Notes under the pieces: generated by a model
The model's database searches: none
What the model was told of the DNA's origin: nothing
Seen by the model: only the letters and a program-made list of their open reading frames with translations
Translations under genes and position numbers: made by a program
Assembly: GCA_963795085.1 (NCBI GenBank)
Contig: CAWCFX010000006.1
Location: 480,001-544,000 of the forward strand
Length of the DNA stretch: 64,000 nucleotides
Source: an uncultured Gemmatimonadales bacterium
GTDB lineage: Bacteria > Gemmatimonadota > Gemmatimonadetes > Gemmatimonadales > GWC2-71-9
Direction: 5' to 3'
Part shown: one piece after another, positions 1-64,000 of the stretch
Numbering within the stretch: the first letter of the stretch is position 1
Layout: each line of letters opens with the position of its first letter

Positions 1-1190
1 TGCCGGGGCACCGGGTTCCATAACAGCAGCGACGGGCGGACTCCGGCGGGGTGGTCGCGTGCCCGGTCCGGGTCCGTCACGAAGGCTCCCTGGATGGCCA
101 GACCGGTCACTTCCCGGGCGATACTCTCGACCTCGGTGAGTCGTACGTCCTGTTCCCGCGATACATCGTCACTGGCGCAGCCGCCCAGCGCGTCGTGGAA
201 GTGGCACTGCACCAGCCGCCGGCTGGCCCACTCCAGCAATGGCCGGAGATCGCGCCCTCCGGCCCGCATACTGAGCGCCGCCAGCGGCTCGGCGTACCGC
301 TCCAGCCAGAGCTCAGCCCGGCTGTTCCGCCGTTTCTGATGCGACCGGGTGCCATGCACACCCTGGAGCGCCCAGGTGTAACCATGCTCCCGGAGTTCGC
401 CCTCGCGCACCGGCATCTCGATCCCCCGCGCCGCATGGAGAAAATCTCCCAGCCGGGAGAGCCGTACCTCGGACTCCGGCTCCAGCGCGGCGAGTGCGTC
501 GCGCAGACGGACCAGGTCGGTCCTCGCGGCATGATGATCGGCGCCAATAAACACCGCCACGTGGGATGAGGCCGCGCGCCGGACCAGCGCGCGGCGAACC
601 GGCTCCCAGGCCTCCCGCGCCCGGGCGGAGTCGCTGGCCAGCGCGGACCCGACCTCGTACCCGTCCGGCGGCAGGTGATAGGCGAGAACTTCGGCGCCCC
701 CGGTCCCCCGCCAGCGGAACAGGTCGCGCTCACTCTGCACCCCTCGCCAGAGCACCGCCGAGCCAATGCCGAACTCGGCGGCAAGGGCGGGCAGGACCGC
801 GGGATGGCCGAATGCGTCGGGGGAATAGAGAACCGGGAGGCCCCGGCTGAAGCCCGCGGTGTCCTTCCGGCCGAGCAGAAGGTTCCGCACCAGCGACTCG
901 CCCGAGGGAATCTGTTCGTCGGCCAGCACGTACCAGGGGCCGGTCTCGATCCGGCCCTGCGATACCAGCCGCCCGACCCGCGGGCGTTGCGCGGGGCGGA
1001 CGGCGAGGTAGTCCTCCAGCAGGACAGTCTGCCCGTCGAGGAGAAAACCCGGGATCGCGGGTTCCCGCTCCAGCTGGTCAATGAGATCGTCGAGTACCGG
1101 TACCAGCCGGGCTCCGAAGCGGCCGCGGGGCAGGTACCACTCGCGATCCCAGTGGGTATGGGGAATCAGGTGAAAGGTGTAGCGAGGCAT
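1..1190 (-). CDS. Glycoside hydrolase family 38 alpha-mannosidase (MngB-like), 3' end truncated by window edge
   Basis: Absent from the ORF track, apparently because it has no stop before the window edge. Manual translation from ATG 1190 gives MPRYTFHLIPHTHWDREWYLP...FLLDGQTVLLEDYL...GPWYVLADE...SGESLVRNL...PDAFGH, which are GH38 N-terminal motifs. Confidence 0.9.
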   Translation of the reverse strand, partial: MPRYTFHLIPHTHWDREWYLPRGRFGARLVPVLDDLIDQLEREPAIPGFLLDGQTVLLEDYLAVRPAQRPRVGRLVSQGRIETGPWYVLADEQIPSGESLVRNLLLGRKDTAGFSRGLPVLYSPDAFGHPAVLPALAAEFGIGSAVLWRGVQSERDLFRWRGTGGAEVLAYHLPPDGYEVGSALASDSARAREAWEPVRRALVRRAASSHVAVFIGADHHAARTDLVRLRDALAALEPESEVRLSRLGDFLHAARGIEMPVREGELREHGYTWALQGVHGTRSHQKRRNSRAELWLERYAEPLAALSMRAGGRDLRPLLEWASRRLVQCHFHDALGGCASDDVSREQDVRLTEVESIAREVTGLAIQGAFVTDPDRARDHPAGVRPSLLLWNPVPR

Positions 1191-1220
1191 GGCAGGAAAG
1201 TAACGACCAGCGGAAGGAGT

Positions 1221-1250
1221 GTGCGGTGAGCGGCCATCGGCTCACCGCAC
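1221..1250. terminator. GC-rich hairpin between TPR gene and GH38 gene (terminator or stability hairpin)
   Basis: GTGCGGTGAGC-N8-GCTCACCGCAC forms a perfect 11-bp stem, but there is no clear U-tract on the minus strand. Confidence 0.4.
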
Positions 1251-1256
1251 CCTGGT

Positions 1257-2795
1257 TTACTTCTTCACCGTGTAGCGCCAGCCGATGATGCCCTGGCCGC
1301 TCCCGGCCGCGCTCACCGGGCTGGGCAGTCCCGCCATCAGCACGGGAACCGTGACTTCGGCGGTGCTGACCGGTGTGCCGCCGGCATTGAGGAACTCGAA
1401 CACCAGCACCACGGGCGCCGGGGCAATGGCGGCGCCGTTCCGGGTCGCCTTTCGCCCTGTCGCGGTGCCGCTGATGGTGGCGCCGGTCCCGGTAGGTTGC
1501 AGCTTCACGTCTTCAAAGGAGACGAGCATCGCGTCCAGCTCGTCGGAAAGGGTTTCCAGCTTGGCGCGGTCGTTGAGCCAGAGGTAGCCCTGGATCTGGA
1601 GCCGGCGGGCGCTCTCGCTCAGCGGTTCCAGCGCCACGATCCGGCCGGCCGCGTCGGCGAGCTTCTCCCCGTTCTTGAGGGTGTAATAGGTGGAGGCAAG
1701 GTTCCGGAGCGCGAGCCGGTTGCCGGGCTGGTCCTCCAGCGCCAGCGCGAAATCTTCCGCCGCCCTGGCATGCTCGTTGGCCTGGTAGCGGGCGGCGCCG
1801 CGGTTGATGAGATAGGCGGCGGAGAGCGTGTCCGGCCGGGAGCCCCCCATGCCGGCGGCAGCGCCGGATTCCCGCATGACGGCGTCCGCGCTGTCCACCA
1901 TGCCGGTTTCACGGAAGGCGCTGGCCAGGTATTGCCGGGCCGCCATCAAGTCGGGCCGCCACACCAGGTAGCGGCGGAAAACCGGGATAGCCTCCTGGTA
2001 CCGCTTGCCGTTGTACAGCACCATGCCCAGGTTCATCGCCGCCGTGTTTCGGACGTCGGTATCGCCGGCGGCCTCTGCGGAACGGAGGATCACCGTGTAA
2101 TACGCGACGGCGCTGTCGGTCTGGTCGGTCTGGGCGAAGATGGCGGCAACCCGGGCCCGCGCCATGGTGGCGGCGCGGTCCCCGGCCGGCCCGGCCGAGG
2201 CGGCCTTCCGGTAATAGACGATGGCGCTGTCGGTCTTGCCCTGGGCTTCGAACAGGGAGGCTACCGCGGTGAGGGTGCCGGTCCCGGTGGGATAGATCCG
2301 GGTGGCCAGCCGGTAGATGACCAGCGCGGAATCGTTCTTTTCGGCCTGGAGGAGAAGTCCCGCCGGCTCCTGCAGTGCGGCCGCGGTGGCACGGCGGAAG
2401 GCGAGGATTTCGTCCCCGCAGGCCGGCGCCAGTTTCTCGGCCCGCATGAAGGCCGTATCGGCTCCGATCACGTTGCCATCATACAGGTAGGCGCGCCCCA
2501 GGTAATACCAGGCCGCCGGGTTCTCCGCCTGCCCGTTCTGCGCGATGGCTTCCACCAGGACCCGCTGCGCGTCCACGATCAGCCGCGCGCGGTTGGCCTC
2601 ATTGGTGATGGCGGTGGAGAGGTAGGTGGCGCCGCTGCCGACCTTGAAGTGGCCGGTCTTGATCCCGCAGGCCGCCGGCTCGTAGCGGCCCGGCTGGGCC
2701 GCCATGACCACAGTACGGACGTCGGAGGCCTGGGCGAACAACGGAGCCGGGGTGGCCAGCAGCATGACGAGGGACGAGCGCAGGAGCGCGGGCAT
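1257..2795 (-). CDS. Secreted tetratricopeptide-repeat protein
   Basis: Signal peptide (MPALLRSSLVMLLATPAPLFAQ), TPR-like helices (AWYYLGRAY, NLGMVLY, YLASAF, NRGAARY, NLASTY), a C-terminal beta-rich domain and an AGGAGG RBS. Confidence 0.85.
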   Translation of the reverse strand: MPALLRSSLVMLLATPAPLFAQASDVRTVVMAAQPGRYEPAACGIKTGHFKVGSGATYLSTAITNEANRARLIVDAQRVLVEAIAQNGQAENPAAWYYLGRAYLYDGNVIGADTAFMRAEKLAPACGDEILAFRRATAAALQEPAGLLLQAEKNDSALVIYRLATRIYPTGTGTLTAVASLFEAQGKTDSAIVYYRKAASAGPAGDRAATMARARVAAIFAQTDQTDSAVAYYTVILRSAEAAGDTDVRNTAAMNLGMVLYNGKRYQEAIPVFRRYLVWRPDLMAARQYLASAFRETGMVDSADAVMRESGAAAGMGGSRPDTLSAAYLINRGAARYQANEHARAAEDFALALEDQPGNRLALRNLASTYYTLKNGEKLADAAGRIVALEPLSESARRLQIQGYLWLNDRAKLETLSDELDAMLVSFEDVKLQPTGTGATISGTATGRKATRNGAAIAPAPVVLVFEFLNAGGTPVSTAEVTVPVLMAGLPSPVSAAGSGQGIIGWRYTVKK

Positions 2796-2865
2796 GGATT
2801 CCTCCTGGAGCGTGATTCCCCCATCATAGGGGCGGCTGGGAGGATGCGCTAGGGGAGGGAAATAA

Positions 2866-2954
2866 TGAAGGAATTGAGGGAATTGAGGGAATGGTGGAAT
2901 TGAAATTCAATTCCGTCAATTCCCTCAATTCCCTCAATTCCCTCAATTCCCTCA
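2866..2954. repeat. Inverted 9-bp tandem repeat element (GGGAATTGA units facing TCAATTCCC units)
   Basis: Forward units 2870-2892, central palindrome GGAATTGAA-A-TTCAATTCC at 2896-2914, then about 4 reverse-complement units to 2954. Confidence 0.9.
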
Positions 2955-2962
2955 GTATCTCC

Positions 2963-3046
2963 CTACGGTCTGCGCCGGCTCCAGCCCCAGCCGCCGCCAA
3001 GCAGCAGCACCAGGACGATGATGACGAGCAGGGTAGTCGTGGTCAT
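2963..3046 (-). CDS. 27-aa small membrane protein (DUF3309-like), MTTTTLLVIIVLVLLLGGGWGWSRRRP
   Basis: Manual translation from ATG 3046 to TAG 2963. It has one hydrophobic helix, a Gly/Trp segment and a basic tail, uses GC-ending codons, and starts 15 nt after the upstream gene's stop. Confidence 0.7.
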   Translation of the reverse strand: MTTTTLLVIIVLVLLLGGGWGWSRRRP

Positions 3047-3061
3047 GGTAGCCGAGCCCTT

Positions 3062-3526
3062 CTAGAAGATGGTGATGTTCAGGCCGCCGGCGATCTGGAA
3101 GGACGATCCGTCCCCCAGGGTCAGCCGGCCCTCGATGTACGGATGGACCTTCTGGCCGATCAGAGTTTCCCAGCCCGCAAAGGCATTGGCGCCCACGTCG
3201 GTGTCGTCGAAACCCCCGATGCTGGCCCGGGCGATGGCGAGCCCGCCGCCGACATAGAACCAGTTGTGCTCCTCCCGAAGCTTGTACTTGAGGTCGGCGT
3301 TCAACTGCCACAGCGAGCCGGGGTCCACGAAGTAGTAGTCAAAGGAAGGATAGAACTCCAACTTGCGGGCGACCGGGTAGGAGAACTGGGCTCCGATCCC
3401 GAACTCCTCGACGTCGAAGTTGTACAGCACATGTCCACCGATGTGGGGCCGCTGGGCGTGAGCGGCGCCTGCCAGAAGCGTGGCAAGTCCTAATCCGAGC
3501 CCGATCTGGCGAAAGCGTCGTAACAT
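3062..3526 (-). CDS. Small outer-membrane beta-barrel protein (OmpA-membrane-domain-like)
   Basis: ATG 3526 with AGGAG RBS, a signal peptide ending AHA-Q, alternating aromatic/Gly strands and a C-terminal Phe. Confidence 0.8.
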   Translation of the reverse strand: MLRRFRQIGLGLGLATLLAGAAHAQRPHIGGHVLYNFDVEEFGIGAQFSYPVARKLEFYPSFDYYFVDPGSLWQLNADLKYKLREEHNWFYVGGGLAIARASIGGFDDTDVGANAFAGWETLIGQKVHPYIEGRLTLGDGSSFQIAGGLNITIF

Positions 3527-3611
3527 GGTCAGCTCCTGATGAGTTGCGTTACCTGCATGGTGATGGGAAGATGCGGAGGGGGAGGACCAGGGTATGTGAC
3601 AGGGCACACAA

Positions 3612-3858
3612 AGGGATTGAGGGATGGGGGAATGGGGGAATTGAGGGAATTGAGGGAATTGAGGGAATTGAGGGAATTGAGGGAATTGAGGGAATTGAGG
3701 GAATTGAGGGAATGTTGGAATGTTGGAATGTTGGAATGTTGGAATGTTCTAATTGGGGAATTGGGGGAATGTTGGATTTTGTCCAATTCCCACATTCCCT
3801 CAATTTCCCCATTCCCTCAATTCCCCCATTCCCTCAATTCCCCCATTCCCTCAATTCC
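3612..3858. repeat. Composite inverted short tandem repeat: (GGGAATTGA)x8 + (GGAATGTT)x5 facing ATTCCCTCA/ATTCCCCC units
   Basis: Eight perfect 9-mers at 3636-3707, five 8-mers at 3709-3748, and reverse-complement units at 3785-3858 abutting the DUF58 stop codon. Confidence 0.95.
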
Positions 3859-5201
3859 TACAGCATCCCCCTCCGCTTCAGGTGCGCATACTGCTGCACC
3901 ACGGCTTCCGCGGCCCGCTGGGGAGGCACGTCCAGGATCAGCACCCCCTGTCGGCGCATCTGGGCCAGCGCCTCCTCCCGGGCCTCGAGCAAGGACTCGG
4001 CGGCGGCGCGCTCAAAGGCGTGCTGGATCGTGGCGGGACGGAGGGTGGAGATCGCCTCGAGGGCGGGATCCCGGAGGGTGACGGCCAGCGGCAGGTGCCG
4101 CGGCCGGAGGGAGCCAACCTGGGCGACCAGCGCCTCGCTCGCTGTCTTGTCGATCACGTCGGTGAATACCACGGTCAGGGCGCGTTTCCGGTTCCGGGCG
4201 GCCAGGTGCGCAAAGGCGGCCGGATAGTCCGGCTCCACCACCCGCCCGGTGGCGCCGGCGAGCCCGTCCAGCACCGCGCGCAGTGCCCGGCGGCCCCGCG
4301 CCGGCGCGACGTAGGTCTGCACCACGTCGGCGAACACCATGAGGCCGATGTTGTCGTCATGGGCCACGGCGCTGTGGGCCAGCTGGAGGGCCGCATTAAT
4401 AGCCGATTCCAGCCGGGAGACGCCGTCGCTCTCCGCGGTCATCATCCGGCCGGCGTCAATCACCAGCAGCACCTGCTGGCGCCGCTCGTCTTCGTACTGC
4501 CGGGCCATGACCTTGCCCCGCCTCGCGGTCGCCTTCCAGTCGATGATCCGGGTATCATCGCCGGGCACCCATTCGCGCAGGGTCTCGAACACCCGGCCCT
4601 CCCCCAGCCGCCGGACATTGCGGAACCCGGCCTCCCGGCTCCGCGTCGCCTGGGTGGGCAACGCCCGCATGGAGGCGCCGACCAGGCTGGGATAGACGGT
4701 CGCATCCCACGGCAACGCCTGGCTTGTCTGCCGCCACACCAGCCCCAGGGGGCCACGGACCCGGGAGTGAATCGTGCCCCCGGTCCCCTTGCCGCGATGC
4801 GCCGGCAGGATGGTCAACTGCTCCCGCAGCACCGAGCCGGCCGGAATGATCAGCTTCCGTTTCGGCGCGCCGGAGCCGCCCAGCGGCTCGGGCAACTCCT
4901 CGTTCACCAGTAACGTCGCCGGGCGCCGGCTCCGGTTCTGCCAGGTATAGGACACCGGTAACGCCCGCCCCGCCGAGAAGGCCGGCGGCGCCTCCCGACT
5001 CACCGTGATCTGGCCCGGACCCGGCGCCAGCCCGGCATCCAGCAGCAGCGCGAGAATCCAGGCCGCATCGAGGAGCAGCAGCCAGGCCAGTGCTCCGGGG
5101 ACCAGCAGCCCCGCCAAAGCGACCAGCGAGAGTCCCGCGGCGATGAACAGCCAGCGCCGGGTCGGAATGGGGAGCAGGGCGGTGAAACGCGCGACTGTCA
5201 T
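3858..5201 (-). CDS. DUF58 domain protein (VWA-like, MoxR-associated)
   Basis: N-terminal TM pair, the DUF58 signature FETLREWVPGDDTRIIDWKATARRGKVMARQYEDER, and a position directly after the MoxR gene. Confidence 0.9.
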   Translation of the reverse strand: MTVARFTALLPIPTRRWLFIAAGLSLVALAGLLVPGALAWLLLLDAAWILALLLDAGLAPGPGQITVSREAPPAFSAGRALPVSYTWQNRSRRPATLLVNEELPEPLGGSGAPKRKLIIPAGSVLREQLTILPAHRGKGTGGTIHSRVRGPLGLVWRQTSQALPWDATVYPSLVGASMRALPTQATRSREAGFRNVRRLGEGRVFETLREWVPGDDTRIIDWKATARRGKVMARQYEDERRQQVLLVIDAGRMMTAESDGVSRLESAINAALQLAHSAVAHDDNIGLMVFADVVQTYVAPARGRRALRAVLDGLAGATGRVVEPDYPAAFAHLAARNRKRALTVVFTDVIDKTASEALVAQVGSLRPRHLPLAVTLRDPALEAISTLRPATIQHAFERAAAESLLEAREEALAQMRRQGVLILDVPPQRAAEAVVQQYAHLKRRGML

Positions 5202-6184
5202 GCGGGGCGCGGGATCTCGACTTTCTCGATGATCGTTCCAAGCGCCTGGTCCGGGGTCACCCCTTCCAGTTCAAGCTCCGGCGCCAACGCGATGCGATGC
5301 CGCAGCACCGCGTTGGCCATCAGCTTCACGTCATCGGGGACCACGTAGGCCCGGCCATCCGCCAGCGCGGTTGCCTGGGCCGCCTTGAGCAGCGCCACCG
5401 ACGCGCGAGGCGAGGCCCCCAGGGTGAGGGCCGGAGCGCTCCGGGTGGCGCGCACCAGTCCCGTGATGTACGAGAGAATCGATGGCTCCGCCCGCACCGC
5501 GCGCCCCGCCCGGCGCAGCAGGCCCAGGTCCGCGGCGCCCAGCATGACATCCACGCCGTAGCTTCCCGTGTCGTCGGCTTCGAATCCGCCCAAAACCCGG
5601 CCCAGGATCGCCTGTTCGGTGCCGGCATCCGGATAGTCGAGGACGATCTTGACCAGGAACCGGTCCAGTTCCGCCTCGGGCAGCGGGTAGGTGCCCTCGA
5701 ACTCGATGGGGTTCTGGGTGGCGAAGACGGTGAACGACGACGAGAGCGGATGGGAGGTGCCGTCCACGGTGACACTTCGCTCCTGCATCGCCTCCAGCAG
5801 GGCGGCCTGGGTCTTGGCCGGCGCGCGGTTGATCTCGTCCGCCAGGACCAGGTCGCCGAAGAGCGGCCCCGGCCGGAACGTGAACTGCCCCTGCCCGCTC
5901 AGCAGGTTGATGCCGGTGATGTCGCTCGGCATCAGGTCGGGGGTAAACTGGATCCGGCGGAACTCGAGGCCGAGGATCAGGCTGAGGGTCCGGACCAGCA
6001 GGGTCTTGGCCGTCCCCGGGACACCCTCGAGCAGCACATGGCCCCGGGCGATGAGTGCCACCATCACCTCCCGGAGAACCGCGTCCTGCCCGAGCACCAC
6101 CTGGCCCAGCCGGGCGACCACGGCCCGCGCCATGTCGGCGGCGCGGGTTATCTCGTCTGCGTTGACGGCTTCAGGTCCTGCCAC
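5198..6184 (-). CDS. moxR: MoxR-family AAA+ ATPase
   Basis: GHVLLEGVPGTAKT (Walker A), RIQFTPDLMPSD, LADEINRAPAKTQAALLEAMQE, ATQNPIEFEGTYPLPEAELDRF and GASPRAS. The start is either GTG 6184 or ATG 6133. Confidence 0.93.
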   Translation of the reverse strand: MAGPEAVNADEITRAADMARAVVARLGQVVLGQDAVLREVMVALIARGHVLLEGVPGTAKTLLVRTLSLILGLEFRRIQFTPDLMPSDITGINLLSGQGQFTFRPGPLFGDLVLADEINRAPAKTQAALLEAMQERSVTVDGTSHPLSSSFTVFATQNPIEFEGTYPLPEAELDRFLVKIVLDYPDAGTEQAILGRVLGGFEADDTGSYGVDVMLGAADLGLLRRAGRAVRAEPSILSYITGLVRATRSAPALTLGASPRASVALLKAAQATALADGRAYVVPDDVKLMANAVLRHRIALAPELELEGVTPDQALGTIIEKVEIPRPA

Positions 6185-7380
6185 ACGACCTCCACGGATT
6201 CGGCGGCGCGCAGCACGCTGTCTGAGCCGGGCGCGCCCCTGGTAAGACTGATAAGGGTGTTCACTGCTTCGCGCGACTGCTTGGACCGGGCGTTGCGTTC
6301 CAGGGCGCGGAGCCACGGCTCGACACCAGCCCCCGCGGGCGGGCGGCCCGCCGAGAGCCGGCGCCGGAGCCCACGGATCATCAGGTCGATGGCCACCCGG
6401 GAGCCTTTCGCGGCCGCGAGGGCGGTCGCCAGGGCGCGCACGTGTTCGAGCGGGGAGCGGCGCCGCCGTTCGATGACCCGCCGGGCGGGGCCAAACCGGA
6501 CCGCACCGGCCAGCAGCGCGACCAGCCCCGCGGCCGCCAGTTGCCAGAACATCCAGCCCCAGGGCGAAGTCCGGCTCCAGGCCAGCACCGCAGCGAGCAA
6601 CGATCCCTCGCCGCCGAACCCGTGTTCGTACTCGTCGAAGAGCGCGAGATCGTACCAGCCGGTGATCATCGGGACCGTCGTCAGCCCGGCATCGCTGGCC
6701 CGCATCCGGCCGTTGCTGAACAGGCCGCCATCGGCCACCAGGGTGACACGCCCGCTCTCCTCGTACTCCAGGGCCAGCGCCACCGGCCGGCCGCCGCTGG
6801 TCACCAGCAGCGTATCTACCCGGCTGGCGGCCTGCACCGCGCACTCGTGGGCCAGCCCGGCGGTGAGGTCGAGTGAATCCACCACGAGGCTGTCGGTGAT
6901 GGCGGCCAGCACCAGGTTCCCCGTCCAGGATACCGCCTCGCCGGTTGCCACCTCCTCTGGCCGGAACACCGCGGTGGAGTCGTCGCCGCGGTGGTCCACA
7001 TCGTAGCCGAAGCAGCGCATCGCAGCGGCGGTGGTCCAACCCGCCAGGAGCAGGTCGCCCTGGCCCTCGAAGTACTCGAGCAGATGCTCGGCCTGGGCCC
7101 CGTCCAGCGGCCGGGCCGGATCGAGCAGCACCAGCACTTCCAGGCTGTCCGGTGGGAGATCGACCAGCTTCGCGGTACGGCTCCGGTAGCGTTCGACCCG
7201 CACCCCCTGGGCCTCCAGTACCTCGGCATAGGCCCGGGCGCCGTAGGGGCCGGTGAGCAGGGTCGAACGCCGCGGGTCTTCCGACGGCTTCCGGTTGTGA
7301 CGCGACCCGACGGCCCCGGCCAGGAAGCCGAGGGCCAGCAGCAGCGCGGTGGCCAGCAGGAGCCTAGCCGAGGGCCGCAT
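6148..7380 (-). CDS. DUF4350 domain membrane-anchored protein
   Basis: ATG 7380 (MRPSARLLLA), an N-terminal TM, STLLTGPYGARAY, FDEYEHG before the C-terminal TM, then RFG. It sits in the usual MoxR cluster position. Confidence 0.75.
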   Translation of the reverse strand: MRPSARLLLATALLLALGFLAGAVGSRHNRKPSEDPRRSTLLTGPYGARAYAEVLEAQGVRVERYRSRTAKLVDLPPDSLEVLVLLDPARPLDGAQAEHLLEYFEGQGDLLLAGWTTAAAMRCFGYDVDHRGDDSTAVFRPEEVATGEAVSWTGNLVLAAITDSLVVDSLDLTAGLAHECAVQAASRVDTLLVTSGGRPVALALEYEESGRVTLVADGGLFSNGRMRASDAGLTTVPMITGWYDLALFDEYEHGFGGEGSLLAAVLAWSRTSPWGWMFWQLAAAGLVALLAGAVRFGPARRVIERRRRSPLEHVRALATALAAAKGSRVAIDLMIRGLRRRLSAGRPPAGAGVEPWLRALERNARSKQSREAVNTLISLTRGAPGSDSVLRAAESVEVVWQDLKPSTQTR

Positions 7381-7987
7381 GCCACTCTCCTCCCAGCTGC
7401 CGCTGCCAGTCGCGGTACTGGCCGGCGCTCCCCGGACGGCCGGCGTAGGCGTGGGCATAGAGCTGCCGGACGCTGTCCTCCAGCCGGGCCCGGGAATCCT
7501 CCGCCAGCCTTGCCTCGCGGGCATACTCCCGGGCGGTCTTGCTGGGATGGTAGCGAAGGATGCCCCGGGCATCGAGTCGCAGGACCAGGGCGCTGAACGC
7601 CGCCTGCATCGCTTCCGGGTAGCGGCCCTCGGCGGCCAGCACGTCGGCCAACCGCTGGAACCAGGCGGCATCGCGAACGATCACGGGGGACGGACTCCCG
7701 GCGGGACCTTCGGCGGCGGCGGCGCCGAGCACCGCCTGGTACATGATCCAGCCGCCATGCAGGAAGATGAGCACCAGGATGGCAATGAGCGACCAGAACA
7801 GAACGTCGGCCGCGGCGGGGTTGTTGTCCTTGAGGACGCCGATCCAGTCCACCAGCGCCCGCCAGCCGCGGGCCAGCCACCCCAGTTGAGGCTCGGTCTC
7901 GGTCCACTGGTACGGCGGGGCGCTGAGGACGGTGTCAATCACCGCCCGCAGTGAATCGTCAGTAAGAACCAGGTCCTGGAAGTTCAC
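7364..7987 (-). CDS. DUF4129 domain membrane protein
   Basis: One TM followed by a DUF4129-like tail: EGRYPEAMQAAF...SKTAREY...LYAHAYAG. Confidence 0.75.
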   Translation of the reverse strand: MNFQDLVLTDDSLRAVIDTVLSAPPYQWTETEPQLGWLARGWRALVDWIGVLKDNNPAAADVLFWSLIAILVLIFLHGGWIMYQAVLGAAAAEGPAGSPSPVIVRDAAWFQRLADVLAAEGRYPEAMQAAFSALVLRLDARGILRYHPSKTAREYAREARLAEDSRARLEDSVRQLYAHAYAGRPGSAGQYRDWQRQLGGEWHAALG

Positions 7988-8837
7988 CGATACCAGTCGC
8001 GGGGCCGGAAGGGAGCGTGCGGGCCAGGGAGGACTCGAGCAGTTCGAGGTCGAAACCTTCCTTGCGGACCCGGAGGTCGTAGTATGCCACGGTGAGGGCG
8101 CAATAGAGAAGGGGGTAGATCAGGGTGGAGATAAACTGGCTGGCCAGTTCCCACATGATATCGGCCGTGGAGTAGCCGCCCGGTTGCGGCATGGCCATCC
8201 CGCCGCCCCGGAGCACCATGATCGCGATGGACGGGATCAGGATGATGATCACGACCACCAGCACCAGTCCCAGCATTTTCCAGCGGCTGCCGCGGGTCAG
8301 ATGCCAACTGCGATTGAGCGCCTTGGTCGCGCCGATATCTTCCACCACCAGCGCCGGCGTGGCGACCAGCAGCCCGGTGAAGACCATCACGGCGAGGATC
8401 ATCCCGGGCAGGGAACCGATGGCGATCATGATCTCCGAGCCGGCCGCCAGGCCGGGCAGCAGGGGCGCCAGGACCGCCAGGCCCGCCACCAGCCCCATCA
8501 TCATCGTAAGCAGCACCAGCCGTCCGACGAACCGGCCGGCGAGACGAATGGCCTCTCCTCCCGACATGGTGTTGCCCATGTAGGTCTCCGAGACCAGGAA
8601 GACGGTCGCCGCGGTCGCCAGTGCGCCCAGGACCACGCTCAGGAGGATCACCACGAGATAGAGACCCGCGTTCTCCAGGATTCCGCCGGCCGTCATGAGA
8701 TAGACCATGAGCAGCAGGGGGACCGCGTTCGCCGTCAGGGTAATGACGAGGAGGGGCGCGAATTGCCGCCGGTAGATGGCCAGCGAGTGGTCGATGATCT
8801 CACCGACCCCGAGCGGGCGCAGCATTAGTTCGGCCAT
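7959..8837 (-). CDS. Integral membrane protein (glycerophosphodiester phosphodiesterase membrane-domain-like)
   Basis: ATG 8837. Motifs LRPLGVGEIID, KALNRSWHLTRG and YYDLRVRKEGFDLE, with about 6 TM segments. Confidence 0.75.
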   Translation of the reverse strand: MAELMLRPLGVGEIIDHSLAIYRRQFAPLLVITLTANAVPLLLMVYLMTAGGILENAGLYLVVILLSVVLGALATAATVFLVSETYMGNTMSGGEAIRLAGRFVGRLVLLTMMMGLVAGLAVLAPLLPGLAAGSEIMIAIGSLPGMILAVMVFTGLLVATPALVVEDIGATKALNRSWHLTRGSRWKMLGLVLVVVIIILIPSIAIMVLRGGGMAMPQPGGYSTADIMWELASQFISTLIYPLLYCALTVAYYDLRVRKEGFDLELLESSLARTLPSGPATGIGELPGPGSY

Positions 8838-8939
8838 GGGGCTTCCGGGATAGATGGAGAGGTGCACCAGTTTGGTTCCGGAACAGGAATGGCGCAAGAC
8901 CGGCCTTTCGGGTCCGCCGTCCGTCGGGTAGAATGCCTC

Positions 8940-10751
8940 ATGCCCTTTCGCCGCGATGCGCCCCCTTCTCCCCCCGACCTGTACCAGCACCACGAGATCG
9001 AAACACCGGAGAATGTCATCCTCGACTACGAGGTGGCGGGTATCGGGTCCCGGGTGCTGGCCGCCTTCCTGGACATCCTGGTCCTGCTGGCCTGGATTCT
9101 CGGTGTCTCGGTCTTTCTGCAACTGGTTGACCTGACCGACTTCTTCGGCTCCTGGCTGGAGGCGATCTACCTGCTCGTCGCGATGCTGGCCTACTGGGGC
9201 TACTTCACCTTCTTCGAAGCCCTGCGCTTCGGACAGACCCCGGGAAAACGGCGGCTGGGCATCCGCGTGGTACGGGACACCGGGCACCCGATCACCTTCG
9301 GCGCGGCCGGCGCGCGGGGCCTGCTCCGGGGCATCGACCTGTTCCCTCCCCTGCTGCTGGTCGATGCCCTGCTCATCGCGCTGCACCCCCGGGCCAAGCG
9401 GCTGGGCGACCTGGTGGCCGGTACCATCGTCGTACGGGACCAGCCGGTGGAAGCCTCGATGCCGGTGATGCCGCTCCCGCCCGAAGAAGCAACCGGAGCC
9501 CCCGAGCTGGACGAGGACGAGTTCCGGGTGCTCCGCCAGTACGTCGAGCGGGCGTCAGGATTCACGCCTGAGCTCCGGGCCCGGTTTGCCGCCCGGCTGG
9601 CGGAGCGTTTTGCCTCCCGGTTTCCCGCCCGGGCGGTGGCGCCGGCCGCGTTCCTGACCCACCTGTACCAGCTGGAATTCGGCCGCCGGCGGAGCCGGTT
9701 CGCCACCGCGCGGCGAGGATCCGCCAGCACCGCCGACCGCATGGTGGCGAGAAAGGCGCCTCGCTGGGAGGAGTTTCGGCGGCTGGCCGACCGGGCGGCG
9801 CGGACCGGGCTCGACAGCCTGGGCGCCGGAGAGCTCCCCGACTTTGCGGCGCGCTATCGCGAGGTGGCCGCGGACCTGGCCCGGGCCCGGACCTACCGGG
9901 CCCCGCTTTCCATTCGTAATCAACTGGAGCGGCTGGTCGCGGCCGGACATAACGTGCTTTACCGCGATGAGCGGAAGACCGCGGCGCGGGTGTGGGAGAT
10001 TCTCATGCGGGAGTGCCCGGCCGCGGTGCTGCAGAGCTGGCGGTACGTCCTGCTCGCCGTGCTCACCTTCGGCGCGCCCATCGCGGCCGGGTACCTCGTG
10101 TTGCGGGAGCAGCCGGACCTGGCCCAGGTGGTCCTGCCGGATGGCATGCTGCGCCGGGCTGAAGCCGGCGTGGAGCGGCAGGAGGCGGGACTCGGCTACT
10201 ATGCGGCCGACCCGGAGCGGCAGGCGGCGGAGGCGTCGTTCATCATCAGCAACAACGTGCGGGTGGCGTTTCTCTGCTTCGCCGGCGGCGCGCTGGTGGG
10301 GGTGGGGTCGCTCCTGCTGCTCGCCTTCAACGGCCTCGCGATCGGCACCACCTTCGGCCACTTCGCCAACCTCGGCCTCTTCGGCTACATCGGGGCCTTC
10401 GTGACCGGCCATGGCACCCTGGAGCTGTTCGCCATCTGCGTCGCCGGCGCCGCGGGGTTCCTGCTGGGCAAGTCCATGATCGCGCCGGGCGACCTGGCGA
10501 GGGGCGACGCCCTGGTGCTGAACGGGCGCATCGCGGTACGGATGGTCGGGGCGGTCGTGATGATGCTCGCGGTGGCGGGAACCATCGAAGGCTTCGTTTC
10601 CACGGGAACCGGGGGAATGACCTACCGGCTGGCCCTGGGCGGCGCCAGCGTGCTCTTCCTGGTGCTCTATCTCCTCAACGGCGCCAGATACCTCCGCCAT
10701 TCCGCAGCCGAGCGATCTGCCGCCGGCCAGGCCAGAACCAGGCCGGCGTAG
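8940..10751 (+). CDS. RDD domain fused to stage II sporulation protein M (SpoIIM) domain
   Basis: N-terminal RDD (IETPENV, AGIGSRVLAAFLD, GQTPGKR, KRLGDLVAGT) and C-terminal SpoIIM (YREVAADLARA, IISNNVRVAF, HGTLEL, AGTIEGF). It is divergent from the MoxR operon. Confidence 0.88.
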   Translation: MPFRRDAPPSPPDLYQHHEIETPENVILDYEVAGIGSRVLAAFLDILVLLAWILGVSVFLQLVDLTDFFGSWLEAIYLLVAMLAYWGYFTFFEALRFGQTPGKRRLGIRVVRDTGHPITFGAAGARGLLRGIDLFPPLLLVDALLIALHPRAKRLGDLVAGTIVVRDQPVEASMPVMPLPPEEATGAPELDEDEFRVLRQYVERASGFTPELRARFAARLAERFASRFPARAVAPAAFLTHLYQLEFGRRRSRFATARRGSASTADRMVARKAPRWEEFRRLADRAARTGLDSLGAGELPDFAARYREVAADLARARTYRAPLSIRNQLERLVAAGHNVLYRDERKTAARVWEILMRECPAAVLQSWRYVLLAVLTFGAPIAAGYLVLREQPDLAQVVLPDGMLRRAEAGVERQEAGLGYYAADPERQAAEASFIISNNVRVAFLCFAGGALVGVGSLLLLAFNGLAIGTTFGHFANLGLFGYIGAFVTGHGTLELFAICVAGAAGFLLGKSMIAPGDLARGDALVLNGRIAVRMVGAVVMMLAVAGTIEGFVSTGTGGMTYRLALGGASVLFLVLYLLNGARYLRHSAAERSAAGQARTRPA

Positions 10752-10823
10752 ATGGGCTCCCGCGGCCGGACACCAGCCGGCTGGGCGACGGCTGCCGCAC
10801 CCGGATGCAGCGGCTCCGCACTC

Positions 10824-11006
10824 CTAGTTTTCCCGGAGGATCGAGCGCATCCGCACCGCTAACGCTTCGATCTCGCGCAGGCTCGCGACGGTCTCGGCGT
10901 CCAGTTGGGACTCGTTGAGAAGAAGCAGTTGGGTCTCCGCCAGGAGGGCGGAAAGTGGATTCGAGATGTCGTGCCGCAGCTTGTTGATCCGCTCGACTTC
11001 GGTCAT
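10824..11006 (-). CDS. Stand-alone HisKA (DHp) microprotein, 60 aa
   Basis: MTEVERINKLRHDISNPLSALL...: an H-box followed by a second helix and a stop, with no HATPase domain. Alternative start at 11045. Confidence 0.7.
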   Translation of the reverse strand: MTEVERINKLRHDISNPLSALLAETQLLLLNESQLDAETVASLREIEALAVRMRSILREN

Positions 11007-11074
11007 ACCCCCCCGGGTGAAAGGGACGGGAGTGAGGAGAGCCATTAGCCAGTGCCTACAAGTGAATCATTCTC

Positions 11075-11359
11075 CTATACCAGGGACCGGTACAGATCCC
11101 GCAGGTGATGTTCACGCAGGTCCCGCACCGACTGCCAGAGATCCTGTTGCGACTGGCCACAGAAGATTTCCGCGGTCTCCCGCTCGGTGCTGGCGCCGGG
11201 ATCCGAGAAATGCAGCCGCCCGCGCCAGACGCCGTCGTCGGCCTGCCGCACGCTCAACTTGAGAAGAAGATTGGAACCGTCGAAACGGAGGGGAGGCAGT
11301 TCGTGGATGACGGGCTCGCGGGGATCACTCGGCTGATGGCGGAGGGTCTGTGCTGTCAT
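11075..11359 (-). CDS. Hypothetical protein, 94 aa
   Basis: Genome-typical codon usage, GAGG RBS, globular composition (DGVWRGRLHF, ETAEIFCG) and a candidate promoter upstream. Confidence 0.7.
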   Translation of the reverse strand: MTAQTLRHQPSDPREPVIHELPPLRFDGSNLLLKLSVRQADDGVWRGRLHFSDPGASTERETAEIFCGQSQQDLWQSVRDLREHHLRDLYRSLV

Positions 11360-11421
11360 GCACGTCCTCTCAGAGTGGGCTCAAAGAAACCGCGGGGAAA
11401 GTTGTGCCAAACGCTGAACCT

Positions 11422-11449
11422 AAGATAACACATAGGGTTAGGAGCGCAA
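11422..11449 (-). promoter_or_regulatory. Candidate sigma-70 promoter for the 94-aa/HisKA pair
   Basis: Minus strand reads TTGCGC-16 bp-TATCTT with a TGn extended -10. Confidence 0.5.
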
Positions 11450-11537
11450 TACATCGGAAGCGGCTCGCCAGCAGTATCCCGTAGGTCTGGATGATTGCCC
11501 CCACGCCAAAGGCACCCTGCACGCTGGACTCTGCACT

Positions 11538-12707
11538 TCAAATCACAAACGGCACCGGCACAAAGGTCAGCACAAAGATGACGATGCAGGCCCATGCGAC
11601 TAAGTGTCGGCTCCTGGGCACCGGCCGGGCCGGCGCCATGACCGAGGGGTGGCTCACCCGCCCCCCGCCCAGCATCAGGGCGAGGACCACCCACACATAC
11701 CAGGTCCAATGGTACTGGGCCAGCACCACCAGCCCGGCCAGGGTCAGCAGGCCCATGAGCGACTGCTTCCGCCCCAGCAATCCGTAGAGCACGTGTCCGC
11801 CATCCAGCTGGCTCAAGGGGAGAAGATTGAGGCCGGTGATGAACATGCCGACCCAGCCGGCAAAGGCCGGCAGGCTGAGGTGCAGGGCTTCGGCCTGGGG
11901 AAAGAAGAAATCGCGGAAGGCCTGGGTCAGGAGGGAATCGCCCAGGGCGATCGTCTGCCCTGCATACATCACATAGGTCGCGCTGGTCTCCAGGCCGTAG
12001 GGCACCTGTTCCGAGGTGAGGTAGCCCCAGACCATGACGCCGAGTGCCACCACGAACCCCGCGATCGGGCCGGCGGCGCCGACGTCCAGCAGTTGGCGCC
12101 GGTCCAGCACCGGGGAGCGGAGCCGGATAAAGGCGCCCAGGCTGCCGATGGGCGACACGGTCGGGGGGATCGGCAGGAAATAGGGCGGGGAGGTGTCGAT
12201 CACGTAGCGGCGGGCGGCGAAGTAATGTCCCAGCTCGTGGACCAGCAGGATGGCCAGCAGCGGCAGCGCGAACGACCAGCCGGACAGCACGTCGCGCCAG
12301 TCGCCGGACCACATGTCGAGGAAGAACTGGGCCCCGGCCTGGATCATCCCGGCGATGGCGAACACGATCCGGCCCAGCAGGTTCTGGGAGACCGGGGAGG
12401 GGGCCTGGGGCGGGATCCACGCCCCGGCGAGCATGGCGCCGGCCCCCAGGGTGCACAGGATGGTGATCGAGATCAGGACCAGGTGCAGGAACCAGGGTTC
12501 CCGGCGGCCTTTGGCCGTCTCCCGGATGAGGATGAGGTGGCCATGGTCCACCGAGGGCCAGTAGTGGGCGCCTTTCCAGCCCTTGAGCGCCTCGGCCAAC
12601 TGGGCGGAGGGGCCCCGGTGCTCCGGGGCCACGATGGCGTCCACGATTTCCCGGGTTCCCGCCTGTACCACCCGCCAGGCGGCAAAGGTGGGAGTCAGCT
12701 GTTGCAT
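11538..12707 (-). CDS. Site-2 protease (peptidase M50)
   Basis: HELGH zinc motif, AAGPIAGF, NLLPLSQLDGGH and multiple TMs. Confidence 0.93.
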   Translation of the reverse strand: MQQLTPTFAAWRVVQAGTREIVDAIVAPEHRGPSAQLAEALKGWKGAHYWPSVDHGHLILIRETAKGRREPWFLHLVLISITILCTLGAGAMLAGAWIPPQAPSPVSQNLLGRIVFAIAGMIQAGAQFFLDMWSGDWRDVLSGWSFALPLLAILLVHELGHYFAARRYVIDTSPPYFLPIPPTVSPIGSLGAFIRLRSPVLDRRQLLDVGAAGPIAGFVVALGVMVWGYLTSEQVPYGLETSATYVMYAGQTIALGDSLLTQAFRDFFFPQAEALHLSLPAFAGWVGMFITGLNLLPLSQLDGGHVLYGLLGRKQSLMGLLTLAGLVVLAQYHWTWYVWVVLALMLGGGRVSHPSVMAPARPVPRSRHLVAWACIVIFVLTFVPVPFVI

Positions 12708-12716
12708 GCATGCCCC

Positions 12717-12745
12717 TTGACGCCGCGCAGGCCGGTTTCTATCAT
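12717..12745 (+). promoter_or_regulatory. Sigma-70 promoter of rho
   Basis: TTGACG (12717-12722), a 17-bp spacer and TATCAT (12740-12745). Confidence 0.75.
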
Positions 12746-12911
12746 AAGGCGCTTCCTCAACCCTGGTATCTCCCCGGACACATCGATCCGCCCCGTCCCA
12801 GAGTTCCGGGAATTTTACCCATAGTCGAGTCTAATCCGAGCACCTTCCCCTCCCGAATATCAGGCCGCGTCCAGCGGCTGGATCTTCTCTCCTGCATGGA
12901 GCCGTGGTCCC

Positions 12912-14159
12912 GTGGATATCGCTGAACTGAAACAGAAATCCGTCGCCGAGTTGCACGCGCTCGCCGAGCAACTCAACATCACCAACTACTCCGGCCTTCG
13001 CAAGCAGGACCTGATCTTCCGCATCGAGCAGTCGCTGCTCGACCAGGACACGGTCATCCGCGGGGAGGGAGTGCTGGAGATCCTGCCCGAGGGGTATGGG
13101 TTCCTGCGCAGCCAGGACTGGAACTACCTCTACGGGCCTGACGATATCTACGTGAGCCCGAGCCAGATCAAGCGGTTCGACTTGCGAACCGGCGACACGG
13201 TGAACGGGCAGGTGCGGCCGCCCAAGGAGGGCGAGCGGTACCTGGCGCTGCTCAAGGTCGAGAGCGTCAACTTCGAGGAGCCGGAAAAAACCAAGCACCG
13301 GATTGCGTTCGACAACCTGCGGCCGCGCTATCCGGACGCGCGGATCCGGCTGGAGCGGAAGACCGGCGATCTCTCCATGCGGGTGGTGGACCTGCTCTCG
13401 CCGATCGGCAAGGGCCAGCGCGGCCTGATCGTCGCCCCGCCCAAGGCCGGCAAGACCATCCTGATGCAAAAGCTGGCCAATGCGATCAGCGAGAACCACC
13501 CCGAGATCACCCTCATCGTCCTGCTCATCGACGAGCGGCCCGAAGAAGTCACCGACATGCAGGAAAACGTCAAGGCGGAGGTCATTTCCTCCACCTTCGA
13601 CGAGCCGGCCGACCGCCATGTCCAGGTGGCCGATATGGTCATCGAGAAGTCCAAGCGGCTGGTGGAGCACGGCAAGGACGTGGTCATCCTGCTGGACTCC
13701 ATCACCCGGCTGGCCCGGGCCCATAACGTGGTGGTGCCGCACTCGGGCAAGATCCTCTCCGGCGGCGTGGACGCCAACGCGCTCCAGAAACCGAAGCGCT
13801 TCTTCGGGGCGGCCCGGAACATCGATGGCGGCGGCAGCCTCACCATCATCGCGACCGCCCTGGTGGACACCGGCAGCCGGATGGACGAGGTGATCTTCGA
13901 AGAGTTCAAGGGGACCGGCAACATGGAACTGGTCCTCGACCGGCGCCTGGCCGACCGCCGGATCTACCCCGCCATCGACATCCAGCGCACCAGCACCCGG
14001 AAGGAAGAGCTCCTCATGGACAAGGACGAGCTCAACCGGGTGTACCTGCTCCGGAATTTCCTCGCCGACATGCCCCCGGTCGAAGCCATCGAGTTCCTGC
14101 TGGAACGGATGAAGCGGACCAAGAACAACAAGGAGTTCTTCGCGACGATGGCGCAGTAA
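12912..14159 (+). CDS. rho: Transcription termination factor Rho
   Basis: [56 protein letters not shown] and [12 protein letters not shown]. Confidence 0.99.
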
Positions 14160-14160
14160 C

Positions 14161-14316
14161 GGCACGTGCAGCGTGGAGCGTACCGCGGACGGCGGATGGC
14201 GGACGGCGCGGTGACCTTTCGGGGGCACGCTGCACCCTGCACGCTTTCACGCTGTACGCTGTACGTTGCACGCTGCACGCGGCACGCTGTACGCGGCACG
14301 CTGCACCCTGCACTTC
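14161..14316. repeat. Degenerate heptamer tandem repeat (GCACGCT-type) with inverted units
   Basis: About 13 GCACGCT-like units at 14225-14314, preceded by reverse-complement units (CGTGCAGCGTGGAGCGTAC) and a GCGGAYG x3 block. Confidence 0.85.
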
Positions 14317-14320
14317 CATC

Positions 14321-14761
14321 ATGACCCTTCCCGTCCAGGGCCGTCTCCTCGCCCTCGACTGGGGCCAGCTCCGCATCGGCATCGCGCTGAGCGACGAAAC
14401 CCAGTTGCTCGCCTCTCCGCTCACCACCCTGGTCCGCCGGGCGGGCAAGCGTTTCCCCATGCCGCCCTTTCTCGAGCTGGTCGGCGCCCATGAGCCGGTC
14501 GGCCTGCTGGTCGGGCTGCCTCTCTCCCTTGAGGGCGGCGAGACCGACCACTCCCGGGAAGCGCGCGACCTGGCCGCCCACGTCGGAGAGCGGACCGGCC
14601 TGCCGGTGGAAATGTGGGACGAACGGCTGAGCACCGTGAAGGCCCTCAACAGCATCCGGGAGCAGGAGGGGTCGGTGCGGGGCCGGCGCGAGGAGGTGGA
14701 CGCCCTCGCCGCCTCGGTGGTGCTGCAGCATTTCCTCGACGCCCGGCGGATGCACCGGTGA
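14321..14761 (+). CDS. ruvX: YqgF/RuvX pre-16S rRNA nuclease
   Basis: LALDWGQLRIGIALSD, VGLPL, WDERLST and VDALAASVVLQHFL. Confidence 0.95.
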   Translation: MTLPVQGRLLALDWGQLRIGIALSDETQLLASPLTTLVRRAGKRFPMPPFLELVGAHEPVGLLVGLPLSLEGGETDHSREARDLAAHVGERTGLPVEMWDERLSTVKALNSIREQEGSVRGRREEVDALAASVVLQHFLDARRMHR

Positions 14762-15762
14762 AGCCCCGCGGCTGCCTGCTGACGCTGCTGGCCGCGCTGC
14801 TTCTGGCCGGCGGACTGTATCTCCTCACCTTTGCGCCGGCCCAACCGGGCGGAACCCCCGCCCGGGTCGTCATCGCCCCCGGCACCACGTTCGGCGAGGT
14901 TACCGATACGCTGGTCGCCCGGGGCGTGGTCACGCATGCCACCTGGTTCAAACTGCTGGCCCGGGTCCGCGGCCTCGACCGGTCGGTGCAGGCCGGCGCC
15001 TACGAGTTCCAGCCCGGAGAATCCGCCTGGCGGGTGCTCAACACCCTGCGTTCCGGCCGCACCGCCTCCACCCGGTTCACGGTGCCGGAGGGACTCACCC
15101 TCCGGGAGATTGCCGCGCTCGCCAGCGCCAAGCTGGGATTGCCGGCCGAGTCGGTCCTCGCCGCCGCCCGGGATCCCATGGAGATCGCGAGCTTCGGCCT
15201 CACCGCCCAGAGCCTGGAGGGGTTCCTCTATCCGGAGACCTACCAGATCCCGGTGGGGAGCGGCGCCCGGGATCTGGTACGGATCATGGCGCGGGGATTC
15301 CTCGACGCATGGAAACCGGAATGGGATGGCCGCCTGGAAGAGATGGGCTTCACCCGGCTCCAGGCGGTCACCCTGGCCTCCATCGTGGAAGGAGAGGCGC
15401 GGGTGGACGAGGAACGGGAGACGATCGCCGGGGTGTATCACAACCGGCTCCGTATCGGCATGGCGCTCCAGGCCGATCCCACCGTGAACTACGCTATCGA
15501 GCAGCGCACCGGGCAGGCCAAGAACCGGCTCTTCGAACGCGATTACCAGACACCGTCGCCCTATAACACCTACCTGCACCCGGGGCTGCCACCCGGCCCG
15601 GTCAACAGCCCCGGGTTCCGGAGCCTCGAGGCCACCCTCTACCCGGCCGATGTGCCCTACCTCTATTTCGTGGCGGGAAGCGGAGGCCGGCACACCTTCA
15701 CCCGGACTTACGAGGAGCACCTCCGCGCGGTGGCCCAGCGCCGGCGGGAGCAGGGCCGCTAG
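14758..15762 (+). CDS. mltG: Endolytic transglycosylase MltG
   Basis: GTG start overlapping the ruvX stop, an N-terminal TM, TVPEG, LEGFLYPETY, LASIVEGE, LQADPT and SPYNTYLHPGLPPGP. Confidence 0.95.
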   Translation: MKPRGCLLTLLAALLLAGGLYLLTFAPAQPGGTPARVVIAPGTTFGEVTDTLVARGVVTHATWFKLLARVRGLDRSVQAGAYEFQPGESAWRVLNTLRSGRTASTRFTVPEGLTLREIAALASAKLGLPAESVLAAARDPMEIASFGLTAQSLEGFLYPETYQIPVGSGARDLVRIMARGFLDAWKPEWDGRLEEMGFTRLQAVTLASIVEGEARVDEERETIAGVYHNRLRIGMALQADPTVNYAIEQRTGQAKNRLFERDYQTPSPYNTYLHPGLPPGPVNSPGFRSLEATLYPADVPYLYFVAGSGGRHTFTRTYEEHLRAVAQRRREQGR

Positions 15763-16376
15763 CCAGCGCCGCCGCGTACTCCCGCGCGGCCGCCTCCGGA
15801 TCGGAGGCGCCGAGGATGCCGGACACCACCGCGATTCCGCTCGCGCCGGTCTCGAGAACCTCCCCCACATCCGCGGGCCGAACGCCGCCGATCGCAATCA
15901 CCGGGACCCGGGCCAGCGCCGCGATCCGCCGGAGTCCGGGGCCGCCCAGGGCCTCACCCGCGTCGGCCTTGGTGACGGTGCCGCGAAAGGGCCCGATGCC
16001 CCAGTAGTCCGCCATGCCGCTGGCGGCCGCCTCGGCCTCGCCGCCGACGCTGGCCCCGACGATAAACCCCGGCGGCGCCAGCTTCCTCGCCAGCTCCACC
16101 GACACGTCTCCGGGCCCGAGGTGCACCCCTGCCCCCTCGCCCGCCAGGGCGACATCCAGCCGGTCGTTCACCAGGATCGGGACATCCACCTCACCCTGCA
16201 GCCGGCGCAACAGGGCCACCAGTTCCCGGGGCGTTGCCCGCTTCAATCGCAGCTGGATGGCAGTCACTCCCCCCCCCCACCGCCGCCCGGCAGAGCGGCA
16301 CCAGGTCCCTCCCGGCGAGCAACCGGTCGTCGGTGACGAGCACGAGTCGAAGGGTGGAGGCTAGATTGGGAAGCAT
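15698..16376 (-). pseudogene. thiE: Thiamine-phosphate synthase, frameshifted in a G10 homopolymer (true frameshift or sequencing error)
   Basis: The N-terminus MLPNLASTLRLVLVTDD...AAVGGG lies in one frame and VTAIQLR...LVNDRLDVA...GVHLG...TVTK...AIGG...VVSGI in another. The junction is the C10 run at 16269-16278. Confidence 0.8.
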
Positions 16377-16442
16377 CGTGGAATAATAGCGGCAGCGATC
16401 ATCCATCTATTCATCGGCCATTTTCGCCGATACCGTCATCCC

Positions 16443-17603
16443 ATGCCACTCGCCACCATCCGAGTCTCCAATCGCGGCGCCGCGCGCTGGGTCCGGGGCC
16501 ATCCCTGGATCTACAAGAGCGACGTGGTCGGCGCGACCCCCGATGCCGGCCTGGTCCTGGTCGAGGATCCCACCGGCAGGTTCGTCGGCCAGGCGCTCTG
16601 CTCCCCCCGTTCCGAGATCCGGCTGCGGCTGCTGGAACCCACCGGCCGGACAGTGGACCGCGGCTGGTGGCGGGAGCGGCTGGCCCAGGCCGCCGCCCGC
16701 CGGGCGGGCATCACCGACTCCGGCTACCGCCTGGTCCACGGCGAAGCCGACGGACTCCCTTCGCTCATCGTGGACCGCTACGACCGCTGGCTGGTGGCGC
16801 AGCTGCTCTCCGCGGGGCTGGAGACCCGGCGCGAGGATATCGTGGCGGCCCTGGCCGAGGAGTTCCAGCCCGATGGTATTCTGCTCCGGAACGATGCGCC
16901 GGTGCGCCGGCATGAGGGCCTGCCGGAGGAAGTCGGGCTGGCCCACGGCAGCGTGCCGCAGGCGATCGAGATCACCGAAGGCTCCATCCGCTACCTGGCC
17001 GCACCGTGGACCGGCCAGAAGACCGGGGCGTTCCTGGACCAGCGCCCCAACCGGATCCTGGCCGAGGAGTTCACCCGTCCCGGCGGCGAGGCGCTCGACT
17101 GTTTTGCCTATCACGGGTCCTTTGCGCTGCACCTGGCCCGGCGGGCCGGCCAGGTCCTCGCCCTGGACGCGAGCGCCGACGCGGTGGCGCGGGGTGCCGA
17201 GAACGCGGCATTGAACGGCATCGGCAACATCGAATGGAAGACGGGAAATGCGTTCGAGGTGCTGCGGGACCTTGAACACCGCCGCCGCCATTTCGACACC
17301 GTGGTGCTGGACCCGCCCGCCTTTGCGAAGGCCCGTTCCGCCCTCTCCGGCGCCTTGCGCGGCTACCGGGAGATCAACCTGCGGGGGCTCCGGATCCTCA
17401 AGCCGGGAGGTATCCTGCTCACCGCCTCCTGCTCCTTTCACGTCTCCCGGCCGCAGTTCCTCCAGGTGCTGTCAGAAGCGGCGGCCGACAGCGGCCGCCG
17501 GGTCACCCTGCTCCAGGTCCTGGGCCAGGGCATCGACCATCCGGAGGTGCTGACGATTCCGGAGACCGGCTACCTCAAGGGCGCCGTCCTCCGGGTGGAT
17601 TAA
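16443..17603 (+). CDS. rlmI: RlmI-like 23S rRNA m5C methyltransferase (PUA + SAM domain)
   Basis: GHPWIY, RLVHGEADGLP, GQKTGAFLDQR, FAYHGSF, VLDPPAF and ETGYLKG. Confidence 0.88.
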   Translation: MPLATIRVSNRGAARWVRGHPWIYKSDVVGATPDAGLVLVEDPTGRFVGQALCSPRSEIRLRLLEPTGRTVDRGWWRERLAQAAARRAGITDSGYRLVHGEADGLPSLIVDRYDRWLVAQLLSAGLETRREDIVAALAEEFQPDGILLRNDAPVRRHEGLPEEVGLAHGSVPQAIEITEGSIRYLAAPWTGQKTGAFLDQRPNRILAEEFTRPGGEALDCFAYHGSFALHLARRAGQVLALDASADAVARGAENAALNGIGNIEWKTGNAFEVLRDLEHRRRHFDTVVLDPPAFAKARSALSGALRGYREINLRGLRILKPGGILLTASCSFHVSRPQFLQVLSEAAADSGRRVTLLQVLGQGIDHPEVLTIPETGYLKGAVLRVD

Positions 17604-17650
17604 ACCTGTGCATTGACGGACGGCGGGCTTCCTACGAGTTTTTACTCGGA

Positions 17651-18529
17651 GTGAGCCCATCCCCCTCGGCTGTTTCCGATCGCAATGACGCGATACGCCG
17701 CGTCCTTATAGGTCTTCTTGTCGCCAATGTGGCCGTGGTCATCATCAAGTTCATCGTCGGCTGGCGGACCGGATCGCTGGCGGTGGTGGGCGACGCTATC
17801 CATTCCTCGGTGGACGCCTTGAACAACGTCCTCGGGCTCGCGGTCATGCGGGTGGCCGCCAAGGGCCCCGACGCCGAACACCCCTACGGGCACGCCAAGT
17901 TCGAATCCCTGGGCGCGCTGCTGATCGTCGTCTTTCTCTCCGTCACCATTTTCGAGTTGATGAAAGGCGCCGTGACCCGGCTGGCGGGCTCGCCGGAGCC
18001 GCTGGTGGTGGACACCGTCCAGGGCGTTCTCCTCGGGATCACCCTCGTAATCAACATCTGGGTCACCTGGTACGAGACCCGGGCCGGCCGCCGGCTCAAA
18101 AGCGAGATCCTGCTGGCCGATGCCGCGCACACTCGGGCCGATGTCTTCATCACCATCGCAGTGATCGCGGGCCTGTATCTCTCCCGGCTGGGACACGCCT
18201 GGGCCGATTCCGTGCTCGCCATCATCGTTTCCATGCTGATCGCCCGGGTCGGCTACCAGATCCTCAAGCGCAGCATGCCCACCCTGGTGGACGAACGGGC
18301 CCTGGAGGACACCGAGATCCAGCGGGTCGCCGAACACGTCCCCGGCGTGAAAAGCGCCTATGCCATCCGTTCCCGCACTGCCGCCGCGATCAGGTTCGCC
18401 GAACTGACCATCGCGGTGGACGGCCAGGAGAACGTCACCGCCGCCCACCGGATCGCGGACGCCGTAGAAGACCAGCTGCGGCAGACGCTGGACGTCCACG
18501 AAGTCGTGGTCCACGTCGAGCCATGCTGA
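17651..18529 (+). CDS. Cation diffusion facilitator family transporter
   Basis: DAIHSSVD, PDAEHPYGHAKFE, ADAAHTRAD and C-terminal VHVEP. Confidence 0.93.
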   Translation: MSPSPSAVSDRNDAIRRVLIGLLVANVAVVIIKFIVGWRTGSLAVVGDAIHSSVDALNNVLGLAVMRVAAKGPDAEHPYGHAKFESLGALLIVVFLSVTIFELMKGAVTRLAGSPEPLVVDTVQGVLLGITLVINIWVTWYETRAGRRLKSEILLADAAHTRADVFITIAVIAGLYLSRLGHAWADSVLAIIVSMLIARVGYQILKRSMPTLVDERALEDTEIQRVAEHVPGVKSAYAIRSRTAAAIRFAELTIAVDGQENVTAAHRIADAVEDQLRQTLDVHEVVVHVEPC

Positions 18530-19395
18530 CCCTCGACCAGGTTCGGCAGCAGCGCCGGCGGCGCCCGCCTCCCTCGCTCAAGCAGCAGTACCACGAGTAT
18601 GTGCTCCAGCGGATCGAAGGCTTCAAGAACTCGATTCCCCGGGAGGACCTGCTCCGCCTGGGCGATGAAGCCGTCTCCGAACTCAACGCCACCACCGAAG
18701 GGCAGTTCGTCCTCACCGAGGTGCTGATGCTGGACTGCGTGGACCGCCTGATCACCAAGCGGCTGGCCCTCAAGTCCTACCGGAAATGGCGGGAGCACTT
18801 CATGGGACTGCGGAAGGCCCAGCGGGAACCCAACCACTGGGGCCTCGGCGCCGGCCACGCCGTGGAGGCCGTCCTGCCCCGGGTCGAGCCGGGCGACCAC
18901 GTACTGGTGCTCGGCGCCGGCGCCGAAAGCGTCGCCTACCTGCTGGCCGCGCATGACGCCGCCGTCACCTTCGTGGGCGGCGACCTGAACCTGGTCGACC
19001 GGGTGGAGGCCCGCGTCGCGGCCGAATCGCTGGGCTCCCAGTTCCTGGCCTGGGTCGCGCACCTGGGCCACTGGTTCCCGGAGCTCGACGGCCCGGTCCA
19101 CCTGGCCGTGGTGGACGCCGGCATCCTGGTGGACCTCGATCCCCCCGATCGAGTGCGTCTCATGCAGGCACTGCAGCAGCGTACCGAGGTCGGGGGAGTG
19201 CACATGATCCTCCCCGGTGATCCATCCCTGGCCCCCGATGCGCTCCTGCCCTTCTACCCGGATTGGACTCGCGAACACCGAGGCGGCCGGAAGGGCGCGC
19301 GACCCTCGAGCGGGATCATACTTGCCAAGCCGTGTCCCAAGGACACAGATGAGGTCGTGTCCGAGGGACACGACCGGCGGTCCTTCCGTGGGTAA
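18523..19395 (+). CDS. Hypothetical protein with helical N-terminus and SAM-methyltransferase-like C-terminal fold
   Basis: Overlaps the CDF stop, has high-GC3 codons, and contains a motif I-like GDHVLVLGAG plus GGVH. Confidence 0.7.
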   Translation: MLTLDQVRQQRRRRPPPSLKQQYHEYVLQRIEGFKNSIPREDLLRLGDEAVSELNATTEGQFVLTEVLMLDCVDRLITKRLALKSYRKWREHFMGLRKAQREPNHWGLGAGHAVEAVLPRVEPGDHVLVLGAGAESVAYLLAAHDAAVTFVGGDLNLVDRVEARVAAESLGSQFLAWVAHLGHWFPELDGPVHLAVVDAGILVDLDPPDRVRLMQALQQRTEVGGVHMILPGDPSLAPDALLPFYPDWTREHRGGRKGARPSSGIILAKPCPKDTDEVVSEGHDRRSFRG

Positions 19396-19499
19396 GTAGT
19401 TGTAACATAAGGCTTTACAAATGACCACTTCCCGGCATACACGGTGCTTCAGGTAAGGAAAGATCTGAAGCGCGGTAAACCAGCAGCCGGAGAAGTCGC

Positions 19500-19667
19500 A
19501 TGACCAGCGTTCCTCGTATCAGCCAGGATGAACCCGTCGGCATCATCATCTCGAGCGGACGTGTCCCCCGGAAGCCCGCTGCGATCTGGGCCTACGTCTG
19601 GGCCAGCGACGAGGAAGAGGCGCAGGATCACTGGCACAAGCACATGCCGGCCGAGCGCGCCGCGTAA
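19500..19667 (+). CDS. 55-aa small protein missing from the ORF track
   Basis: GGAG RBS, ATG 19500 to TAA 19667: MTSVPRISQDEPVGIIISSGRVPRKPAAIWAYVWASDEEEAQDHWHKHMPAERAA. An intrinsic terminator follows. Confidence 0.7.
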   Translation: MTSVPRISQDEPVGIIISSGRVPRKPAAIWAYVWASDEEEAQDHWHKHMPAERAA

Positions 19668-19680
19668 CCTGCGCCGATCG

Positions 19681-19711
19681 AAGCCTCCGCCCTGAGGGCG
19701 GGGGCTTTTTT
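19681..19711 (+). terminator. Rho-independent terminator
   Basis: AAGCCTCCGCCC-TGA-GGGCGGGGGCTT followed by TTTT. Confidence 0.85.
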
Positions 19712-19749
19712 ATTTGCCATTGGTCCCCGGCCGCATGCATACTTAGACC

Positions 19750-22689
19750 ATGCCCTCCCTGACCATCAACGGAACCGCAATCCCGTTCGAGCCCGGCGCA
19801 TCCATCCTTGAAGCGGCGCGCCAGGCCGGCATCGATATCCCGACGCTCTGCTGGTACCCCCGGCTCAGCATCGTCGGTAACTGCCGGATCTGCCTGGTTT
19901 CCATCGCGGGCCAGAACAAGCTGGCGCCGGCCTGCGCGATCCCGGCGGCCGAGGGGATGGTGGTGGAATCGGAGTCGGCGGCCGCGGTCGCAAACCGGCG
20001 CAGCGTGCTCGGGCTGCTGCTGGAGCGTTATCCTGGCGACCACCTCGCCAACGGCGGGCGGGCCCATCCCGCCAATGAATTCGAACGCTACGTCGCGCGG
20101 TATGATGTCCCGGTGCGGCCGCGGCATGAACTGGGCCTCCGGGAGGGAGACGAGCGGCCTGGCGACGTGATGATCCAGCACGACATGAGCCTCTGCATCC
20201 TCTGCACCCGCTGCGTGCGGGCGTGCGAGGATATCCAGGAGGTGGGGGTCCTGGAAGTCGGCCTCCGGGGCGAGCATACCCAGATCGTGGTGGGCGGTGA
20301 CGGCGACCCCGACCATGCCGGGTGCACCTGGTGCGGGGAGTGCGTGCGGGTCTGTCCCACCAACGCGATCTTCGAGTTCATTCCCCGGGAGCGGTTCGGC
20401 GCCGAGGCCGTGATGCACCCCGACCGGACCGTGCGCTCGGTGTGCCCCTATTGCGGCGTCGGATGCCAGGTGGACCTCCAGGTCAAGGACGAAAAGCTGA
20501 TGCGGGTGACCTCACCCTGGATCGAGGAGGAGACTCCCAACCAGGGCTCGACCTGCGTCAAGGGCCGCTTCGGCTATGACTATCCGCAGCACCGGGATCG
20601 TCTCACCACGCCGCTGATCCGGAAGGGGTGGGAACAACGGGAGGGACGCTGGGTGTGGACCGGTGAATCGCCGCGGTACCGTGAAGGGCCCTGGGATACC
20701 ATCGAGGAGTCGGGGCAGAACCAGAAGCCGCGTCCGCCCGGCCGAAGCGTCGGCAAGGGCCGGCAGACCGGCCTGCCGGCCGTGGCGGACGGCGACATCC
20801 GCAACCGGGTGGCTACCCCCGCGGGCTGGTACCATCCGTTTCGCGAAGCCACCTGGGAAGAGGCGCTGAGCCTCACCGCGCAGGAGCTGCTGCGGATCAG
20901 GCGGGAGCGGGGGTCCAATGCCCTGGCGGCGCTGTCTTCCGCCAAGTGCAGCAACGAGGACAATTACGTCTTCATGCGGTTGGTGCGGGCGGCGCTGGGT
21001 ACCAACAACGTGGACCATTGCACCCGCCTGTGCCACTCAACTTCGGTCGCCGCGATGAGCCGCGCGATGAGCACCTCGGCGGCGTCCGGTTCCATGCGGG
21101 AGATCGAGGAGGCCTGCGACGTGATCTTCATCGCGGGGGCCAACACGACGGAATCGCACCCGGTCTTCGGCGCGCTGATCAAGCGGGCCGTGGCCAAGGG
21201 GGCCCGGCTGATCGTGGCGGACGTGCGCCGCACCGAGCTGGCCGGCCTGGCGGACATTCACCTGCAGATGCTCCCGGGCACCGATGTGGCGCTCTACTCC
21301 ACCATGCTCAACTGGATGATCCAGCAGGGACTGGTCAACCGGGAGTTCATCGAGGGACGTACCAGCGGGTATTCCGACCTGGAAGCCGCGGTCCGGCCGT
21401 ACAGCCTGTCCGTGGGGGAGCGGATCACCGGCATCCCGGGGGACCGGATCCGCGAGGCCGCCGAGATGTATGCCCGGGGGCCCAACACCTCGACCTTGTG
21501 GGCCATGGGACTGACCCAGCATGCCACCGGGACCGATATCGTGGCCAGCCTGCTGAACATGCTGCTGGCCGCGGGGATGATCGGCCGGTGGGGCGCCGCC
21601 ATGCTCCCGATCCGGGGCCAGAACAACGTGCAGGGCGCCAGCGACATGGGCTCCATCCCGTTCGCCTATACCGAGTACCGGGCGGTCACCGACCCGGCGG
21701 TGCGGGCCATCTTCGCGCGGGCGTGGGGGGTCCCGGAGGAATCGCTCTCCCTCGCCAACGGATTGATGGTGACCGAGATGACCAAGCTGGAGAACGGGGT
21801 CCGTGGCCTGTTCGTGATGGGCGAGAACCCGGTCATTTCCGATCCCGACATCGCCCACGCCGAGGAATGGGTCCGCGGGCTGGAGTTCCTCGCCGTGCAG
21901 GATCTCTTCCTCACCGAGACGGCGCGCTGGGCGGACGTGGTGCTCCCCGGGTCGTCGTTCGCGGAGAAGACCGGCACCTATGTCAACACCGAGCGGCGCA
22001 TCCAGCTGGCGGACGCCGCGCTCTCGCCGCCCGGGGCGGCCCGCACCGACCTGGAGATCCTGGTGGATCTCAGCAACCGGCTTGGGCTTCCCACCGGGTT
22101 CGCGGGGCCCGAGGCGGTGATGACAGAAATCGCCGCCGTGACACCGAGCTGGCGAGGCGTGAACTACCAGAACCTGCGCCCGGGCGGGCTTCAATACCCG
22201 GTGCTCACCCCGGATTCCCCTGGCACCCCGTACCTGTTCGCCGACCGCTTTCCCACCCAGGATGGGCGGGCCCGGCTGATCGCGGTGGAATACCTGCCGC
22301 CGTCGGAACTGCCCAGCGATGAGTACCCGTTCTTCCTCAACACCGGCCGGCAGATGTACCACTGGCACACCGGCACCATGACCCGACGGTCGGAGGGGCT
22401 GGATGCCCGGGAACCGGTCCCGGTGGTCGAGATGAACCGGGTGGACGCCCTGGCATTGGGCGTCGACGAAGGGGAAACCGTCCGGGTCACGTCCCGGCGC
22501 GGGTCAATTCTCATCGGAGTGCGGATCTCCGACCGGCAGGCCCGGGGCCAGGTCTTCATTCCCATGCATTACCGGGAAGCGGCCGCCAATCTGCTCACTA
22601 ACCCGGCTCTCGATCCGTACGCCAAGATCGCGTCGTTCAAGGTGAGCGCGGTCCGGGTGGAGAGGGCGGGGGTGCCGGCGCCGGTGTGA
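19750..22689 (+). CDS. fdhF: Formate dehydrogenase alpha subunit (Mo/W-bisPGD, Cys-type, with N-terminal Fe-S domains)
   Basis: 2Fe-2S motif (IPTLC...GNCRIC...PAC), CILCTRCVRAC, CTWCGECVRVCP, CPYCGVGC, NNVDHCTRLCH, RGQNNVQG and a C-terminal molydop-binding domain. Confidence 0.92.
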   Translation: MPSLTINGTAIPFEPGASILEAARQAGIDIPTLCWYPRLSIVGNCRICLVSIAGQNKLAPACAIPAAEGMVVESESAAAVANRRSVLGLLLERYPGDHLANGGRAHPANEFERYVARYDVPVRPRHELGLREGDERPGDVMIQHDMSLCILCTRCVRACEDIQEVGVLEVGLRGEHTQIVVGGDGDPDHAGCTWCGECVRVCPTNAIFEFIPRERFGAEAVMHPDRTVRSVCPYCGVGCQVDLQVKDEKLMRVTSPWIEEETPNQGSTCVKGRFGYDYPQHRDRLTTPLIRKGWEQREGRWVWTGESPRYREGPWDTIEESGQNQKPRPPGRSVGKGRQTGLPAVADGDIRNRVATPAGWYHPFREATWEEALSLTAQELLRIRRERGSNALAALSSAKCSNEDNYVFMRLVRAALGTNNVDHCTRLCHSTSVAAMSRAMSTSAASGSMREIEEACDVIFIAGANTTESHPVFGALIKRAVAKGARLIVADVRRTELAGLADIHLQMLPGTDVALYSTMLNWMIQQGLVNREFIEGRTSGYSDLEAAVRPYSLSVGERITGIPGDRIREAAEMYARGPNTSTLWAMGLTQHATGTDIVASLLNMLLAAGMIGRWGAAMLPIRGQNNVQGASDMGSIPFAYTEYRAVTDPAVRAIFARAWGVPEESLSLANGLMVTEMTKLENGVRGLFVMGENPVISDPDIAHAEEWVRGLEFLAVQDLFLTETARWADVVLPGSSFAEKTGTYVNTERRIQLADAALSPPGAARTDLEILVDLSNRLGLPTGFAGPEAVMTEIAAVTPSWRGVNYQNLRPGGLQYPVLTPDSPGTPYLFADRFPTQDGRARLIAVEYLPPSELPSDEYPFFLNTGRQMYHWHTGTMTRRSEGLDAREPVPVVEMNRVDALALGVDEGETVRVTSRRGSILIGVRISDRQARGQVFIPMHYREAAANLLTNPALDPYAKIASFKVSAVRVERAGVPAPV

Positions 22690-22808
22690 GCCTTGCCCCT
22701 CGCGGTTTCGAGCAGGAACAACAGCCATGTCACAAAAGCACGAACGTGCTTGAGCCCCCCGTCCCGTGACCCATAGCCGCTCCTCCCGAACGGAATGGCC
22801 CGGAGAAC

Positions 22809-22981
22809 ATGGAGCAAGGACTGTGTTTTCCTGGTGTTTCAGTCTCGGCTGTTGCCCTTTTTCCGTTCGCGCTTTCGTGGCAGGCAGCTACTTGTCCTGA
22901 CGGTGCCGGATGCCGGGCTCCCCCCGTGTCACCCGTCCGAACTGCCTCACCCGGAGAGAGTTGCCAAAGCCAGCCCTCCAC
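22809..22981 (-). ncRNA. Candidate rod-shaped ncRNA (6S RNA-like)
   Basis: Manual pairing of the minus strand gives nested helices over 173 nt: GTGGAG/CTCCAT, GGCTG/CAGTC, TCCG/CGGA, AGGCAGTT/AGCTGCCT, GACGG/CCGTC. A -10-like TAAGAAT lies just upstream. Confidence 0.3.
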
Positions 22982-23032
22982 GATGATTCTTAAGCGGCCA
23001 CCTTTCTGACTCACCACCTCCCCCGAGCCTGA

Positions 23033-24076
23033 ATGCGCGCGCTGGTCAAGGAAAAGGCGGGACCTGGCATGGTTCTGCGTGACGTGCCCAAGCCGGTCTG
23101 CCGACCCAACGACGTCCTGATCAAGGTGCATTACGCCGGGGTCTGCGGCACCGACCTGCACATCTGGGAGTGGGACGCCTGGGCGAGCGGGCGGCTCAGG
23201 CCGCCGGTGGTGATCGGGCACGAGTTCGCCGGGGCCATCGTCGAAATGGGCGAGGAGGCCGCCGCGGGCGGCCTGCTGGCGGTGGGCGACCTGGTGACCG
23301 CCGAGGGGCATATCGTGTGCGGCCATTGCATTCCTTGCCGCACCGGGGACGCCCACGTATGCCGCCGGACTCAGATCATCGGAGTGGACCGGGACGGGGC
23401 GTTCGCCGACTTCATCGCCATGCCCGCGTCCAACGTGATGCGGCTGAACGGAATCCGGCCCGAGATCGGCGCCATCATGGATCCTATCGGCAACGCGGTG
23501 CATACCGTGCTGGAGGGCGGCTCGCTGGCGGGGAGCGCCGTTATGGTGGTGGGATGCGGGCCGATCGGCTGCTTCGCCGTGGGCATCGCCCGGGCCGCCG
23601 GCGCCTCGCTCGTGATGGCCAGCGACCTGAACCCGACCCGCCTGGATATCGCCCGGACGATGGGCGCCCACGCGGTGATCGACCCGTCCCGGGAGGACGC
23701 GGTGGCGCGGGTCCGTGAGCTGACCAACGGCGATGGCGCCGACCTGGTCTGCGAAATGAGCGGGCATCCCAGCGGCCACGCCCAGGCCTTCGCGGTGGCC
23801 CGGCCCGGGGGACGGGTCAACATGCTGGGCACCCCCAGCCGCACCACCGAGGTAGACTTCGCGCGGGACGTCATCTTCAAGGGACTGACCGTTTACGGGG
23901 TCACCGGCCGGCGGATGTACGACACCTGGCAGCAGATGGGCCGGCTGCTCCGGGCCGGGCAGTTCGATCCCGCGCCGGTGATCACCCACCGCTTCCCGTT
24001 GGAAGGCATCGCCGAGGCGATCGGGGTGATCAAGGACGGGTCGGCGGGTAAAGTGATCCTGGAGGTGGGCACATGA
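23033..24076 (+). CDS. tdh: L-threonine 3-dehydrogenase
   Basis: GVCGTDLHI, IGHEF, EGHIVCGHCIPC, GCGPIG, GVTGRRMYDTW, and adjacency to kbl. Confidence 0.96.
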   Translation: MRALVKEKAGPGMVLRDVPKPVCRPNDVLIKVHYAGVCGTDLHIWEWDAWASGRLRPPVVIGHEFAGAIVEMGEEAAAGGLLAVGDLVTAEGHIVCGHCIPCRTGDAHVCRRTQIIGVDRDGAFADFIAMPASNVMRLNGIRPEIGAIMDPIGNAVHTVLEGGSLAGSAVMVVGCGPIGCFAVGIARAAGASLVMASDLNPTRLDIARTMGAHAVIDPSREDAVARVRELTNGDGADLVCEMSGHPSGHAQAFAVARPGGRVNMLGTPSRTTEVDFARDVIFKGLTVYGVTGRRMYDTWQQMGRLLRAGQFDPAPVITHRFPLEGIAEAIGVIKDGSAGKVILEVGT

Positions 24077-25272
24077 CCAATGCGCTGGAGGCCAGGCTCC
24101 TGGCGGACCTGGAGCGGTTCAAGGAGGATCGGGTTTACAAGACCTTCAACTACCTGGAGAGCCCGCAGGGCCCCCGGGTCACGATGGAGGGGCGCGGTGA
24201 AGTGGTCGTGCTCTCGTCCAACAACTACCTGGGCCTCAGCAACCACCCCGACATCGTCCAGGCCGGCAAGACGGCCCTCGACCGGCTGGGCGCCGGCACC
24301 GCTTCGGTGCGCTTCATCTGCGGCACCTTCGAGATCCACCGCGAACTCGAGCACGCCTGCGCCCGCCTGGTCGGGACCGAGGAATCGCTTTCATTCGTGA
24401 GTTGCTGGAACGCCAACGAGGCGGTGCCGGCCACCCTGCTCACCGAGAACGACCTGGTCCTGAGCGACCAGCTCAACCACGCTTCGATCATCGACGCCAT
24501 CCGGCTGGCCAAGTCCATTACCAAGTGCGAGACCGGGGTCTACCGGCACGCCGACCTGGCCGACCTGGAGTCGCGGCTGGCCGCCGCCACCGACCGCCAC
24601 GTCAAGCTGGTGATCACCGACGGGGTCTTCTCCATGGAGGGGAGCATCGCCCCCCTGCCCGACCTGCTGGCGGTCTGCCGGAAGCATGGCGCGATTCTCA
24701 TGGTGGATGATTCCCACGCCACCGGGGTGCTGGGACGCCATGGGAGGGGGACCGCGGAGCACTTTGGGATGATCGGCGAGATCGACATCATTACCTCCAC
24801 CCTGGGCAAGGCTCTGGGCGGCGCGGCCGGCGGGTTCGCCGCGGGATCGACCGCGGTGTGCGACTACCTGAGCCAGCGGGCCCGGCCCCAGCTCTTCTCC
24901 AATGCACTGCCGCCGACCGTCGCCGCCAGTTCGCTGGCGGCGGTGGAGTACCTCGAAGCGCACGAAGAACTGGTCACCTCGCTCCGCGACAACGCCTCCT
25001 ATTTTCGAGATCAGCTCCTCGCCCTCGGCTTCAAACCGCTGGCCGGCGAGACGCCGATCATCCCGGTGATCCTGGGCGAGACGTCCAAGGCGATCGAAAT
25101 GAGCAACCTGCTGCTCGAGCAGGGCGTCTTCGTCACCGGGTTCGGCTATCCGGTTGTGCCCCAGGGCCAGGCCCGTATCCGCTGCCAGATCTCGGCGGCC
25201 CATTCGCGGGATGACCTGGACTTCGTGCTGGATGCCATGAAGAAGGTGGGGATCCAGCTGGGCCTGATCTAG
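24073..25272 (+). CDS. kbl: Glycine C-acetyltransferase (2-amino-3-ketobutyrate CoA ligase)
   Basis: SNNYLGL, ASVRFICGT, NHASIID, DGVFSM, DDSHATG and the PLP lysine in TLGKALGG. ATGA overlap with tdh. Confidence 0.96.
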   Translation: MTNALEARLLADLERFKEDRVYKTFNYLESPQGPRVTMEGRGEVVVLSSNNYLGLSNHPDIVQAGKTALDRLGAGTASVRFICGTFEIHRELEHACARLVGTEESLSFVSCWNANEAVPATLLTENDLVLSDQLNHASIIDAIRLAKSITKCETGVYRHADLADLESRLAAATDRHVKLVITDGVFSMEGSIAPLPDLLAVCRKHGAILMVDDSHATGVLGRHGRGTAEHFGMIGEIDIITSTLGKALGGAAGGFAAGSTAVCDYLSQRARPQLFSNALPPTVAASSLAAVEYLEAHEELVTSLRDNASYFRDQLLALGFKPLAGETPIIPVILGETSKAIEMSNLLLEQGVFVTGFGYPVVPQGQARIRCQISAAHSRDDLDFVLDAMKKVGIQLGLI

Positions 25273-25292
25273 ACCCCTGAATGAGACACACC

Positions 25293-25327
25293 CGGCGCCC
25301 CCAACCACAGGGGCGCTGTTGTTTTTT
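25293..25327 (+). terminator. Rho-independent terminator of tdh-kbl
   Basis: CGGCGCCCC-loop-GGGGCGCTG followed by TTGTTTTTT. Confidence 0.8.
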
Positions 25328-25677
25328 GCAAGCCCATACACCCAAATGCCTTACCCGGACGGCGCCGAAGGGCTTGGCCGCCCCTGCCCAAACCAGGCAG
25401 ATTCGCCTGGCTTCCCCTCGACGCCTGAACGGCTAACTTCAAGTAGTTTCACACATGGGAGCCGCAAGCATAGTAAAATGAATGGCCTACGGAAATAACG
25501 GCTATCGCATTTTTTCGGTCTGGCTCCTATTTTGTAGCAGAGGAAGCCGAGGCACCCGGTTTGTCGGTTCCATAATGCAACAGCCACCAACAGGTTTGAG
25601 TCTTGCCGCTACACCGGTGACCGCTGTGGCGCCCCGAAGTGCCGGCCCGCCGGCGCACCCACCAGGGAGGTAGTCCG

Positions 25678-26367
25678 ATGAAGATGTTCACCCGTCTCGC
25701 GATGACGGCAGCGCTCGTGACGCTGATCAGTTCCGCCGCGGCCGCCCAGACCGGCGGACGCAACCCCTTCTCCTGGTACCTCGGCGCGCATGGCGGCGTC
25801 ATCATGTTCGAGACCCCGCGGCAGGAAACGGGAGCGATTCCGACGTTGGGGGGAAACCTGTTGATCACCGCACGGCGAACGGCCCTCTTGCTATCGGTGG
25901 AAGAAGGCATAGGGAACGATGAAGTATCAGGTTACGTCGACCCCAGCGCCCCCACGACCAATGGCTTTCGAGATGTCACCTTCAACGATATCAGGAAGTA
26001 TTCAGCGGCACTCTTGCTGTATCCACTGAAATCGCATGCCCAGCCCTTCCTGGGCTTCGGGTTGGGAATCATGCAGGTTCATAACCCGTCGCCGCAGGGG
26101 CCTTTTGCGACGATTGACGAGCAGGAAAATGCTCGATCGATTTCTCGCCAGCTGGGAAGCTATGGGTTCGCAAGCTTGATCGGGGGGCTGCAATTGCAGG
26201 TTGGCTCTGTCGCGTTATTCGGACAGTATCAGATCACGACTTCACCTGGCAGGGACGCCTCAACGAACAACAACAAGCTACTAACGGGACCGACGCATAC
26301 CCTGACGGGAGGAGTACGCTTCAGCCTGGGCAGCGCGAAGGAGGGCATCACGGGCGGGGGGTACTAG
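25678..26367 (+). CDS. Exported protein, probable outer-membrane beta-barrel
   Basis: GGAGG RBS, signal peptide ending AAA-Q, and amphipathic strands (PFLGFGLG, IGGLQLQV, LTGGVRFSL). Confidence 0.7.
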   Translation: MKMFTRLAMTAALVTLISSAAAAQTGGRNPFSWYLGAHGGVIMFETPRQETGAIPTLGGNLLITARRTALLLSVEEGIGNDEVSGYVDPSAPTTNGFRDVTFNDIRKYSAALLLYPLKSHAQPFLGFGLGIMQVHNPSPQGPFATIDEQENARSISRQLGSYGFASLIGGLQLQVGSVALFGQYQITTSPGRDASTNNNKLLTGPTHTLTGGVRFSLGSAKEGITGGGY

Positions 26368-26392
26368 CGGACGGACGGACCCAGGCAAACAA

Positions 26393-26430
26393 GAAAATGG
26401 CGAGCCCCACCACCGGGACTCGCCATTTTC
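26393..26430. terminator. Bidirectional terminator between convergent genes
   Basis: GAAAATGGCGAG...CTCGCCATTTTC forms a 12-bp inverted repeat with A/T tails. Confidence 0.8.
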
Positions 26431-26483
26431 CTGCCCGACCCACTGACCCTCCGTCCCACCTCCCACCCCCACTCTACTTCCTC

Positions 26484-27080
26484 TCACCGGCTCCTCCACT
26501 TCGACCCGGCCACCACAAACCGGAGCGGCCAGTCGGCTGCCTTGGTGATGCCGATCCGCGGGGTCACGGCGACGTCCTCCGGAGCCAGGGATGATCCGCT
26601 CACCACCTGGACTGGCGAGGCCTGCATCAGGCTCTGATCGAGCGCGCGGGTAATCCCCAACGCCTGGCAGAGCTTCCCGGGACCGTTACAGAGCAGCCGA
26701 TCGTCCTTCACGCCCCGGCGGCGGCGCATGGTCTCCAGACCCTCCACCGGCTCCAGGGCGCGGAGCAGCACCGCGGCACCTATGCCGTGGGAGGAACAGA
26801 CCAGGTTGGCGCACCAGTGAATGCCGTAGGAGAGATAGACGTACCAGCCGCCGGCGGGACCGTAGAGACCCTGGTTCATGGCGTTTTTCCGAAGCTGGTA
26901 GCCGTGGGACGCCGGGTCCTCCCGGCCCAGGTAGGCCTCGGTCTCCACGATCCGCCCGGCCGTCCGCCGGCCTCCAATGTCGCTGACGACCAGGGTACCC
27001 AGCAGCTCGCGGGCGACCGTTTCGGCGGGGCGGGTGAAAAACCGAACGGGCAGCACCTTCGCTGCCCGCTTCCGATCCAT
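26484..27080 (-). CDS. mpg: DNA-3-methyladenine glycosylase (MPG/AAG family)
   Basis: GRIVETEAYLG, YVYLSYGIHWCAN, AVLLRALEP, NGPGKLCQALGI and PRIGI. Confidence 0.95.
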   Translation of the reverse strand: MDRKRAAKVLPVRFFTRPAETVARELLGTLVVSDIGGRRTAGRIVETEAYLGREDPASHGYQLRKNAMNQGLYGPAGGWYVYLSYGIHWCANLVCSSHGIGAAVLLRALEPVEGLETMRRRRGVKDDRLLCNGPGKLCQALGITRALDQSLMQASPVQVVSGSSLAPEDVAVTPRIGITKAADWPLRFVVAGSKWRSR

Positions 27081-28672
27081 CAAGCCTTTTTGGCCCGGGA
27101 CCGACGGGGCTTCTTCGGCCGGGCGGCCTCTGCTTCGCCACCCCCTCCCGCCGGAGCTGCCTCGGCAACGGATGCCGCGACCTTGGGCTCCGCTTTCGGC
27201 GTCCGGGCCCGGGAGGTCCGGGTCCGCTTGGCCTTTTTCGGTTCTTCCTTCACCGGCACGTCCGCGGCGGCCTTGGCTGCAGGCTCGTCGATCTTCACCA
27301 CTCCTACCATGGGGACCTCGGCTCGGGTCATCCCGCCCCGGGATCCCCGGCGGAACCGGAGGCCGGCCCGCTTGCCATTGGCGGCGGCCGGTTCGGCGGG
27401 CTCCGTGCGGGACGGGGACCCGGCCGTCTCGCCCGCAGGCACCACGGAAGGCACGGCGGGGCGCTCCACCCGGAACCCGGGCCGAGTGCTCACCTCGTAC
27501 TGGTCGTCGCCCACCATGCGCACGTCGGCCACCTCGGCATCATGTGCCTGCCGGAGGAAGCGATGGAACCGTTCGGTTTCCAGCAGCGGATCGGACTTGC
27601 CGAACAAGGCCGCCATCCGGTTCCGCACCGCCTCGCCGGCGCTGGGACTGGGCAGCTCGCCCAGTGCCTGCCGGAACAGTTCGAAGGCCTGGGCCAGGGT
27701 CATCGCCTTGTCGCCGCCGGAGGCCCGTGCCGGCGTCTGGGCCGCGGCGGCGGGAGCCGCCGCAGCCGGCGAGGCCCCCGCTTCCCTGCCTCGCCCCCGG
27801 CCCCGCCCCCGGCCCCGGCCTCGCCGGGCGCCGTCTTCCCGCGCCCCTTCCCGTCCGCTCTCGCGGGCGGCCGGAGCCGCCTCCGCGGACGGCGGGGACA
27901 CCGCCGCCACCGCCGACTCGAGCGGGCCGATGTCGTACTGGCCGTTTTCCATCTTGGTGACCCGGAGCAGCTTCCGGGTCCCGGCCTCGACCAGGAACTT
28001 GCTGAACCGGTTGAACCCGGCATTGCTCTCGTCGAAGTTGGGATCGATCTGCTGCATCACCTGCTTGAGCCGGTCGGAGCGCATCACGTCATGGTTGCGC
28101 GCCATCTGGGCCACCGCCTCGCTCACCAGCTCCCACGGATCGCGCTGGATGGAAGGCGTGTCCACTTCCTTGGTCAGCCCGGCCAGGTCACTGTAGGAGT
28201 AGTATTCGTCGCAGTTCTGAATCAGCAGGTCGCTGGCCGACTCCCGGATACCCACCCCGATCACGTACTTGCCATACTCCTTCAGCTTGATGACCATCGC
28301 CGAGAAATCGCTGTCACCCGACAGCAGGATGAACGTGCCGATCTCGGGCCGGGTGAACACCAGCTCCATGGCGTCGATGGCCAGGCGGATATCGGTCGCG
28401 TTCTTCTTGTTGGTGCCGAACGCAGGCGCGAAGATGAGGTCGATCGAGGATTCGGAGAGGGGAACGATGTACTGGGGATAGCGGCGCCAGTCGGCGTAGG
28501 CCCGCTGGACCGCCACCTTGCCTTTGATGATGTCGCTGCTGAGCAGCGTCTTGAGTTCTTTGGTGAGGTCGGATCGAATCCCGAGCGTGACGTTGTCGAA
28601 ATCAATCAGCAGGGCGGCGTTGGGGGCGTGCAGGGGGCGTTCGCCGCGGGGCTTCCGCAGAATCTGGTTCAC
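27080..28672 (-). CDS. NYN-domain (PIN-like) protein with OST-HTH/LOTUS domain and disordered basic tail
   Basis: LLIDFDN, RAYADW, KNATDIRLAIDA, SGDSDF, CDEYYSY and a LOTUS-like IDPNFDESNAGFNRFSKFL. Confidence 0.9.
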   Translation of the reverse strand: MNQILRKPRGERPLHAPNAALLIDFDNVTLGIRSDLTKELKTLLSSDIIKGKVAVQRAYADWRRYPQYIVPLSESSIDLIFAPAFGTNKKNATDIRLAIDAMELVFTRPEIGTFILLSGDSDFSAMVIKLKEYGKYVIGVGIRESASDLLIQNCDEYYSYSDLAGLTKEVDTPSIQRDPWELVSEAVAQMARNHDVMRSDRLKQVMQQIDPNFDESNAGFNRFSKFLVEAGTRKLLRVTKMENGQYDIGPLESAVAAVSPPSAEAAPAARESGREGAREDGARRGRGRGRGRGRGREAGASPAAAAPAAAAQTPARASGGDKAMTLAQAFELFRQALGELPSPSAGEAVRNRMAALFGKSDPLLETERFHRFLRQAHDAEVADVRMVGDDQYEVSTRPGFRVERPAVPSVVPAGETAGSPSRTEPAEPAAANGKRAGLRFRRGSRGGMTRAEVPMVGVVKIDEPAAKAAADVPVKEEPKKAKRTRTSRARTPKAEPKVAASVAEAAPAGGGGEAEAARPKKPRRSRAKKA

Positions 28673-28998
28673 GTAGCACTTGGCTCCAGGCCCCGCCCCG
28701 GCGGACGTCCCGCAGGCGAATCATTCCGGACCCGGTCCACGGAAATTCGCCGCGGTCGCTCCCGCGGGGGAGGCCTACTAGGGGCCCTCGGGAATGCCAG
28801 GCAGACGGTTTAGCCTGTGTCAGGCCAGTACTCCGTCGACCGATCGCAGCCGAGGGCTTATCAGTCAGTTCCCGCCCATCTGGCGGGAATCAGGTTCTCC
28901 GGGGGCCGGTGGCCGGGTCGTCAGGGCACCAGCCGGATCGCGGAGTCGCCGCAAGAACATTGCAGCACTTGAATTTAGCCGGGGGAGCCGGATCGAAG

Positions 28999-30102
28999 CT
29001 AGGGGGCGGAGGCGGCCTCGATGGCGGCGACCACCCGGACCCCCGCCTGGCCGTCCCAGAACTCAGGCGCTTTTCTGGCCTGCTTTCCGTTGGACCGGTC
29101 ACCCAGGACTCCCTGGATTGCCGCTTCGACCGCCGCCCGGGTGGAGCGGACCAGCCGGTTAGTTCCCTGGGTGACGGTGACCGGGCGCTCGGTATTGGGA
29201 CGGGCGGTGATGCAGGGGACACCGAGCACGGTGGTCTCTTCCTGGAGCCCGCCGGAATCGGTGAGTACCAGCGCGGAGCGGTCGACCAGCGAGATCGTCT
29301 CGAGGTACCCGAGCGGTTCCACCAGCCGGACATCGCCGGCGAGCTGGGCCAGCCCGAATTCCTCGATCCTTCGCCGGGTCCGGGGATGAATGGGGAAGAT
29401 CACCGGCATGGTCCGGGCGAGGTCGCCCAGTGCGGCCAGCAGTTCGCCCAGGGTCTCCCGGGAATCCACGTTGGAGGGTCGGTGCAGGGTCACCAGGGCG
29501 TACCCTCGGTCCGCCAGCCCGAACCGCTCCGGCGTACCGGTTGCCCGGGCCCGGTCCAGCAGGTGCAGCAGGGTATCCACCATGACATTGCCGACCAGCA
29601 CGATCCGGTGCGGTTCGATCCCCTCGGCGGCCAGGTTCTCGTCACCGTCCCGGCTTGGCGTCAGGCAGAGGTCGGCCAGCTGGTCGGTGAGGATCCGGTT
29701 CAACTCTTCCGGCATTCCCCGGTCCCGGCTGCGCAGCCCGGCCTCCACGTGGGCGATCCGGATACCTTTCTTGGCGGCAACCAGCGCGCAGGCGATGGTG
29801 GAGTTCACATCGCCATAGACCAGGATCCAGTCGGGACGGTGCTGGTCCAGCACCGGCTCGAACTCGATCATGATGCGCCCGGTCTGGACGGCGTGGGAGC
29901 CGGAGCCCACCCCCAGGTTCACGTCGGGGGCGGGCAGGTCCAGGTCGGTAAAGAACGCGTCGCTCATGGCGTGGTCGTAGTGCTGGCCGGTGTGCACGAG
30001 GACCTGTTCGACTCCAGGCCGAGCCCGGGCCGCGCGGATCACCGGCGCCACTTTCATGAAGTTGGGCCGGGCCCCGACGACGTGGAGAAGTTTCATGGGC
30101 AT
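28999..30102 (-). CDS. wecB: UDP-N-acetylglucosamine 2-epimerase (non-hydrolysing)
   Basis: GARPNFMK, HTGQHYD, HVEAGLRS, MPEELNR, TLHRPSNVD and TDSGGLQEE. Confidence 0.96.
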   Translation of the reverse strand: MPMKLLHVVGARPNFMKVAPVIRAARARPGVEQVLVHTGQHYDHAMSDAFFTDLDLPAPDVNLGVGSGSHAVQTGRIMIEFEPVLDQHRPDWILVYGDVNSTIACALVAAKKGIRIAHVEAGLRSRDRGMPEELNRILTDQLADLCLTPSRDGDENLAAEGIEPHRIVLVGNVMVDTLLHLLDRARATGTPERFGLADRGYALVTLHRPSNVDSRETLGELLAALGDLARTMPVIFPIHPRTRRRIEEFGLAQLAGDVRLVEPLGYLETISLVDRSALVLTDSGGLQEETTVLGVPCITARPNTERPVTVTQGTNRLVRSTRAAVEAAIQGVLGDRSNGKQARKAPEFWDGQAGVRVVAAIEAASAP

Positions 30103-30120
30103 TTCAGATTTCAGATTTTA

Positions 30121-30205
30121 GCGTGCTGGGTGCTGCGTGCTGATTGAAGCTCTCCGCCTCCGCCCCGGCTGCGCTCTGCACTCTGCACTCTGCACTCTGC
30201 ACTCA
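30121..30205. repeat. Heptamer repeat (GCACTCT-type x5) with inverted GCGTGCT-type units
   Basis: GCGCTCT-GCACTCT x3-GCACTCA abuts the kinase stop, with GCGTGCT/GGGTGCT/GCGTGCT at 30121-30141. It is the same family as the repeat after rho. Confidence 0.75.
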
Positions 30206-31372
30206 CAGTTGGGCCGCCTGGGGAAGCTCCAGCTCAAAGTAGAAGCGGGTTCCCGAGTCGGGCGACGTCTCCACCTTGAGCTCGGAGCCCATGGCTTCGA
30301 CCAGCTTGCGGCAGATGGAGAGGCCCAGCCCGGCGCCGGAGAACTTGTAGTCGCCGCTCTTGATCCGGCGGCGGAAGGGCAGGAAGAGGGTGTTCATGGC
30401 CTGGGGCGGGATGCCCCGGCCGGTGTCCTGGACCGAGAACTCGAGGCCGGTCCGCCCCGATTGCCGGGCCAGGACCTCGACGTGACCCTCGTCGGTAAAC
30501 TTGAGCGCGTTGGTGGTGAGGTTGAGGAGGACCCGGCTGAGCGCGACCGGGTGGCCAATCCGAAAATCTGAGCCCGGCGGCGCGACCCGCACGGCCAGGC
30601 CTTTTTCCTCGGCGATGGGAAGCACGATATCGCGGACTGACTCGAGAATGTCGGTGACGCTGAACGGGATGGGATCGAGGTCCACCAGCCGGTCGCCGCC
30701 CCGCGCCAGCTCGATCACGTCGCTGGCCATGGCGCTCAGCCCGAACGCCGCGCTGTAGATCAGCCCCAGCTGGCGCTCCTGGATCTCGTTGATGGCCCCG
30801 CTGCGCCCCCGCTGCAGCGTCTCCGCGAGAAAGAGGATCGAGGTCAGCGGCGAGCGGATGTCATGGGCTACTTCGACGACGAGTTCGAGGCCGTTGGGGC
30901 CGGAGAGGCGGTCGGCGAAATGCTGGGCCCAGTCGGGATCCAGCCCGTGGGCCACCCGCTCGATGGCGCAGAGCAGGTGGATGGCTTCGCCGGCCGGAAT
31001 CAGGGTACCCGCGCCGTCGATCTCGCCCAGCAGGAACCGGCGAATCAGGTCGAGCAGGTGGCGGGACAGGGGCGACCGCACCAGGTCGGTGACCGGAGCC
31101 TCGCCGCGCAGCGCGCTCTGCCGGATGGCTTCCTTGAGGAGCAGCGCCTGGGCTTCGATTTCTTCCGAGATATGCGATCCGGCTTCCAGTCCGGGCCATT
31201 CGGTCCGAACCCGCACCACCGCCCGGTCCAGGGCGCCCGCCAGGGCGGGGGAAAGCTCGGAAGGAAACGCCTCCGCCGGACGCGCTCCCGCGGCCCCATG
31301 TTCGGGGGTGCGGCGGGGGGCGTGCCGGGCTCGTTCGTCCGTCGTCGCTTTACCGGTCACCTGGCTGGGCAT
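30203..31372 (-). CDS. Cytoplasmic sensor histidine kinase
   Basis: H-box AHDIRSPL, N-box NLTTNALKF, DTGRGI and GAGLGLSIC, with no TM segment. Confidence 0.92.
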   Translation of the reverse strand: MPSQVTGKATTDERARHAPRRTPEHGAAGARPAEAFPSELSPALAGALDRAVVRVRTEWPGLEAGSHISEEIEAQALLLKEAIRQSALRGEAPVTDLVRSPLSRHLLDLIRRFLLGEIDGAGTLIPAGEAIHLLCAIERVAHGLDPDWAQHFADRLSGPNGLELVVEVAHDIRSPLTSILFLAETLQRGRSGAINEIQERQLGLIYSAAFGLSAMASDVIELARGGDRLVDLDPIPFSVTDILESVRDIVLPIAEEKGLAVRVAPPGSDFRIGHPVALSRVLLNLTTNALKFTDEGHVEVLARQSGRTGLEFSVQDTGRGIPPQAMNTLFLPFRRRIKSGDYKFSGAGLGLSICRKLVEAMGSELKVETSPDSGTRFYFELELPQAAQL

Positions 31373-31374
31373 CC

Positions 31375-32901
<1,527 letters not shown>

Positions 32902-33274
32902 CGTTGTCTCCTTACAACTGTGGTCTGGTCACACCGTGGACCGGGGGGTACAAGCTTACTCCCGGATCTCTATGCAATTTGCGCGCACTGACGCCGACAC
33001 CCCACATAACGGGGTCCAGCGGTCCCACCAGCGCGACACCACGACACCATAACTGTTGCAGACACGCCACAGAATGGCAAGGGCGAACCGCTCCGACCAC
33101 TATCAAAAGGGTCAACAAACACGGTGGGCGGAGCGTAGCCTGAATTACCTTGGCCCCCGCAATGGGGGAGCCCAGGCTTGACCCGGGCAGAACACGGTAT
33201 CTCCTTTGCGTACAGCAGTTGAGCCCCCATCCCTTTTCGGGGGCCACGCCCTAGTCACCCGGAGCCGTCTCCGC

Positions 33275-35713
33275 ATGTCCGGTAACCTGATTCCGTCCCA
33301 TGGACCTCAATCGCTCGAGCCCCAGCAGGACCTGGGTCTCCAGGGTGGGGCGCCCTACGATGTCCCACCCGCCGACACCGGCGACGGCGTCCAGTGGGGC
33401 CGGTATATTTCGGCGCTCCGGCGGTACCGCTGGTTCATGCTCCTGGTCGTATTGCTGGGAACCGGGATCGGGGTGGGCATCACCCGCTTCATCGATCCCG
33501 AGTACGTGGCCCGCTCTACCCTGTGGATCGAACAGGGAGGGGGCAAGGGCGGCCCCATTCAGTCCAAGCAGCTGGTCGGCGGGAACCAGTGGACCGAACT
33601 GATCCGGAGCTTTGTGGTCATCGACACCGTGGTGCTCCGGCTTTCGCTGTTCGTGGAGCCCAGGAAAACGGCCGATTCCACGGTGTTTCGCGGGTTTTCG
33701 CTGGCCCGGCGGTTCGTCCCTGGGAAGTTCTCCATCAAGGTGAACGAGGCGGGCGACCGCTATTCGCTGGTCTCTAATGAAGGGGTAGACGTCGAAACTG
33801 GCGTCGTGGGCGATTCCGTGGGCCGCAAGATCGGCTTTCTCTGGCAGCCCGCCAAGCGGGCCCTGGGCCGGGACCGGACCATCAAGTTCACCGTCACCAC
33901 CCCGCGAGAGGCGTCGAACCAGCTGCTGGCCCGGTTCAACGCGGGCATGCAGGTGGAGAGCAACTTCCTTCGGCTGACGCTCAAGGATATCGATCCGTAC
34001 CGCGCCGCGGCCACCCTGAACATTCTCGACACTCAGTTCGTCAATCTTTCGGCCGATCTCAAGAAGAAGCAGATCGCCGAGCTGTCGCTCATCCTGAAGA
34101 GCCAGCTGGACACGGTCCAGGCCCAGCTGCGCGACGCCGAAAACAAGTATAAGAACTACCAGATCGCGATCATCACCGAGCCGACTCAGCAAATCGGGGT
34201 CAGCCCCGGCCTGCTGTCCACCTCGGCGCAGTCCACCAGCATGTACTTCCAGCAGAAGATGCAGCTGGACGCGGTGACCAAGGACCGCGAGGCCATCGAG
34301 CAGGTGCTGGGCCGGCTCCGGACCGGTGAAGCGACGGTGGACGCGTTTCAGACCATCGGCATCGTCCGGACCTCCCCGGCCCTGTCCGGGGCCCTCACCG
34401 AGCTGTCCCAGAAGGAATCGGAACTGCGCGCCCTGCTCTACCGGTACACGGACGAGCACAAGCCGGTGCAGGACGTCAAGGTGATGATCCAGACGCTCAA
34501 GGAGCAGACGATTCCGGAACTGGCCAACGCGCTGGTCACCCAGTTGCGCAGCCAGGAAGGCAATCTGGGGCAGGATCTCAGGGGGGCGGAGGCCGACCTC
34601 CGACTGATCCCGGTCCGGGCCATCGAGGAGGCCCGGCTGGCCCGCGACGTCCAGGCGCTTACCATGCTGGCCACCGACCTCAATAACCGGTACCAGCAGA
34701 ACGCCCTGGCGGAGAAGAGTTCGCAGGCGGACGTGCGCATTCTCGACGATGCCCAGCCGCCCCTCAAGCCGACCAGCAACACGGCGCCCAAGATCATCCT
34801 GATGGCGTTCGCGGCCAGCCTTGGCGCGGCGCTGGCGCTGGCGATCCTGCTGGATATGCTGGATAAGCGGTTCCGCTACCCGGAGCAGGTATCCCGGGAA
34901 CTGGGGCTGAGTATCCTGGGCGCAATTCCCGGGATCAAGCGCTCCAACGGCCGGCAACTCAAGGCCGAGGAGGCGGCGCAGGTGGTCGAGGCCTTCCGCA
35001 CGGTACGCCTCAACCTGGCCCATTCCTACGGGGCGGCGGGTCCGGTCATGCTGACCGTCTCCAGTCCGGGCTCCGGCGACGGCAAGTCGCTGGTGTCCTC
35101 CAACCTGGCTCTTTCCTTCGCAGAAGCGGGCTACCGGACGCTGCTGATCGACGGCGATATCCGGCGCGGGGAGTTGCACCGGATGTTCAGCCTCGACCGG
35201 CGGCCCGGCTTGCTCGACTACCTGGTCGGCGATTCCACGATGGACGCGATCGTGCGGACTTCGACGCACGAAGGGCTCTCGGTGATTCCCTGCGGCACCC
35301 GGCGGCAGCAGGGGCCCGAGTTGCTCGGTTCCGCCGCGATGAGCCACCTCATGGCCGAAATGAAGACCCGGTTCAACGTGATCATCGTGGACAGTCCGCC
35401 GCTGGGTGCCGGCATCGATCCCTTCGTGCTGGGCACGGCGACCGGCCACATGCTGATGGTGTTCCGGTCCGGCGAGACCGACCGCCAGATGGCGGAGGCC
35501 AAGCTGAAGCTGCTGGACCGCCTGCCGGTCCGGGTACTGGGCGCGGTGCTCAACGACATCCAGGCCGATGGCGTGTACAAGTACTACTCCTATCTCTATG
35601 GCTATACCGCGGACGAGGAAGGAACCCGGCAACTCGCCGGTCAGACCGCCGATACCCCGGGCAATGGCAACGGGGACGGAGGCGGTGGGGAAATCGAGGT
35701 GGGGACCAAGTAG
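33275..35713 (+). CDS. wzc: Wzc-type polysaccharide co-polymerase / tyrosine autokinase
   Basis: Two TMs flanking a coiled-coil periplasmic region, Walker A SSPGSGDGKS, LIDGDIRR, IVDSPP and the Tyr cluster YKYYSYLYGY. Confidence 0.93.
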   Translation: MSGNLIPSHGPQSLEPQQDLGLQGGAPYDVPPADTGDGVQWGRYISALRRYRWFMLLVVLLGTGIGVGITRFIDPEYVARSTLWIEQGGGKGGPIQSKQLVGGNQWTELIRSFVVIDTVVLRLSLFVEPRKTADSTVFRGFSLARRFVPGKFSIKVNEAGDRYSLVSNEGVDVETGVVGDSVGRKIGFLWQPAKRALGRDRTIKFTVTTPREASNQLLARFNAGMQVESNFLRLTLKDIDPYRAAATLNILDTQFVNLSADLKKKQIAELSLILKSQLDTVQAQLRDAENKYKNYQIAIITEPTQQIGVSPGLLSTSAQSTSMYFQQKMQLDAVTKDREAIEQVLGRLRTGEATVDAFQTIGIVRTSPALSGALTELSQKESELRALLYRYTDEHKPVQDVKVMIQTLKEQTIPELANALVTQLRSQEGNLGQDLRGAEADLRLIPVRAIEEARLARDVQALTMLATDLNNRYQQNALAEKSSQADVRILDDAQPPLKPTSNTAPKIILMAFAASLGAALALAILLDMLDKRFRYPEQVSRELGLSILGAIPGIKRSNGRQLKAEEAAQVVEAFRTVRLNLAHSYGAAGPVMLTVSSPGSGDGKSLVSSNLALSFAEAGYRTLLIDGDIRRGELHRMFSLDRRPGLLDYLVGDSTMDAIVRTSTHEGLSVIPCGTRRQQGPELLGSAAMSHLMAEMKTRFNVIIVDSPPLGAGIDPFVLGTATGHMLMVFRSGETDRQMAEAKLKLLDRLPVRVLGAVLNDIQADGVYKYYSYLYGYTADEEGTRQLAGQTADTPGNGNGDGGGGEIEVGTK

Positions 35714-35721
35714 CCACGACA

Positions 35722-35746
35722 AAGGGCCGGTCGAGGACCGGCCCTT
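35722..35746. terminator. Hairpin terminator between convergent genes
   Basis: AAGGGCCGGTC-GAG-GACCGGCCCTT forms a perfect 11-bp stem. Confidence 0.75.
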
Positions 35747-35762
35747 CTGTTACCGCCGGGAC

Positions 35763-36725
35763 TCAGGACAGCGACTTGACGGGCACCTGCTCGAAGGCCT
35801 TGATCCGCTCGCCATTGCCCTCGGTGCGAAGGTGGCGGAGGGCGGTGGTGGCGCGAAGCAGCATCTCGACCGCGTCCACCGACGATTCGGCGAAATCGGG
35901 CACGGCGCAGTACCCCGCCCGGATGCGAAGCCGTTTCTCAAGATCGCCCAGGTTGACGCTCTCCGACTCGATGCTCTGCCCCAGTCGCTGCATCAGGCGG
36001 AGCGCTCCCTCGGCCTCGGTGCCGGGGGCGATGACCGCGAATTCGGACCGGCCCAGCCGGCCGATGGCGTCGGAGGCACGGCCGTGCTGGCGAATGATTT
36101 CGCCGACCCGCTCGGCGACCCTGAGGGCGATCTCTTCGGTGGCCTGATCGGTGTGGTCGGAGGCGGCGGATTCGGGATCGGGCGAGAAAACGATGCAGGC
36201 GAGGGCGTGGTGGCGGCGAAAGGCTTCGGACCCGATTTCGCGAGCCCGCTTGGCGAGGCCCCGCATGTTATAAAGCCCGGTCAGCTGGTCCAGCAGGCTT
36301 TCATCACGAACCCGGTCGATTTCAAACTTGGCCCGGATGAATGTCTGCAGCTTGAGCAGCAGCGCTTCGCCGTCGAGCGGCTGGCCCAGGAACTCCCATG
36401 CGCCGGCGCGGTAGGCTTCCAGCCGCTGAGCTCTTCCGGAGGGGCCGCTGGTGGTGATGATGATCGGGACCGTGCCGCTGAAGCGGGCATCATCCTTGAG
36501 CGCCCGGCACACCTCGACCCCATGCATGTCCGGCATCTGGGCGTCGAGGATGATCAGGTCCGGCTGCGCGGTCCGGGCCCGGTCAAGGGCCTGCTGCCCG
36601 GTATAGGCGCGGAGCACGGCAAAGCCGTTGGGCGCGAGAATGCTCTCCAGCGAGCGGGCAGACCATTCCTGGTCATTCGCGATGAGGACGAGAGGTGGGC
36701 GTGACGCCTTTTCGCGGTCGGTCAT
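35763..36725 (-). CDS. Atypical receiver domain + degenerate GGDEF domain protein
   Basis: REC (LIANDQ, ILDAQMP, FLGQP), then DQLTGLYN, RASD-AIGRL-GRSEF and LRIRAG. Start at ATG 36725. Confidence 0.88.
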   Translation of the reverse strand: MTDREKASRPPLVLIANDQEWSARSLESILAPNGFAVLRAYTGQQALDRARTAQPDLIILDAQMPDMHGVEVCRALKDDARFSGTVPIIITTSGPSGRAQRLEAYRAGAWEFLGQPLDGEALLLKLQTFIRAKFEIDRVRDESLLDQLTGLYNMRGLAKRAREIGSEAFRRHHALACIVFSPDPESAASDHTDQATEEIALRVAERVGEIIRQHGRASDAIGRLGRSEFAVIAPGTEAEGALRLMQRLGQSIESESVNLGDLEKRLRIRAGYCAVPDFAESSVDAVEMLLRATTALRHLRTEGNGERIKAFEQVPVKSLS

Positions 36726-36731
36726 TATCTC

Positions 36732-36790
36732 TCGCTCGGGGAGCCGGTCTTGGACTTCGCTCGGGGAGCCGGTCTTGGACTTCGCTCGGG
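36732..36790. repeat. 25-bp perfect tandem duplication (x2.4)
   Basis: TCGCTCGGGGAGCCGGTCTTGGACT at 36732 and 36757, plus a partial copy at 36782. Confidence 0.95.
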
Positions 36791-37334
36791 TCGGACGCGG
36801 AACTTCTGGTTCTGACTGCAGGACTCGTGCGGGACCGGTCTGAGCCCGCAAGACAATACAAATCTTAGTCTTATATTGCAATATAGTTTGCAGGGCGGCA
36901 GTCCGGGCGCAACATCGCTACAGCCTTGAAACCACAAGACTTAGTCCGGGGATGTCGGCGCTCGCTCCCTTCGCCAGCCATGATTGACATGGTAAGTTGT
37001 TATAATTACTTGGCTTACATGGTGCGACGGGGACCAAGCCAGTGGGTGAAGACCGGGAGGGAAAAGGGCGGGGACCTCCCGGTGCCGAAACTTGCCCCTT
37101 AACGGCGCCGAGGAGCCCGCGAACCCGATCTCCGGACCTGGAGAGCCCGGGATTCCAATCGACCTGTGGCACAGCCACCTCACTTAGTGTAAGCGATTGC
37201 CAACATTGAGACTTCCAAGACTTTCCCGGGTTCTGTATCACAGGGCTATTCCTATGGTATCTCTTAGCTTGATCCACCGGGCGCCAGTGTGGGGTCCACT
37301 CAACTCTAGCACGAGGGATGCACCGGGGGAGTGC

Positions 37335-38171
37335 ATGATAGAGCCTATTCGCCATCAATCGCGCCGGCGCCTGACGCCATCGGTATACGCTTTGCTCATC
37401 CTTCTGATCGGTGCGGCCACCGCAGCGGCCCAGGTGGCTCCCACCATGGACCGGAGGCCCCAGGCTTCGCGAGCGGACCTGGAATCCACCCTGGTGGACA
37501 TCGAGAAAATTATCGCGTCGCCGGCTTACAGCGACGAGGTCAAGCGGCAGAAACAGATGGAAGCCGCCTCCATCCGGACCCGCCTCCAGGATGGCGACTT
37601 CCAGGTGGGCGACCAGTTGGCCATCACCCTGTCGGTCCCCATCCAGCCGGGGGGGCAGCCGATCAACAACGGAGTCTTCGCGGTGGGCCCGGACCAGATG
37701 CTGCAGCTTCCAGACATCGCGGCGATCCCGTTGCGCGGGGTGTTACGGTCGGAGGTGCAGACCTACCTGACCGAGCAGCTCCGCCGACTGTTCAAGGACC
37801 AGACGGTGCTGGTGGTGCCGACCATCCGGCTCACCATTCTCGGCGGGATCGGCAATCCCGGCTTCTACCAGTTGCCGGCGGACACCCCGCTCCCCGACGC
37901 CATCATGAAGGCGGGAGGGCCGGGCGGCAATACCGAACTCAACAAGTCCGTGATCCGGCGAGGCACCGAAGAATTGTGGGGAGAGGAAGAAGTCGCCGCC
38001 GCCATCACGGCCGGTACTACGCTGGATCAGCTCAACCTGCGCGCCGGGGATGAGCTGGTCATTGGCCAGAAATCCACTACGAACTGGTTCACCACATTAC
38101 GGACATACGCGCTCATCCCATCTCTGATCCTGAGCCTGGTCGCCCTCGGCCGGTTGTTCGGGATCATTTGA
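37335..38171 (+). CDS. Polysaccharide export protein (Wza/OPX-like, SLBB domain)
   Basis: Signal peptide, FQVGDQL poly_export-like segment, SLBB (LGGIGNPGFY...AIMKAGG), LRAGDEL and a C-terminal hydrophobic helix. Confidence 0.8.
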   Translation: MIEPIRHQSRRRLTPSVYALLILLIGAATAAAQVAPTMDRRPQASRADLESTLVDIEKIIASPAYSDEVKRQKQMEAASIRTRLQDGDFQVGDQLAITLSVPIQPGGQPINNGVFAVGPDQMLQLPDIAAIPLRGVLRSEVQTYLTEQLRRLFKDQTVLVVPTIRLTILGGIGNPGFYQLPADTPLPDAIMKAGGPGGNTELNKSVIRRGTEELWGEEEVAAAITAGTTLDQLNLRAGDELVIGQKSTTNWFTTLRTYALIPSLILSLVALGRLFGII

Positions 38172-38929
38172 CGGCCCCGGTCGACGTGCCGATGCCGCAC
38201 GGCGGGTCCAAGGCGGCCCGGGTCACGCCGCGTGAGCGAAGCCTGCGGCTGGTCGAGGAGGCGGCGCGCGCGCCGGTGGTGCAGCCGCGGTCAGAACTGC
38301 TGAACCGGGCGGTGAACGTCGTCGTCGCGTCGCTCGCGCTGATTCTCCTGTCGCCGGTGTTCCTCCTGATCGCGGTCCTGATCAAGTTTACCTCCCGGGG
38401 CCCGGTGTTCTATTCCCAGACCCGGGTCGGTATCGACCGCCGGGCCGGGCGTTCCACCGCCCCCAGCCACCGGCGGATCCAGGATCTGGGCGGCCACATC
38501 TTCACCATCTACAAGTTTCGCACGATGCACGTCAACGCGGAGCACCTCTCGGGCGCCGTGTGGGCTACCCGGGAAGACCCGCGGGTCACTTCCATCGGCG
38601 GGCTTCTCCGGAAGTACCGGCTCGACGAACTGCCCCAGTTGATCAACGTGCTCACCGGCGACATGAACATCGTGGGCCCCCGCCCGGAGCGTCCCAGCAT
38701 TTTCATGAAGCTTCGCAAGGACATCCTCGGGTACGCTTTCCGGCAGCGGGCCAAGCCGGGCATCACCGGGCTGGCCCAGATCAACCAGCACTACGACGCC
38801 ACGGTCGAGGACGTCAGGAACAAGCTCCGCTTCGACCTTCTTTACCTGGGCCGGCAGGGCCTGCTCGAGGATCTCAAGATCATGCTCAAGACGGTGCCCG
38901 TGATCCTGTTCAAGCGGGGAGGCTGGTAA
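38168..38929 (+). CDS. Bacterial sugar transferase (priming phosphoglycosyltransferase)
   Basis: YKFRTM, DPRVTSIG, LDELPQLINV, GDMNIVGPRPE and KPGITGLAQI. Confidence 0.95.
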   Translation: MTAPVDVPMPHGGSKAARVTPRERSLRLVEEAARAPVVQPRSELLNRAVNVVVASLALILLSPVFLLIAVLIKFTSRGPVFYSQTRVGIDRRAGRSTAPSHRRIQDLGGHIFTIYKFRTMHVNAEHLSGAVWATREDPRVTSIGGLLRKYRLDELPQLINVLTGDMNIVGPRPERPSIFMKLRKDILGYAFRQRAKPGITGLAQINQHYDATVEDVRNKLRFDLLYLGRQGLLEDLKIMLKTVPVILFKRGGW

Positions 38930-38933
38930 GCCA

Positions 38934-39830
38934 GTGGCCACGACTGCAGACCAGGTGGCGAGCCGGGGAGCGCGCGACTTCATGAGTTACGCGCCGCACC
39001 TGCTCACGGCCGTCGCTTTTATCATCCTGTTCTCCCACCCGATGACGCTGCTGGCCCGCGACTGGTGGAACGACCCCGAAGCGGGTCACGGCCTGCTGCT
39101 GGCGCCGATCTCCATCTGGCTGGCCTGGAAGGCCGGTATCCGGCCCGGCAGCCGCCCCAGCGTGCTGCTGGGGTCGCTGCTGATCCTGGGCGCGGTGGGC
39201 CTGCGGTACCTGAGCGGGCTGGCGGCGGAGCTGTTCACCATGCGGATGTCCATGGTGATCGCGCTGGCCGGGATCATCGTGTTCTTCTGGGGCGTGCGCC
39301 AGGTACTTCACTGGTGGCTGCCTTTCGCACTGTTCATGCTGTCCATCCCGATTCCGGCGGTGCTGATCAACGCCCTCGCGTTCCCGCTCCAGCTCAAGGC
39401 CTCCTCGATGGGCGCCGCCCTGCTGGAGTTCCGTCACGTCCCGGTCAAGCTCATGGGCAACGTCATCCTGCTGCCCGGGCGACAACTCTTTGTCACCGAA
39501 GCCTGCAGCGGCCTGCGCTCGCTCACCGCGCTGCTGGCGCTCGGGCTCCTGGTGGGCGGCATGTTTCTCAAGCATCCGCTCAGCCGGGTCCTGCTGGTGG
39601 GGATCACCCTCCCGGTGGCCATCGTGGTCAATGCCTTCCGGGTGTTCCTCACCGGGTTCCTGGTATTCTACGTATCGCCCGAAATGGGCGAAGGTTTCAT
39701 GCACATGAGCGAGGGCTGGCTGCTCTTTATCGTGGCGTTCGTCATCCTCGGACTGATGGCCTGGGTGATGCGCATCGCGGAGCGGCAACTGGCCGCCCGC
39801 CGGACCGGGAGGATTGCGGCTGATGACTAA
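38934..39830 (+). CDS. Exosortase (EpsH family)
   Basis: About 8 TMs, with the catalytic triad in VTEACSGLRS (Cys), NAFRV (Arg) and FMH (His). Confidence 0.93.
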   Translation: MATTADQVASRGARDFMSYAPHLLTAVAFIILFSHPMTLLARDWWNDPEAGHGLLLAPISIWLAWKAGIRPGSRPSVLLGSLLILGAVGLRYLSGLAAELFTMRMSMVIALAGIIVFFWGVRQVLHWWLPFALFMLSIPIPAVLINALAFPLQLKASSMGAALLEFRHVPVKLMGNVILLPGRQLFVTEACSGLRSLTALLALGLLVGGMFLKHPLSRVLLVGITLPVAIVVNAFRVFLTGFLVFYVSPEMGEGFMHMSEGWLLFIVAFVILGLMAWVMRIAERQLAARRTGRIAADD

Positions 39831-40458
39831 CTGGAAACTCTGGGTGCCCGGCGGAATGCTGGGCGTCGGCTGCCTGTTTACGCTGTTCATCGACCGCCAG
39901 TCGGAGATGCCGTTGCGGGCCCCGCTGACCAACCTCCCCGCCGAGATGGCCGGGTATGCCGGCATCGACCGGGTGGTGAGCGAAGAAGAGCAGCGGGTGG
40001 CCGGGATGACCAGCTATTCGTTCCGCGAATTTGTCCGGGACAGCCAGCTGGTCTTCACGACCTACGTGGGCTACTACGATCACCAGACCCAGGGGAAGAC
40101 CATCCATACCCCCAAGAACTGCCTGCCGGGATCGGGATGGGAAGCGTTGCAGCAGTCGGAGGTCGCCGTGGCTACCCCGCGGGGGCCGGAAACGGTCAAT
40201 CGCTACCTCCTCCAGAATGGCCAGCAGCGGGTCCTGGTGTTCTACTGGTACCAGGGACGCGGGCGGGTCGCCGCGAACGAGTACCGGGTGAAATGGGAGC
40301 TGTTGCGGGACGCCGCGATCTCGGGCCGCTCCGAGGAAGCGCTGGTGCGGATCGTGGTCCCGCTTCGCCCGGACCGGGACGAGGCCCAGGCGGTGAAACT
40401 GGCGACGGCCGTCGCCAGCGACCTGATTCCCTCGGTGTACGCCGTACTCCCGACCTGA
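39823..40458 (+). CDS. epsI: EpsI family exosortase-associated protein
   Basis: YVGYY, IHTPKNCLPGSGW, FYWYQ and ALVRI, directly after the exosortase. Confidence 0.9.
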   Translation: MTNWKLWVPGGMLGVGCLFTLFIDRQSEMPLRAPLTNLPAEMAGYAGIDRVVSEEEQRVAGMTSYSFREFVRDSQLVFTTYVGYYDHQTQGKTIHTPKNCLPGSGWEALQQSEVAVATPRGPETVNRYLLQNGQQRVLVFYWYQGRGRVAANEYRVKWELLRDAAISGRSEEALVRIVVPLRPDRDEAQAVKLATAVASDLIPSVYAVLPT

Positions 40459-40492
40459 CGGAACCACGGGTTCGGCGAGCCGGTCGCGCCGG

Positions 40493-41665
40493 TCAGGACT
40501 GGACCGGCCGCCGGGTCGGTTCCCAGATCGGGTTCCGCTCGCCGCGCAGCGCCTTGACCCAGGCCAGGACGCCGGCCAGGTTGGCGGCGAACCCAAACGC
40601 AAAGACCGTGAGAATGCGGGGCAGCCGCCGGGTATCGGCGGCCCGCATCGCCGCCGCGCCCACCACGATTCCCGCCAGCACCAGCGCCAGCAGTACCCGG
40701 GCCGCGTCCGACCAGAGGGCCAGGTAGCCCAGCCCCAGTAACGCGCCCGGCAGGGTGAAGAACACCAGCCACCGGCACAGCTTGTGGCTGATCAGCTTGA
40801 GCGCGAAGCCGCCATGGACCAGCGGGTTCATGAGGTGGCGCTTGTACCAGAGGGTGTCCAGCCCGCGGGCCATCGTTCGCACCTTGCGCCGGAACTCCGA
40901 CCGCAGCGTCCCCGCCCGGGGGACCAGGCAGACGGCCTCGTCTACCGAGACCGCCCGGTGCCCCTGCTCCTGGCTGATGAGCGCCGCCGCAAAGTCGCGG
41001 CTCAGCGCCTCGGGAAACAGCGACACGTGCAAGGGCCGCCGGATAGCATAGAAGCACCCGCTGGCGCCGATGATTCCCCCCAGCCGGGTTTCCATGGCGC
41101 GCACCTTCATTTCATATCCGACATAGCCCGATTCGCTCTGGTTGGCGTCCGAGGTAATATCACCGACACTGAGGTCCCGCCCGCTCGCCACCCCGATGGT
41201 CGCGTCCTGGAAGACCCGCACCAGCGGCTTGACAGCCTCCGGGAGGATCCGGATGGTCGCATCGGTATTGATGATGATCTCGCCGGTCAAATGGGGGCCC
41301 GCGGCGTTCTCGGCGGCGGTCTTGCCGCCCCGGCGCTCCAGCCGAAGCAGATTGACACCCTGGCCAGCGTACTCCCGCACGATGTCATCGGTCCGGTCGG
41401 TGGAGGCATCGCTGATGACCAGGATCTGGCGCCGCTCGTCGGGATAGTCGATCGCCAGCAGGGCATCCAGAGTTCGGCGGATCGAACTCTCCTCGTTGTA
41501 GGCCGGCAGCGAGAAGCTCACCGTGGGCCAGGGCTCCGGGTCGGCCAGGGACGCCGGTGGGCGGCGCACCCGGCCCAGTGCCCACAGGATCGCTGGATAC
41601 ACGAGGTAGCTGTAGGCGAAAAAGGCCGGCGGCAACAGCACCAGGACGAGGGCGAAATTCTTCAT
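40493..41665 (-). CDS. Glycosyltransferase family 2 (membrane-associated)
   Basis: PAYNEE, DASTDRT, GGKTAAEN, TDA and RRKVRT, with N- and C-terminal TMs. Start at ATG 41665. Confidence 0.93.
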   Translation of the reverse strand: MKNFALVLVLLPPAFFAYSYLVYPAILWALGRVRRPPASLADPEPWPTVSFSLPAYNEESSIRRTLDALLAIDYPDERRQILVISDASTDRTDDIVREYAGQGVNLLRLERRGGKTAAENAAGPHLTGEIIINTDATIRILPEAVKPLVRVFQDATIGVASGRDLSVGDITSDANQSESGYVGYEMKVRAMETRLGGIIGASGCFYAIRRPLHVSLFPEALSRDFAAALISQEQGHRAVSVDEAVCLVPRAGTLRSEFRRKVRTMARGLDTLWYKRHLMNPLVHGGFALKLISHKLCRWLVFFTLPGALLGLGYLALWSDAARVLLALVLAGIVVGAAAMRAADTRRLPRILTVFAFGFAANLAGVLAWVKALRGERNPIWEPTRRPVQS

Positions 41666-42816
41666 GCCAGGGAGCCGAGTCGGGGTGAGACGATGGAGCG
41701 ATAGAGCCGGTCGTATTGGTCCAGCCATTGGTCCAGGCCATAGACATCCCGCAACCGCGCCGCGGCGTTCGTCGCGCGGCGCCGGGCTTCGCCGCCATCC
41801 TCGAGGGCGCTGGCCAGGGCCGCCGCGAGGGCGGCTGGATCCTCGGGCGGAACCAGCCACCCGGTTCCTTCGGCCAGGACGTCGGGCACCCCGCCGACCG
41901 CGGTGGCTACGATGGGCACCTCGGCTGCCATTGCTTCGAACAGGGAGATGGGCGTCCCCTCGGTTCGAGAGCTGAGGACGAACCGGTCGAATGCGCGGTA
42001 GAGCCTTCCCGCGCCCGGCAGCAACCCATGCCAGCGCACCCGGTCGTTCAGCCCGTGCTGGTGCACCAGGGCATCGAGAGAGGCACGTTCGCCGCCGCTG
42101 CCGACGATCGAAAGAATGACGTTCCTGTCGGGAAGCCGGGCGAGGGCCTGAAGCATGACGTCGGCCCCCTTTTCCCGGCTGAGCCGCCCTACCCAGCCGA
42201 GGACGGTGGCCTCCGGGGGTAGGCCGAGGATCGCCCGGGCCTCTTCGCGGGACAGCACCGCTGCCCGGGTATCGAACCCGTTGGGAATTGTGGCCAGGGC
42301 CGCCGGGGGGACGCCGCGCCCCAGAAGCCGGGCAGCCAGCGGGGCGGAAACCGCAACCACTGCCTCAAAGCGCTTAAAGGCACGCAGCTGGAGGCGTTCG
42401 TAGATCCGGTTCTTCCAATCCCCTCCGGTAAAGCCGTGTACGGTGGTCACCCGGCAAATCCCCAGAGAGCCGGCCACTACCCCGGCCAGCACGTCACTCC
42501 GGTATCCGTGGGTGTGGACCACGTCGGGCCGGAGCCGGGAGAAGATATCGCGATAGTGAGCCCGTTCCCGGCGGTAGGCCCGGGGGGGCAGGGTCACCGC
42601 AATGACCTCAACTCCCGCCGCCGCGAGACTGCCATGCAGCCCCGGCTCGGCCCCGCCCCGGTCCACCACCGAAACGGCACCGACCCGATGGCCCCGGGCC
42701 TGTTGCCCGGACGCCAGCGACGCCACGACGCTCTCCAGCCCCCCAGCCGGCCCGGGAGCCAGGACGTGCAGGACGGTAAGGGGAGATGTTACAGAAGCCG
42801 AAGTGGATGCGATCAC
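41662..42816 (-). CDS. Glycosyltransferase family 4
   Basis: GGLE, PDVVHTH, IPNG, VGRLSREKG, EGTPISLFEAMA and VGGVPD. The start is approximate (GTG 42816). Confidence 0.92.
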   Translation of the reverse strand: MIASTSASVTSPLTVLHVLAPGPAGGLESVVASLASGQQARGHRVGAVSVVDRGGAEPGLHGSLAAAGVEVIAVTLPPRAYRRERAHYRDIFSRLRPDVVHTHGYRSDVLAGVVAGSLGICRVTTVHGFTGGDWKNRIYERLQLRAFKRFEAVVAVSAPLAARLLGRGVPPAALATIPNGFDTRAAVLSREEARAILGLPPEATVLGWVGRLSREKGADVMLQALARLPDRNVILSIVGSGGERASLDALVHQHGLNDRVRWHGLLPGAGRLYRAFDRFVLSSRTEGTPISLFEAMAAEVPIVATAVGGVPDVLAEGTGWLVPPEDPAALAAALASALEDGGEARRRATNAAARLRDVYGLDQWLDQYDRLYRSIVSPRLGSLA

Positions 42817-42948
42817 GCGATTTACAGGAGCAAGTTGAGTACCAGAGGAGGTTTCCGGTTCGCCACCTCGTGCCTCGTCCGGGGGAGGGGGATAAATTCC
42901 CTGTTTAGAATTACCCTGCGGCCGGCCCTTCGCCGGCGGGAGCAACGT

Positions 42949-44718
42949 TTGCTGAAGACAGTCGCGCGGGTCACCATCCTGCTGGCAACACTCACCGGGT
43001 GCGGGGAGAGCGGGTCTTCCCCCACTATCACCGTCGCATCGGTCTCGGTGTCGCCGGCGAACTCGATCCTCGGCCTCGGCTTGACCGAGCGTCTGACCGC
43101 TACGGTGCTCGACGACCAGGGGCGAGCGGTGCCGGGCGCCCCAGTCAGCTGGCGCAGCCTTAACACCCGGATTGCCACCGTGGACGGCCGCGGCACCGTC
43201 ACCGCCCTCTCCGTCGGCACGGTAAGCATAATCGCGACCGCCGGCGGAAAGGACGCGTCGGCCACGATTCAGGCGTCCGCGACCCCACCGGGCGCCCTGC
43301 AGCTCATTTTTTCCACCTACCTCGGCGGCAGCCAGCAGGACCAGGTGCGGGACCTTGCCACCGACGCCGCGGGCAATATCTACGTCACCGGGGGCACCTC
43401 CTCGAGCAATTTTCCGGTCACCGGCGGGAGCCTCGACCAGTCGTTCAACGGCACCTACGACGCATTCGTCGCCAAGCTGACACCTTCCGGAAGCATGGTC
43501 TGGGCGACCTATCTCGGGGGGCCCAATTATGACCGGGCCTACGCTATTGAAGTCGACGCCAGCGGCTTCGTGTACGTGGCGGGGAGGGCGGGCGCCGGGT
43601 TCCCGGTCACTCCAGGAGCGTTTCAGACCGCTTTCCAGGGCAGCCCCGACGATCCGCCCTACGGGCCGCAGGACGGATTCGTCTGCAAGATCACTCCCAA
43701 CGGCGACGCGATCGTCTTCTGCAGTTACTTCGGAACCAGTGATCCGCAGATCGTGCGGGACGTGGCGGTGGATGCGCAGGGGGCCATGTATCTCGGCAGC
43801 AGTTCGAGTTCAGGGACCTTTCCGGCCGGCTGGTTTGCGGGGGCCTACCGGCCCAGTCCGGCGGGAGGGCTGGACGGCGTCATCGCCAAGATTTCGCCGG
43901 ATGGCTCCCAGGTTGTCTGGGCGACGTACATCGGGGGCAGCCAGGACGAGGCGGGGGAGGCATCGATCCGGGTGAATGGCGCGGGCGAAGTCTACGCCCT
44001 GTACACCACCGGTTCCGCCGATGCCCCGACGCCGGGAGGCTTCGACCGCACCCTGGGCGGTGGCCGCGATGCCTACCTGGTCAAACTGTCCGCCTCGGGA
44101 CGCAGCCTGTTGTTCGGGACATACCTGGGTGGGAGCGGAGGAGAATCGGTGGAGACGCACGAACTGGTGCTGGACCCCGAGGGGAACCCGGTCGTCGCGA
44201 CCGGCACCCGGTCCACCGACTTTCCGACAACGCCGGGCGCCTACCAGCGAACCTTTGGCGGGGCCGGCGGGCCGACGACCGGCGGCGGCACCAACTACGG
44301 AGGGGATGTGTTCATCGCCCGGATCTCGGCCAGCGGCGGCCAACTGCTCGCGAGCACCTACGTGGGTGGTTCCGAGGGGGAAGGAGCCGAGGGAGTCGGG
44401 GTAGATGCCCAGGGCAACATCTACATATCTGGCGCCACTTACAGCGCCGGGCTGAGCTTCATGCTGAGCGGGCGGCAATCACAACTGGGCGGCGAGGCCG
44501 ACCTGTTCGCGATCAAGTTCGCGCCGGACCTGAGCCGGATCATCTACGGCACCTACCTGGGCGGGACCGGCCAGGATTTCGGCCGGACAGCGACGGTCAG
44601 CAGCAACGGGGATTTTCTCATCGGCGGCAACATTCTTTCGACCAACTGGCCGGTGCTGGGCGCGCTGCAGGGCCAGTCGGGCGGCAGCCTCGACGGGGCG
44701 ATCGCGAAATTCAGGTAG
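42949..44718 (+). CDS. Lipoprotein with Ig-like (Big_2) domain and SBBP-type beta-propeller repeats
   Basis: TTG start with GGAG RBS, lipobox LTG-C, an Ig-like segment (VSWRS...ATVD...GTVTA) and repeated STYLGG...D..GNIYVTG units. Confidence 0.85.
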   Translation: MLKTVARVTILLATLTGCGESGSSPTITVASVSVSPANSILGLGLTERLTATVLDDQGRAVPGAPVSWRSLNTRIATVDGRGTVTALSVGTVSIIATAGGKDASATIQASATPPGALQLIFSTYLGGSQQDQVRDLATDAAGNIYVTGGTSSSNFPVTGGSLDQSFNGTYDAFVAKLTPSGSMVWATYLGGPNYDRAYAIEVDASGFVYVAGRAGAGFPVTPGAFQTAFQGSPDDPPYGPQDGFVCKITPNGDAIVFCSYFGTSDPQIVRDVAVDAQGAMYLGSSSSSGTFPAGWFAGAYRPSPAGGLDGVIAKISPDGSQVVWATYIGGSQDEAGEASIRVNGAGEVYALYTTGSADAPTPGGFDRTLGGGRDAYLVKLSASGRSLLFGTYLGGSGGESVETHELVLDPEGNPVVATGTRSTDFPTTPGAYQRTFGGAGGPTTGGGTNYGGDVFIARISASGGQLLASTYVGGSEGEGAEGVGVDAQGNIYISGATYSAGLSFMLSGRQSQLGGEADLFAIKFAPDLSRIIYGTYLGGTGQDFGRTATVSSNGDFLIGGNILSTNWPVLGALQGQSGGSLDGAIAKFR

Positions 44719-45394
44719 AGCGGTAGAGCGCGCGATAGAGCGCCGATTCAATTCGCTGAAAGGACCGGACCGCAAAGGGAAAGCTCTGCCGCGCAAGGGT
44801 AGGCACCTTGATGGACCGGATGCCCGCCAGATTGGCCCCCGCGATATCGGTGAAATACTGGTCGCCGACCATGTACACCTGATCGCGGGGAGGCGACCCG
44901 GCGGCTACCAGGGCAAATTCGATCAGCTCCGCGCTGGGTTTTTTCACCGGGTGGCGCTGGTCCGCCGGGGGCGGTTCCACCGCACTCCCGTCCAGGCCGC
45001 TCCACCGCTCGCTCCTTCCTGACCAGCTCCGCAACACCACTTTACCGTCCGCCCGGGTGTAGGCTTTGAGGACCGGTATTTCGGGGAATATTCGCCCCAG
45101 TTCCGAAAAACGGGTTTCGCCGCAGTTTGACAGAATGATCTGGCGGACGTCCGATCGTTCCGCGATCCGGGCCATGGTAGATTGAAACTCCTCCGCCACA
45201 CAGGTGTGGTGATGGGCCATCAAGGTCCCATCCACGTCCCAGATCAAGGCGGCCACCCGGTGCTCGGCCAGGAACGCCTCGTCAATGGCCCTGATATCTG
45301 CTAAGTGATGGGTGGGCTTAAGCTTGGAGACCAGCTTGAAGAAGCTGGGGAGAGCCTGCCGAGTGGTGGTAATCCAGTCGCTGGGAGCGGCCAT
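44711..45394 (-). CDS. HAD superfamily IIIA phosphatase (YqeG/Gep4-like)
   Basis: WDVDGTL, ILSN, KKPS and VGDQYFTDIAGAN. Confidence 0.88.
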   Translation of the reverse strand: MAAPSDWITTTRQALPSFFKLVSKLKPTHHLADIRAIDEAFLAEHRVAALIWDVDGTLMAHHHTCVAEEFQSTMARIAERSDVRQIILSNCGETRFSELGRIFPEIPVLKAYTRADGKVVLRSWSGRSERWSGLDGSAVEPPPADQRHPVKKPSAELIEFALVAAGSPPRDQVYMVGDQYFTDIAGANLAGIRSIKVPTLARQSFPFAVRSFQRIESALYRALYRST

Positions 45395-45657
45395 GGCGGG
45401 CGATTATTCCTCGGAGATTCAGCCGTGCGGGGCACCCGGTCGGGCCGGGGCGACCGCAATGCTGCATTGGTGTCACAGCCAGCGCGGAGTACCCAATTGC
45501 ACGATCTGTGCATAGGATTCCCGCCGTTACGATATTCAAGCCAAAATCATTGCGCTGCCGGGGGTTACCCCGTGCGTAAGACCCAAGCCAAGCCGCCCGG
45601 GGCAGAAAAGAAGATAATCCTGACCGCCGTCTTCGAGCTAACCATTCGCACCTCCCG

Positions 45658-47478
45658 ATGACCGGATCCAAACCCCTCGTGGACGGGCCTCTACAGGTCC
45701 TTCGCCTGGCAGCCTGGTTCGGCCTGTTGACCGGCCTCGGCGAAGTGGCCCTGCTTGCCATCCGGAAGTACCTGCTGCACCGGTTCCTCTTTGCCAGCAT
45801 GGACTCCATCTGGATGGCCCCGCTGGCGGACACCCTGCTTTTCCTGGGAGCGGGCGGGCTGCTGCTCCTGGTGCGGGCGGTGCTGCCCCGGCGCCTGACG
45901 CCGTCCCCGGTGCTGGTCTTCACGGCACTCTCCGCGTTCACCATTCTCCTCATGTACGGGCCGCTTTCGCGCTGGGCCCTCATGATCCTGGCCCTGGGGC
46001 TGGGTGTGCAAGCCTCGCGCGTGGCCCGGCGGCACCCCGAGGGCTTCGGCCGGCTGGTCCGCCGTACTCTTCCCGCGTTTCTGATCCTGGTGGTCCTCGC
46101 CGGCGCCGGGCTCCGGATCTGGATGGCGACCGGCCAGCGGCGTTCGCTGGGCGGCTCTACCGCCCGGACCGGCGCGCCCAACGTCCTGCTCATCGTTCTG
46201 GACACCATCCGGTCCTGGAACCTGGGCGTCTATGGGTATTCGCGAAACACCACGCCTGAGTTGGTGAGCTGGTTCGGGGACGGGGTCCGTTTCGACCATG
46301 CTCTCTCCTCCACTTCGTGGACCCTGCCTTCTCACGCGACGATGTTCACCGGCCGCTGGCCGCACGAGCTCTCCGCCGACTGGTTGACGCCCCTGGACCG
46401 CCGGCACCCCACGCTGGCCGAGGTGCTCGGCTCCCAGGGCTATTCCTCGGCGGGATTCGTGGCGAACACCACGTACGCCAGCTATGAGAGCGGGCTGGGC
46501 CGGGGATTCGGGCATTATCGCGACTACCCGGTGACGTCCGCCCAGGTCGTGCTCAGCTCGGGTCTGGGGCGCTACCTCGCCGGCAGCCGGTTCGTCCGCC
46601 GGAAGTTGCTGCGGGTGAGCGCGGAGGATATCAACCGGAAGGTCCTGGGCTGGCTGGACGATCGGGACCAGGACCGGCCCTTCTTCGTCTTCCTGAATTA
46701 CATGGATGCCCACGGCCCGTACCAGCCTCCCGAGCCCTACGACACGCTGTTCTCGGCGCCGGGATCGTCGGCCTACATCGAGCACCTGCGAGAGGACACG
46801 CCGGCCCGGGAGTGGACCCCGGCGGCCCGGCAGGCGGCTCTCGACAAGTACGACGAATCCATCGCCTATCTCGATGCCCAACTGGGCCGGCTCTTCAGCG
46901 AACTCAAGAGCCGGAATCTCTGGGACAACACCCTGGTCATTGTCACCTCGGACCATGGCGAGGAGTTCGGGGAGCGGGGGATTTTCTACCATGGCAACAG
47001 CCTCTACCGTGCATCGGTGGAAGTTCCCCTGCTGCTGCGACTGCCGGGCCGGGTGCCGCCGGGCGCCACGGTTCCCGCGGCGGTGTCGCTCCGGGACCTG
47101 GCGGCGACCATCCTGGATCTTTCCGGTGCCACCGGCCGGGAACGGCTCCCCGGAAAGAGCCTGGCCCGCTTCTGGGACGGCGGCAGCTCCAGGCCGGACA
47201 CTGTCCTCATGGAACTGAGCTACCTGGCCCGGCTGCCCAAGGGTACACCCATCGCCCGGGGCCCGATGAAGTCCCTCATGGTGGATCACATGCGACTGAT
47301 CAGTAACGGGGACGGCCAGGAAGAGTTGTACGATTTCCTGGCCGATTCAACCGATAGCGTGAACCTCGCGGCCCGACCGGACCAGCAGGGTGTGCTGGCG
47401 GACCTTCGCGCGGCGCTCCAGGCCATGTTCCCCCGCCGGCGGCCCCGGCTGGCCGACACGACCGCGGGCGCCCGATGA
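45658..47478 (+). CDS. Multi-TM alkaline-phosphatase-superfamily 'sulfatase-like' protein, Thr nucleophile (paralog 1)
   Basis: About 5 TMs, then [32 protein letters not shown] and YHG. Confidence 0.9.
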   Translation: MTGSKPLVDGPLQVLRLAAWFGLLTGLGEVALLAIRKYLLHRFLFASMDSIWMAPLADTLLFLGAGGLLLLVRAVLPRRLTPSPVLVFTALSAFTILLMYGPLSRWALMILALGLGVQASRVARRHPEGFGRLVRRTLPAFLILVVLAGAGLRIWMATGQRRSLGGSTARTGAPNVLLIVLDTIRSWNLGVYGYSRNTTPELVSWFGDGVRFDHALSSTSWTLPSHATMFTGRWPHELSADWLTPLDRRHPTLAEVLGSQGYSSAGFVANTTYASYESGLGRGFGHYRDYPVTSAQVVLSSGLGRYLAGSRFVRRKLLRVSAEDINRKVLGWLDDRDQDRPFFVFLNYMDAHGPYQPPEPYDTLFSAPGSSAYIEHLREDTPAREWTPAARQAALDKYDESIAYLDAQLGRLFSELKSRNLWDNTLVIVTSDHGEEFGERGIFYHGNSLYRASVEVPLLLRLPGRVPPGATVPAAVSLRDLAATILDLSGATGRERLPGKSLARFWDGGSSRPDTVLMELSYLARLPKGTPIARGPMKSLMVDHMRLISNGDGQEELYDFLADSTDSVNLAARPDQQGVLADLRAALQAMFPRRRPRLADTTAGAR

Positions 47479-49262
47479 CGATCATCCTGCTCGCGCTGGG
47501 AATCGGCGTGGCCACCGGCCTCGGCGAGGTCGTGCTGTTCTGGGCCCAGACCCATCTTCTCCAGCGGTTCATCTTCGTCGGCCGGGACATCACCTGGATG
47601 GCGCCGCTGGCGGAAGCAATCATCTTCCTGGGCCTGGGCCTGGTGCTGGCGCTGATCCAGCGCCTCTGGCGGGGGTTCACGCTCACGATGGCCCTGGGCG
47701 CCCTCGCCACGCTGTCGTTCCTGGCTCTCCTGATGATGTATACCCCGCTGCACAAGGGAGCCGCGCTGGTCATGGCGCTGGGACTCGGTGTGCACACGTG
47801 GCGGATCGGCCGGAAGCACGAAGCCGGGGTGCGCCGGATGGCCGCCAGGGGAACCCCGCTCATGCTGGCCATGGCCCTGATACTGGGCGCCGGCAGCCAA
47901 GGCGTCCGGGCCTGGCAGGAACACCGGGCAGTGGCGGGCCGAGGGCCGGCGGCGGCCGATGCGCCCAACGTCCTGTTCATCATCCTGGACACCGTCCGCG
48001 CGATGAGCCTCTCGGTCTACGGTTATGAGCGGCCCACCACGCCCAACCTGGAAGCATTCGCCCGTGCCGGGGTGCGATTCGACTATGCCTTCAGCAACGC
48101 GCCGTGGACCTTGCCCTCGCACGCCAGCTTCTTCACGGGCCGGCTGCCTATCCAGCTCTCCGCCGGATGGCTGAACCCGCTCGACGACCGCGACCCGACC
48201 ATCGCGGAAGCCCTGGCCGCCCGGGGATACCGTACCGCCGGCTTCGTCGCCAACACCCTCTACGGCGACACCGAAAAAGGTCTCGACCGCGGCTTCCACC
48301 ACTGGGAGGATTTCCCCGTCACCTTAGGGGAGGTGTTCCGCAGCTCGGTCCTGGTCCGCGACCTTGCCACCCGGCGGGCCGTCCGGGAACCGCTTCACAC
48401 CTTCGAGCTGCTGGGACGGAAGAAGGCCGGGGAGGTTACCGGCGGCTTCCTGGACTGGCTCGCCGGCACCGAGGGCGATCCGTTCTTCGCGTTCCTCAAC
48501 TACTTCGACGCCCACGCGCCGTACCTGCCGTCGGCGGATTTCGAGCGGCGCTTTCGGACGCCCGGCCTGGTGCACCCCTACGGGGAATGGGCGCGGCTTC
48601 GCGGAAGGCCCCAGGGGGACTCGCTGATTCCGGCGTGGGTGCAGGACAACCAGGATCGGTATGACGCGGCCATCGCCGAGGTGGATGCCGAGCTGGGCCG
48701 GCTCTTTGCGGAGCTCGAACGGCGGGGGATTCTCGACCGTACGATCGTCATCGTGAGCTCGGACCACGGGGAACAGTTCGGTGAGCACGCGGTCATGGGC
48801 CATGGCAACAGTCTCTACCTGCCGGTCCTGCATGTGCCCCTGCTGATTCGCTACCCGCGCCGGGTGCCGGGCGGGAGCACGGTCTCCCGGCCGGTCTCGC
48901 TCCGCGACATCCCGGCGACCATCACCGACCTGGCCGGCGCGAGCGGCGCCCGATTTCCGGGGCGGAGCCTGGCCCGGTTCTGGGACGGGTCGGACCAGGC
49001 CTCCGCGCCTGACACCCTGTTGATGGCCGTGGAGTACAACCCGCGGCTCCCGAAGGGCAACCCGATCGACCAGGGCTCGATGCGAGCCATCATTCTCGAC
49101 AGCCTCCACTACATCAGGAATGGAGACCGGCGGGAAGAGCTCTACCGGTTCCGGACCGACCCGGCACAGGTCACCGACCTGGCGGGCCGGGCCGCCGAGG
49201 AGGGCGCACTGGCCCGGCTCCGGGGAGCGCTCACCACCCTGGATCCGGAGACGAAGCCGTGA
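47475..49262 (+). CDS. Multi-TM sulfatase-like protein, Thr nucleophile (paralog 2)
   Basis: ATGA overlap. Motifs NVLFIILDT, WTLPSH, NYFDAHAPY and SDHGEQFG. Confidence 0.9.
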   Translation: MTIILLALGIGVATGLGEVVLFWAQTHLLQRFIFVGRDITWMAPLAEAIIFLGLGLVLALIQRLWRGFTLTMALGALATLSFLALLMMYTPLHKGAALVMALGLGVHTWRIGRKHEAGVRRMAARGTPLMLAMALILGAGSQGVRAWQEHRAVAGRGPAAADAPNVLFIILDTVRAMSLSVYGYERPTTPNLEAFARAGVRFDYAFSNAPWTLPSHASFFTGRLPIQLSAGWLNPLDDRDPTIAEALAARGYRTAGFVANTLYGDTEKGLDRGFHHWEDFPVTLGEVFRSSVLVRDLATRRAVREPLHTFELLGRKKAGEVTGGFLDWLAGTEGDPFFAFLNYFDAHAPYLPSADFERRFRTPGLVHPYGEWARLRGRPQGDSLIPAWVQDNQDRYDAAIAEVDAELGRLFAELERRGILDRTIVIVSSDHGEQFGEHAVMGHGNSLYLPVLHVPLLIRYPRRVPGGSTVSRPVSLRDIPATITDLAGASGARFPGRSLARFWDGSDQASAPDTLLMAVEYNPRLPKGNPIDQGSMRAIILDSLHYIRNGDRREELYRFRTDPAQVTDLAGRAAEEGALARLRGALTTLDPETKP

Positions 49263-51085
49263 CCAGCGGCGCCTCCCGGTCTTCAGTCTCGAGCGGCATG
49301 GTCATCGGGCTGGGGCTCTGGTTCGGGCTGGTCACCGGCCTGATGGAGGCGCTGGTGCTGGGCGTCCGCTCCTACCTGCTGGGACAGCTGGTCCACGTGA
49401 GCTGGCATTTCCCCTGGATGGCGCCCCTGGCCAACGCGGGGTTCTTCCTGTTTCCGGCCCTCGTCCTCGCGCTGGCGGCGGCGGTTGCGCCGAGGCTGGT
49501 GACCTTCCGGCTGGCCGTCTTTGTCTTCCTGGCCATGGGCGCCGCGGCGCTCCTGCTGATGTACCCCAGGATTCTTCCCTGGGCGTCGGCCCTGCTGGCG
49601 GGGGGGCTTGGGTTCCAGTTCTCCCGGACTATCGCCCGCCACCGGGTTGGCATGGAGCGGCTGGTCCGCCGTTCGCTGCTGCCGTTGCTGGGCGTGGTCG
49701 CGATGGCCGCGGCCTCCATGGCCGGATACGGCAAGTTCCGCGAACCCTACCTGCTCTCCCAGTTGCCGGCGGCGGCGAAAGGGGCTCCCAACCTCCTGCT
49801 GATCATTCTCGACACGGTGCGGGCCGCGAACCTGAGCCTCTACGGCTACCAGCGGGAGACCACGCCCAACCTGTCCCGGCTGGCGGCCCGGGGTACCCGG
49901 TTCGACCAGGCGATGTCCCCCGCGCCGTGGACCCTGCCCTCGCACGCCAGCATCCTCACCGGCCGCTGGCCGCACGAGTTGTCGGCCGACTGGGTGGTGC
50001 CGCTCGACGCAACCTACCCGACCCTGGCGGAACACCTGGCGTCCCGCGGGTACGCCACCGGCGGATTCGTCGCCAACGTGGGTTACGGCAGCTGGGAATT
50101 TGGCCTGGACCGCGGATTCAGCCGCTACGTGGACTTTCCGCTTACCCTCGCCACGATCACCGCCAGTTCCTCCATCGGCCGGCAGCTGGACCGGAACCTC
50201 CGGGTCCGGAACCTTCTCCGCACCGATCAGCACCTGGTCCGGGTGAACGCGCCCCACGTCAGCGGGGATTTTCTGGAGTGGATCGACGGACGGGGCAGCC
50301 GGCCCTTCTTCGCGATGCTCAACTTCTATGACGCCCATGGCCCGTACCTGCCGCCGGCGCCGTTCGACCGGAAATTCGACTCCGCGGGGCGCCAGGCCAA
50401 CCTGAGTCCCCTGCACCGCTACCTGGCCCGGCCCCGCCGGACGCCGCTGCCGCCCGAGGTCGTGGCCGCCGAGATCGCGCAATATGACGGGGCCATCGCG
50501 TACCTGGACCAGGAACTGGGAACCCTGTTCGCCGCGCTGGACGCGCGCGGCCTGATGCAGAACACGATCATCGTGGTTACCGCGGACCACGGCGAAGAGT
50601 TCGGAGAGCACGGCATCTATGATCACGGCAACACCCTGTACCGACCCTCGGTGCATGTCCCCCTGGTCCTGGTGGCACCGGGTCAGTCGCCCGGCGTGGT
50701 GACGTCGCCGGTCAGCCTGCGGGACATTCCCCACACGCTGGCCCGACTGGCCACCGGCTCGGGGATGCCCTTTCCCGGACGTCCGCTGAACCAGGCCGCG
50801 GGCGACTCCGTCTCTCCCCCCGTGCTCGCCGAGGTGCGGCAGGGACTCCGGACCCCCGCATGGCACCCGGTGACGCTGGGAGACATGCACTCCGTGATCC
50901 GGGACAGCCTCCGCCTGATCCGCAACGGCGACGGCAGCGAGGAGATCTACCGGGTGTACCGGGACGGATGGGAAACCAGCAATCTCGCCGCCGACTCGGC
51001 GACGCTGGCCGCCGGCCTCCGGGGGCTGTTGCCGCCGATCCGCGGCGATGCCGGCACCGCGATTCAAACAAGGAGAACGCCGTGA
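49259..51085 (+). CDS. Multi-TM sulfatase-like protein, Thr nucleophile (paralog 3)
   Basis: GTGA overlap. Motifs NLLLIILDT, WTLPSH, NFYDAHGPY and ADHGEEFG. Confidence 0.9.
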   Translation: MTSGASRSSVSSGMVIGLGLWFGLVTGLMEALVLGVRSYLLGQLVHVSWHFPWMAPLANAGFFLFPALVLALAAAVAPRLVTFRLAVFVFLAMGAAALLLMYPRILPWASALLAGGLGFQFSRTIARHRVGMERLVRRSLLPLLGVVAMAAASMAGYGKFREPYLLSQLPAAAKGAPNLLLIILDTVRAANLSLYGYQRETTPNLSRLAARGTRFDQAMSPAPWTLPSHASILTGRWPHELSADWVVPLDATYPTLAEHLASRGYATGGFVANVGYGSWEFGLDRGFSRYVDFPLTLATITASSSIGRQLDRNLRVRNLLRTDQHLVRVNAPHVSGDFLEWIDGRGSRPFFAMLNFYDAHGPYLPPAPFDRKFDSAGRQANLSPLHRYLARPRRTPLPPEVVAAEIAQYDGAIAYLDQELGTLFAALDARGLMQNTIIVVTADHGEEFGEHGIYDHGNTLYRPSVHVPLVLVAPGQSPGVVTSPVSLRDIPHTLARLATGSGMPFPGRPLNQAAGDSVSPPVLAEVRQGLRTPAWHPVTLGDMHSVIRDSLRLIRNGDGSEEIYRVYRDGWETSNLAADSATLAAGLRGLLPPIRGDAGTAIQTRRTP

Positions 51086-52728
51086 TCCGCTGGCTTCGGG
51101 AGACCGATCGAACCGCCTGGCTGCTCTTCGGGCTGGCGGTCCTGCTGTACGCGCCCGGGCTGGTGTGGGGGCTGCCCTACGCCACCAGCGAGGTCACCAT
51201 CCGGGGCTGGGATGTGGACAGCATCGCCGGCATCGGCCCGCTCTCGGAACTGCACAACCTGCTGGTGGAGCCTCGCGAAGGGTGGTATTTCGCCTATCCC
51301 CTGTTTCACTACCTCGTCCTGGGAGCGGTGTACGCTCCCTATATGGCGTTTCTCTGGCTGACCGGCGGCCTGGCTGCCCCCTCGGCAGGGTACCCCTACG
51401 GATTTGCGGACCCGGTGCAGGCCCTGGCGACCCTGGCCTTCCTGGGACGGGCGGTCAGCGTGCTGATGGGCGCCGGCACCGTCCTGGGCGTGTATCTCGC
51501 CGCTCGTACGATCTGGGACCGGCGCACCGGCATCATCGCGGCGGTCACCATGATGCTGTGCGGCCCCCTTGTCTACTACGCCCATGCCGGGAACCTCGAC
51601 GTGCCGGTCCTCTTCTGGCTATCGATGTGCGTGTACGCCGGCGCGCGAATCCTGCGGCACGGGTTGACGGTCCGCCGCGCGATGGGCTTCGGCATCCTGG
51701 CGGCGATCGCGGTCGCCACCAAGGACCAGGCCTATGGCCCCCTGGTGCCCGCCGTGCTGATCCTCATTGTGGCGCACCTGGTGGCGACGCCCGCGGGCGC
51801 CGCACGATGGCGGGCGCCGATGGCGCTGGTGCTGGCTGGACTGGTGGCCTACGCGGTGGCTAACGGAATCGTGTTCCGCCCGTCCCGGTTCATCAACCAC
51901 GTCAAGTTCCTGCTCAACTTCGAGCAGACCTTCGTCAACGTGGTGCATCTCGACGTCGTCCGGGAAAATTCGGCCCGCGGCTATCTCCTCGTCCTGTGGG
52001 ACGTGACCAAGGCGATCTACGAATCGCTGGGCCCCATCATGCTGGCCGCGGCGCTGGCCGGGATCGTGGCAACCTGGCGCGCCGGACGGGACGCCGTCAA
52101 CCGCACGTTTACCTGGCTGCTGCTGGGGATGCTGGGCGGCTACCTGTTCCTCGTGCTGGCACCGATCCGCCACATGCAGTACCGCTGGGCCATGGTGCCC
52201 GCCCTGCTGCTGGTGTTCTTTGCGGCCCGGCTCATCGCGCTGGGACTGGCGGCCGGAGGCGCCCGGCGCAGCGTGGCGTTCGGCGCCGCCGTGCTGGGCA
52301 CCGGCTGGCTCGCCGCGTGGGCCGTGGATCTCCGCTACCAGGTCTGGAATGATGCCCGGTTCGGCGCCAGCGAATGGCTCGACGCCAACGCCCGGCCGGG
52401 CGACAAGGTGGCCTTCTTCGGATCGGTGGGGCAGCTTCCCCGAATTCCCCGGAATGTGGAGCCGATCTCGATGCCGACCGATTCGACCGCCTCCGCCGCC
52501 CTGGCGGACAGTGGCGTCCGGCTGGTGCTGGTGATTCCGGATTACTCCAGCCGGGGCATGCTGGACCGAAGCCAGTACCTGCCGCTGGCCACCTACCGGC
52601 AACTGCAGGATGGCAGCCTCGGCTTCACCCGGTCGGCGCACTTCAGGACCAAACCGCTGCTGGGCCGCGAACTGTACAACCTGCCGATCGTGAACCCGCA
52701 GGTGCAGATCTTCGAGCGGACCCGGTGA
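51082..52728 (+). CDS. GT-C fold glycosyltransferase (GT39/PMT_2/ArnT-like)
   Basis: AAGGAG RBS and GTG 51082, more than 10 TMs, an acidic first external loop (WDVDS), YPLF, ATK, RW and a C-terminal soluble domain. Confidence 0.8.
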   Translation: MIRWLRETDRTAWLLFGLAVLLYAPGLVWGLPYATSEVTIRGWDVDSIAGIGPLSELHNLLVEPREGWYFAYPLFHYLVLGAVYAPYMAFLWLTGGLAAPSAGYPYGFADPVQALATLAFLGRAVSVLMGAGTVLGVYLAARTIWDRRTGIIAAVTMMLCGPLVYYAHAGNLDVPVLFWLSMCVYAGARILRHGLTVRRAMGFGILAAIAVATKDQAYGPLVPAVLILIVAHLVATPAGAARWRAPMALVLAGLVAYAVANGIVFRPSRFINHVKFLLNFEQTFVNVVHLDVVRENSARGYLLVLWDVTKAIYESLGPIMLAAALAGIVATWRAGRDAVNRTFTWLLLGMLGGYLFLVLAPIRHMQYRWAMVPALLLVFFAARLIALGLAAGGARRSVAFGAAVLGTGWLAAWAVDLRYQVWNDARFGASEWLDANARPGDKVAFFGSVGQLPRIPRNVEPISMPTDSTASAALADSGVRLVLVIPDYSSRGMLDRSQYLPLATYRQLQDGSLGFTRSAHFRTKPLLGRELYNLPIVNPQVQIFERTR

Positions 52729-54494
52729 AATCACTCCTCCGGCTGGCCGCCTGGTTTGCGCTGGCCGCGGGCCTCGTCGAAGCCGCACTCCTGGTGGCGC
52801 ACGGGCGACAGATTCACGGCTTCATCTACCTGAGCCCTCACCTGGTGTGGATGGCGCCGGCGATGAACCTGGTCTGGTTCGGGATGGCCGCGCTGCTGCT
52901 GGGAGGCCTGGGCCGGATCCGCCCCTCCTGGAGCTCGCCGCGCGCGGCGATCTTTGCATTCACGTTTCTGGCCGCCCTCGCGATCCTGCTCCTCCCGTCG
53001 CAGCTGCATCGCCTCGCCGCGGTGGTGATCGCGCTGGGCCTCGCGGCCCAGGCGACCCGGATGCTCACCCCGCGGCTGGACTGGTTCGCCCGCCTCACCG
53101 CCCGCACGCTTCCGCTGATGGCCGCGCTCGTCGTGCTGGCGCTGGCGGGCACGGCCGGCTGGAGCGCGTGGCGGGAGCGCCGGGCCGTCGGGGCCCTGGG
53201 TCCCGCTCCTCCGGGAGCGCCCAACATCCTGCTCATCGTGCTGGACACTGTACGCCGCGCCAGCCTGAGCCTCTACGGCTACGAGCGGCCTACCTGGCCG
53301 CACATGGAGCGGTGGGCCGCGCGGGGGGTGCGATTCGACCACGCGTTCGCCACGGCCTCGTGGACGCTGCCCTCCCACGCCAGCATGTTCAACGGCCGGC
53401 TGCCTGGCGACATGAGCGCGGGATGGTTGGCCCCGCTCGACGATGCCCACCCGGTGCTGGCGGAGCGGCTGCAGGCCGCGGGTTATGGCACGGCGGGCTT
53501 CGTCGCCAATGTCCTGTACGGCAACCGCAGTTTCGGGCTGGGCCGGGGATTCCTGCGGTACGAGGACTATCGCATCTCGCCCGGTGAAATGCTGGTCAAC
53601 TCTTCCCTGGGCCGGGCGCTCTCGGAGTGCCGGCTGCTGCGCCGGCTGACCGGATGGTACGATATCGCGGGCCGCAAAAGCGGCCGGCAGGTTACCAACC
53701 GGTTCCTGGCCTGGCAGGCGCGGCAGCGGGACCGCCCCTGGTTCGCGTTCCTGAACTATTTCGATGCCCACCAGCCCTACCTGCCCCCGGCCGAACTCGC
53801 CGGCGCGTTTGGGCCGGTGGATGACCGGAACTTCGGCCTGCTGGAGCTTCGCCCCTACATGGGCAAGCTCGAAGCTGCCGAAACGGCGCTGACGCCGGCG
53901 CAGGTGGAGTCGGAACGGAACGCCTATGAGGCCACGCTGGCCTACCTGGACCGGGAGATGGACCGGCTGCTCGGCGAACTGGAACGGCGGGGCGACCTGG
54001 AAAACACGATTGTCGTGATTACGTCCGACCATGGCGAACAGTTCATGGAGCACGGGCTGTTCGACCATGGCAACAGCCTCTACCGGTACGCAACCGAGGT
54101 GCCGCTGGTGATGATCGGCGGACCGGCGGCGCCGGGAGGGGTGGTGACGGAGCCGGTGTCGCTTCAGCACCTCCCGGTCACCCTCCTCGGCCTGGCCGGG
54201 GTGGACCGGACCGGTTTCCCCGGCACCAGCCTCCTGGGCCAGGACCGTAATGGGGCGCCCCCGCCGCCGGTTATTTCGGAGACCCGAGGCCCGGGTCTCG
54301 ACCGGCGATTCCACGCGGTGGTGGCCCAGGGGTATCATGCCGTATGGAGCGCCGATTCCGTGGAGTTGTTTGACTTCGGCGAGGATCCCGGGGAACAGAT
54401 CAACCTGGCCCGGAGCCCGGCTGGCGCCGCCACCCTGATCCGGCTCAGAAGTTTTCTGGACTCGGCCATCGCGGGACGGCGAGGAAACCCGTAA
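52725..54494 (+). CDS. Multi-TM sulfatase-like protein, Thr nucleophile (paralog 4)
   Basis: GTG 52725 overlapping the upstream stop. Motifs [24 protein letters not shown] and SDHGEQF. Confidence 0.9.
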   Translation: MKSLLRLAAWFALAAGLVEAALLVAHGRQIHGFIYLSPHLVWMAPAMNLVWFGMAALLLGGLGRIRPSWSSPRAAIFAFTFLAALAILLLPSQLHRLAAVVIALGLAAQATRMLTPRLDWFARLTARTLPLMAALVVLALAGTAGWSAWRERRAVGALGPAPPGAPNILLIVLDTVRRASLSLYGYERPTWPHMERWAARGVRFDHAFATASWTLPSHASMFNGRLPGDMSAGWLAPLDDAHPVLAERLQAAGYGTAGFVANVLYGNRSFGLGRGFLRYEDYRISPGEMLVNSSLGRALSECRLLRRLTGWYDIAGRKSGRQVTNRFLAWQARQRDRPWFAFLNYFDAHQPYLPPAELAGAFGPVDDRNFGLLELRPYMGKLEAAETALTPAQVESERNAYEATLAYLDREMDRLLGELERRGDLENTIVVITSDHGEQFMEHGLFDHGNSLYRYATEVPLVMIGGPAAPGGVVTEPVSLQHLPVTLLGLAGVDRTGFPGTSLLGQDRNGAPPPPVISETRGPGLDRRFHAVVAQGYHAVWSADSVELFDFGEDPGEQINLARSPAGAATLIRLRSFLDSAIAGRRGNP

Positions 54495-54569
54495 TTCGAT
54501 GTGGCAATTGGCGTTGGCCCGATTCTCGCCATACCGGTCTGGCTCCCCCGGCTGGCCGGCCGGAGGCCC

Positions 54570-54597
54570 TTGAAACCGCTGTTGACGCGCCTAAACT
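54570..54597 (+). promoter_or_regulatory. Candidate internal sigma-70 promoter for paralogs 5-6 and cysN/cysQC/cysD
   Basis: TTGAAA-16 bp-TAAACT in the only non-overlapping gap of the array. Confidence 0.5.
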
Positions 54598-54623
54598 GAT
54601 CCACTGCCCCGGAGGTCTGCCGC

Positions 54624-56474
54624 ATGGCGGCCACAGGACAACAGAACCAGTCTCGATTGCCCCACCTGCTGCTGCTCACCCTGTGGCTGGCCCTCGTATC
54701 GGGGCTGGCGGAGGGAGGGTTCCGGCTATTCCAGAAATTCGTCCAGGGCAAGCTGATTCTGATGAGCCCCCATGTCATCTGGATGGCCCCCGTGGCCGAC
54801 CTGGTCTGGATCGGGATGCCGGCCCTGCTGCTACTGCTGGCACGCCGGGTCTGGCCCGGCCGGGTGAGCGCAGGCTTGGTGCTCGGCGTGCTTTCCGCGG
54901 CCGCGCTCCTGCCCCTGGTCCTGCTGTACACTTCCATGCACAAGGCGGTGGCGGTGTTCCTGGCCGCGGCCCTGGGCTTTCAGGCGGCCCGGCTGCTGGC
55001 GCCACGGCTTGAGGGGCTGAGCCGGGTGGTCCGCCGCACCGTCGTCCCGCTGGCCCTGCTTGCGGCCGTGGGCGGTGTGACCATCGCCGGAATCCGGACC
55101 TATCGGGAACGGCAGACCCTGGCCCAGGCCCCCGCGCCGCGCGATGGAGTCCCCAATGTCCTGCTCATCATCTGGGACACCGTGCGGGGCCAGAGCCTGA
55201 GCGTCTACGGCTACGATCGCCCCACCACGCCCTATCTCGAGCAGTTTGCCCGCGAGGGCGTCCGCTTTGACCTCGCGATGAGCACCGCGCCGTGGACCCT
55301 GCCCGCTCACGGCAGCATGTTCACCGGGCACCGGCCGCGCGACATCATGAACAGCATCTTCCGGCCGCTGGTGGACAGCTTCCCAATCCTGGCCCAGGTC
55401 CTGACCGACCAGGGCTATGCGACGGGAGGCTTCGTGGCGAACATGGCATACACCTCCCGGGAACACGGGCTGGGCCGGGGCTTCGCGCGCTACGAGGACT
55501 ACACCATCAGCTGGGGCAACGTGCTGCTCTCGTCCCGGCTCGGTTTCGTCCTGGCGGACCAGGCCTGGATCCGGCCGCTGGTCGGCAGCTGGAACCAGCC
55601 GGCCCGCAAGGACGCGGCGCTCATCAACCAACAGTTTCTGGGGTGGGCTGAAGGCCAGGACCGGCCCTTCTTCGCGTTTCTCAATTACTTCGATGCCCAC
55701 CGGCCCTACGTCTCGGTGGAGCCGTACCGGTCGCGCTTTGTACGGGACAGTTCGGGCCGCTACCACCCCTGGCTGGAGCATGTGGAGTTCAAGGACCTCA
55801 CCGAAGCGGAGATCCGCTGGGCCAACGACGAATACGACGCCACCATCGCGTACCAGGACGAGCAGGTTCGCCTTCTGATGGAGGAGTTACAACGGCGGGG
55901 GCAATTGGAGAACACCCTGGTGATCATCAGCTCGGACCATGGCGAACACTTCGGTGACCATCGGCGGATGGGGCACATGAACTCCCTCTACCGTTCCCTG
56001 ATCCAGGTGCCTCTGCTGATCCGCTATCCCGCCGGCATTCCGGGTGGTACGGTCGTGCGCCCCCCGGTAAGCCTGCGCGATATCCCGCAGACGGTGCTCG
56101 ACCTGGCCGGGCTGGCCGGCCGGGACCGGTTCCCCGGGGCGACCCTGGCCCGGTTTTGGGACCCGGCCAAGGCCGACCCCAACCGGGCTGAAGAACCGGT
56201 GCTTTCGGAGATCGCGACCCGGAAGAACCGGGGTCCGTATTCGCTGATGCAGGGAGATTATCATTACATCGCGTGGCAGGGGCAGGACAAGCCGGAGGAG
56301 CTGTATCACCTCGCGAATGACCCCTTCGAGGAAGGCACCGTCGCAGCCCAGCCGGAACTGGCGGACATAATCCGGAGCTTCCACGATTGGAGTTACCGGC
56401 TGATGGGCAACCAGGTCTTCGAGAAGCGGAATGCCCCGGCAGCCGAGGCCGACGAAGGGCCGTTGCCCCAGTGA
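54624..56474 (+). CDS. Multi-TM sulfatase-like protein, Thr nucleophile (paralog 5)
   Basis: GGAGG RBS. Motifs NVLLIIWDT, WTLPAH, NYFDAHRPY and SDHGEHFG. Confidence 0.9.
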   Translation: MAATGQQNQSRLPHLLLLTLWLALVSGLAEGGFRLFQKFVQGKLILMSPHVIWMAPVADLVWIGMPALLLLLARRVWPGRVSAGLVLGVLSAAALLPLVLLYTSMHKAVAVFLAAALGFQAARLLAPRLEGLSRVVRRTVVPLALLAAVGGVTIAGIRTYRERQTLAQAPAPRDGVPNVLLIIWDTVRGQSLSVYGYDRPTTPYLEQFAREGVRFDLAMSTAPWTLPAHGSMFTGHRPRDIMNSIFRPLVDSFPILAQVLTDQGYATGGFVANMAYTSREHGLGRGFARYEDYTISWGNVLLSSRLGFVLADQAWIRPLVGSWNQPARKDAALINQQFLGWAEGQDRPFFAFLNYFDAHRPYVSVEPYRSRFVRDSSGRYHPWLEHVEFKDLTEAEIRWANDEYDATIAYQDEQVRLLMEELQRRGQLENTLVIISSDHGEHFGDHRRMGHMNSLYRSLIQVPLLIRYPAGIPGGTVVRPPVSLRDIPQTVLDLAGLAGRDRFPGATLARFWDPAKADPNRAEEPVLSEIATRKNRGPYSLMQGDYHYIAWQGQDKPEELYHLANDPFEEGTVAAQPELADIIRSFHDWSYRLMGNQVFEKRNAPAAEADEGPLPQ

Positions 56475-58264
56475 ACGGCCAGCCCTCGCGCGGGGCAGCC
56501 CCGCCGATCCCCATTCTGTTCCTGGCTCTCTGGCTGGCACTTGCCGCCGGGGTGGCGGAGGGACTGGTCCGGCTGACCCAGAGCCTGGCGTTCGGAAAGG
56601 TGATCGGAGTCAGCCCGCATATCATCTGGACCGCTCCCCTGGCGAACCTGGCATGGATCGGAGTTCCGGCGCTGCTCCTGGCGGGCATGGGCAGGCTCCT
56701 GCGCTGGCCAGGGCGCCAGAGAATCACGGCGTTTGTGCTGGTGGGCCTGGCCGTCAGCAGCCTGGCTCTGCTCTACCCTTCCATGCACAAGGCCGTCACG
56801 CTGTTCCTGTCCGCGGCGATCGGGTGGAAGCTCTCCGGGTGGATGCTGGGATCCCCGCGGTTCTCCCGGCTGGCCCACCGGAGCGTGCCGATGCTGGTCG
56901 GTGCCGCGGTGCTCGGCGGGCTGCTGATCGCCGGATCCCGCCGGCTCCACGAGCGGCGACTCCTCACGGCGGCGCCGGCGGCCGGCCTGCCGAACGTGCT
57001 GCTGATCGTCCTCGACACGGTGCGAGATGAAAACATGAGTGTTTCGGGATACGGCGTCTCGACCACGCCGTTCCTGGAGCGATTCGCCGCGGAGGGGACC
57101 CGTTTCGAACGCGCCATGTCGACCGCCCCGTGGACCCTGCCGGCCCACGCGTCCATGTTCACCGGGCGATTGCCCGCCCAGCTGAAGGCCGCCTGGCGGA
57201 CGCCGTTGCAGCCCCGTTTCGCCGTGGTGGCCGAGAGCTTCGGCCAGGCCGGGTACCGGACCGGCGGGTTCACCGCCAACATGGCCTATACCACCCGGGA
57301 ACACGGCCTGGCCCGGGGTTTCGGACGCTACGAGGACTATGACCTGTCCCCGGTCGGGATCCTGGCCAGTTCCCGGATGGGGCGGCTGATTACCTATCTC
57401 AAGCCGGTACGGCGGGCGCTCGGATTCTGGGATATCCCCGGACGAAAAACGGCAGAGGACGTCAACCGCGATTTCACGGACTGGATGGAGGACGGCGGGG
57501 CGCGTCCGTTCTTCGCGTTTCTCAACTATTTCGACGCGCACCAGCCCTACCTGCCGGAGGAGCCGTATCGGAGCAAGTTCGTGAAGCCGACCGGCCGGCC
57601 CTACGAGCCGACCCCGGAGGGGGCGCCCTTCGACCAGATGACCGCGCCGGAGATCCAGACCGAGCTGGAGCACTACAACGCCGGCATCGCGCAGGAGGAC
57701 GCCGCGCTGGCGGCGCTCATGGAAGATCTCCGGCGGCGCGGCCTCCTCGACCGAACCCTGGTGATCATTACGTCCGATCACGGTGAACAGTTCGGCGAGC
57801 ACCGCAAGATGGCCCATGGCAACAGCCTGTACCGGCAGGTCCTGGAAGTTCCGCTCCTGATGCGGCTGCCCGGGGCGGTGCCCGCCGAACTGGTGGTTGA
57901 AGAACCCGTGAGCATCGCCGATCTGGCCCGAACCATGCTCGGCCTGGCCGGACAGGCCGATACGGCCCGTTACCCCGGTGCGTCGCTCGCCAGATTCTGG
58001 GAGGCTGGTCAGGGTGCGGTGCCGGAGGCGCCGGTCGTGAGCATCATGTACGGCCCGGGTGGTTCCGCCTGGTCGTTCATCGACGGTGAGTATCACTACT
58101 TGCACTGGTTCCGCGAGGACCCGGAACTGTACGCGCTGGACGACGAGCAGGAAACCCGGAACCTGGCCAGCGCGCCGGGCATGCAGGCCCAGCTGGATCA
58201 CTTTGCCAACCTGCGGGCGTCCTATGCCCGCCAACTGTCCGACCAGGGGAGATCATCGCAGTGA
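56471..58264 (+). CDS. Multi-TM sulfatase-like protein, Thr nucleophile (paralog 6)
   Basis: GTG 56471 overlap. Motifs [24 protein letters not shown] and SDHGEQFG. Confidence 0.9.
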
Positions 58265-60119
58265 CACAGGCCAAGACCGGAACGCCCACCGCCCCAGAGC
58301 CGGCCGCGCGGACTTCGTCCGAACCGGAGACGACGTCCAAGCAGCAGATGAACATCGTGATCGGCGGCCACGTGGACCATGGCAAGAGCACGATCATCGG
58401 CCGCCTGATGGCGGATACCCACTCCCTGCCCGACGGCAAGCTGGAGCAGGTCAAGGCGCTCTGCGAACGGACGGCGAAGCCGTTCGAGTATGCCTTCCTT
58501 CTCGACGCCCTGAAGGACGAGCAGGCCCAGGGCATCACCATCGATTCGGCCCGGGTGTTCTTCAAGACCGCCCAGCGGGACTACATCATCATCGATGCTC
58601 CCGGACATATCGAGTTCCTCAAGAACATGGTGACCGGCGCCAGCCGGGCCGAGGCCGCCCTGCTGGTGATCGACGCCAAGGAAGGGGTCCAGGAGAACAG
58701 CCGCCGCCACGGGTACATGATGTCCATGCTGGGCATCCGGCAGATCGCGGTGCTGGTCAACAAGATGGACCTGGTGAACTACGACCGGGCCGTGTTCGAC
58801 CAGATCGTGCGGGAGTACACCGCGTTCCTCACCAACCTCAAGGTCACTCCGGCCGCGTTCATCCCGGTAGCGGGACGGGATGGCGAGAACATCGCCACCC
58901 AGTCGGCCCGGATGCCCTGGTACACCGGCCACACGGTGCTCGGCATGCTGGACGCCTTCGAGAAGGAGCCAGCGCCGGTGGCGGCCCCGTTCCGGATGCC
59001 GGTGCAGGACATCTACAAGTTCACCAAGCAGGGCGACGACCGGCGCATCGTGGCCGGCACCATCGATACCGGCACCATTCACGTCGGCGATGAGGTGGTC
59101 TTCTATCCTTCCGGCAAGAAGAGCCGGATCAAGTCCATTGAAGGGTTCAACCGGCCGCCGCAGGCCCGGGCCGAAGCAGGCCAGGCGGCCGGATTTACGC
59201 TGCAGGAACAGATCTATGTCGCCCGGGGCGAGATGGCCACGCTGGCGACCGAGCCGAGGCCCAAGGTGACGACCCGGCTCAAGGTGAATCTGTTCTGGCT
59301 GGGCAAGAACTCCCTGGTCACCAAGAAGGACTACCTTCTCAAGCTGGGCACCACCCGGGTGCCCATGCGGCTGGAGGAGGTCCACCGGGTCATCGATGCA
59401 TCCGACCTCTCCACCAAGGACTCCAAGCAGCGGATCGACCGGAACGACGTGGCGGAGTGCACCATCAAGCTCAACCGGGCCATCGCCTTCGACCTGGCCG
59501 ATGAGATCGCGGCCACCAGCCGGTTCGTGGTCATTGACGATTACGAGATCCGGGGCGGCGGCATCATCCGCGAGGCGCTGCCGGACCGGCAGACCTGGGT
59601 GCGGGACAAGGTCCTGCTCCGGAACTACAAGTGGGAATCCAGCATCATTCCGCCCGAGCGGCGGGCCGAGAAGCTCAACCAGCGCTCGGTCCTGCTGCTG
59701 ATCACCGGGGAGCAGGAGGCCGACCGGAAGAGCCTCGCCAAGGGCCTCGAGTCCCGCCTCTTTGAGGACGGCAAGGTGGTGTACTACCTCGGCATCGGCA
59801 ACGTGCTCTACGGCGTGGACGCCGACATCGAACGGAAGGACGAGAACCGGCAGGAGCACATGCGCCGGATGGCGGAGGTCGCGAACCTGATGCTCGATGC
59901 CGGCGTGATCCTGATCGTCACCGCGGCGGAACTGACCCAGGACGATCTCGAACTGATCAAGGCCACGGTGGAGCACGACAAGATCGAAACCATCTGGGTG
60001 GGCGACCAGGTCACCACCGATATCGCCTGCGACCTGGTGCTGACCGACCCGGAGCAGGAAGTCGAACGGGTGGACCGTATCAAGAGCCTGCTGCAGGACA
60101 AGGGCGTGATCTACCGGCC

Positions 60120-60126
<7 letters not shown>
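58261..60126 (+). CDS. cysN: Sulfate adenylyltransferase GTPase subunit with degenerate C-terminal APS-kinase domain
   Basis: [24 protein letters not shown] and FRMPVQ. The C-terminal CysC-like domain has [11 protein letters not shown] at the P-loop position. Confidence 0.92.
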
Positions 60127-61445
<1,319 letters not shown>

Positions 61446-61513
61446 ACCCATCGCCCGACCGGCGAGTATCGCTGCCCGTTTGGCGGCTGAACCACTAAAT
61501 CAGAGGCGGAACG

Positions 61514-62395
61514 ATGGACCACCTGGAACAGCTGGAAAACAAGAGCGTACACATCCTCCGCGAAGCGTACGCCAACTTCAAGCAACTCGGCATGCTCTGG
61601 TCCATCGGAAAGGACAGCACGGTCCTGCTCTGGCTGGCCCGGAAAGCCTTTTACGGCCACGTGCCGTTTCCGCTCATCCACATCGACACTTCGTACAAGA
61701 TCCCGGAGATGATCCACTACCGGGACCAGCTGGTCGCCGAGTGGAACCTGAACCTGATCTATGGCGAGAACCGGGGAGCGCTGGATGCGAAGCGGACCTT
61801 TCCCGACGGTGCGGTGGACCGGATCACCTGCTGCGGGCTGCTCAAGACCGAGGCACTCAAGCACACCCTCTCCGGCGAATGGCCCCGGTACCGGTTCAAT
61901 CATGCGAAGAAGGAGTACGAGCGCGACACCAACACGGAGCCCTTCACCGGCGTCATTGTCGGCGCCCGGGCGGACGAGGAAGGCAGCCGGTCCAAGGAGC
62001 GCTACTTCTCCCCCCGCAACACCAACAACCTCTGGGACGTGGGCGACCAGCCGCCGGAGTTCTGGAACCAGTACAAGACCGATTTTGCGCCGGGAACCCA
62101 CCTCCGGATCCACCCGCTGCTGGACTGGACCGAGCTGAACATCTGGGAGTACATCGAGCGGGAGAACATCCCGACCGTGTCGCTCTACTACGACAAGGGT
62201 GAAGGCAAGCGGTACCGGTCGCTGGGCTGCGGGCCCTGCACCAACGTGGTCGAGTCAGGTGCCCTGAACGTCGCCGATATCATCGTGGAACTGAAGACCG
62301 GCAAGTTCGCCAACATCGCGGAACGGTCGGGGCGCGCCCAGGACAAGGATGACGGCGGCGGGTTGGAAACGCTCAGGAAAGACGGGTATATGTGA
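61514..62395 (+). CDS. cysD: Sulfate adenylyltransferase catalytic subunit
   Basis: [38 protein letters not shown] and C-terminal KDGYM. Confidence 0.95.
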
Positions 62396-62400
62396 GCAAA

Positions 62401-62472
62401 AGGGGGCAAGAGGGTAAGGGGGCAAGGGGCAATTGAGAAGGACCCTGTTGCCCCCTGGCCCTCTTGCCCCCT
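62401..62472. repeat. Inverted 8-bp tandem repeat element between convergent genes (possible terminator)
   Basis: GGGGCAAG-AGGGTAAG-GGGGCAAG-GGGC facing TTGCCCCC-TGGCCCTC-TTGCCCCCT. Confidence 0.8.
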
Positions 62473-63153
62473 TCAGTACGTCACTCCCACCGCAACAAAC
62501 CCCAAATTGCCATCCACCCGAAGACGCGTACTGCCGTTCTGCAGCGGCGTCTCTGATTCGTATTCGGCGACGAAATGGCTGATACCGGCGCGGAGAATAG
62601 TCCTGGCACCGGCCCGCCACCCCAGGTAAAACTCGGAGTTAAGCGTGCCCCGATCGTTGACGCCGCCCTGAAGCAGGTTGAACCCGGTGGGCCGGCCGGC
62701 AAGCGCGGGGTCGCCGAGGTTCTCTGAAGCGAGCGCCCGCTCGGGCCCGAAGCCGACGCCGATCACGTCGATGTTGAAGCCCAGCTCGATGCGGCGCGAC
62801 GCCTGGAAGTCCAGATGAAAAACCAGGTTGACCGAATGGATCGCGGACTCCGCCACCCGGGCGTGATCGGTGGGGCCGCCGTTGAGTTCGTCCTTGTCGG
62901 CGGTGCGGTACCGGAGGTTATCGCCCGAGAAATAGGAGTAGCGGACGCCGTAGCCGACCCGGGCCCGACGGTTGACGGCCAGCCCGAAATGGTGGGAAAA
63001 CGCCAGGGATCCGGCGAACCGGTCGGCACCGACGCCGCCGGCCAGGTCAATCCGCGGTTCCCGGGAAGGATAGGGCTCCTGCGCCCGGGCCGCACCCACC
63101 GGGACGGCCAGGGCAAGGAAGGCAAGCAACTGGCTAGTGAGCCTGTAGTCCAT
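62473..63153 (-). CDS. Exported protein, probable outer-membrane beta-barrel
   Basis: Signal peptide ending ARA-Q, amphipathic strands and C-terminal VAVGVTY. Confidence 0.65.
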   Translation of the reverse strand: MDYRLTSQLLAFLALAVPVGAARAQEPYPSREPRIDLAGGVGADRFAGSLAFSHHFGLAVNRRARVGYGVRYSYFSGDNLRYRTADKDELNGGPTDHARVAESAIHSVNLVFHLDFQASRRIELGFNIDVIGVGFGPERALASENLGDPALAGRPTGFNLLQGGVNDRGTLNSEFYLGWRAGARTILRAGISHFVAEYESETPLQNGSTRLRVDGNLGFVAVGVTY

Positions 63154-64000
63154 TTGCACCCAGGGGTACGCCGGTGGTGGTTCCCAATGCGGTCAGGTCG
63201 CCGTCGGAGCTCACCGAGAATGCGGAGATGGACCGGCCGGCTGCGTTCAACGTATAGAGGTACCGGTTTCCCACAAGGTCCATGTCGATGGGCCCGGCGC
63301 CGGTCTGGCCAGTCACTCCCCCGGCATCAAGCAGGCGCAGGCTGCCGTCGCGCCGGACCCGGAAGCCGGACACAGTGCCCGATCCCGTGTTGGTCACATA
63401 GGCGAAGCGGCCATCCTTGGTGAGTGCCACCCAGCACGCGGCCGTTTCGGTCGTCGCGGTCGCGGGCGAGACCCCGACCCAGCCTCCAGGACCGGAGCGG
63501 TAGCTGGACAGGACGCTCGCGTCGGCTGCGCCGCCGGCCGCCTCGGAGACCAGCAGGGCGCCGCCGGGAGCAAAGGCAAACCCGAACGGCGTGGGCGCCG
63601 CCGAGGGGGTCGTCACCGGGACGCCAAGAAGTCCCTGGGCATCCACGGGGAAAGTCACCAGGAGGTTGGTGGCTTTCTCGGTGACCACCAGGAACCGCCC
63701 GTTCGGCGAGAAGCTCGCCTGGGCCGCGTCGGGCGCAACACCGGAGAGCGCCCGCGCCGAGTTGGCGACAGGGTGAAGGGCACCGCCCACCCCGATCCGG
63801 AACCCGTTCACGCCCGGGGAAGCGCCATCGTGAAGGACGTATAGCAGGTTCCCATGCACCGCGATGGAAATGGGGAGATTTCCACCGGAAGACCAGGTCC
63901 CGATCCGGTCCAGGGTGGAGCCCTTGATCCGAAAGGCGGTGACCTGGTCGGAACCGGGATTAATGGCGAACAGCAAGCGGCGTCCTTCCACCAGCACCAG
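63134..64000 (-). CDS. Lactonase-family 7-bladed beta-propeller protein (5' end outside window)
   Basis: Blade repeats: LFAINPGSDQVTAF, FSPNGRFLVV, DGRFAYVTNTGSGTVSGF and YLYTLN. Confidence 0.85.
   Translation of the reverse strand: MVLVEGRRLLFAINPGSDQVTAFRIKGSTLDRIGTWSSGGNLPISIAVHGNLLYVLHDGASPGVNGFRIGVGGALHPVANSARALSGVAPDAAQASFSPNGRFLVVTEKATNLLVTFPVDAQGLLGVPVTTPSAAPTPFGFAFAPGGALLVSEAAGGAADASVLSSYRSGPGGWVGVSPATATTETAACWVALTKDGRFAYVTNTGSGTVSGFRVRRDGSLRLLDAGGVTGQTGAGPIDMDLVGNRYLYTLNAAGRSISAFSVSSDGDLTALGTTTGVPLGANGLQAH

Follow-up and report, generated by a model that had tools for sequence, protein, structure and literature searches.

PEtN transferases carry a Thr, an Asp, a DH-x-E motif and two His residues, one roughly 80 residues ahead of the DH and the other 12 beyond it, and in EptA/MCR-1 the first metal ligand is a Glu. 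Synthesis and glycosylation of LTA in Firmicutes rely on a set of parts that comprises a Thr enzyme, a GT2, a flippase-like protein and a GT-C, with YfhO/CsbB-type glycosylation partnering the LTA synthases. NodPQ-NodH and RaxPQ-RaxST are loci which combine PAPS synthesis with a sulfotransferase, and the synechan xss cluster is reportedly another one. We know of no lipid-linked sulfate donor, and none was identified in the genomes analysed here.

The locus described here lies at positions 45658-62395 of the window, i.e. the whole stretch of 64,000 nucleotides that was analysed, which comes from an uncultured Gemmatimonadales bacterium. It contains six paralogs of an uncharacterised family of the alkaline-phosphatase superfamily (FAM), which flank one GT-C gene and are followed by cysN, a cysQ-cysC fusion and cysD. 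The genes of the array and of its surroundings are as follows.

33182-40458, + strand: surface-glycan context with Wzc-like kinase, Wza-like exporter, priming sugar transferase, exosortase and EpsI (Pfam, NCBIfam)
33182-35710, + strand: Wzc-like kinase (Pfam)
within 33182-40458, + strand: Bac_transf, the priming sugar transferase (Pfam)
38904-39827, + strand: exosortase (NCBIfam exosortase model)
39814-40458, + strand: EpsI (NCBIfam EpsI model)
44711-45394, - strand: divergent HAD-IIIA hydrolase, YqeG/PGP-phosphatase-like (Pfam and NCBIfam matches)
45658-47478, + strand: FAM-A, 606 aa, Thr222 in WTLPSH (PF00884, E 1.5e-51)
47475-49262, + strand: FAM-B, 595 aa, WTLPSH, 48% identity to A (PF00884, E 2e-44)
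49259-51085, + strand: FAM-C, 608 aa, WTLPSH (PF00884, E 1.1e-48)
51082-52728, + strand: GT-C glycosyltransferase of the PMT_2 family (PF13231, 30.7 bits, cut-off 26.1)
52725-54494, + strand: FAM-D, WTLPSH (PF00884, E 4.1e-42)
54624-56474, + strand: FAM-E, 616 aa, WTLPAH (PF00884, E 2.9e-42)
56471-58264, + strand: FAM-F, WTLPAH (PF00884, E 8.8e-43)
58261-60126, + strand: CysN, GTPase subunit of sulfate adenylyltransferase (TIGR02034, 352 bits, cut-off 336)
60120-61445, + strand: fusion of CysQ (PAP phosphatase; TIGR01331, 271 bits, cut-off 229) and CysC (APS kinase; PF01583, E 7.4e-52)
61514-62395, + strand: CysD, small subunit of sulfate adenylyltransferase (NF003587, 341 bits, cut-off 195)

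The original prediction had described an array in which six paralogs and a GT-C gene run through overlapping codons into the cys genes, next to an exosortase/Wzc locus, and genes, domains and junctions bear out all of these elements. Read directly, the A/B overlap is ATGA, those at B/C, E/F, F/cysN and both GT-C junctions (C/GT-C and GT-C/D) are GTGA, and cysN and cysQC meet in ATGGTAA, while gaps of 129 nt and 68 nt separate FAM-D from FAM-E and cysQC from cysD, respectively. The GTG start of FAM-D (52725) was deduced from the paralog alignment and the junction. Paralogs B-F are 39-48% identical to FAM-A, far above chance, and all six match the PF00884 Sulfatase model (E 1.5e-51 to 4e-42). 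The glycan context is syntenic in three related loci (L011, L012, L017), and orthologs of the GT-C gene occupy the equivalent position in L011, L012 and L054. An RR-GGDEF gene lies inside the 33182-40458 span on the - strand. The HAD-IIIA gene is also found beside the array in relatives (orthologs in L011, L012 and G101), and in G101 it adjoins a UbiA-family gene.

The motif WTLP[S/A]H is indeed present in all six paralogs, with S in A-D and A in E and F. In a phmmer alignment with 6pt6 (a C84S mutant), the FAM Thr falls on the formylglycine position and the FAM His on the Arg of C-x-P-x-R. Eight residues (D182, T222, H226, N270, H352, D432, H433 and H445) are invariant in 104/104 aligned homologs, in which the Cys, Arg and Lys signatures of sulfatases were not found. 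FAM proteins are thus not formylglycine sulfatases, as had been predicted: the Lys/His signature is missing, and the places of Cys/Ser and Arg are taken by Thr and His. In place of formylglycine chemistry, the invariant residues would provide a putative Thr nucleophile that is activated by metal and sits in an oxyanion pocket rich in His, and the set of Thr, D/DH and His pair looks like a phosphotransferase site.

The AlphaFold (AF2) model of FAM-A (pLDDT 93.7) opens with five helices (11-39, 50-75, 84-98, 105-125 and 127-165), a 5-TM anchor like that of PbgA, EptA and LtaS, to which a catalytic domain of the S1-sulfatase fold is attached. The K+R counts of the loops are 2.7 (loop 2-3) and 3.75 (loop 4-5) versus 0.6 (loop 3-4), a positive-inside pattern that puts the catalytic domain on the outer side. 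Together with the alignment to full-length PbgA and EptA, it agrees with the extracytoplasmic domain proposed earlier, and FAM is thus predicted to reside in the inner membrane and to face the periplasm. As W52 (99%), G114 (96%) and P55 (90%) of the TM domain are conserved, this domain is arguably more than an anchor.

Structural comparison of FAM-A gave Z of 41-30 for S1 sulfatases and phosphonate monoester hydrolases (PMH), 32.1 for full-length PbgA (aligned 9..591), 31.3 for LtaP and 29.5 for EptA (aligned 45..507). S1/PMH enzymes (4uph, 4upl, 6pt6, choline sulfatase) are the best match in both sequence and fold (phmmer 1.2e-25; Foldseek 4.6e-23, with 4uph as best hit; VIA Z 41.2 over 400 residues), and the similarity covers the D-H pair, the first metal Asp, the ‘H-x-P’ strand with its His and, at the C-terminus, an SGSH_C-like subdomain. 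However, FAM lacks the G-K-x-H signature, has His at the Lys position of 4uph and Thr at the second metal Asp, and differs from S1 enzymes in its 5-TM N-terminal domain and in a genomic context that is biosynthetic, not catabolic. EptA/MCR-1 (5fgn, 5gov, 9nww; VIA Z 29.5/28) resembles FAM in the 5-TM anchor, the periplasmic AP-superfamily domain, the Thr nucleophile, DHGE and the flanking His residues, and the NCBIfam EptA model aligns with residues 85-226 of FAM-E, spanning TM3-TM5. FAM scores at most 53 bits on that model (cut-off 561), though, its first metal ligand is Asp, its catalytic domain has some 130 extra residues and ends in a subdomain of the sulfatase type, and it occurs as six tandem, PAPS-linked paralogs. 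The predicted resemblance to LtaS/EptA therefore holds for architecture and residues, but not as closest descent, since S1 sulfatases/PMH are the closer relatives of the catalytic domain.

LtaS/LtaP with YfhO/CsbB provide a further parallel (VIA Z 31.3 for 4uop and 28.5 for 2w5q), as FAM neighbourhoods likewise include a GT2, a flippase-like protein and a GT-C beside the membrane-anchored Thr enzyme. FAM also occurs naturally fused to a GT-C of PMT_2 or YfhO type (P0001, P0006-P0008), and in another fusion (P0003) a cytoplasmic NPP-like domain is followed by TM helices and then FAM. On the LtaS model, however, FAM reaches just 17-23 bits (cut-off 970); its host is of Gram-negative type, and we found no evidence for a glycerophosphate polymer in it. 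With NodPQ-NodH, RaxPQ-RaxST and xss the locus has in common the dedicated CysDN/CysC, the PAP phosphatase, the lack of a reductive branch and a surface-glycan locus, but it is FAM and not a P-loop sulfotransferase that is in the operon.

The source genome has one copy each of cysN and cysQ-cysC, so that the array operon holds the cell's only sulfate-activation genes, and CysD is its sole PF01507 match. CysN ends in an APS-kinase-like domain (partial PF01583 match, residues 476-580, E 7.7e-13) in which no P-loop was recognisable. CysH and sulfite reductase (NIR_SIR) were not found in any of six genomes (G000, which is the source genome, G026, G028, G101, G108 and G113). The single-copy genes and this missing reductive branch support the claim that PAPS synthesis is dedicated to sulfation. 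An SsuA/TauA-like ABC transporter is encoded 7.6 kb downstream of cysD.

Conserved linkage of FAM to PAPS genes had been set as the key test, and in this lineage the outcome was positive. Among 151 Gemmatimonadota genomes, 26 were FAM-positive (E<=1e-60, at most 8 candidates scored per genome), and APS kinase was present in 22/26 of these versus 42/125 FAM-negative genomes (none was seen in the other 4/26); the sampled genomes are related, so these counts overstate independence. Wherever FAM and APS kinase were on one contig (12 genomes), they lay 0.5-36.6 kb apart, and within 9 kb in 11/12. FAM directly adjoins cysN or cysD in five genomes (G000, G001, G026, G101, G113), being placed between the two in G101; in G108 and G034, FAM and the sulfurylase gene point away from each other. 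In G026 the gene run is NPP-like - cysN - cysQ - cysC - cysD - FAM, with no glycosyltransferase close by. The linkage was seen with two unrelated ATP sulfurylases, CysDN and Sat-CysC (G034, G099, G103, G145, L015, L037, L078), and with two unrelated PAP phosphatases, CysQ and a PHP-domain protein (best match NF041577). A Na/sulfate symporter is also linked, adjoining FAM in the Sat-type clusters.

The linkage is lineage-restricted, and the expectation that it extends to other genomes failed for most distant members in Acidobacteriota and Planctomycetota. In loci from several phyla PAPS genes were within 10 kb in only 5/73. Of 151 Acidobacteriota genomes, APS kinase was present in 24/32 with a FAM match and in 77/119 without one; 31 had distant matches to the catalytic domain only, with neither APS-kinase enrichment nor proximity (none of 5 same-contig cases was closer than 48 kb). 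The sole PAPS-linked case in this phylum, G157, has close FAM copies and a distance of 3.9 kb.

In none of the 53 ORFs scanned in the window was a sulfotransferase, FGE or reductase domain found, as had been noted, and two FGE-like genes are located elsewhere in the source genome. The original prediction regarded a canonical sulfotransferase elsewhere that accounts for PAPS use as evidence against it, and a genome-wide search revealed at least eight canonical sulfotransferase loci that could use PAPS, the closest being located 19 kb downstream of the array's cysD. Four of them are on the contig of the array, inside glycan gene clusters, and one adjoins a Wzx flippase. All PAPS use in this genome could thus be explained without FAM touching sulfate. 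On the other hand, no PF13469 or PF00685 match was found in G026 and G108 (both 99% complete). The seven FAM-adjacent genomes have no canonical sulfotransferase closer than 10 kb to cysD, while in six genomes of a sister genus without FAM (G018, G036, G062, G124, G130, G150) one lies 0.6-2.7 kb from it. Moreover, the gene next in line after a conserved module (LPG_synthase_TM - amine oxidase - GFO - c9 - GT2 - SDR - GMC - GT2) encodes FAM in G028 but a canonical sulfotransferase in G000.

We tentatively propose, with a probability of roughly 45%, that FAM proteins are putative periplasmic group transferases of a non-canonical, lipid-carrier-based sulfation/decoration pathway. Besides the invariant residues, the fold, the predicted topology, the fusions and the PAPS linkage, two further observations count in favour of this reading: FAM and canonical sulfotransferases replace each other near cysD and after the glycan module, and PAPS has no other visible use where CysH and NIR_SIR are absent (6/6 genomes) and P-loop sulfotransferases undetected (G026, G108). 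In this scenario, CysDN/CysC would activate sulfate in the cytoplasm, where a second enzyme (a canonical sulfotransferase in the source genome, possibly the NPP-like protein in relatives) would use PAPS to modify a membrane-bound intermediate, with CysQ clearing PAP. Once the intermediate is flipped, FAM might bind the group covalently at its Thr and pass it on, either as sulfate or as a phospho-head-group that bears sulfate, each paralog serving its own acceptor position. The lipid donor, the identity of the moved group, ping-pong catalysis and the differing paralog specificities are what we infer, and sulfate transfer by FAM itself is pure inference. Against sulfate speak the canonical sulfotransferases of the source genome, the restriction of the linkage to this lineage, the PEtN-transferase-like residue set, with the sulfate-binding Arg and Lys of S1 sulfatases missing, and the predicted periplasmic position of the catalytic domain, opposite to cytoplasmic PAPS and CysQ, for which a lipid-linked sulfate donor would be needed.

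The same residues, the five TM helices and the EptA match over TM3-TM5 would also suit phospho-substituent transferases of the LtaS/EptA/OpgB kind, which take a head-group (phosphoglycerol, phosphoethanolamine or similar) from a phospholipid or polyprenyl-phosphate and use it to assemble or modify an EPS or a teichoic-acid-like polymer, with subsequent glycosylation by the GT-C. Sulfation would be a separate task of cytoplasmic sulfotransferases, and the cys genes would be neighbours only because the same glycan is sulfated. The association with GT2, flippase-like protein and GT-C, the GT-C fusions, the many canonical sulfotransferases of the source genome and the rarity of nearby PAPS genes outside this lineage all fit such a role. 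It leaves unexplained, however, why FAM abuts PAPS genes in G101 and G026, why the link spans two sulfurylase types, and why G026 and G108 make PAPS with neither canonical sulfotransferase nor reductase; as FAM also scores far under the cut-offs of the curated EptA, LtaS and YejM models, we regard this explanation as rather unlikely, if a serious one.

Still less probable, in our opinion, are membrane-anchored periplasmic esterases, either sulfatases without formylglycine or phosphodiesterases, which would free sulfate from environmental or self-made organosulfates to supply uptake and PAPS synthesis, or else edit the sulfation pattern of the exported polymer. True sulfatases and PMH are the nearest relatives in fold and sequence, C-terminal subdomain included, sulfatase sets that serve different sugar positions typically have multiple paralogs, and the symporter and the ABC transporter mentioned above would suit uptake. 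Yet the nucleophile is Thr, the sulfate-binding Arg and Lys are replaced, there is no assimilatory pathway to profit from freed sulfate, and the conserved 5-TM domain, the GT-C fusions and the GT-C gene inside the array suggest biosynthesis at the membrane. The SulfAtlas text on such proteins states that formylglycine derived from Thr was never demonstrated and that they are not countable as sulfatases (PMC5066984). A PbgA/YejM/LapC-like role as a scaffold or as a sensor of lipids or glycans, without enzymatic activity, is brought to mind by the full-length PbgA alignment but seems very improbable: FAM reaches 31-44 bits on the YejM model (cut-off 825), and its complete nucleophile and metal-ligand set, invariant in all homologs aligned, hardly fits a protein without catalytic function.

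If group transfer in a lipid-carrier-based pathway is the right reading, FAM would act, in this lineage, outside the cytoplasm as one arm of a PAPS pathway that serves sulfation only, and together with the embedded GT-C it would decorate lipid-carrier-built surface glycans once these are exported. The pairing of a Thr-‘sulfatase’ with PAPS genes, recurrent in relatives, hints at an undescribed route for the decoration of surface sugars.

The six window paralogs of the family that we call FAM, each consisting of a 5-TM anchor and a PF00884 domain, belong to a run of ten co-directional genes (window 45658-62395) in the order FAM-A, FAM-B, FAM-C, a GT-C gene, FAM-D, FAM-E, FAM-F, cysN, a cysQ-cysC fusion and cysD. 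Overlaps of 4 nt (ATGA or GTGA) are present at six junctions of this run, cysN and cysQC meet in ATGGTAA, and gaps occur only between FAM-D and FAM-E (129 nt) and between cysQC and cysD (68 nt). FAM-B to FAM-F are 39-48% identical to FAM-A, and W-T-L-P-[S/A]-H is found in all six. Upstream lie genes for a UDP-GlcNAc 2-epimerase, a histidine kinase with a sigma-54 regulator, Wzc-like and Wza-like proteins, a priming transferase, an exosortase, EpsI, a GT2, an SBBP/Big_2 protein and a divergent HAD hydrolase. The original prediction was thus right in every element that it had observed: genes, motifs, junctions and upstream neighbours were all found again.

Individual features in the window
30206-32928 (-), histidine kinase and sigma-54 response regulator
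35766-36917 (-), response-regulator-GGDEF protein
44711-45394 (-), HAD-IIIA phosphatase diverging from the array
50860-52728, GT-C glycosyltransferase (PMT_2; PF13231 at 30.7 bits, above the gathering score of 26.1)
59680-60126, APS-kinase-like C-terminal domain of CysN (residues about 476-621; partial PF01583 match, E 7.7e-13)
62473-63159 (-), 228-aa ORF directly 3' of cysD, without a Pfam or NCBIfam match

The first two of these features flank the Wzc gene, and the kinase/regulator pair is presumably PrsK/PrsR-like, as is typical of PEP-CTERM loci. The counterpart of the HAD-IIIA phosphatase in genome G101 pairs with a UbiA-family prenyltransferase beside cysD (L107:15791-17421), a combination which we take to resemble the polyprenyl-phospho-sugar donor pathway of mycobacteria. 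Because of the residues read at the expected P-loop position, the C-terminal domain of CysN is probably non-catalytic, and perhaps PAPS-sensing; the true APS kinase of the operon is the CysQ-fused one downstream of cysN.

All six paralogs match PF00884 (E 1e-42 to 1e-51), and none matches the P-loop sulfotransferase domains PF00685 or PF13469 (Pfam, E<=0.01), their fold being that of the alkaline-phosphatase (AP) superfamily. No curated NCBIfam model approaches its own cut-off on them.

Bit scores of the FAM paralogs against NCBIfam models
Arylsulfatase PRK13759: 98-131 (cut-off 481)
Choline sulfatase: 97-119 (cut-off 433)
EptA: 53 at best (cut-off 561)
MCR models: at most 42 (cut-offs 1100-1250)
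YejM (NF038282; PbgA/YejM/LapC): 31-44 (cut-off 825)
LtaS (NF053595): 17-23 (cut-off 970)

Formylglycine sulfatases bear the signature [CS]-x-[PA]-x-R (PS00523), whose Cys/Ser is converted to formylglycine, and another, G-[YV]-x-[ST]-x(2)-[IVAS]-G-K-x(0,1)-[FYWMK]-[HL], is quoted for them by the same source, according to which formation of formylglycine from Thr has never been demonstrated (PMC5066984). At the first signature FAM reads T-L-P-[S/A]-H and fails to match. The second signature carries the sulfate-binding Lys/His of sulfatases, and it is also unmatched, as FAM reads G261-Y262-x-T264-x-G266-F267-V-A-N270 (numbering of FAM-A), without Lys or His. We aligned 98 full-length homologs from 73 loci with the six paralogs (104 sequences, alignment A2), and D182, T222, H226, N270, H352, D432, H433 and H445 proved invariant in all 104. 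The putative metal ligands D182 and D432-H433 are among them; the second Asp position of S1 sulfatases is Thr183 in 95% of sequences. In a phmmer search of PDB sequences, S1 sulfatases/PMH came on top (4uph, 1.2e-25), with T222 aligned to residue 84 of 6pt6 (C84S), the mutated formylglycine residue, H226 to the Arg of C-x-P-x-R, and H445 to a Lys of 4uph. The reading of FAM as a formylglycine sulfatase is therefore ruled out by both motif tests and by the invariant Thr and His, as the original prediction had held; judged by these motifs, its members cannot make formylglycine.

The AlphaFold model of FAM-A built on A2 (pLDDT 93.7, pTM 0.93) has five N-terminal helices (residues 11-165) followed by an alpha/beta domain. 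Both Foldseek and an exhaustive VIA structure search placed S1 sulfatases/PMH first (4uph at 4.6e-23; Z 41-30), the best VIA match being 4upl (Z 41.2, rmsd 3.9, 400 residues aligned); next came full-length PbgA (Z 32.1, aligned 9..591), LtaP (31.3), EptA 5fgn (29.5, aligned 45..507), MCR-1 (28) and NPPs (about 25). With S1 sulfatases FAM shares the AP-type core and the C-terminal subdomain (SGSH_C Pfam matches), and with EptA/MCR the 5-TM N-terminal domain, a predicted periplasmic AP-type domain, the Thr nucleophile and the D-H metal pair. According to the model, FAM is thus a hybrid, with an anchor and a kind of nucleophile as in LtaS/EptA/PbgA and a catalytic scaffold nearest to true sulfatases. 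The proposed likeness to LtaS and EptA held for anchor and nucleophile, but not for the catalytic scaffold. In A2, K+R average 2.7 and 3.75 in loops 2-3 and 4-5 and 0.6 in loop 3-4, and therefore FAM is predicted to be N-in with its catalytic domain outside, facing the periplasm, in agreement with the extracytoplasmic placement suggested at the outset. Residues of the TM domain are also conserved (W52 99%, G114 96%, P55 90%, A107 89%, G26 87%, E29 78%), which suggests that it is more than a bland anchor.

The window covers C6:480001-544000 of the source genome, G000 (3.89 Mb, 93% complete, about 67% GC, closest relatives Gemmatimonadota). FAM occurs nine times in G000, with six of these copies inside the window, whereas cysN, cysQC and cysD are each single-copy. 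ATP sulfurylase, APS kinase and PAP phosphatase are therefore all present, and no reductase was found: because a PF01507 search matches CysD alone and NIR_SIR matches nothing, PAPS in G000 appears from gene content to be made for something other than assimilation. Neither CysH nor sulfite reductase was found in any of six genomes checked, that is, G000 and five of five relatives (97-99% complete). The idea that FAM scavenges sulfate for assimilation was rejected, as no CysH and no NIR_SIR were found. The operon thus joins FAM to what looks like a sulfation-only PAPS supply.

Two ordinary sulfatases, with CTPTR and CCPAR, are encoded in G000, and FGE-like genes found elsewhere in the genome serve these two and not FAM. 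A further sulfatase-like protein of 465 aa (C1:578217-579503, minus strand) lacks TM helices, has the sequence GTPTLPACTS where the nucleophile is expected and is 28% identical to FAM-A; it is apparently a second, cytoplasmic Thr-type relative of FAM.

No sulfotransferase was found among the window ORFs scanned, the nearest lying 19 kb downstream (C6:561286-562257, on the contig of the window). The original prediction had named a canonical sulfotransferase elsewhere that accounts for PAPS use as evidence against it, and on this point it fared badly, as G000 has at least eight canonical loci which could do so. Four of them are on the same contig, 19-90 kb downstream, inside a very large glycan-biosynthesis region that also encodes Wzx, Wzy, deacetylases, an exosortase-type amidotransferase, a FemAB-like protein, two more GT-C and a seventh FAM copy.

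Two features lie just past the window:
L090:1737-19162 (C6:545.7-563.2 kb), a cluster with two Trp-halogenase-like flavoenzymes, an acyl-CoA dehydrogenase, an AMP-binding ligase, two large Pfam-less proteins (840 and 947 aa), an 87-aa ORF, a canonical sulfotransferase and a GT2
L090:5957-8488 (C6:549957-552488), an SsuA/TauA-like (NMT1 family) ABC transporter, 7.6 kb 3' of cysD

The cluster may encode a pathway for a halogenated or sulfated lipid or glycolipid, and homologs of its ligase and acyl-CoA dehydrogenase are also present in the PAPS/FAM cluster of genome G099. The transporter may import sulfonate or another substrate.

Conservation of the FAM-PAPS link was assessed in 151 genomes sampled evenly from the phylum (FAM threshold E<=1e-60, at most 8 candidates scored per genome). 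FAM is present in 26 of them, typically in 5-9 copies, and APS kinase in 64, comprising 22/26 FAM-positive and 42/125 FAM-negative genomes; as the genomes are related, these counts are not independent events. FAM and APS kinase are near each other in all 12 genomes that have both on one contig, and in the remaining 10 they are on different contigs, which are uninformative on distance.

Distance from APS kinase to the nearest FAM (kb), by genome
G034 0.5; G026 1.3; G101 1.7; G103 2.5
G000 2.7; G113 2.7; G145 2.8; G108 3.2
G028 5.1; G099 8.0; G050 8.3; G127 36.6

Four of the twelve (G034, G099, G103 and G145) lack the CysD type and use Sat-CysC, a PHP-domain protein, whose best NCBIfam match is 3',5'-nucleoside bisphosphate phosphatase, and a Na/sulfate symporter. 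The association thus outlasts the swap of sulfurylase and PAP phosphatase for unrelated analogues, and this persistence is the strongest argument for a functional link. Locus L011 and locus L012, which represent the closest relatives, retain the full order of exosortase through HAD, FAM array, GT-C and FAM, and in the genome of L012 the array continues into cysN-cysQC-cysD exactly as in the window. In G108 (L104:8186-9046), and also in G026, G028 and G099, APS kinase is fused to an N-terminal DUF2061 membrane domain, so PAPS may be made at the membrane there. Some genomes used in these comparisons are unpublished: G062, which is among the six of the sister genus, G102 and G209, each of which enters the APS-kinase tallies as one genome, and G156, from which locus L031 comes.

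Across phyla the picture is different. Among 73 FAM loci from several phyla, only five have PAPS genes within ±10 kb (CysDN type, L031 and L054; Sat-CysC type, L015, L037 and L078), and six contain a canonical sulfotransferase. In a sample of 151 Acidobacteriota genomes, close full-length copies of FAM were confined to G157, in which they are 3.9 kb from Sat-CysC; in the 31 further positive genomes the matches are weaker and restricted to the catalytic domain. The distant matches show no enrichment of APS kinase (24/32 genomes with a match, 77/119 without), and none of five same-contig cases is closer than 48 kb to it. Most planctomycete FAM loci likewise have no PAPS genes within 10 kb. As these loci are unlinked, PAPS coupling is a property of one subfamily or lineage and is not established for the whole family; the expected linkage in other genomes therefore stood within the phylum but not family-wide.

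In a sister genus without FAM, a canonical sulfotransferase lies 0.6-2.7 kb from cysD in six genomes (G018, G036, G062, G124, G130 and G150) and 14 kb from it in a seventh (G024), and in seven genomes with FAM at most 9 kb from cysD there is no sulfotransferase within 10 kb of cysD. Similarly, an eight-gene module (LPG_synthase_TM, amine oxidase, GFO, an uncharacterised protein, GT2, SDR, GMC, GT2) terminates in FAM and GT-C in G028, whereas in G000 it terminates in a canonical sulfotransferase. On one hand, such displacement is what analogous or sequential roles of FAM and sulfotransferase would produce. On the other hand, it may reflect just two ancestral arrangements.

The ties of FAM to GT-C are also physical. 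GT-C genes lie in or beside FAM arrays, and in four database proteins PMT_2 and/or YfhO is fused to a FAM domain in which W-[TS]-L-P-x-H and DHGE are retained. Flippase-like proteins and a GT2 of about 330 aa are also found repeatedly near FAM, and GT2, flippase and GT-C make up the standard periplasmic glycosylation triad working on polyprenyl-phosphate sugars. By this analogy, FAM would work outside the cytoplasm, on substrates similar to those of the triad.

Both types of cluster (CysDN and Sat-CysC) include a PAP phosphatase, which implies that PAPS is spent in the cytoplasm. No PF13469 or PF00685 match was found in G026 (99% complete, 10 contigs) or G108 (99%, one contig); searches with PF03567, PF17784 and PF09037 gave no matches in six genomes, where the controls were silent too. 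A hidden sulfotransferase in the G026 and G108 clusters was also sought by Pfam on 35 further ORFs, and none was found. The G026 cluster comprises just an NPP-like gene, cysN, cysQ, cysC, cysD and FAM, all in one direction and with unrelated flanking genes. The NPP-like proteins are two uncharacterised cytoplasmic members of the NPP/Phosphodiest family (about 620 and about 488 aa); they lack a signal peptide and TM helices, contain Thr and DHG motifs and are not named by any NCBIfam model. They adjoin FAM in 13 of the 73 loci, and they are found again in all three Sat-CysC loci of that set and in G026, G099, G103, G108 and G145.

Examples of the NPP-like proteins (the two sizes form a recurrent module NPP630-NPP488-FAM, and they occur next to Sat-CysC)
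L103:5746-9047 (G108)
L102:3458-5326 (G026)

One database protein, P0003, links an NPP-like part of the 488-aa type through TM helices to a FAM domain, a fusion known from a single sequence in which a stop codon may have been lost. The NPP-like proteins are candidates for a non-canonical PAPS-using enzyme.

At the level of the pathway, we infer with a probability of roughly 0.45 that FAM is a transferase and not a hydrolase, taking an anionic group from a membrane donor with PAPS-derived sulfate. A possible though rather improbable relay is that an AP-superfamily enzyme, and not a P-loop sulfotransferase, loads PAPS-derived sulfate onto a membrane carrier in the cytoplasm, that the loaded carrier is flipped across the membrane, and that FAM passes the sulfate to surface glycans via a sulfo-threonine intermediate; the six tandem paralogs would then set a sulfation code specific to position. 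That FAM transfers the sulfuryl group directly, through sulfo-Thr, is in itself rather improbable, and we are equally doubtful that FAM is the catalytic core of a first bacterial extracytoplasmic glycan-sulfation system, with NPP-like partners in some lineages.

The main rival, which we regard as somewhat unlikely, is that FAM transfers phospho-substituents in the manner of LtaS/EptA and has no more in common with cytoplasmic sulfotransferases than the glycan on which both act. The EptA-type anchor, nucleophile and metal pair and the many sulfotransferases of G000 are consistent with it; the low scores against the EptA and LtaS models and the gene content of G026 and G108 fit it poorly. That FAM is a hydrolase, as its nearest structural neighbours are, seems still less probable, given a catalytic site that departs from both sulfatase signatures. 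To our knowledge, every established case of glycan sulfation depends on P-loop sulfotransferases, soluble or of the Golgi type, with direct binding of PAPS, and bacteria are not known to sulfate any polymer outside the cytoplasm. Our full-text literature search, with subscription journals outside its coverage, found no paper on the FAM family or on a periplasmic or lipid-linked sulfation route.

The analysis defines a large unnamed enzyme family, with at least 596 tblastn-confirmed copies in species-representative genomes, whose members databases label only as sulfatases (names in the ESM Atlas, such as 'sulfatase family protein', are automatic), which by the motif evidence is a mis-annotation. 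In one lineage its genes lie side by side with those of a PAPS pathway without other visible purpose, and two near-complete genomes yielded no known consumer of PAPS. Under any reading, sulfatase counts in soil and aquatic phyla need correction, the run of NPP-like gene, cysN, cysQ, cysC, cysD and FAM of the G026 type offers a compact six-gene test system, and FAM is a candidate for a new chemistry by which exosortase-type EPS is decorated.
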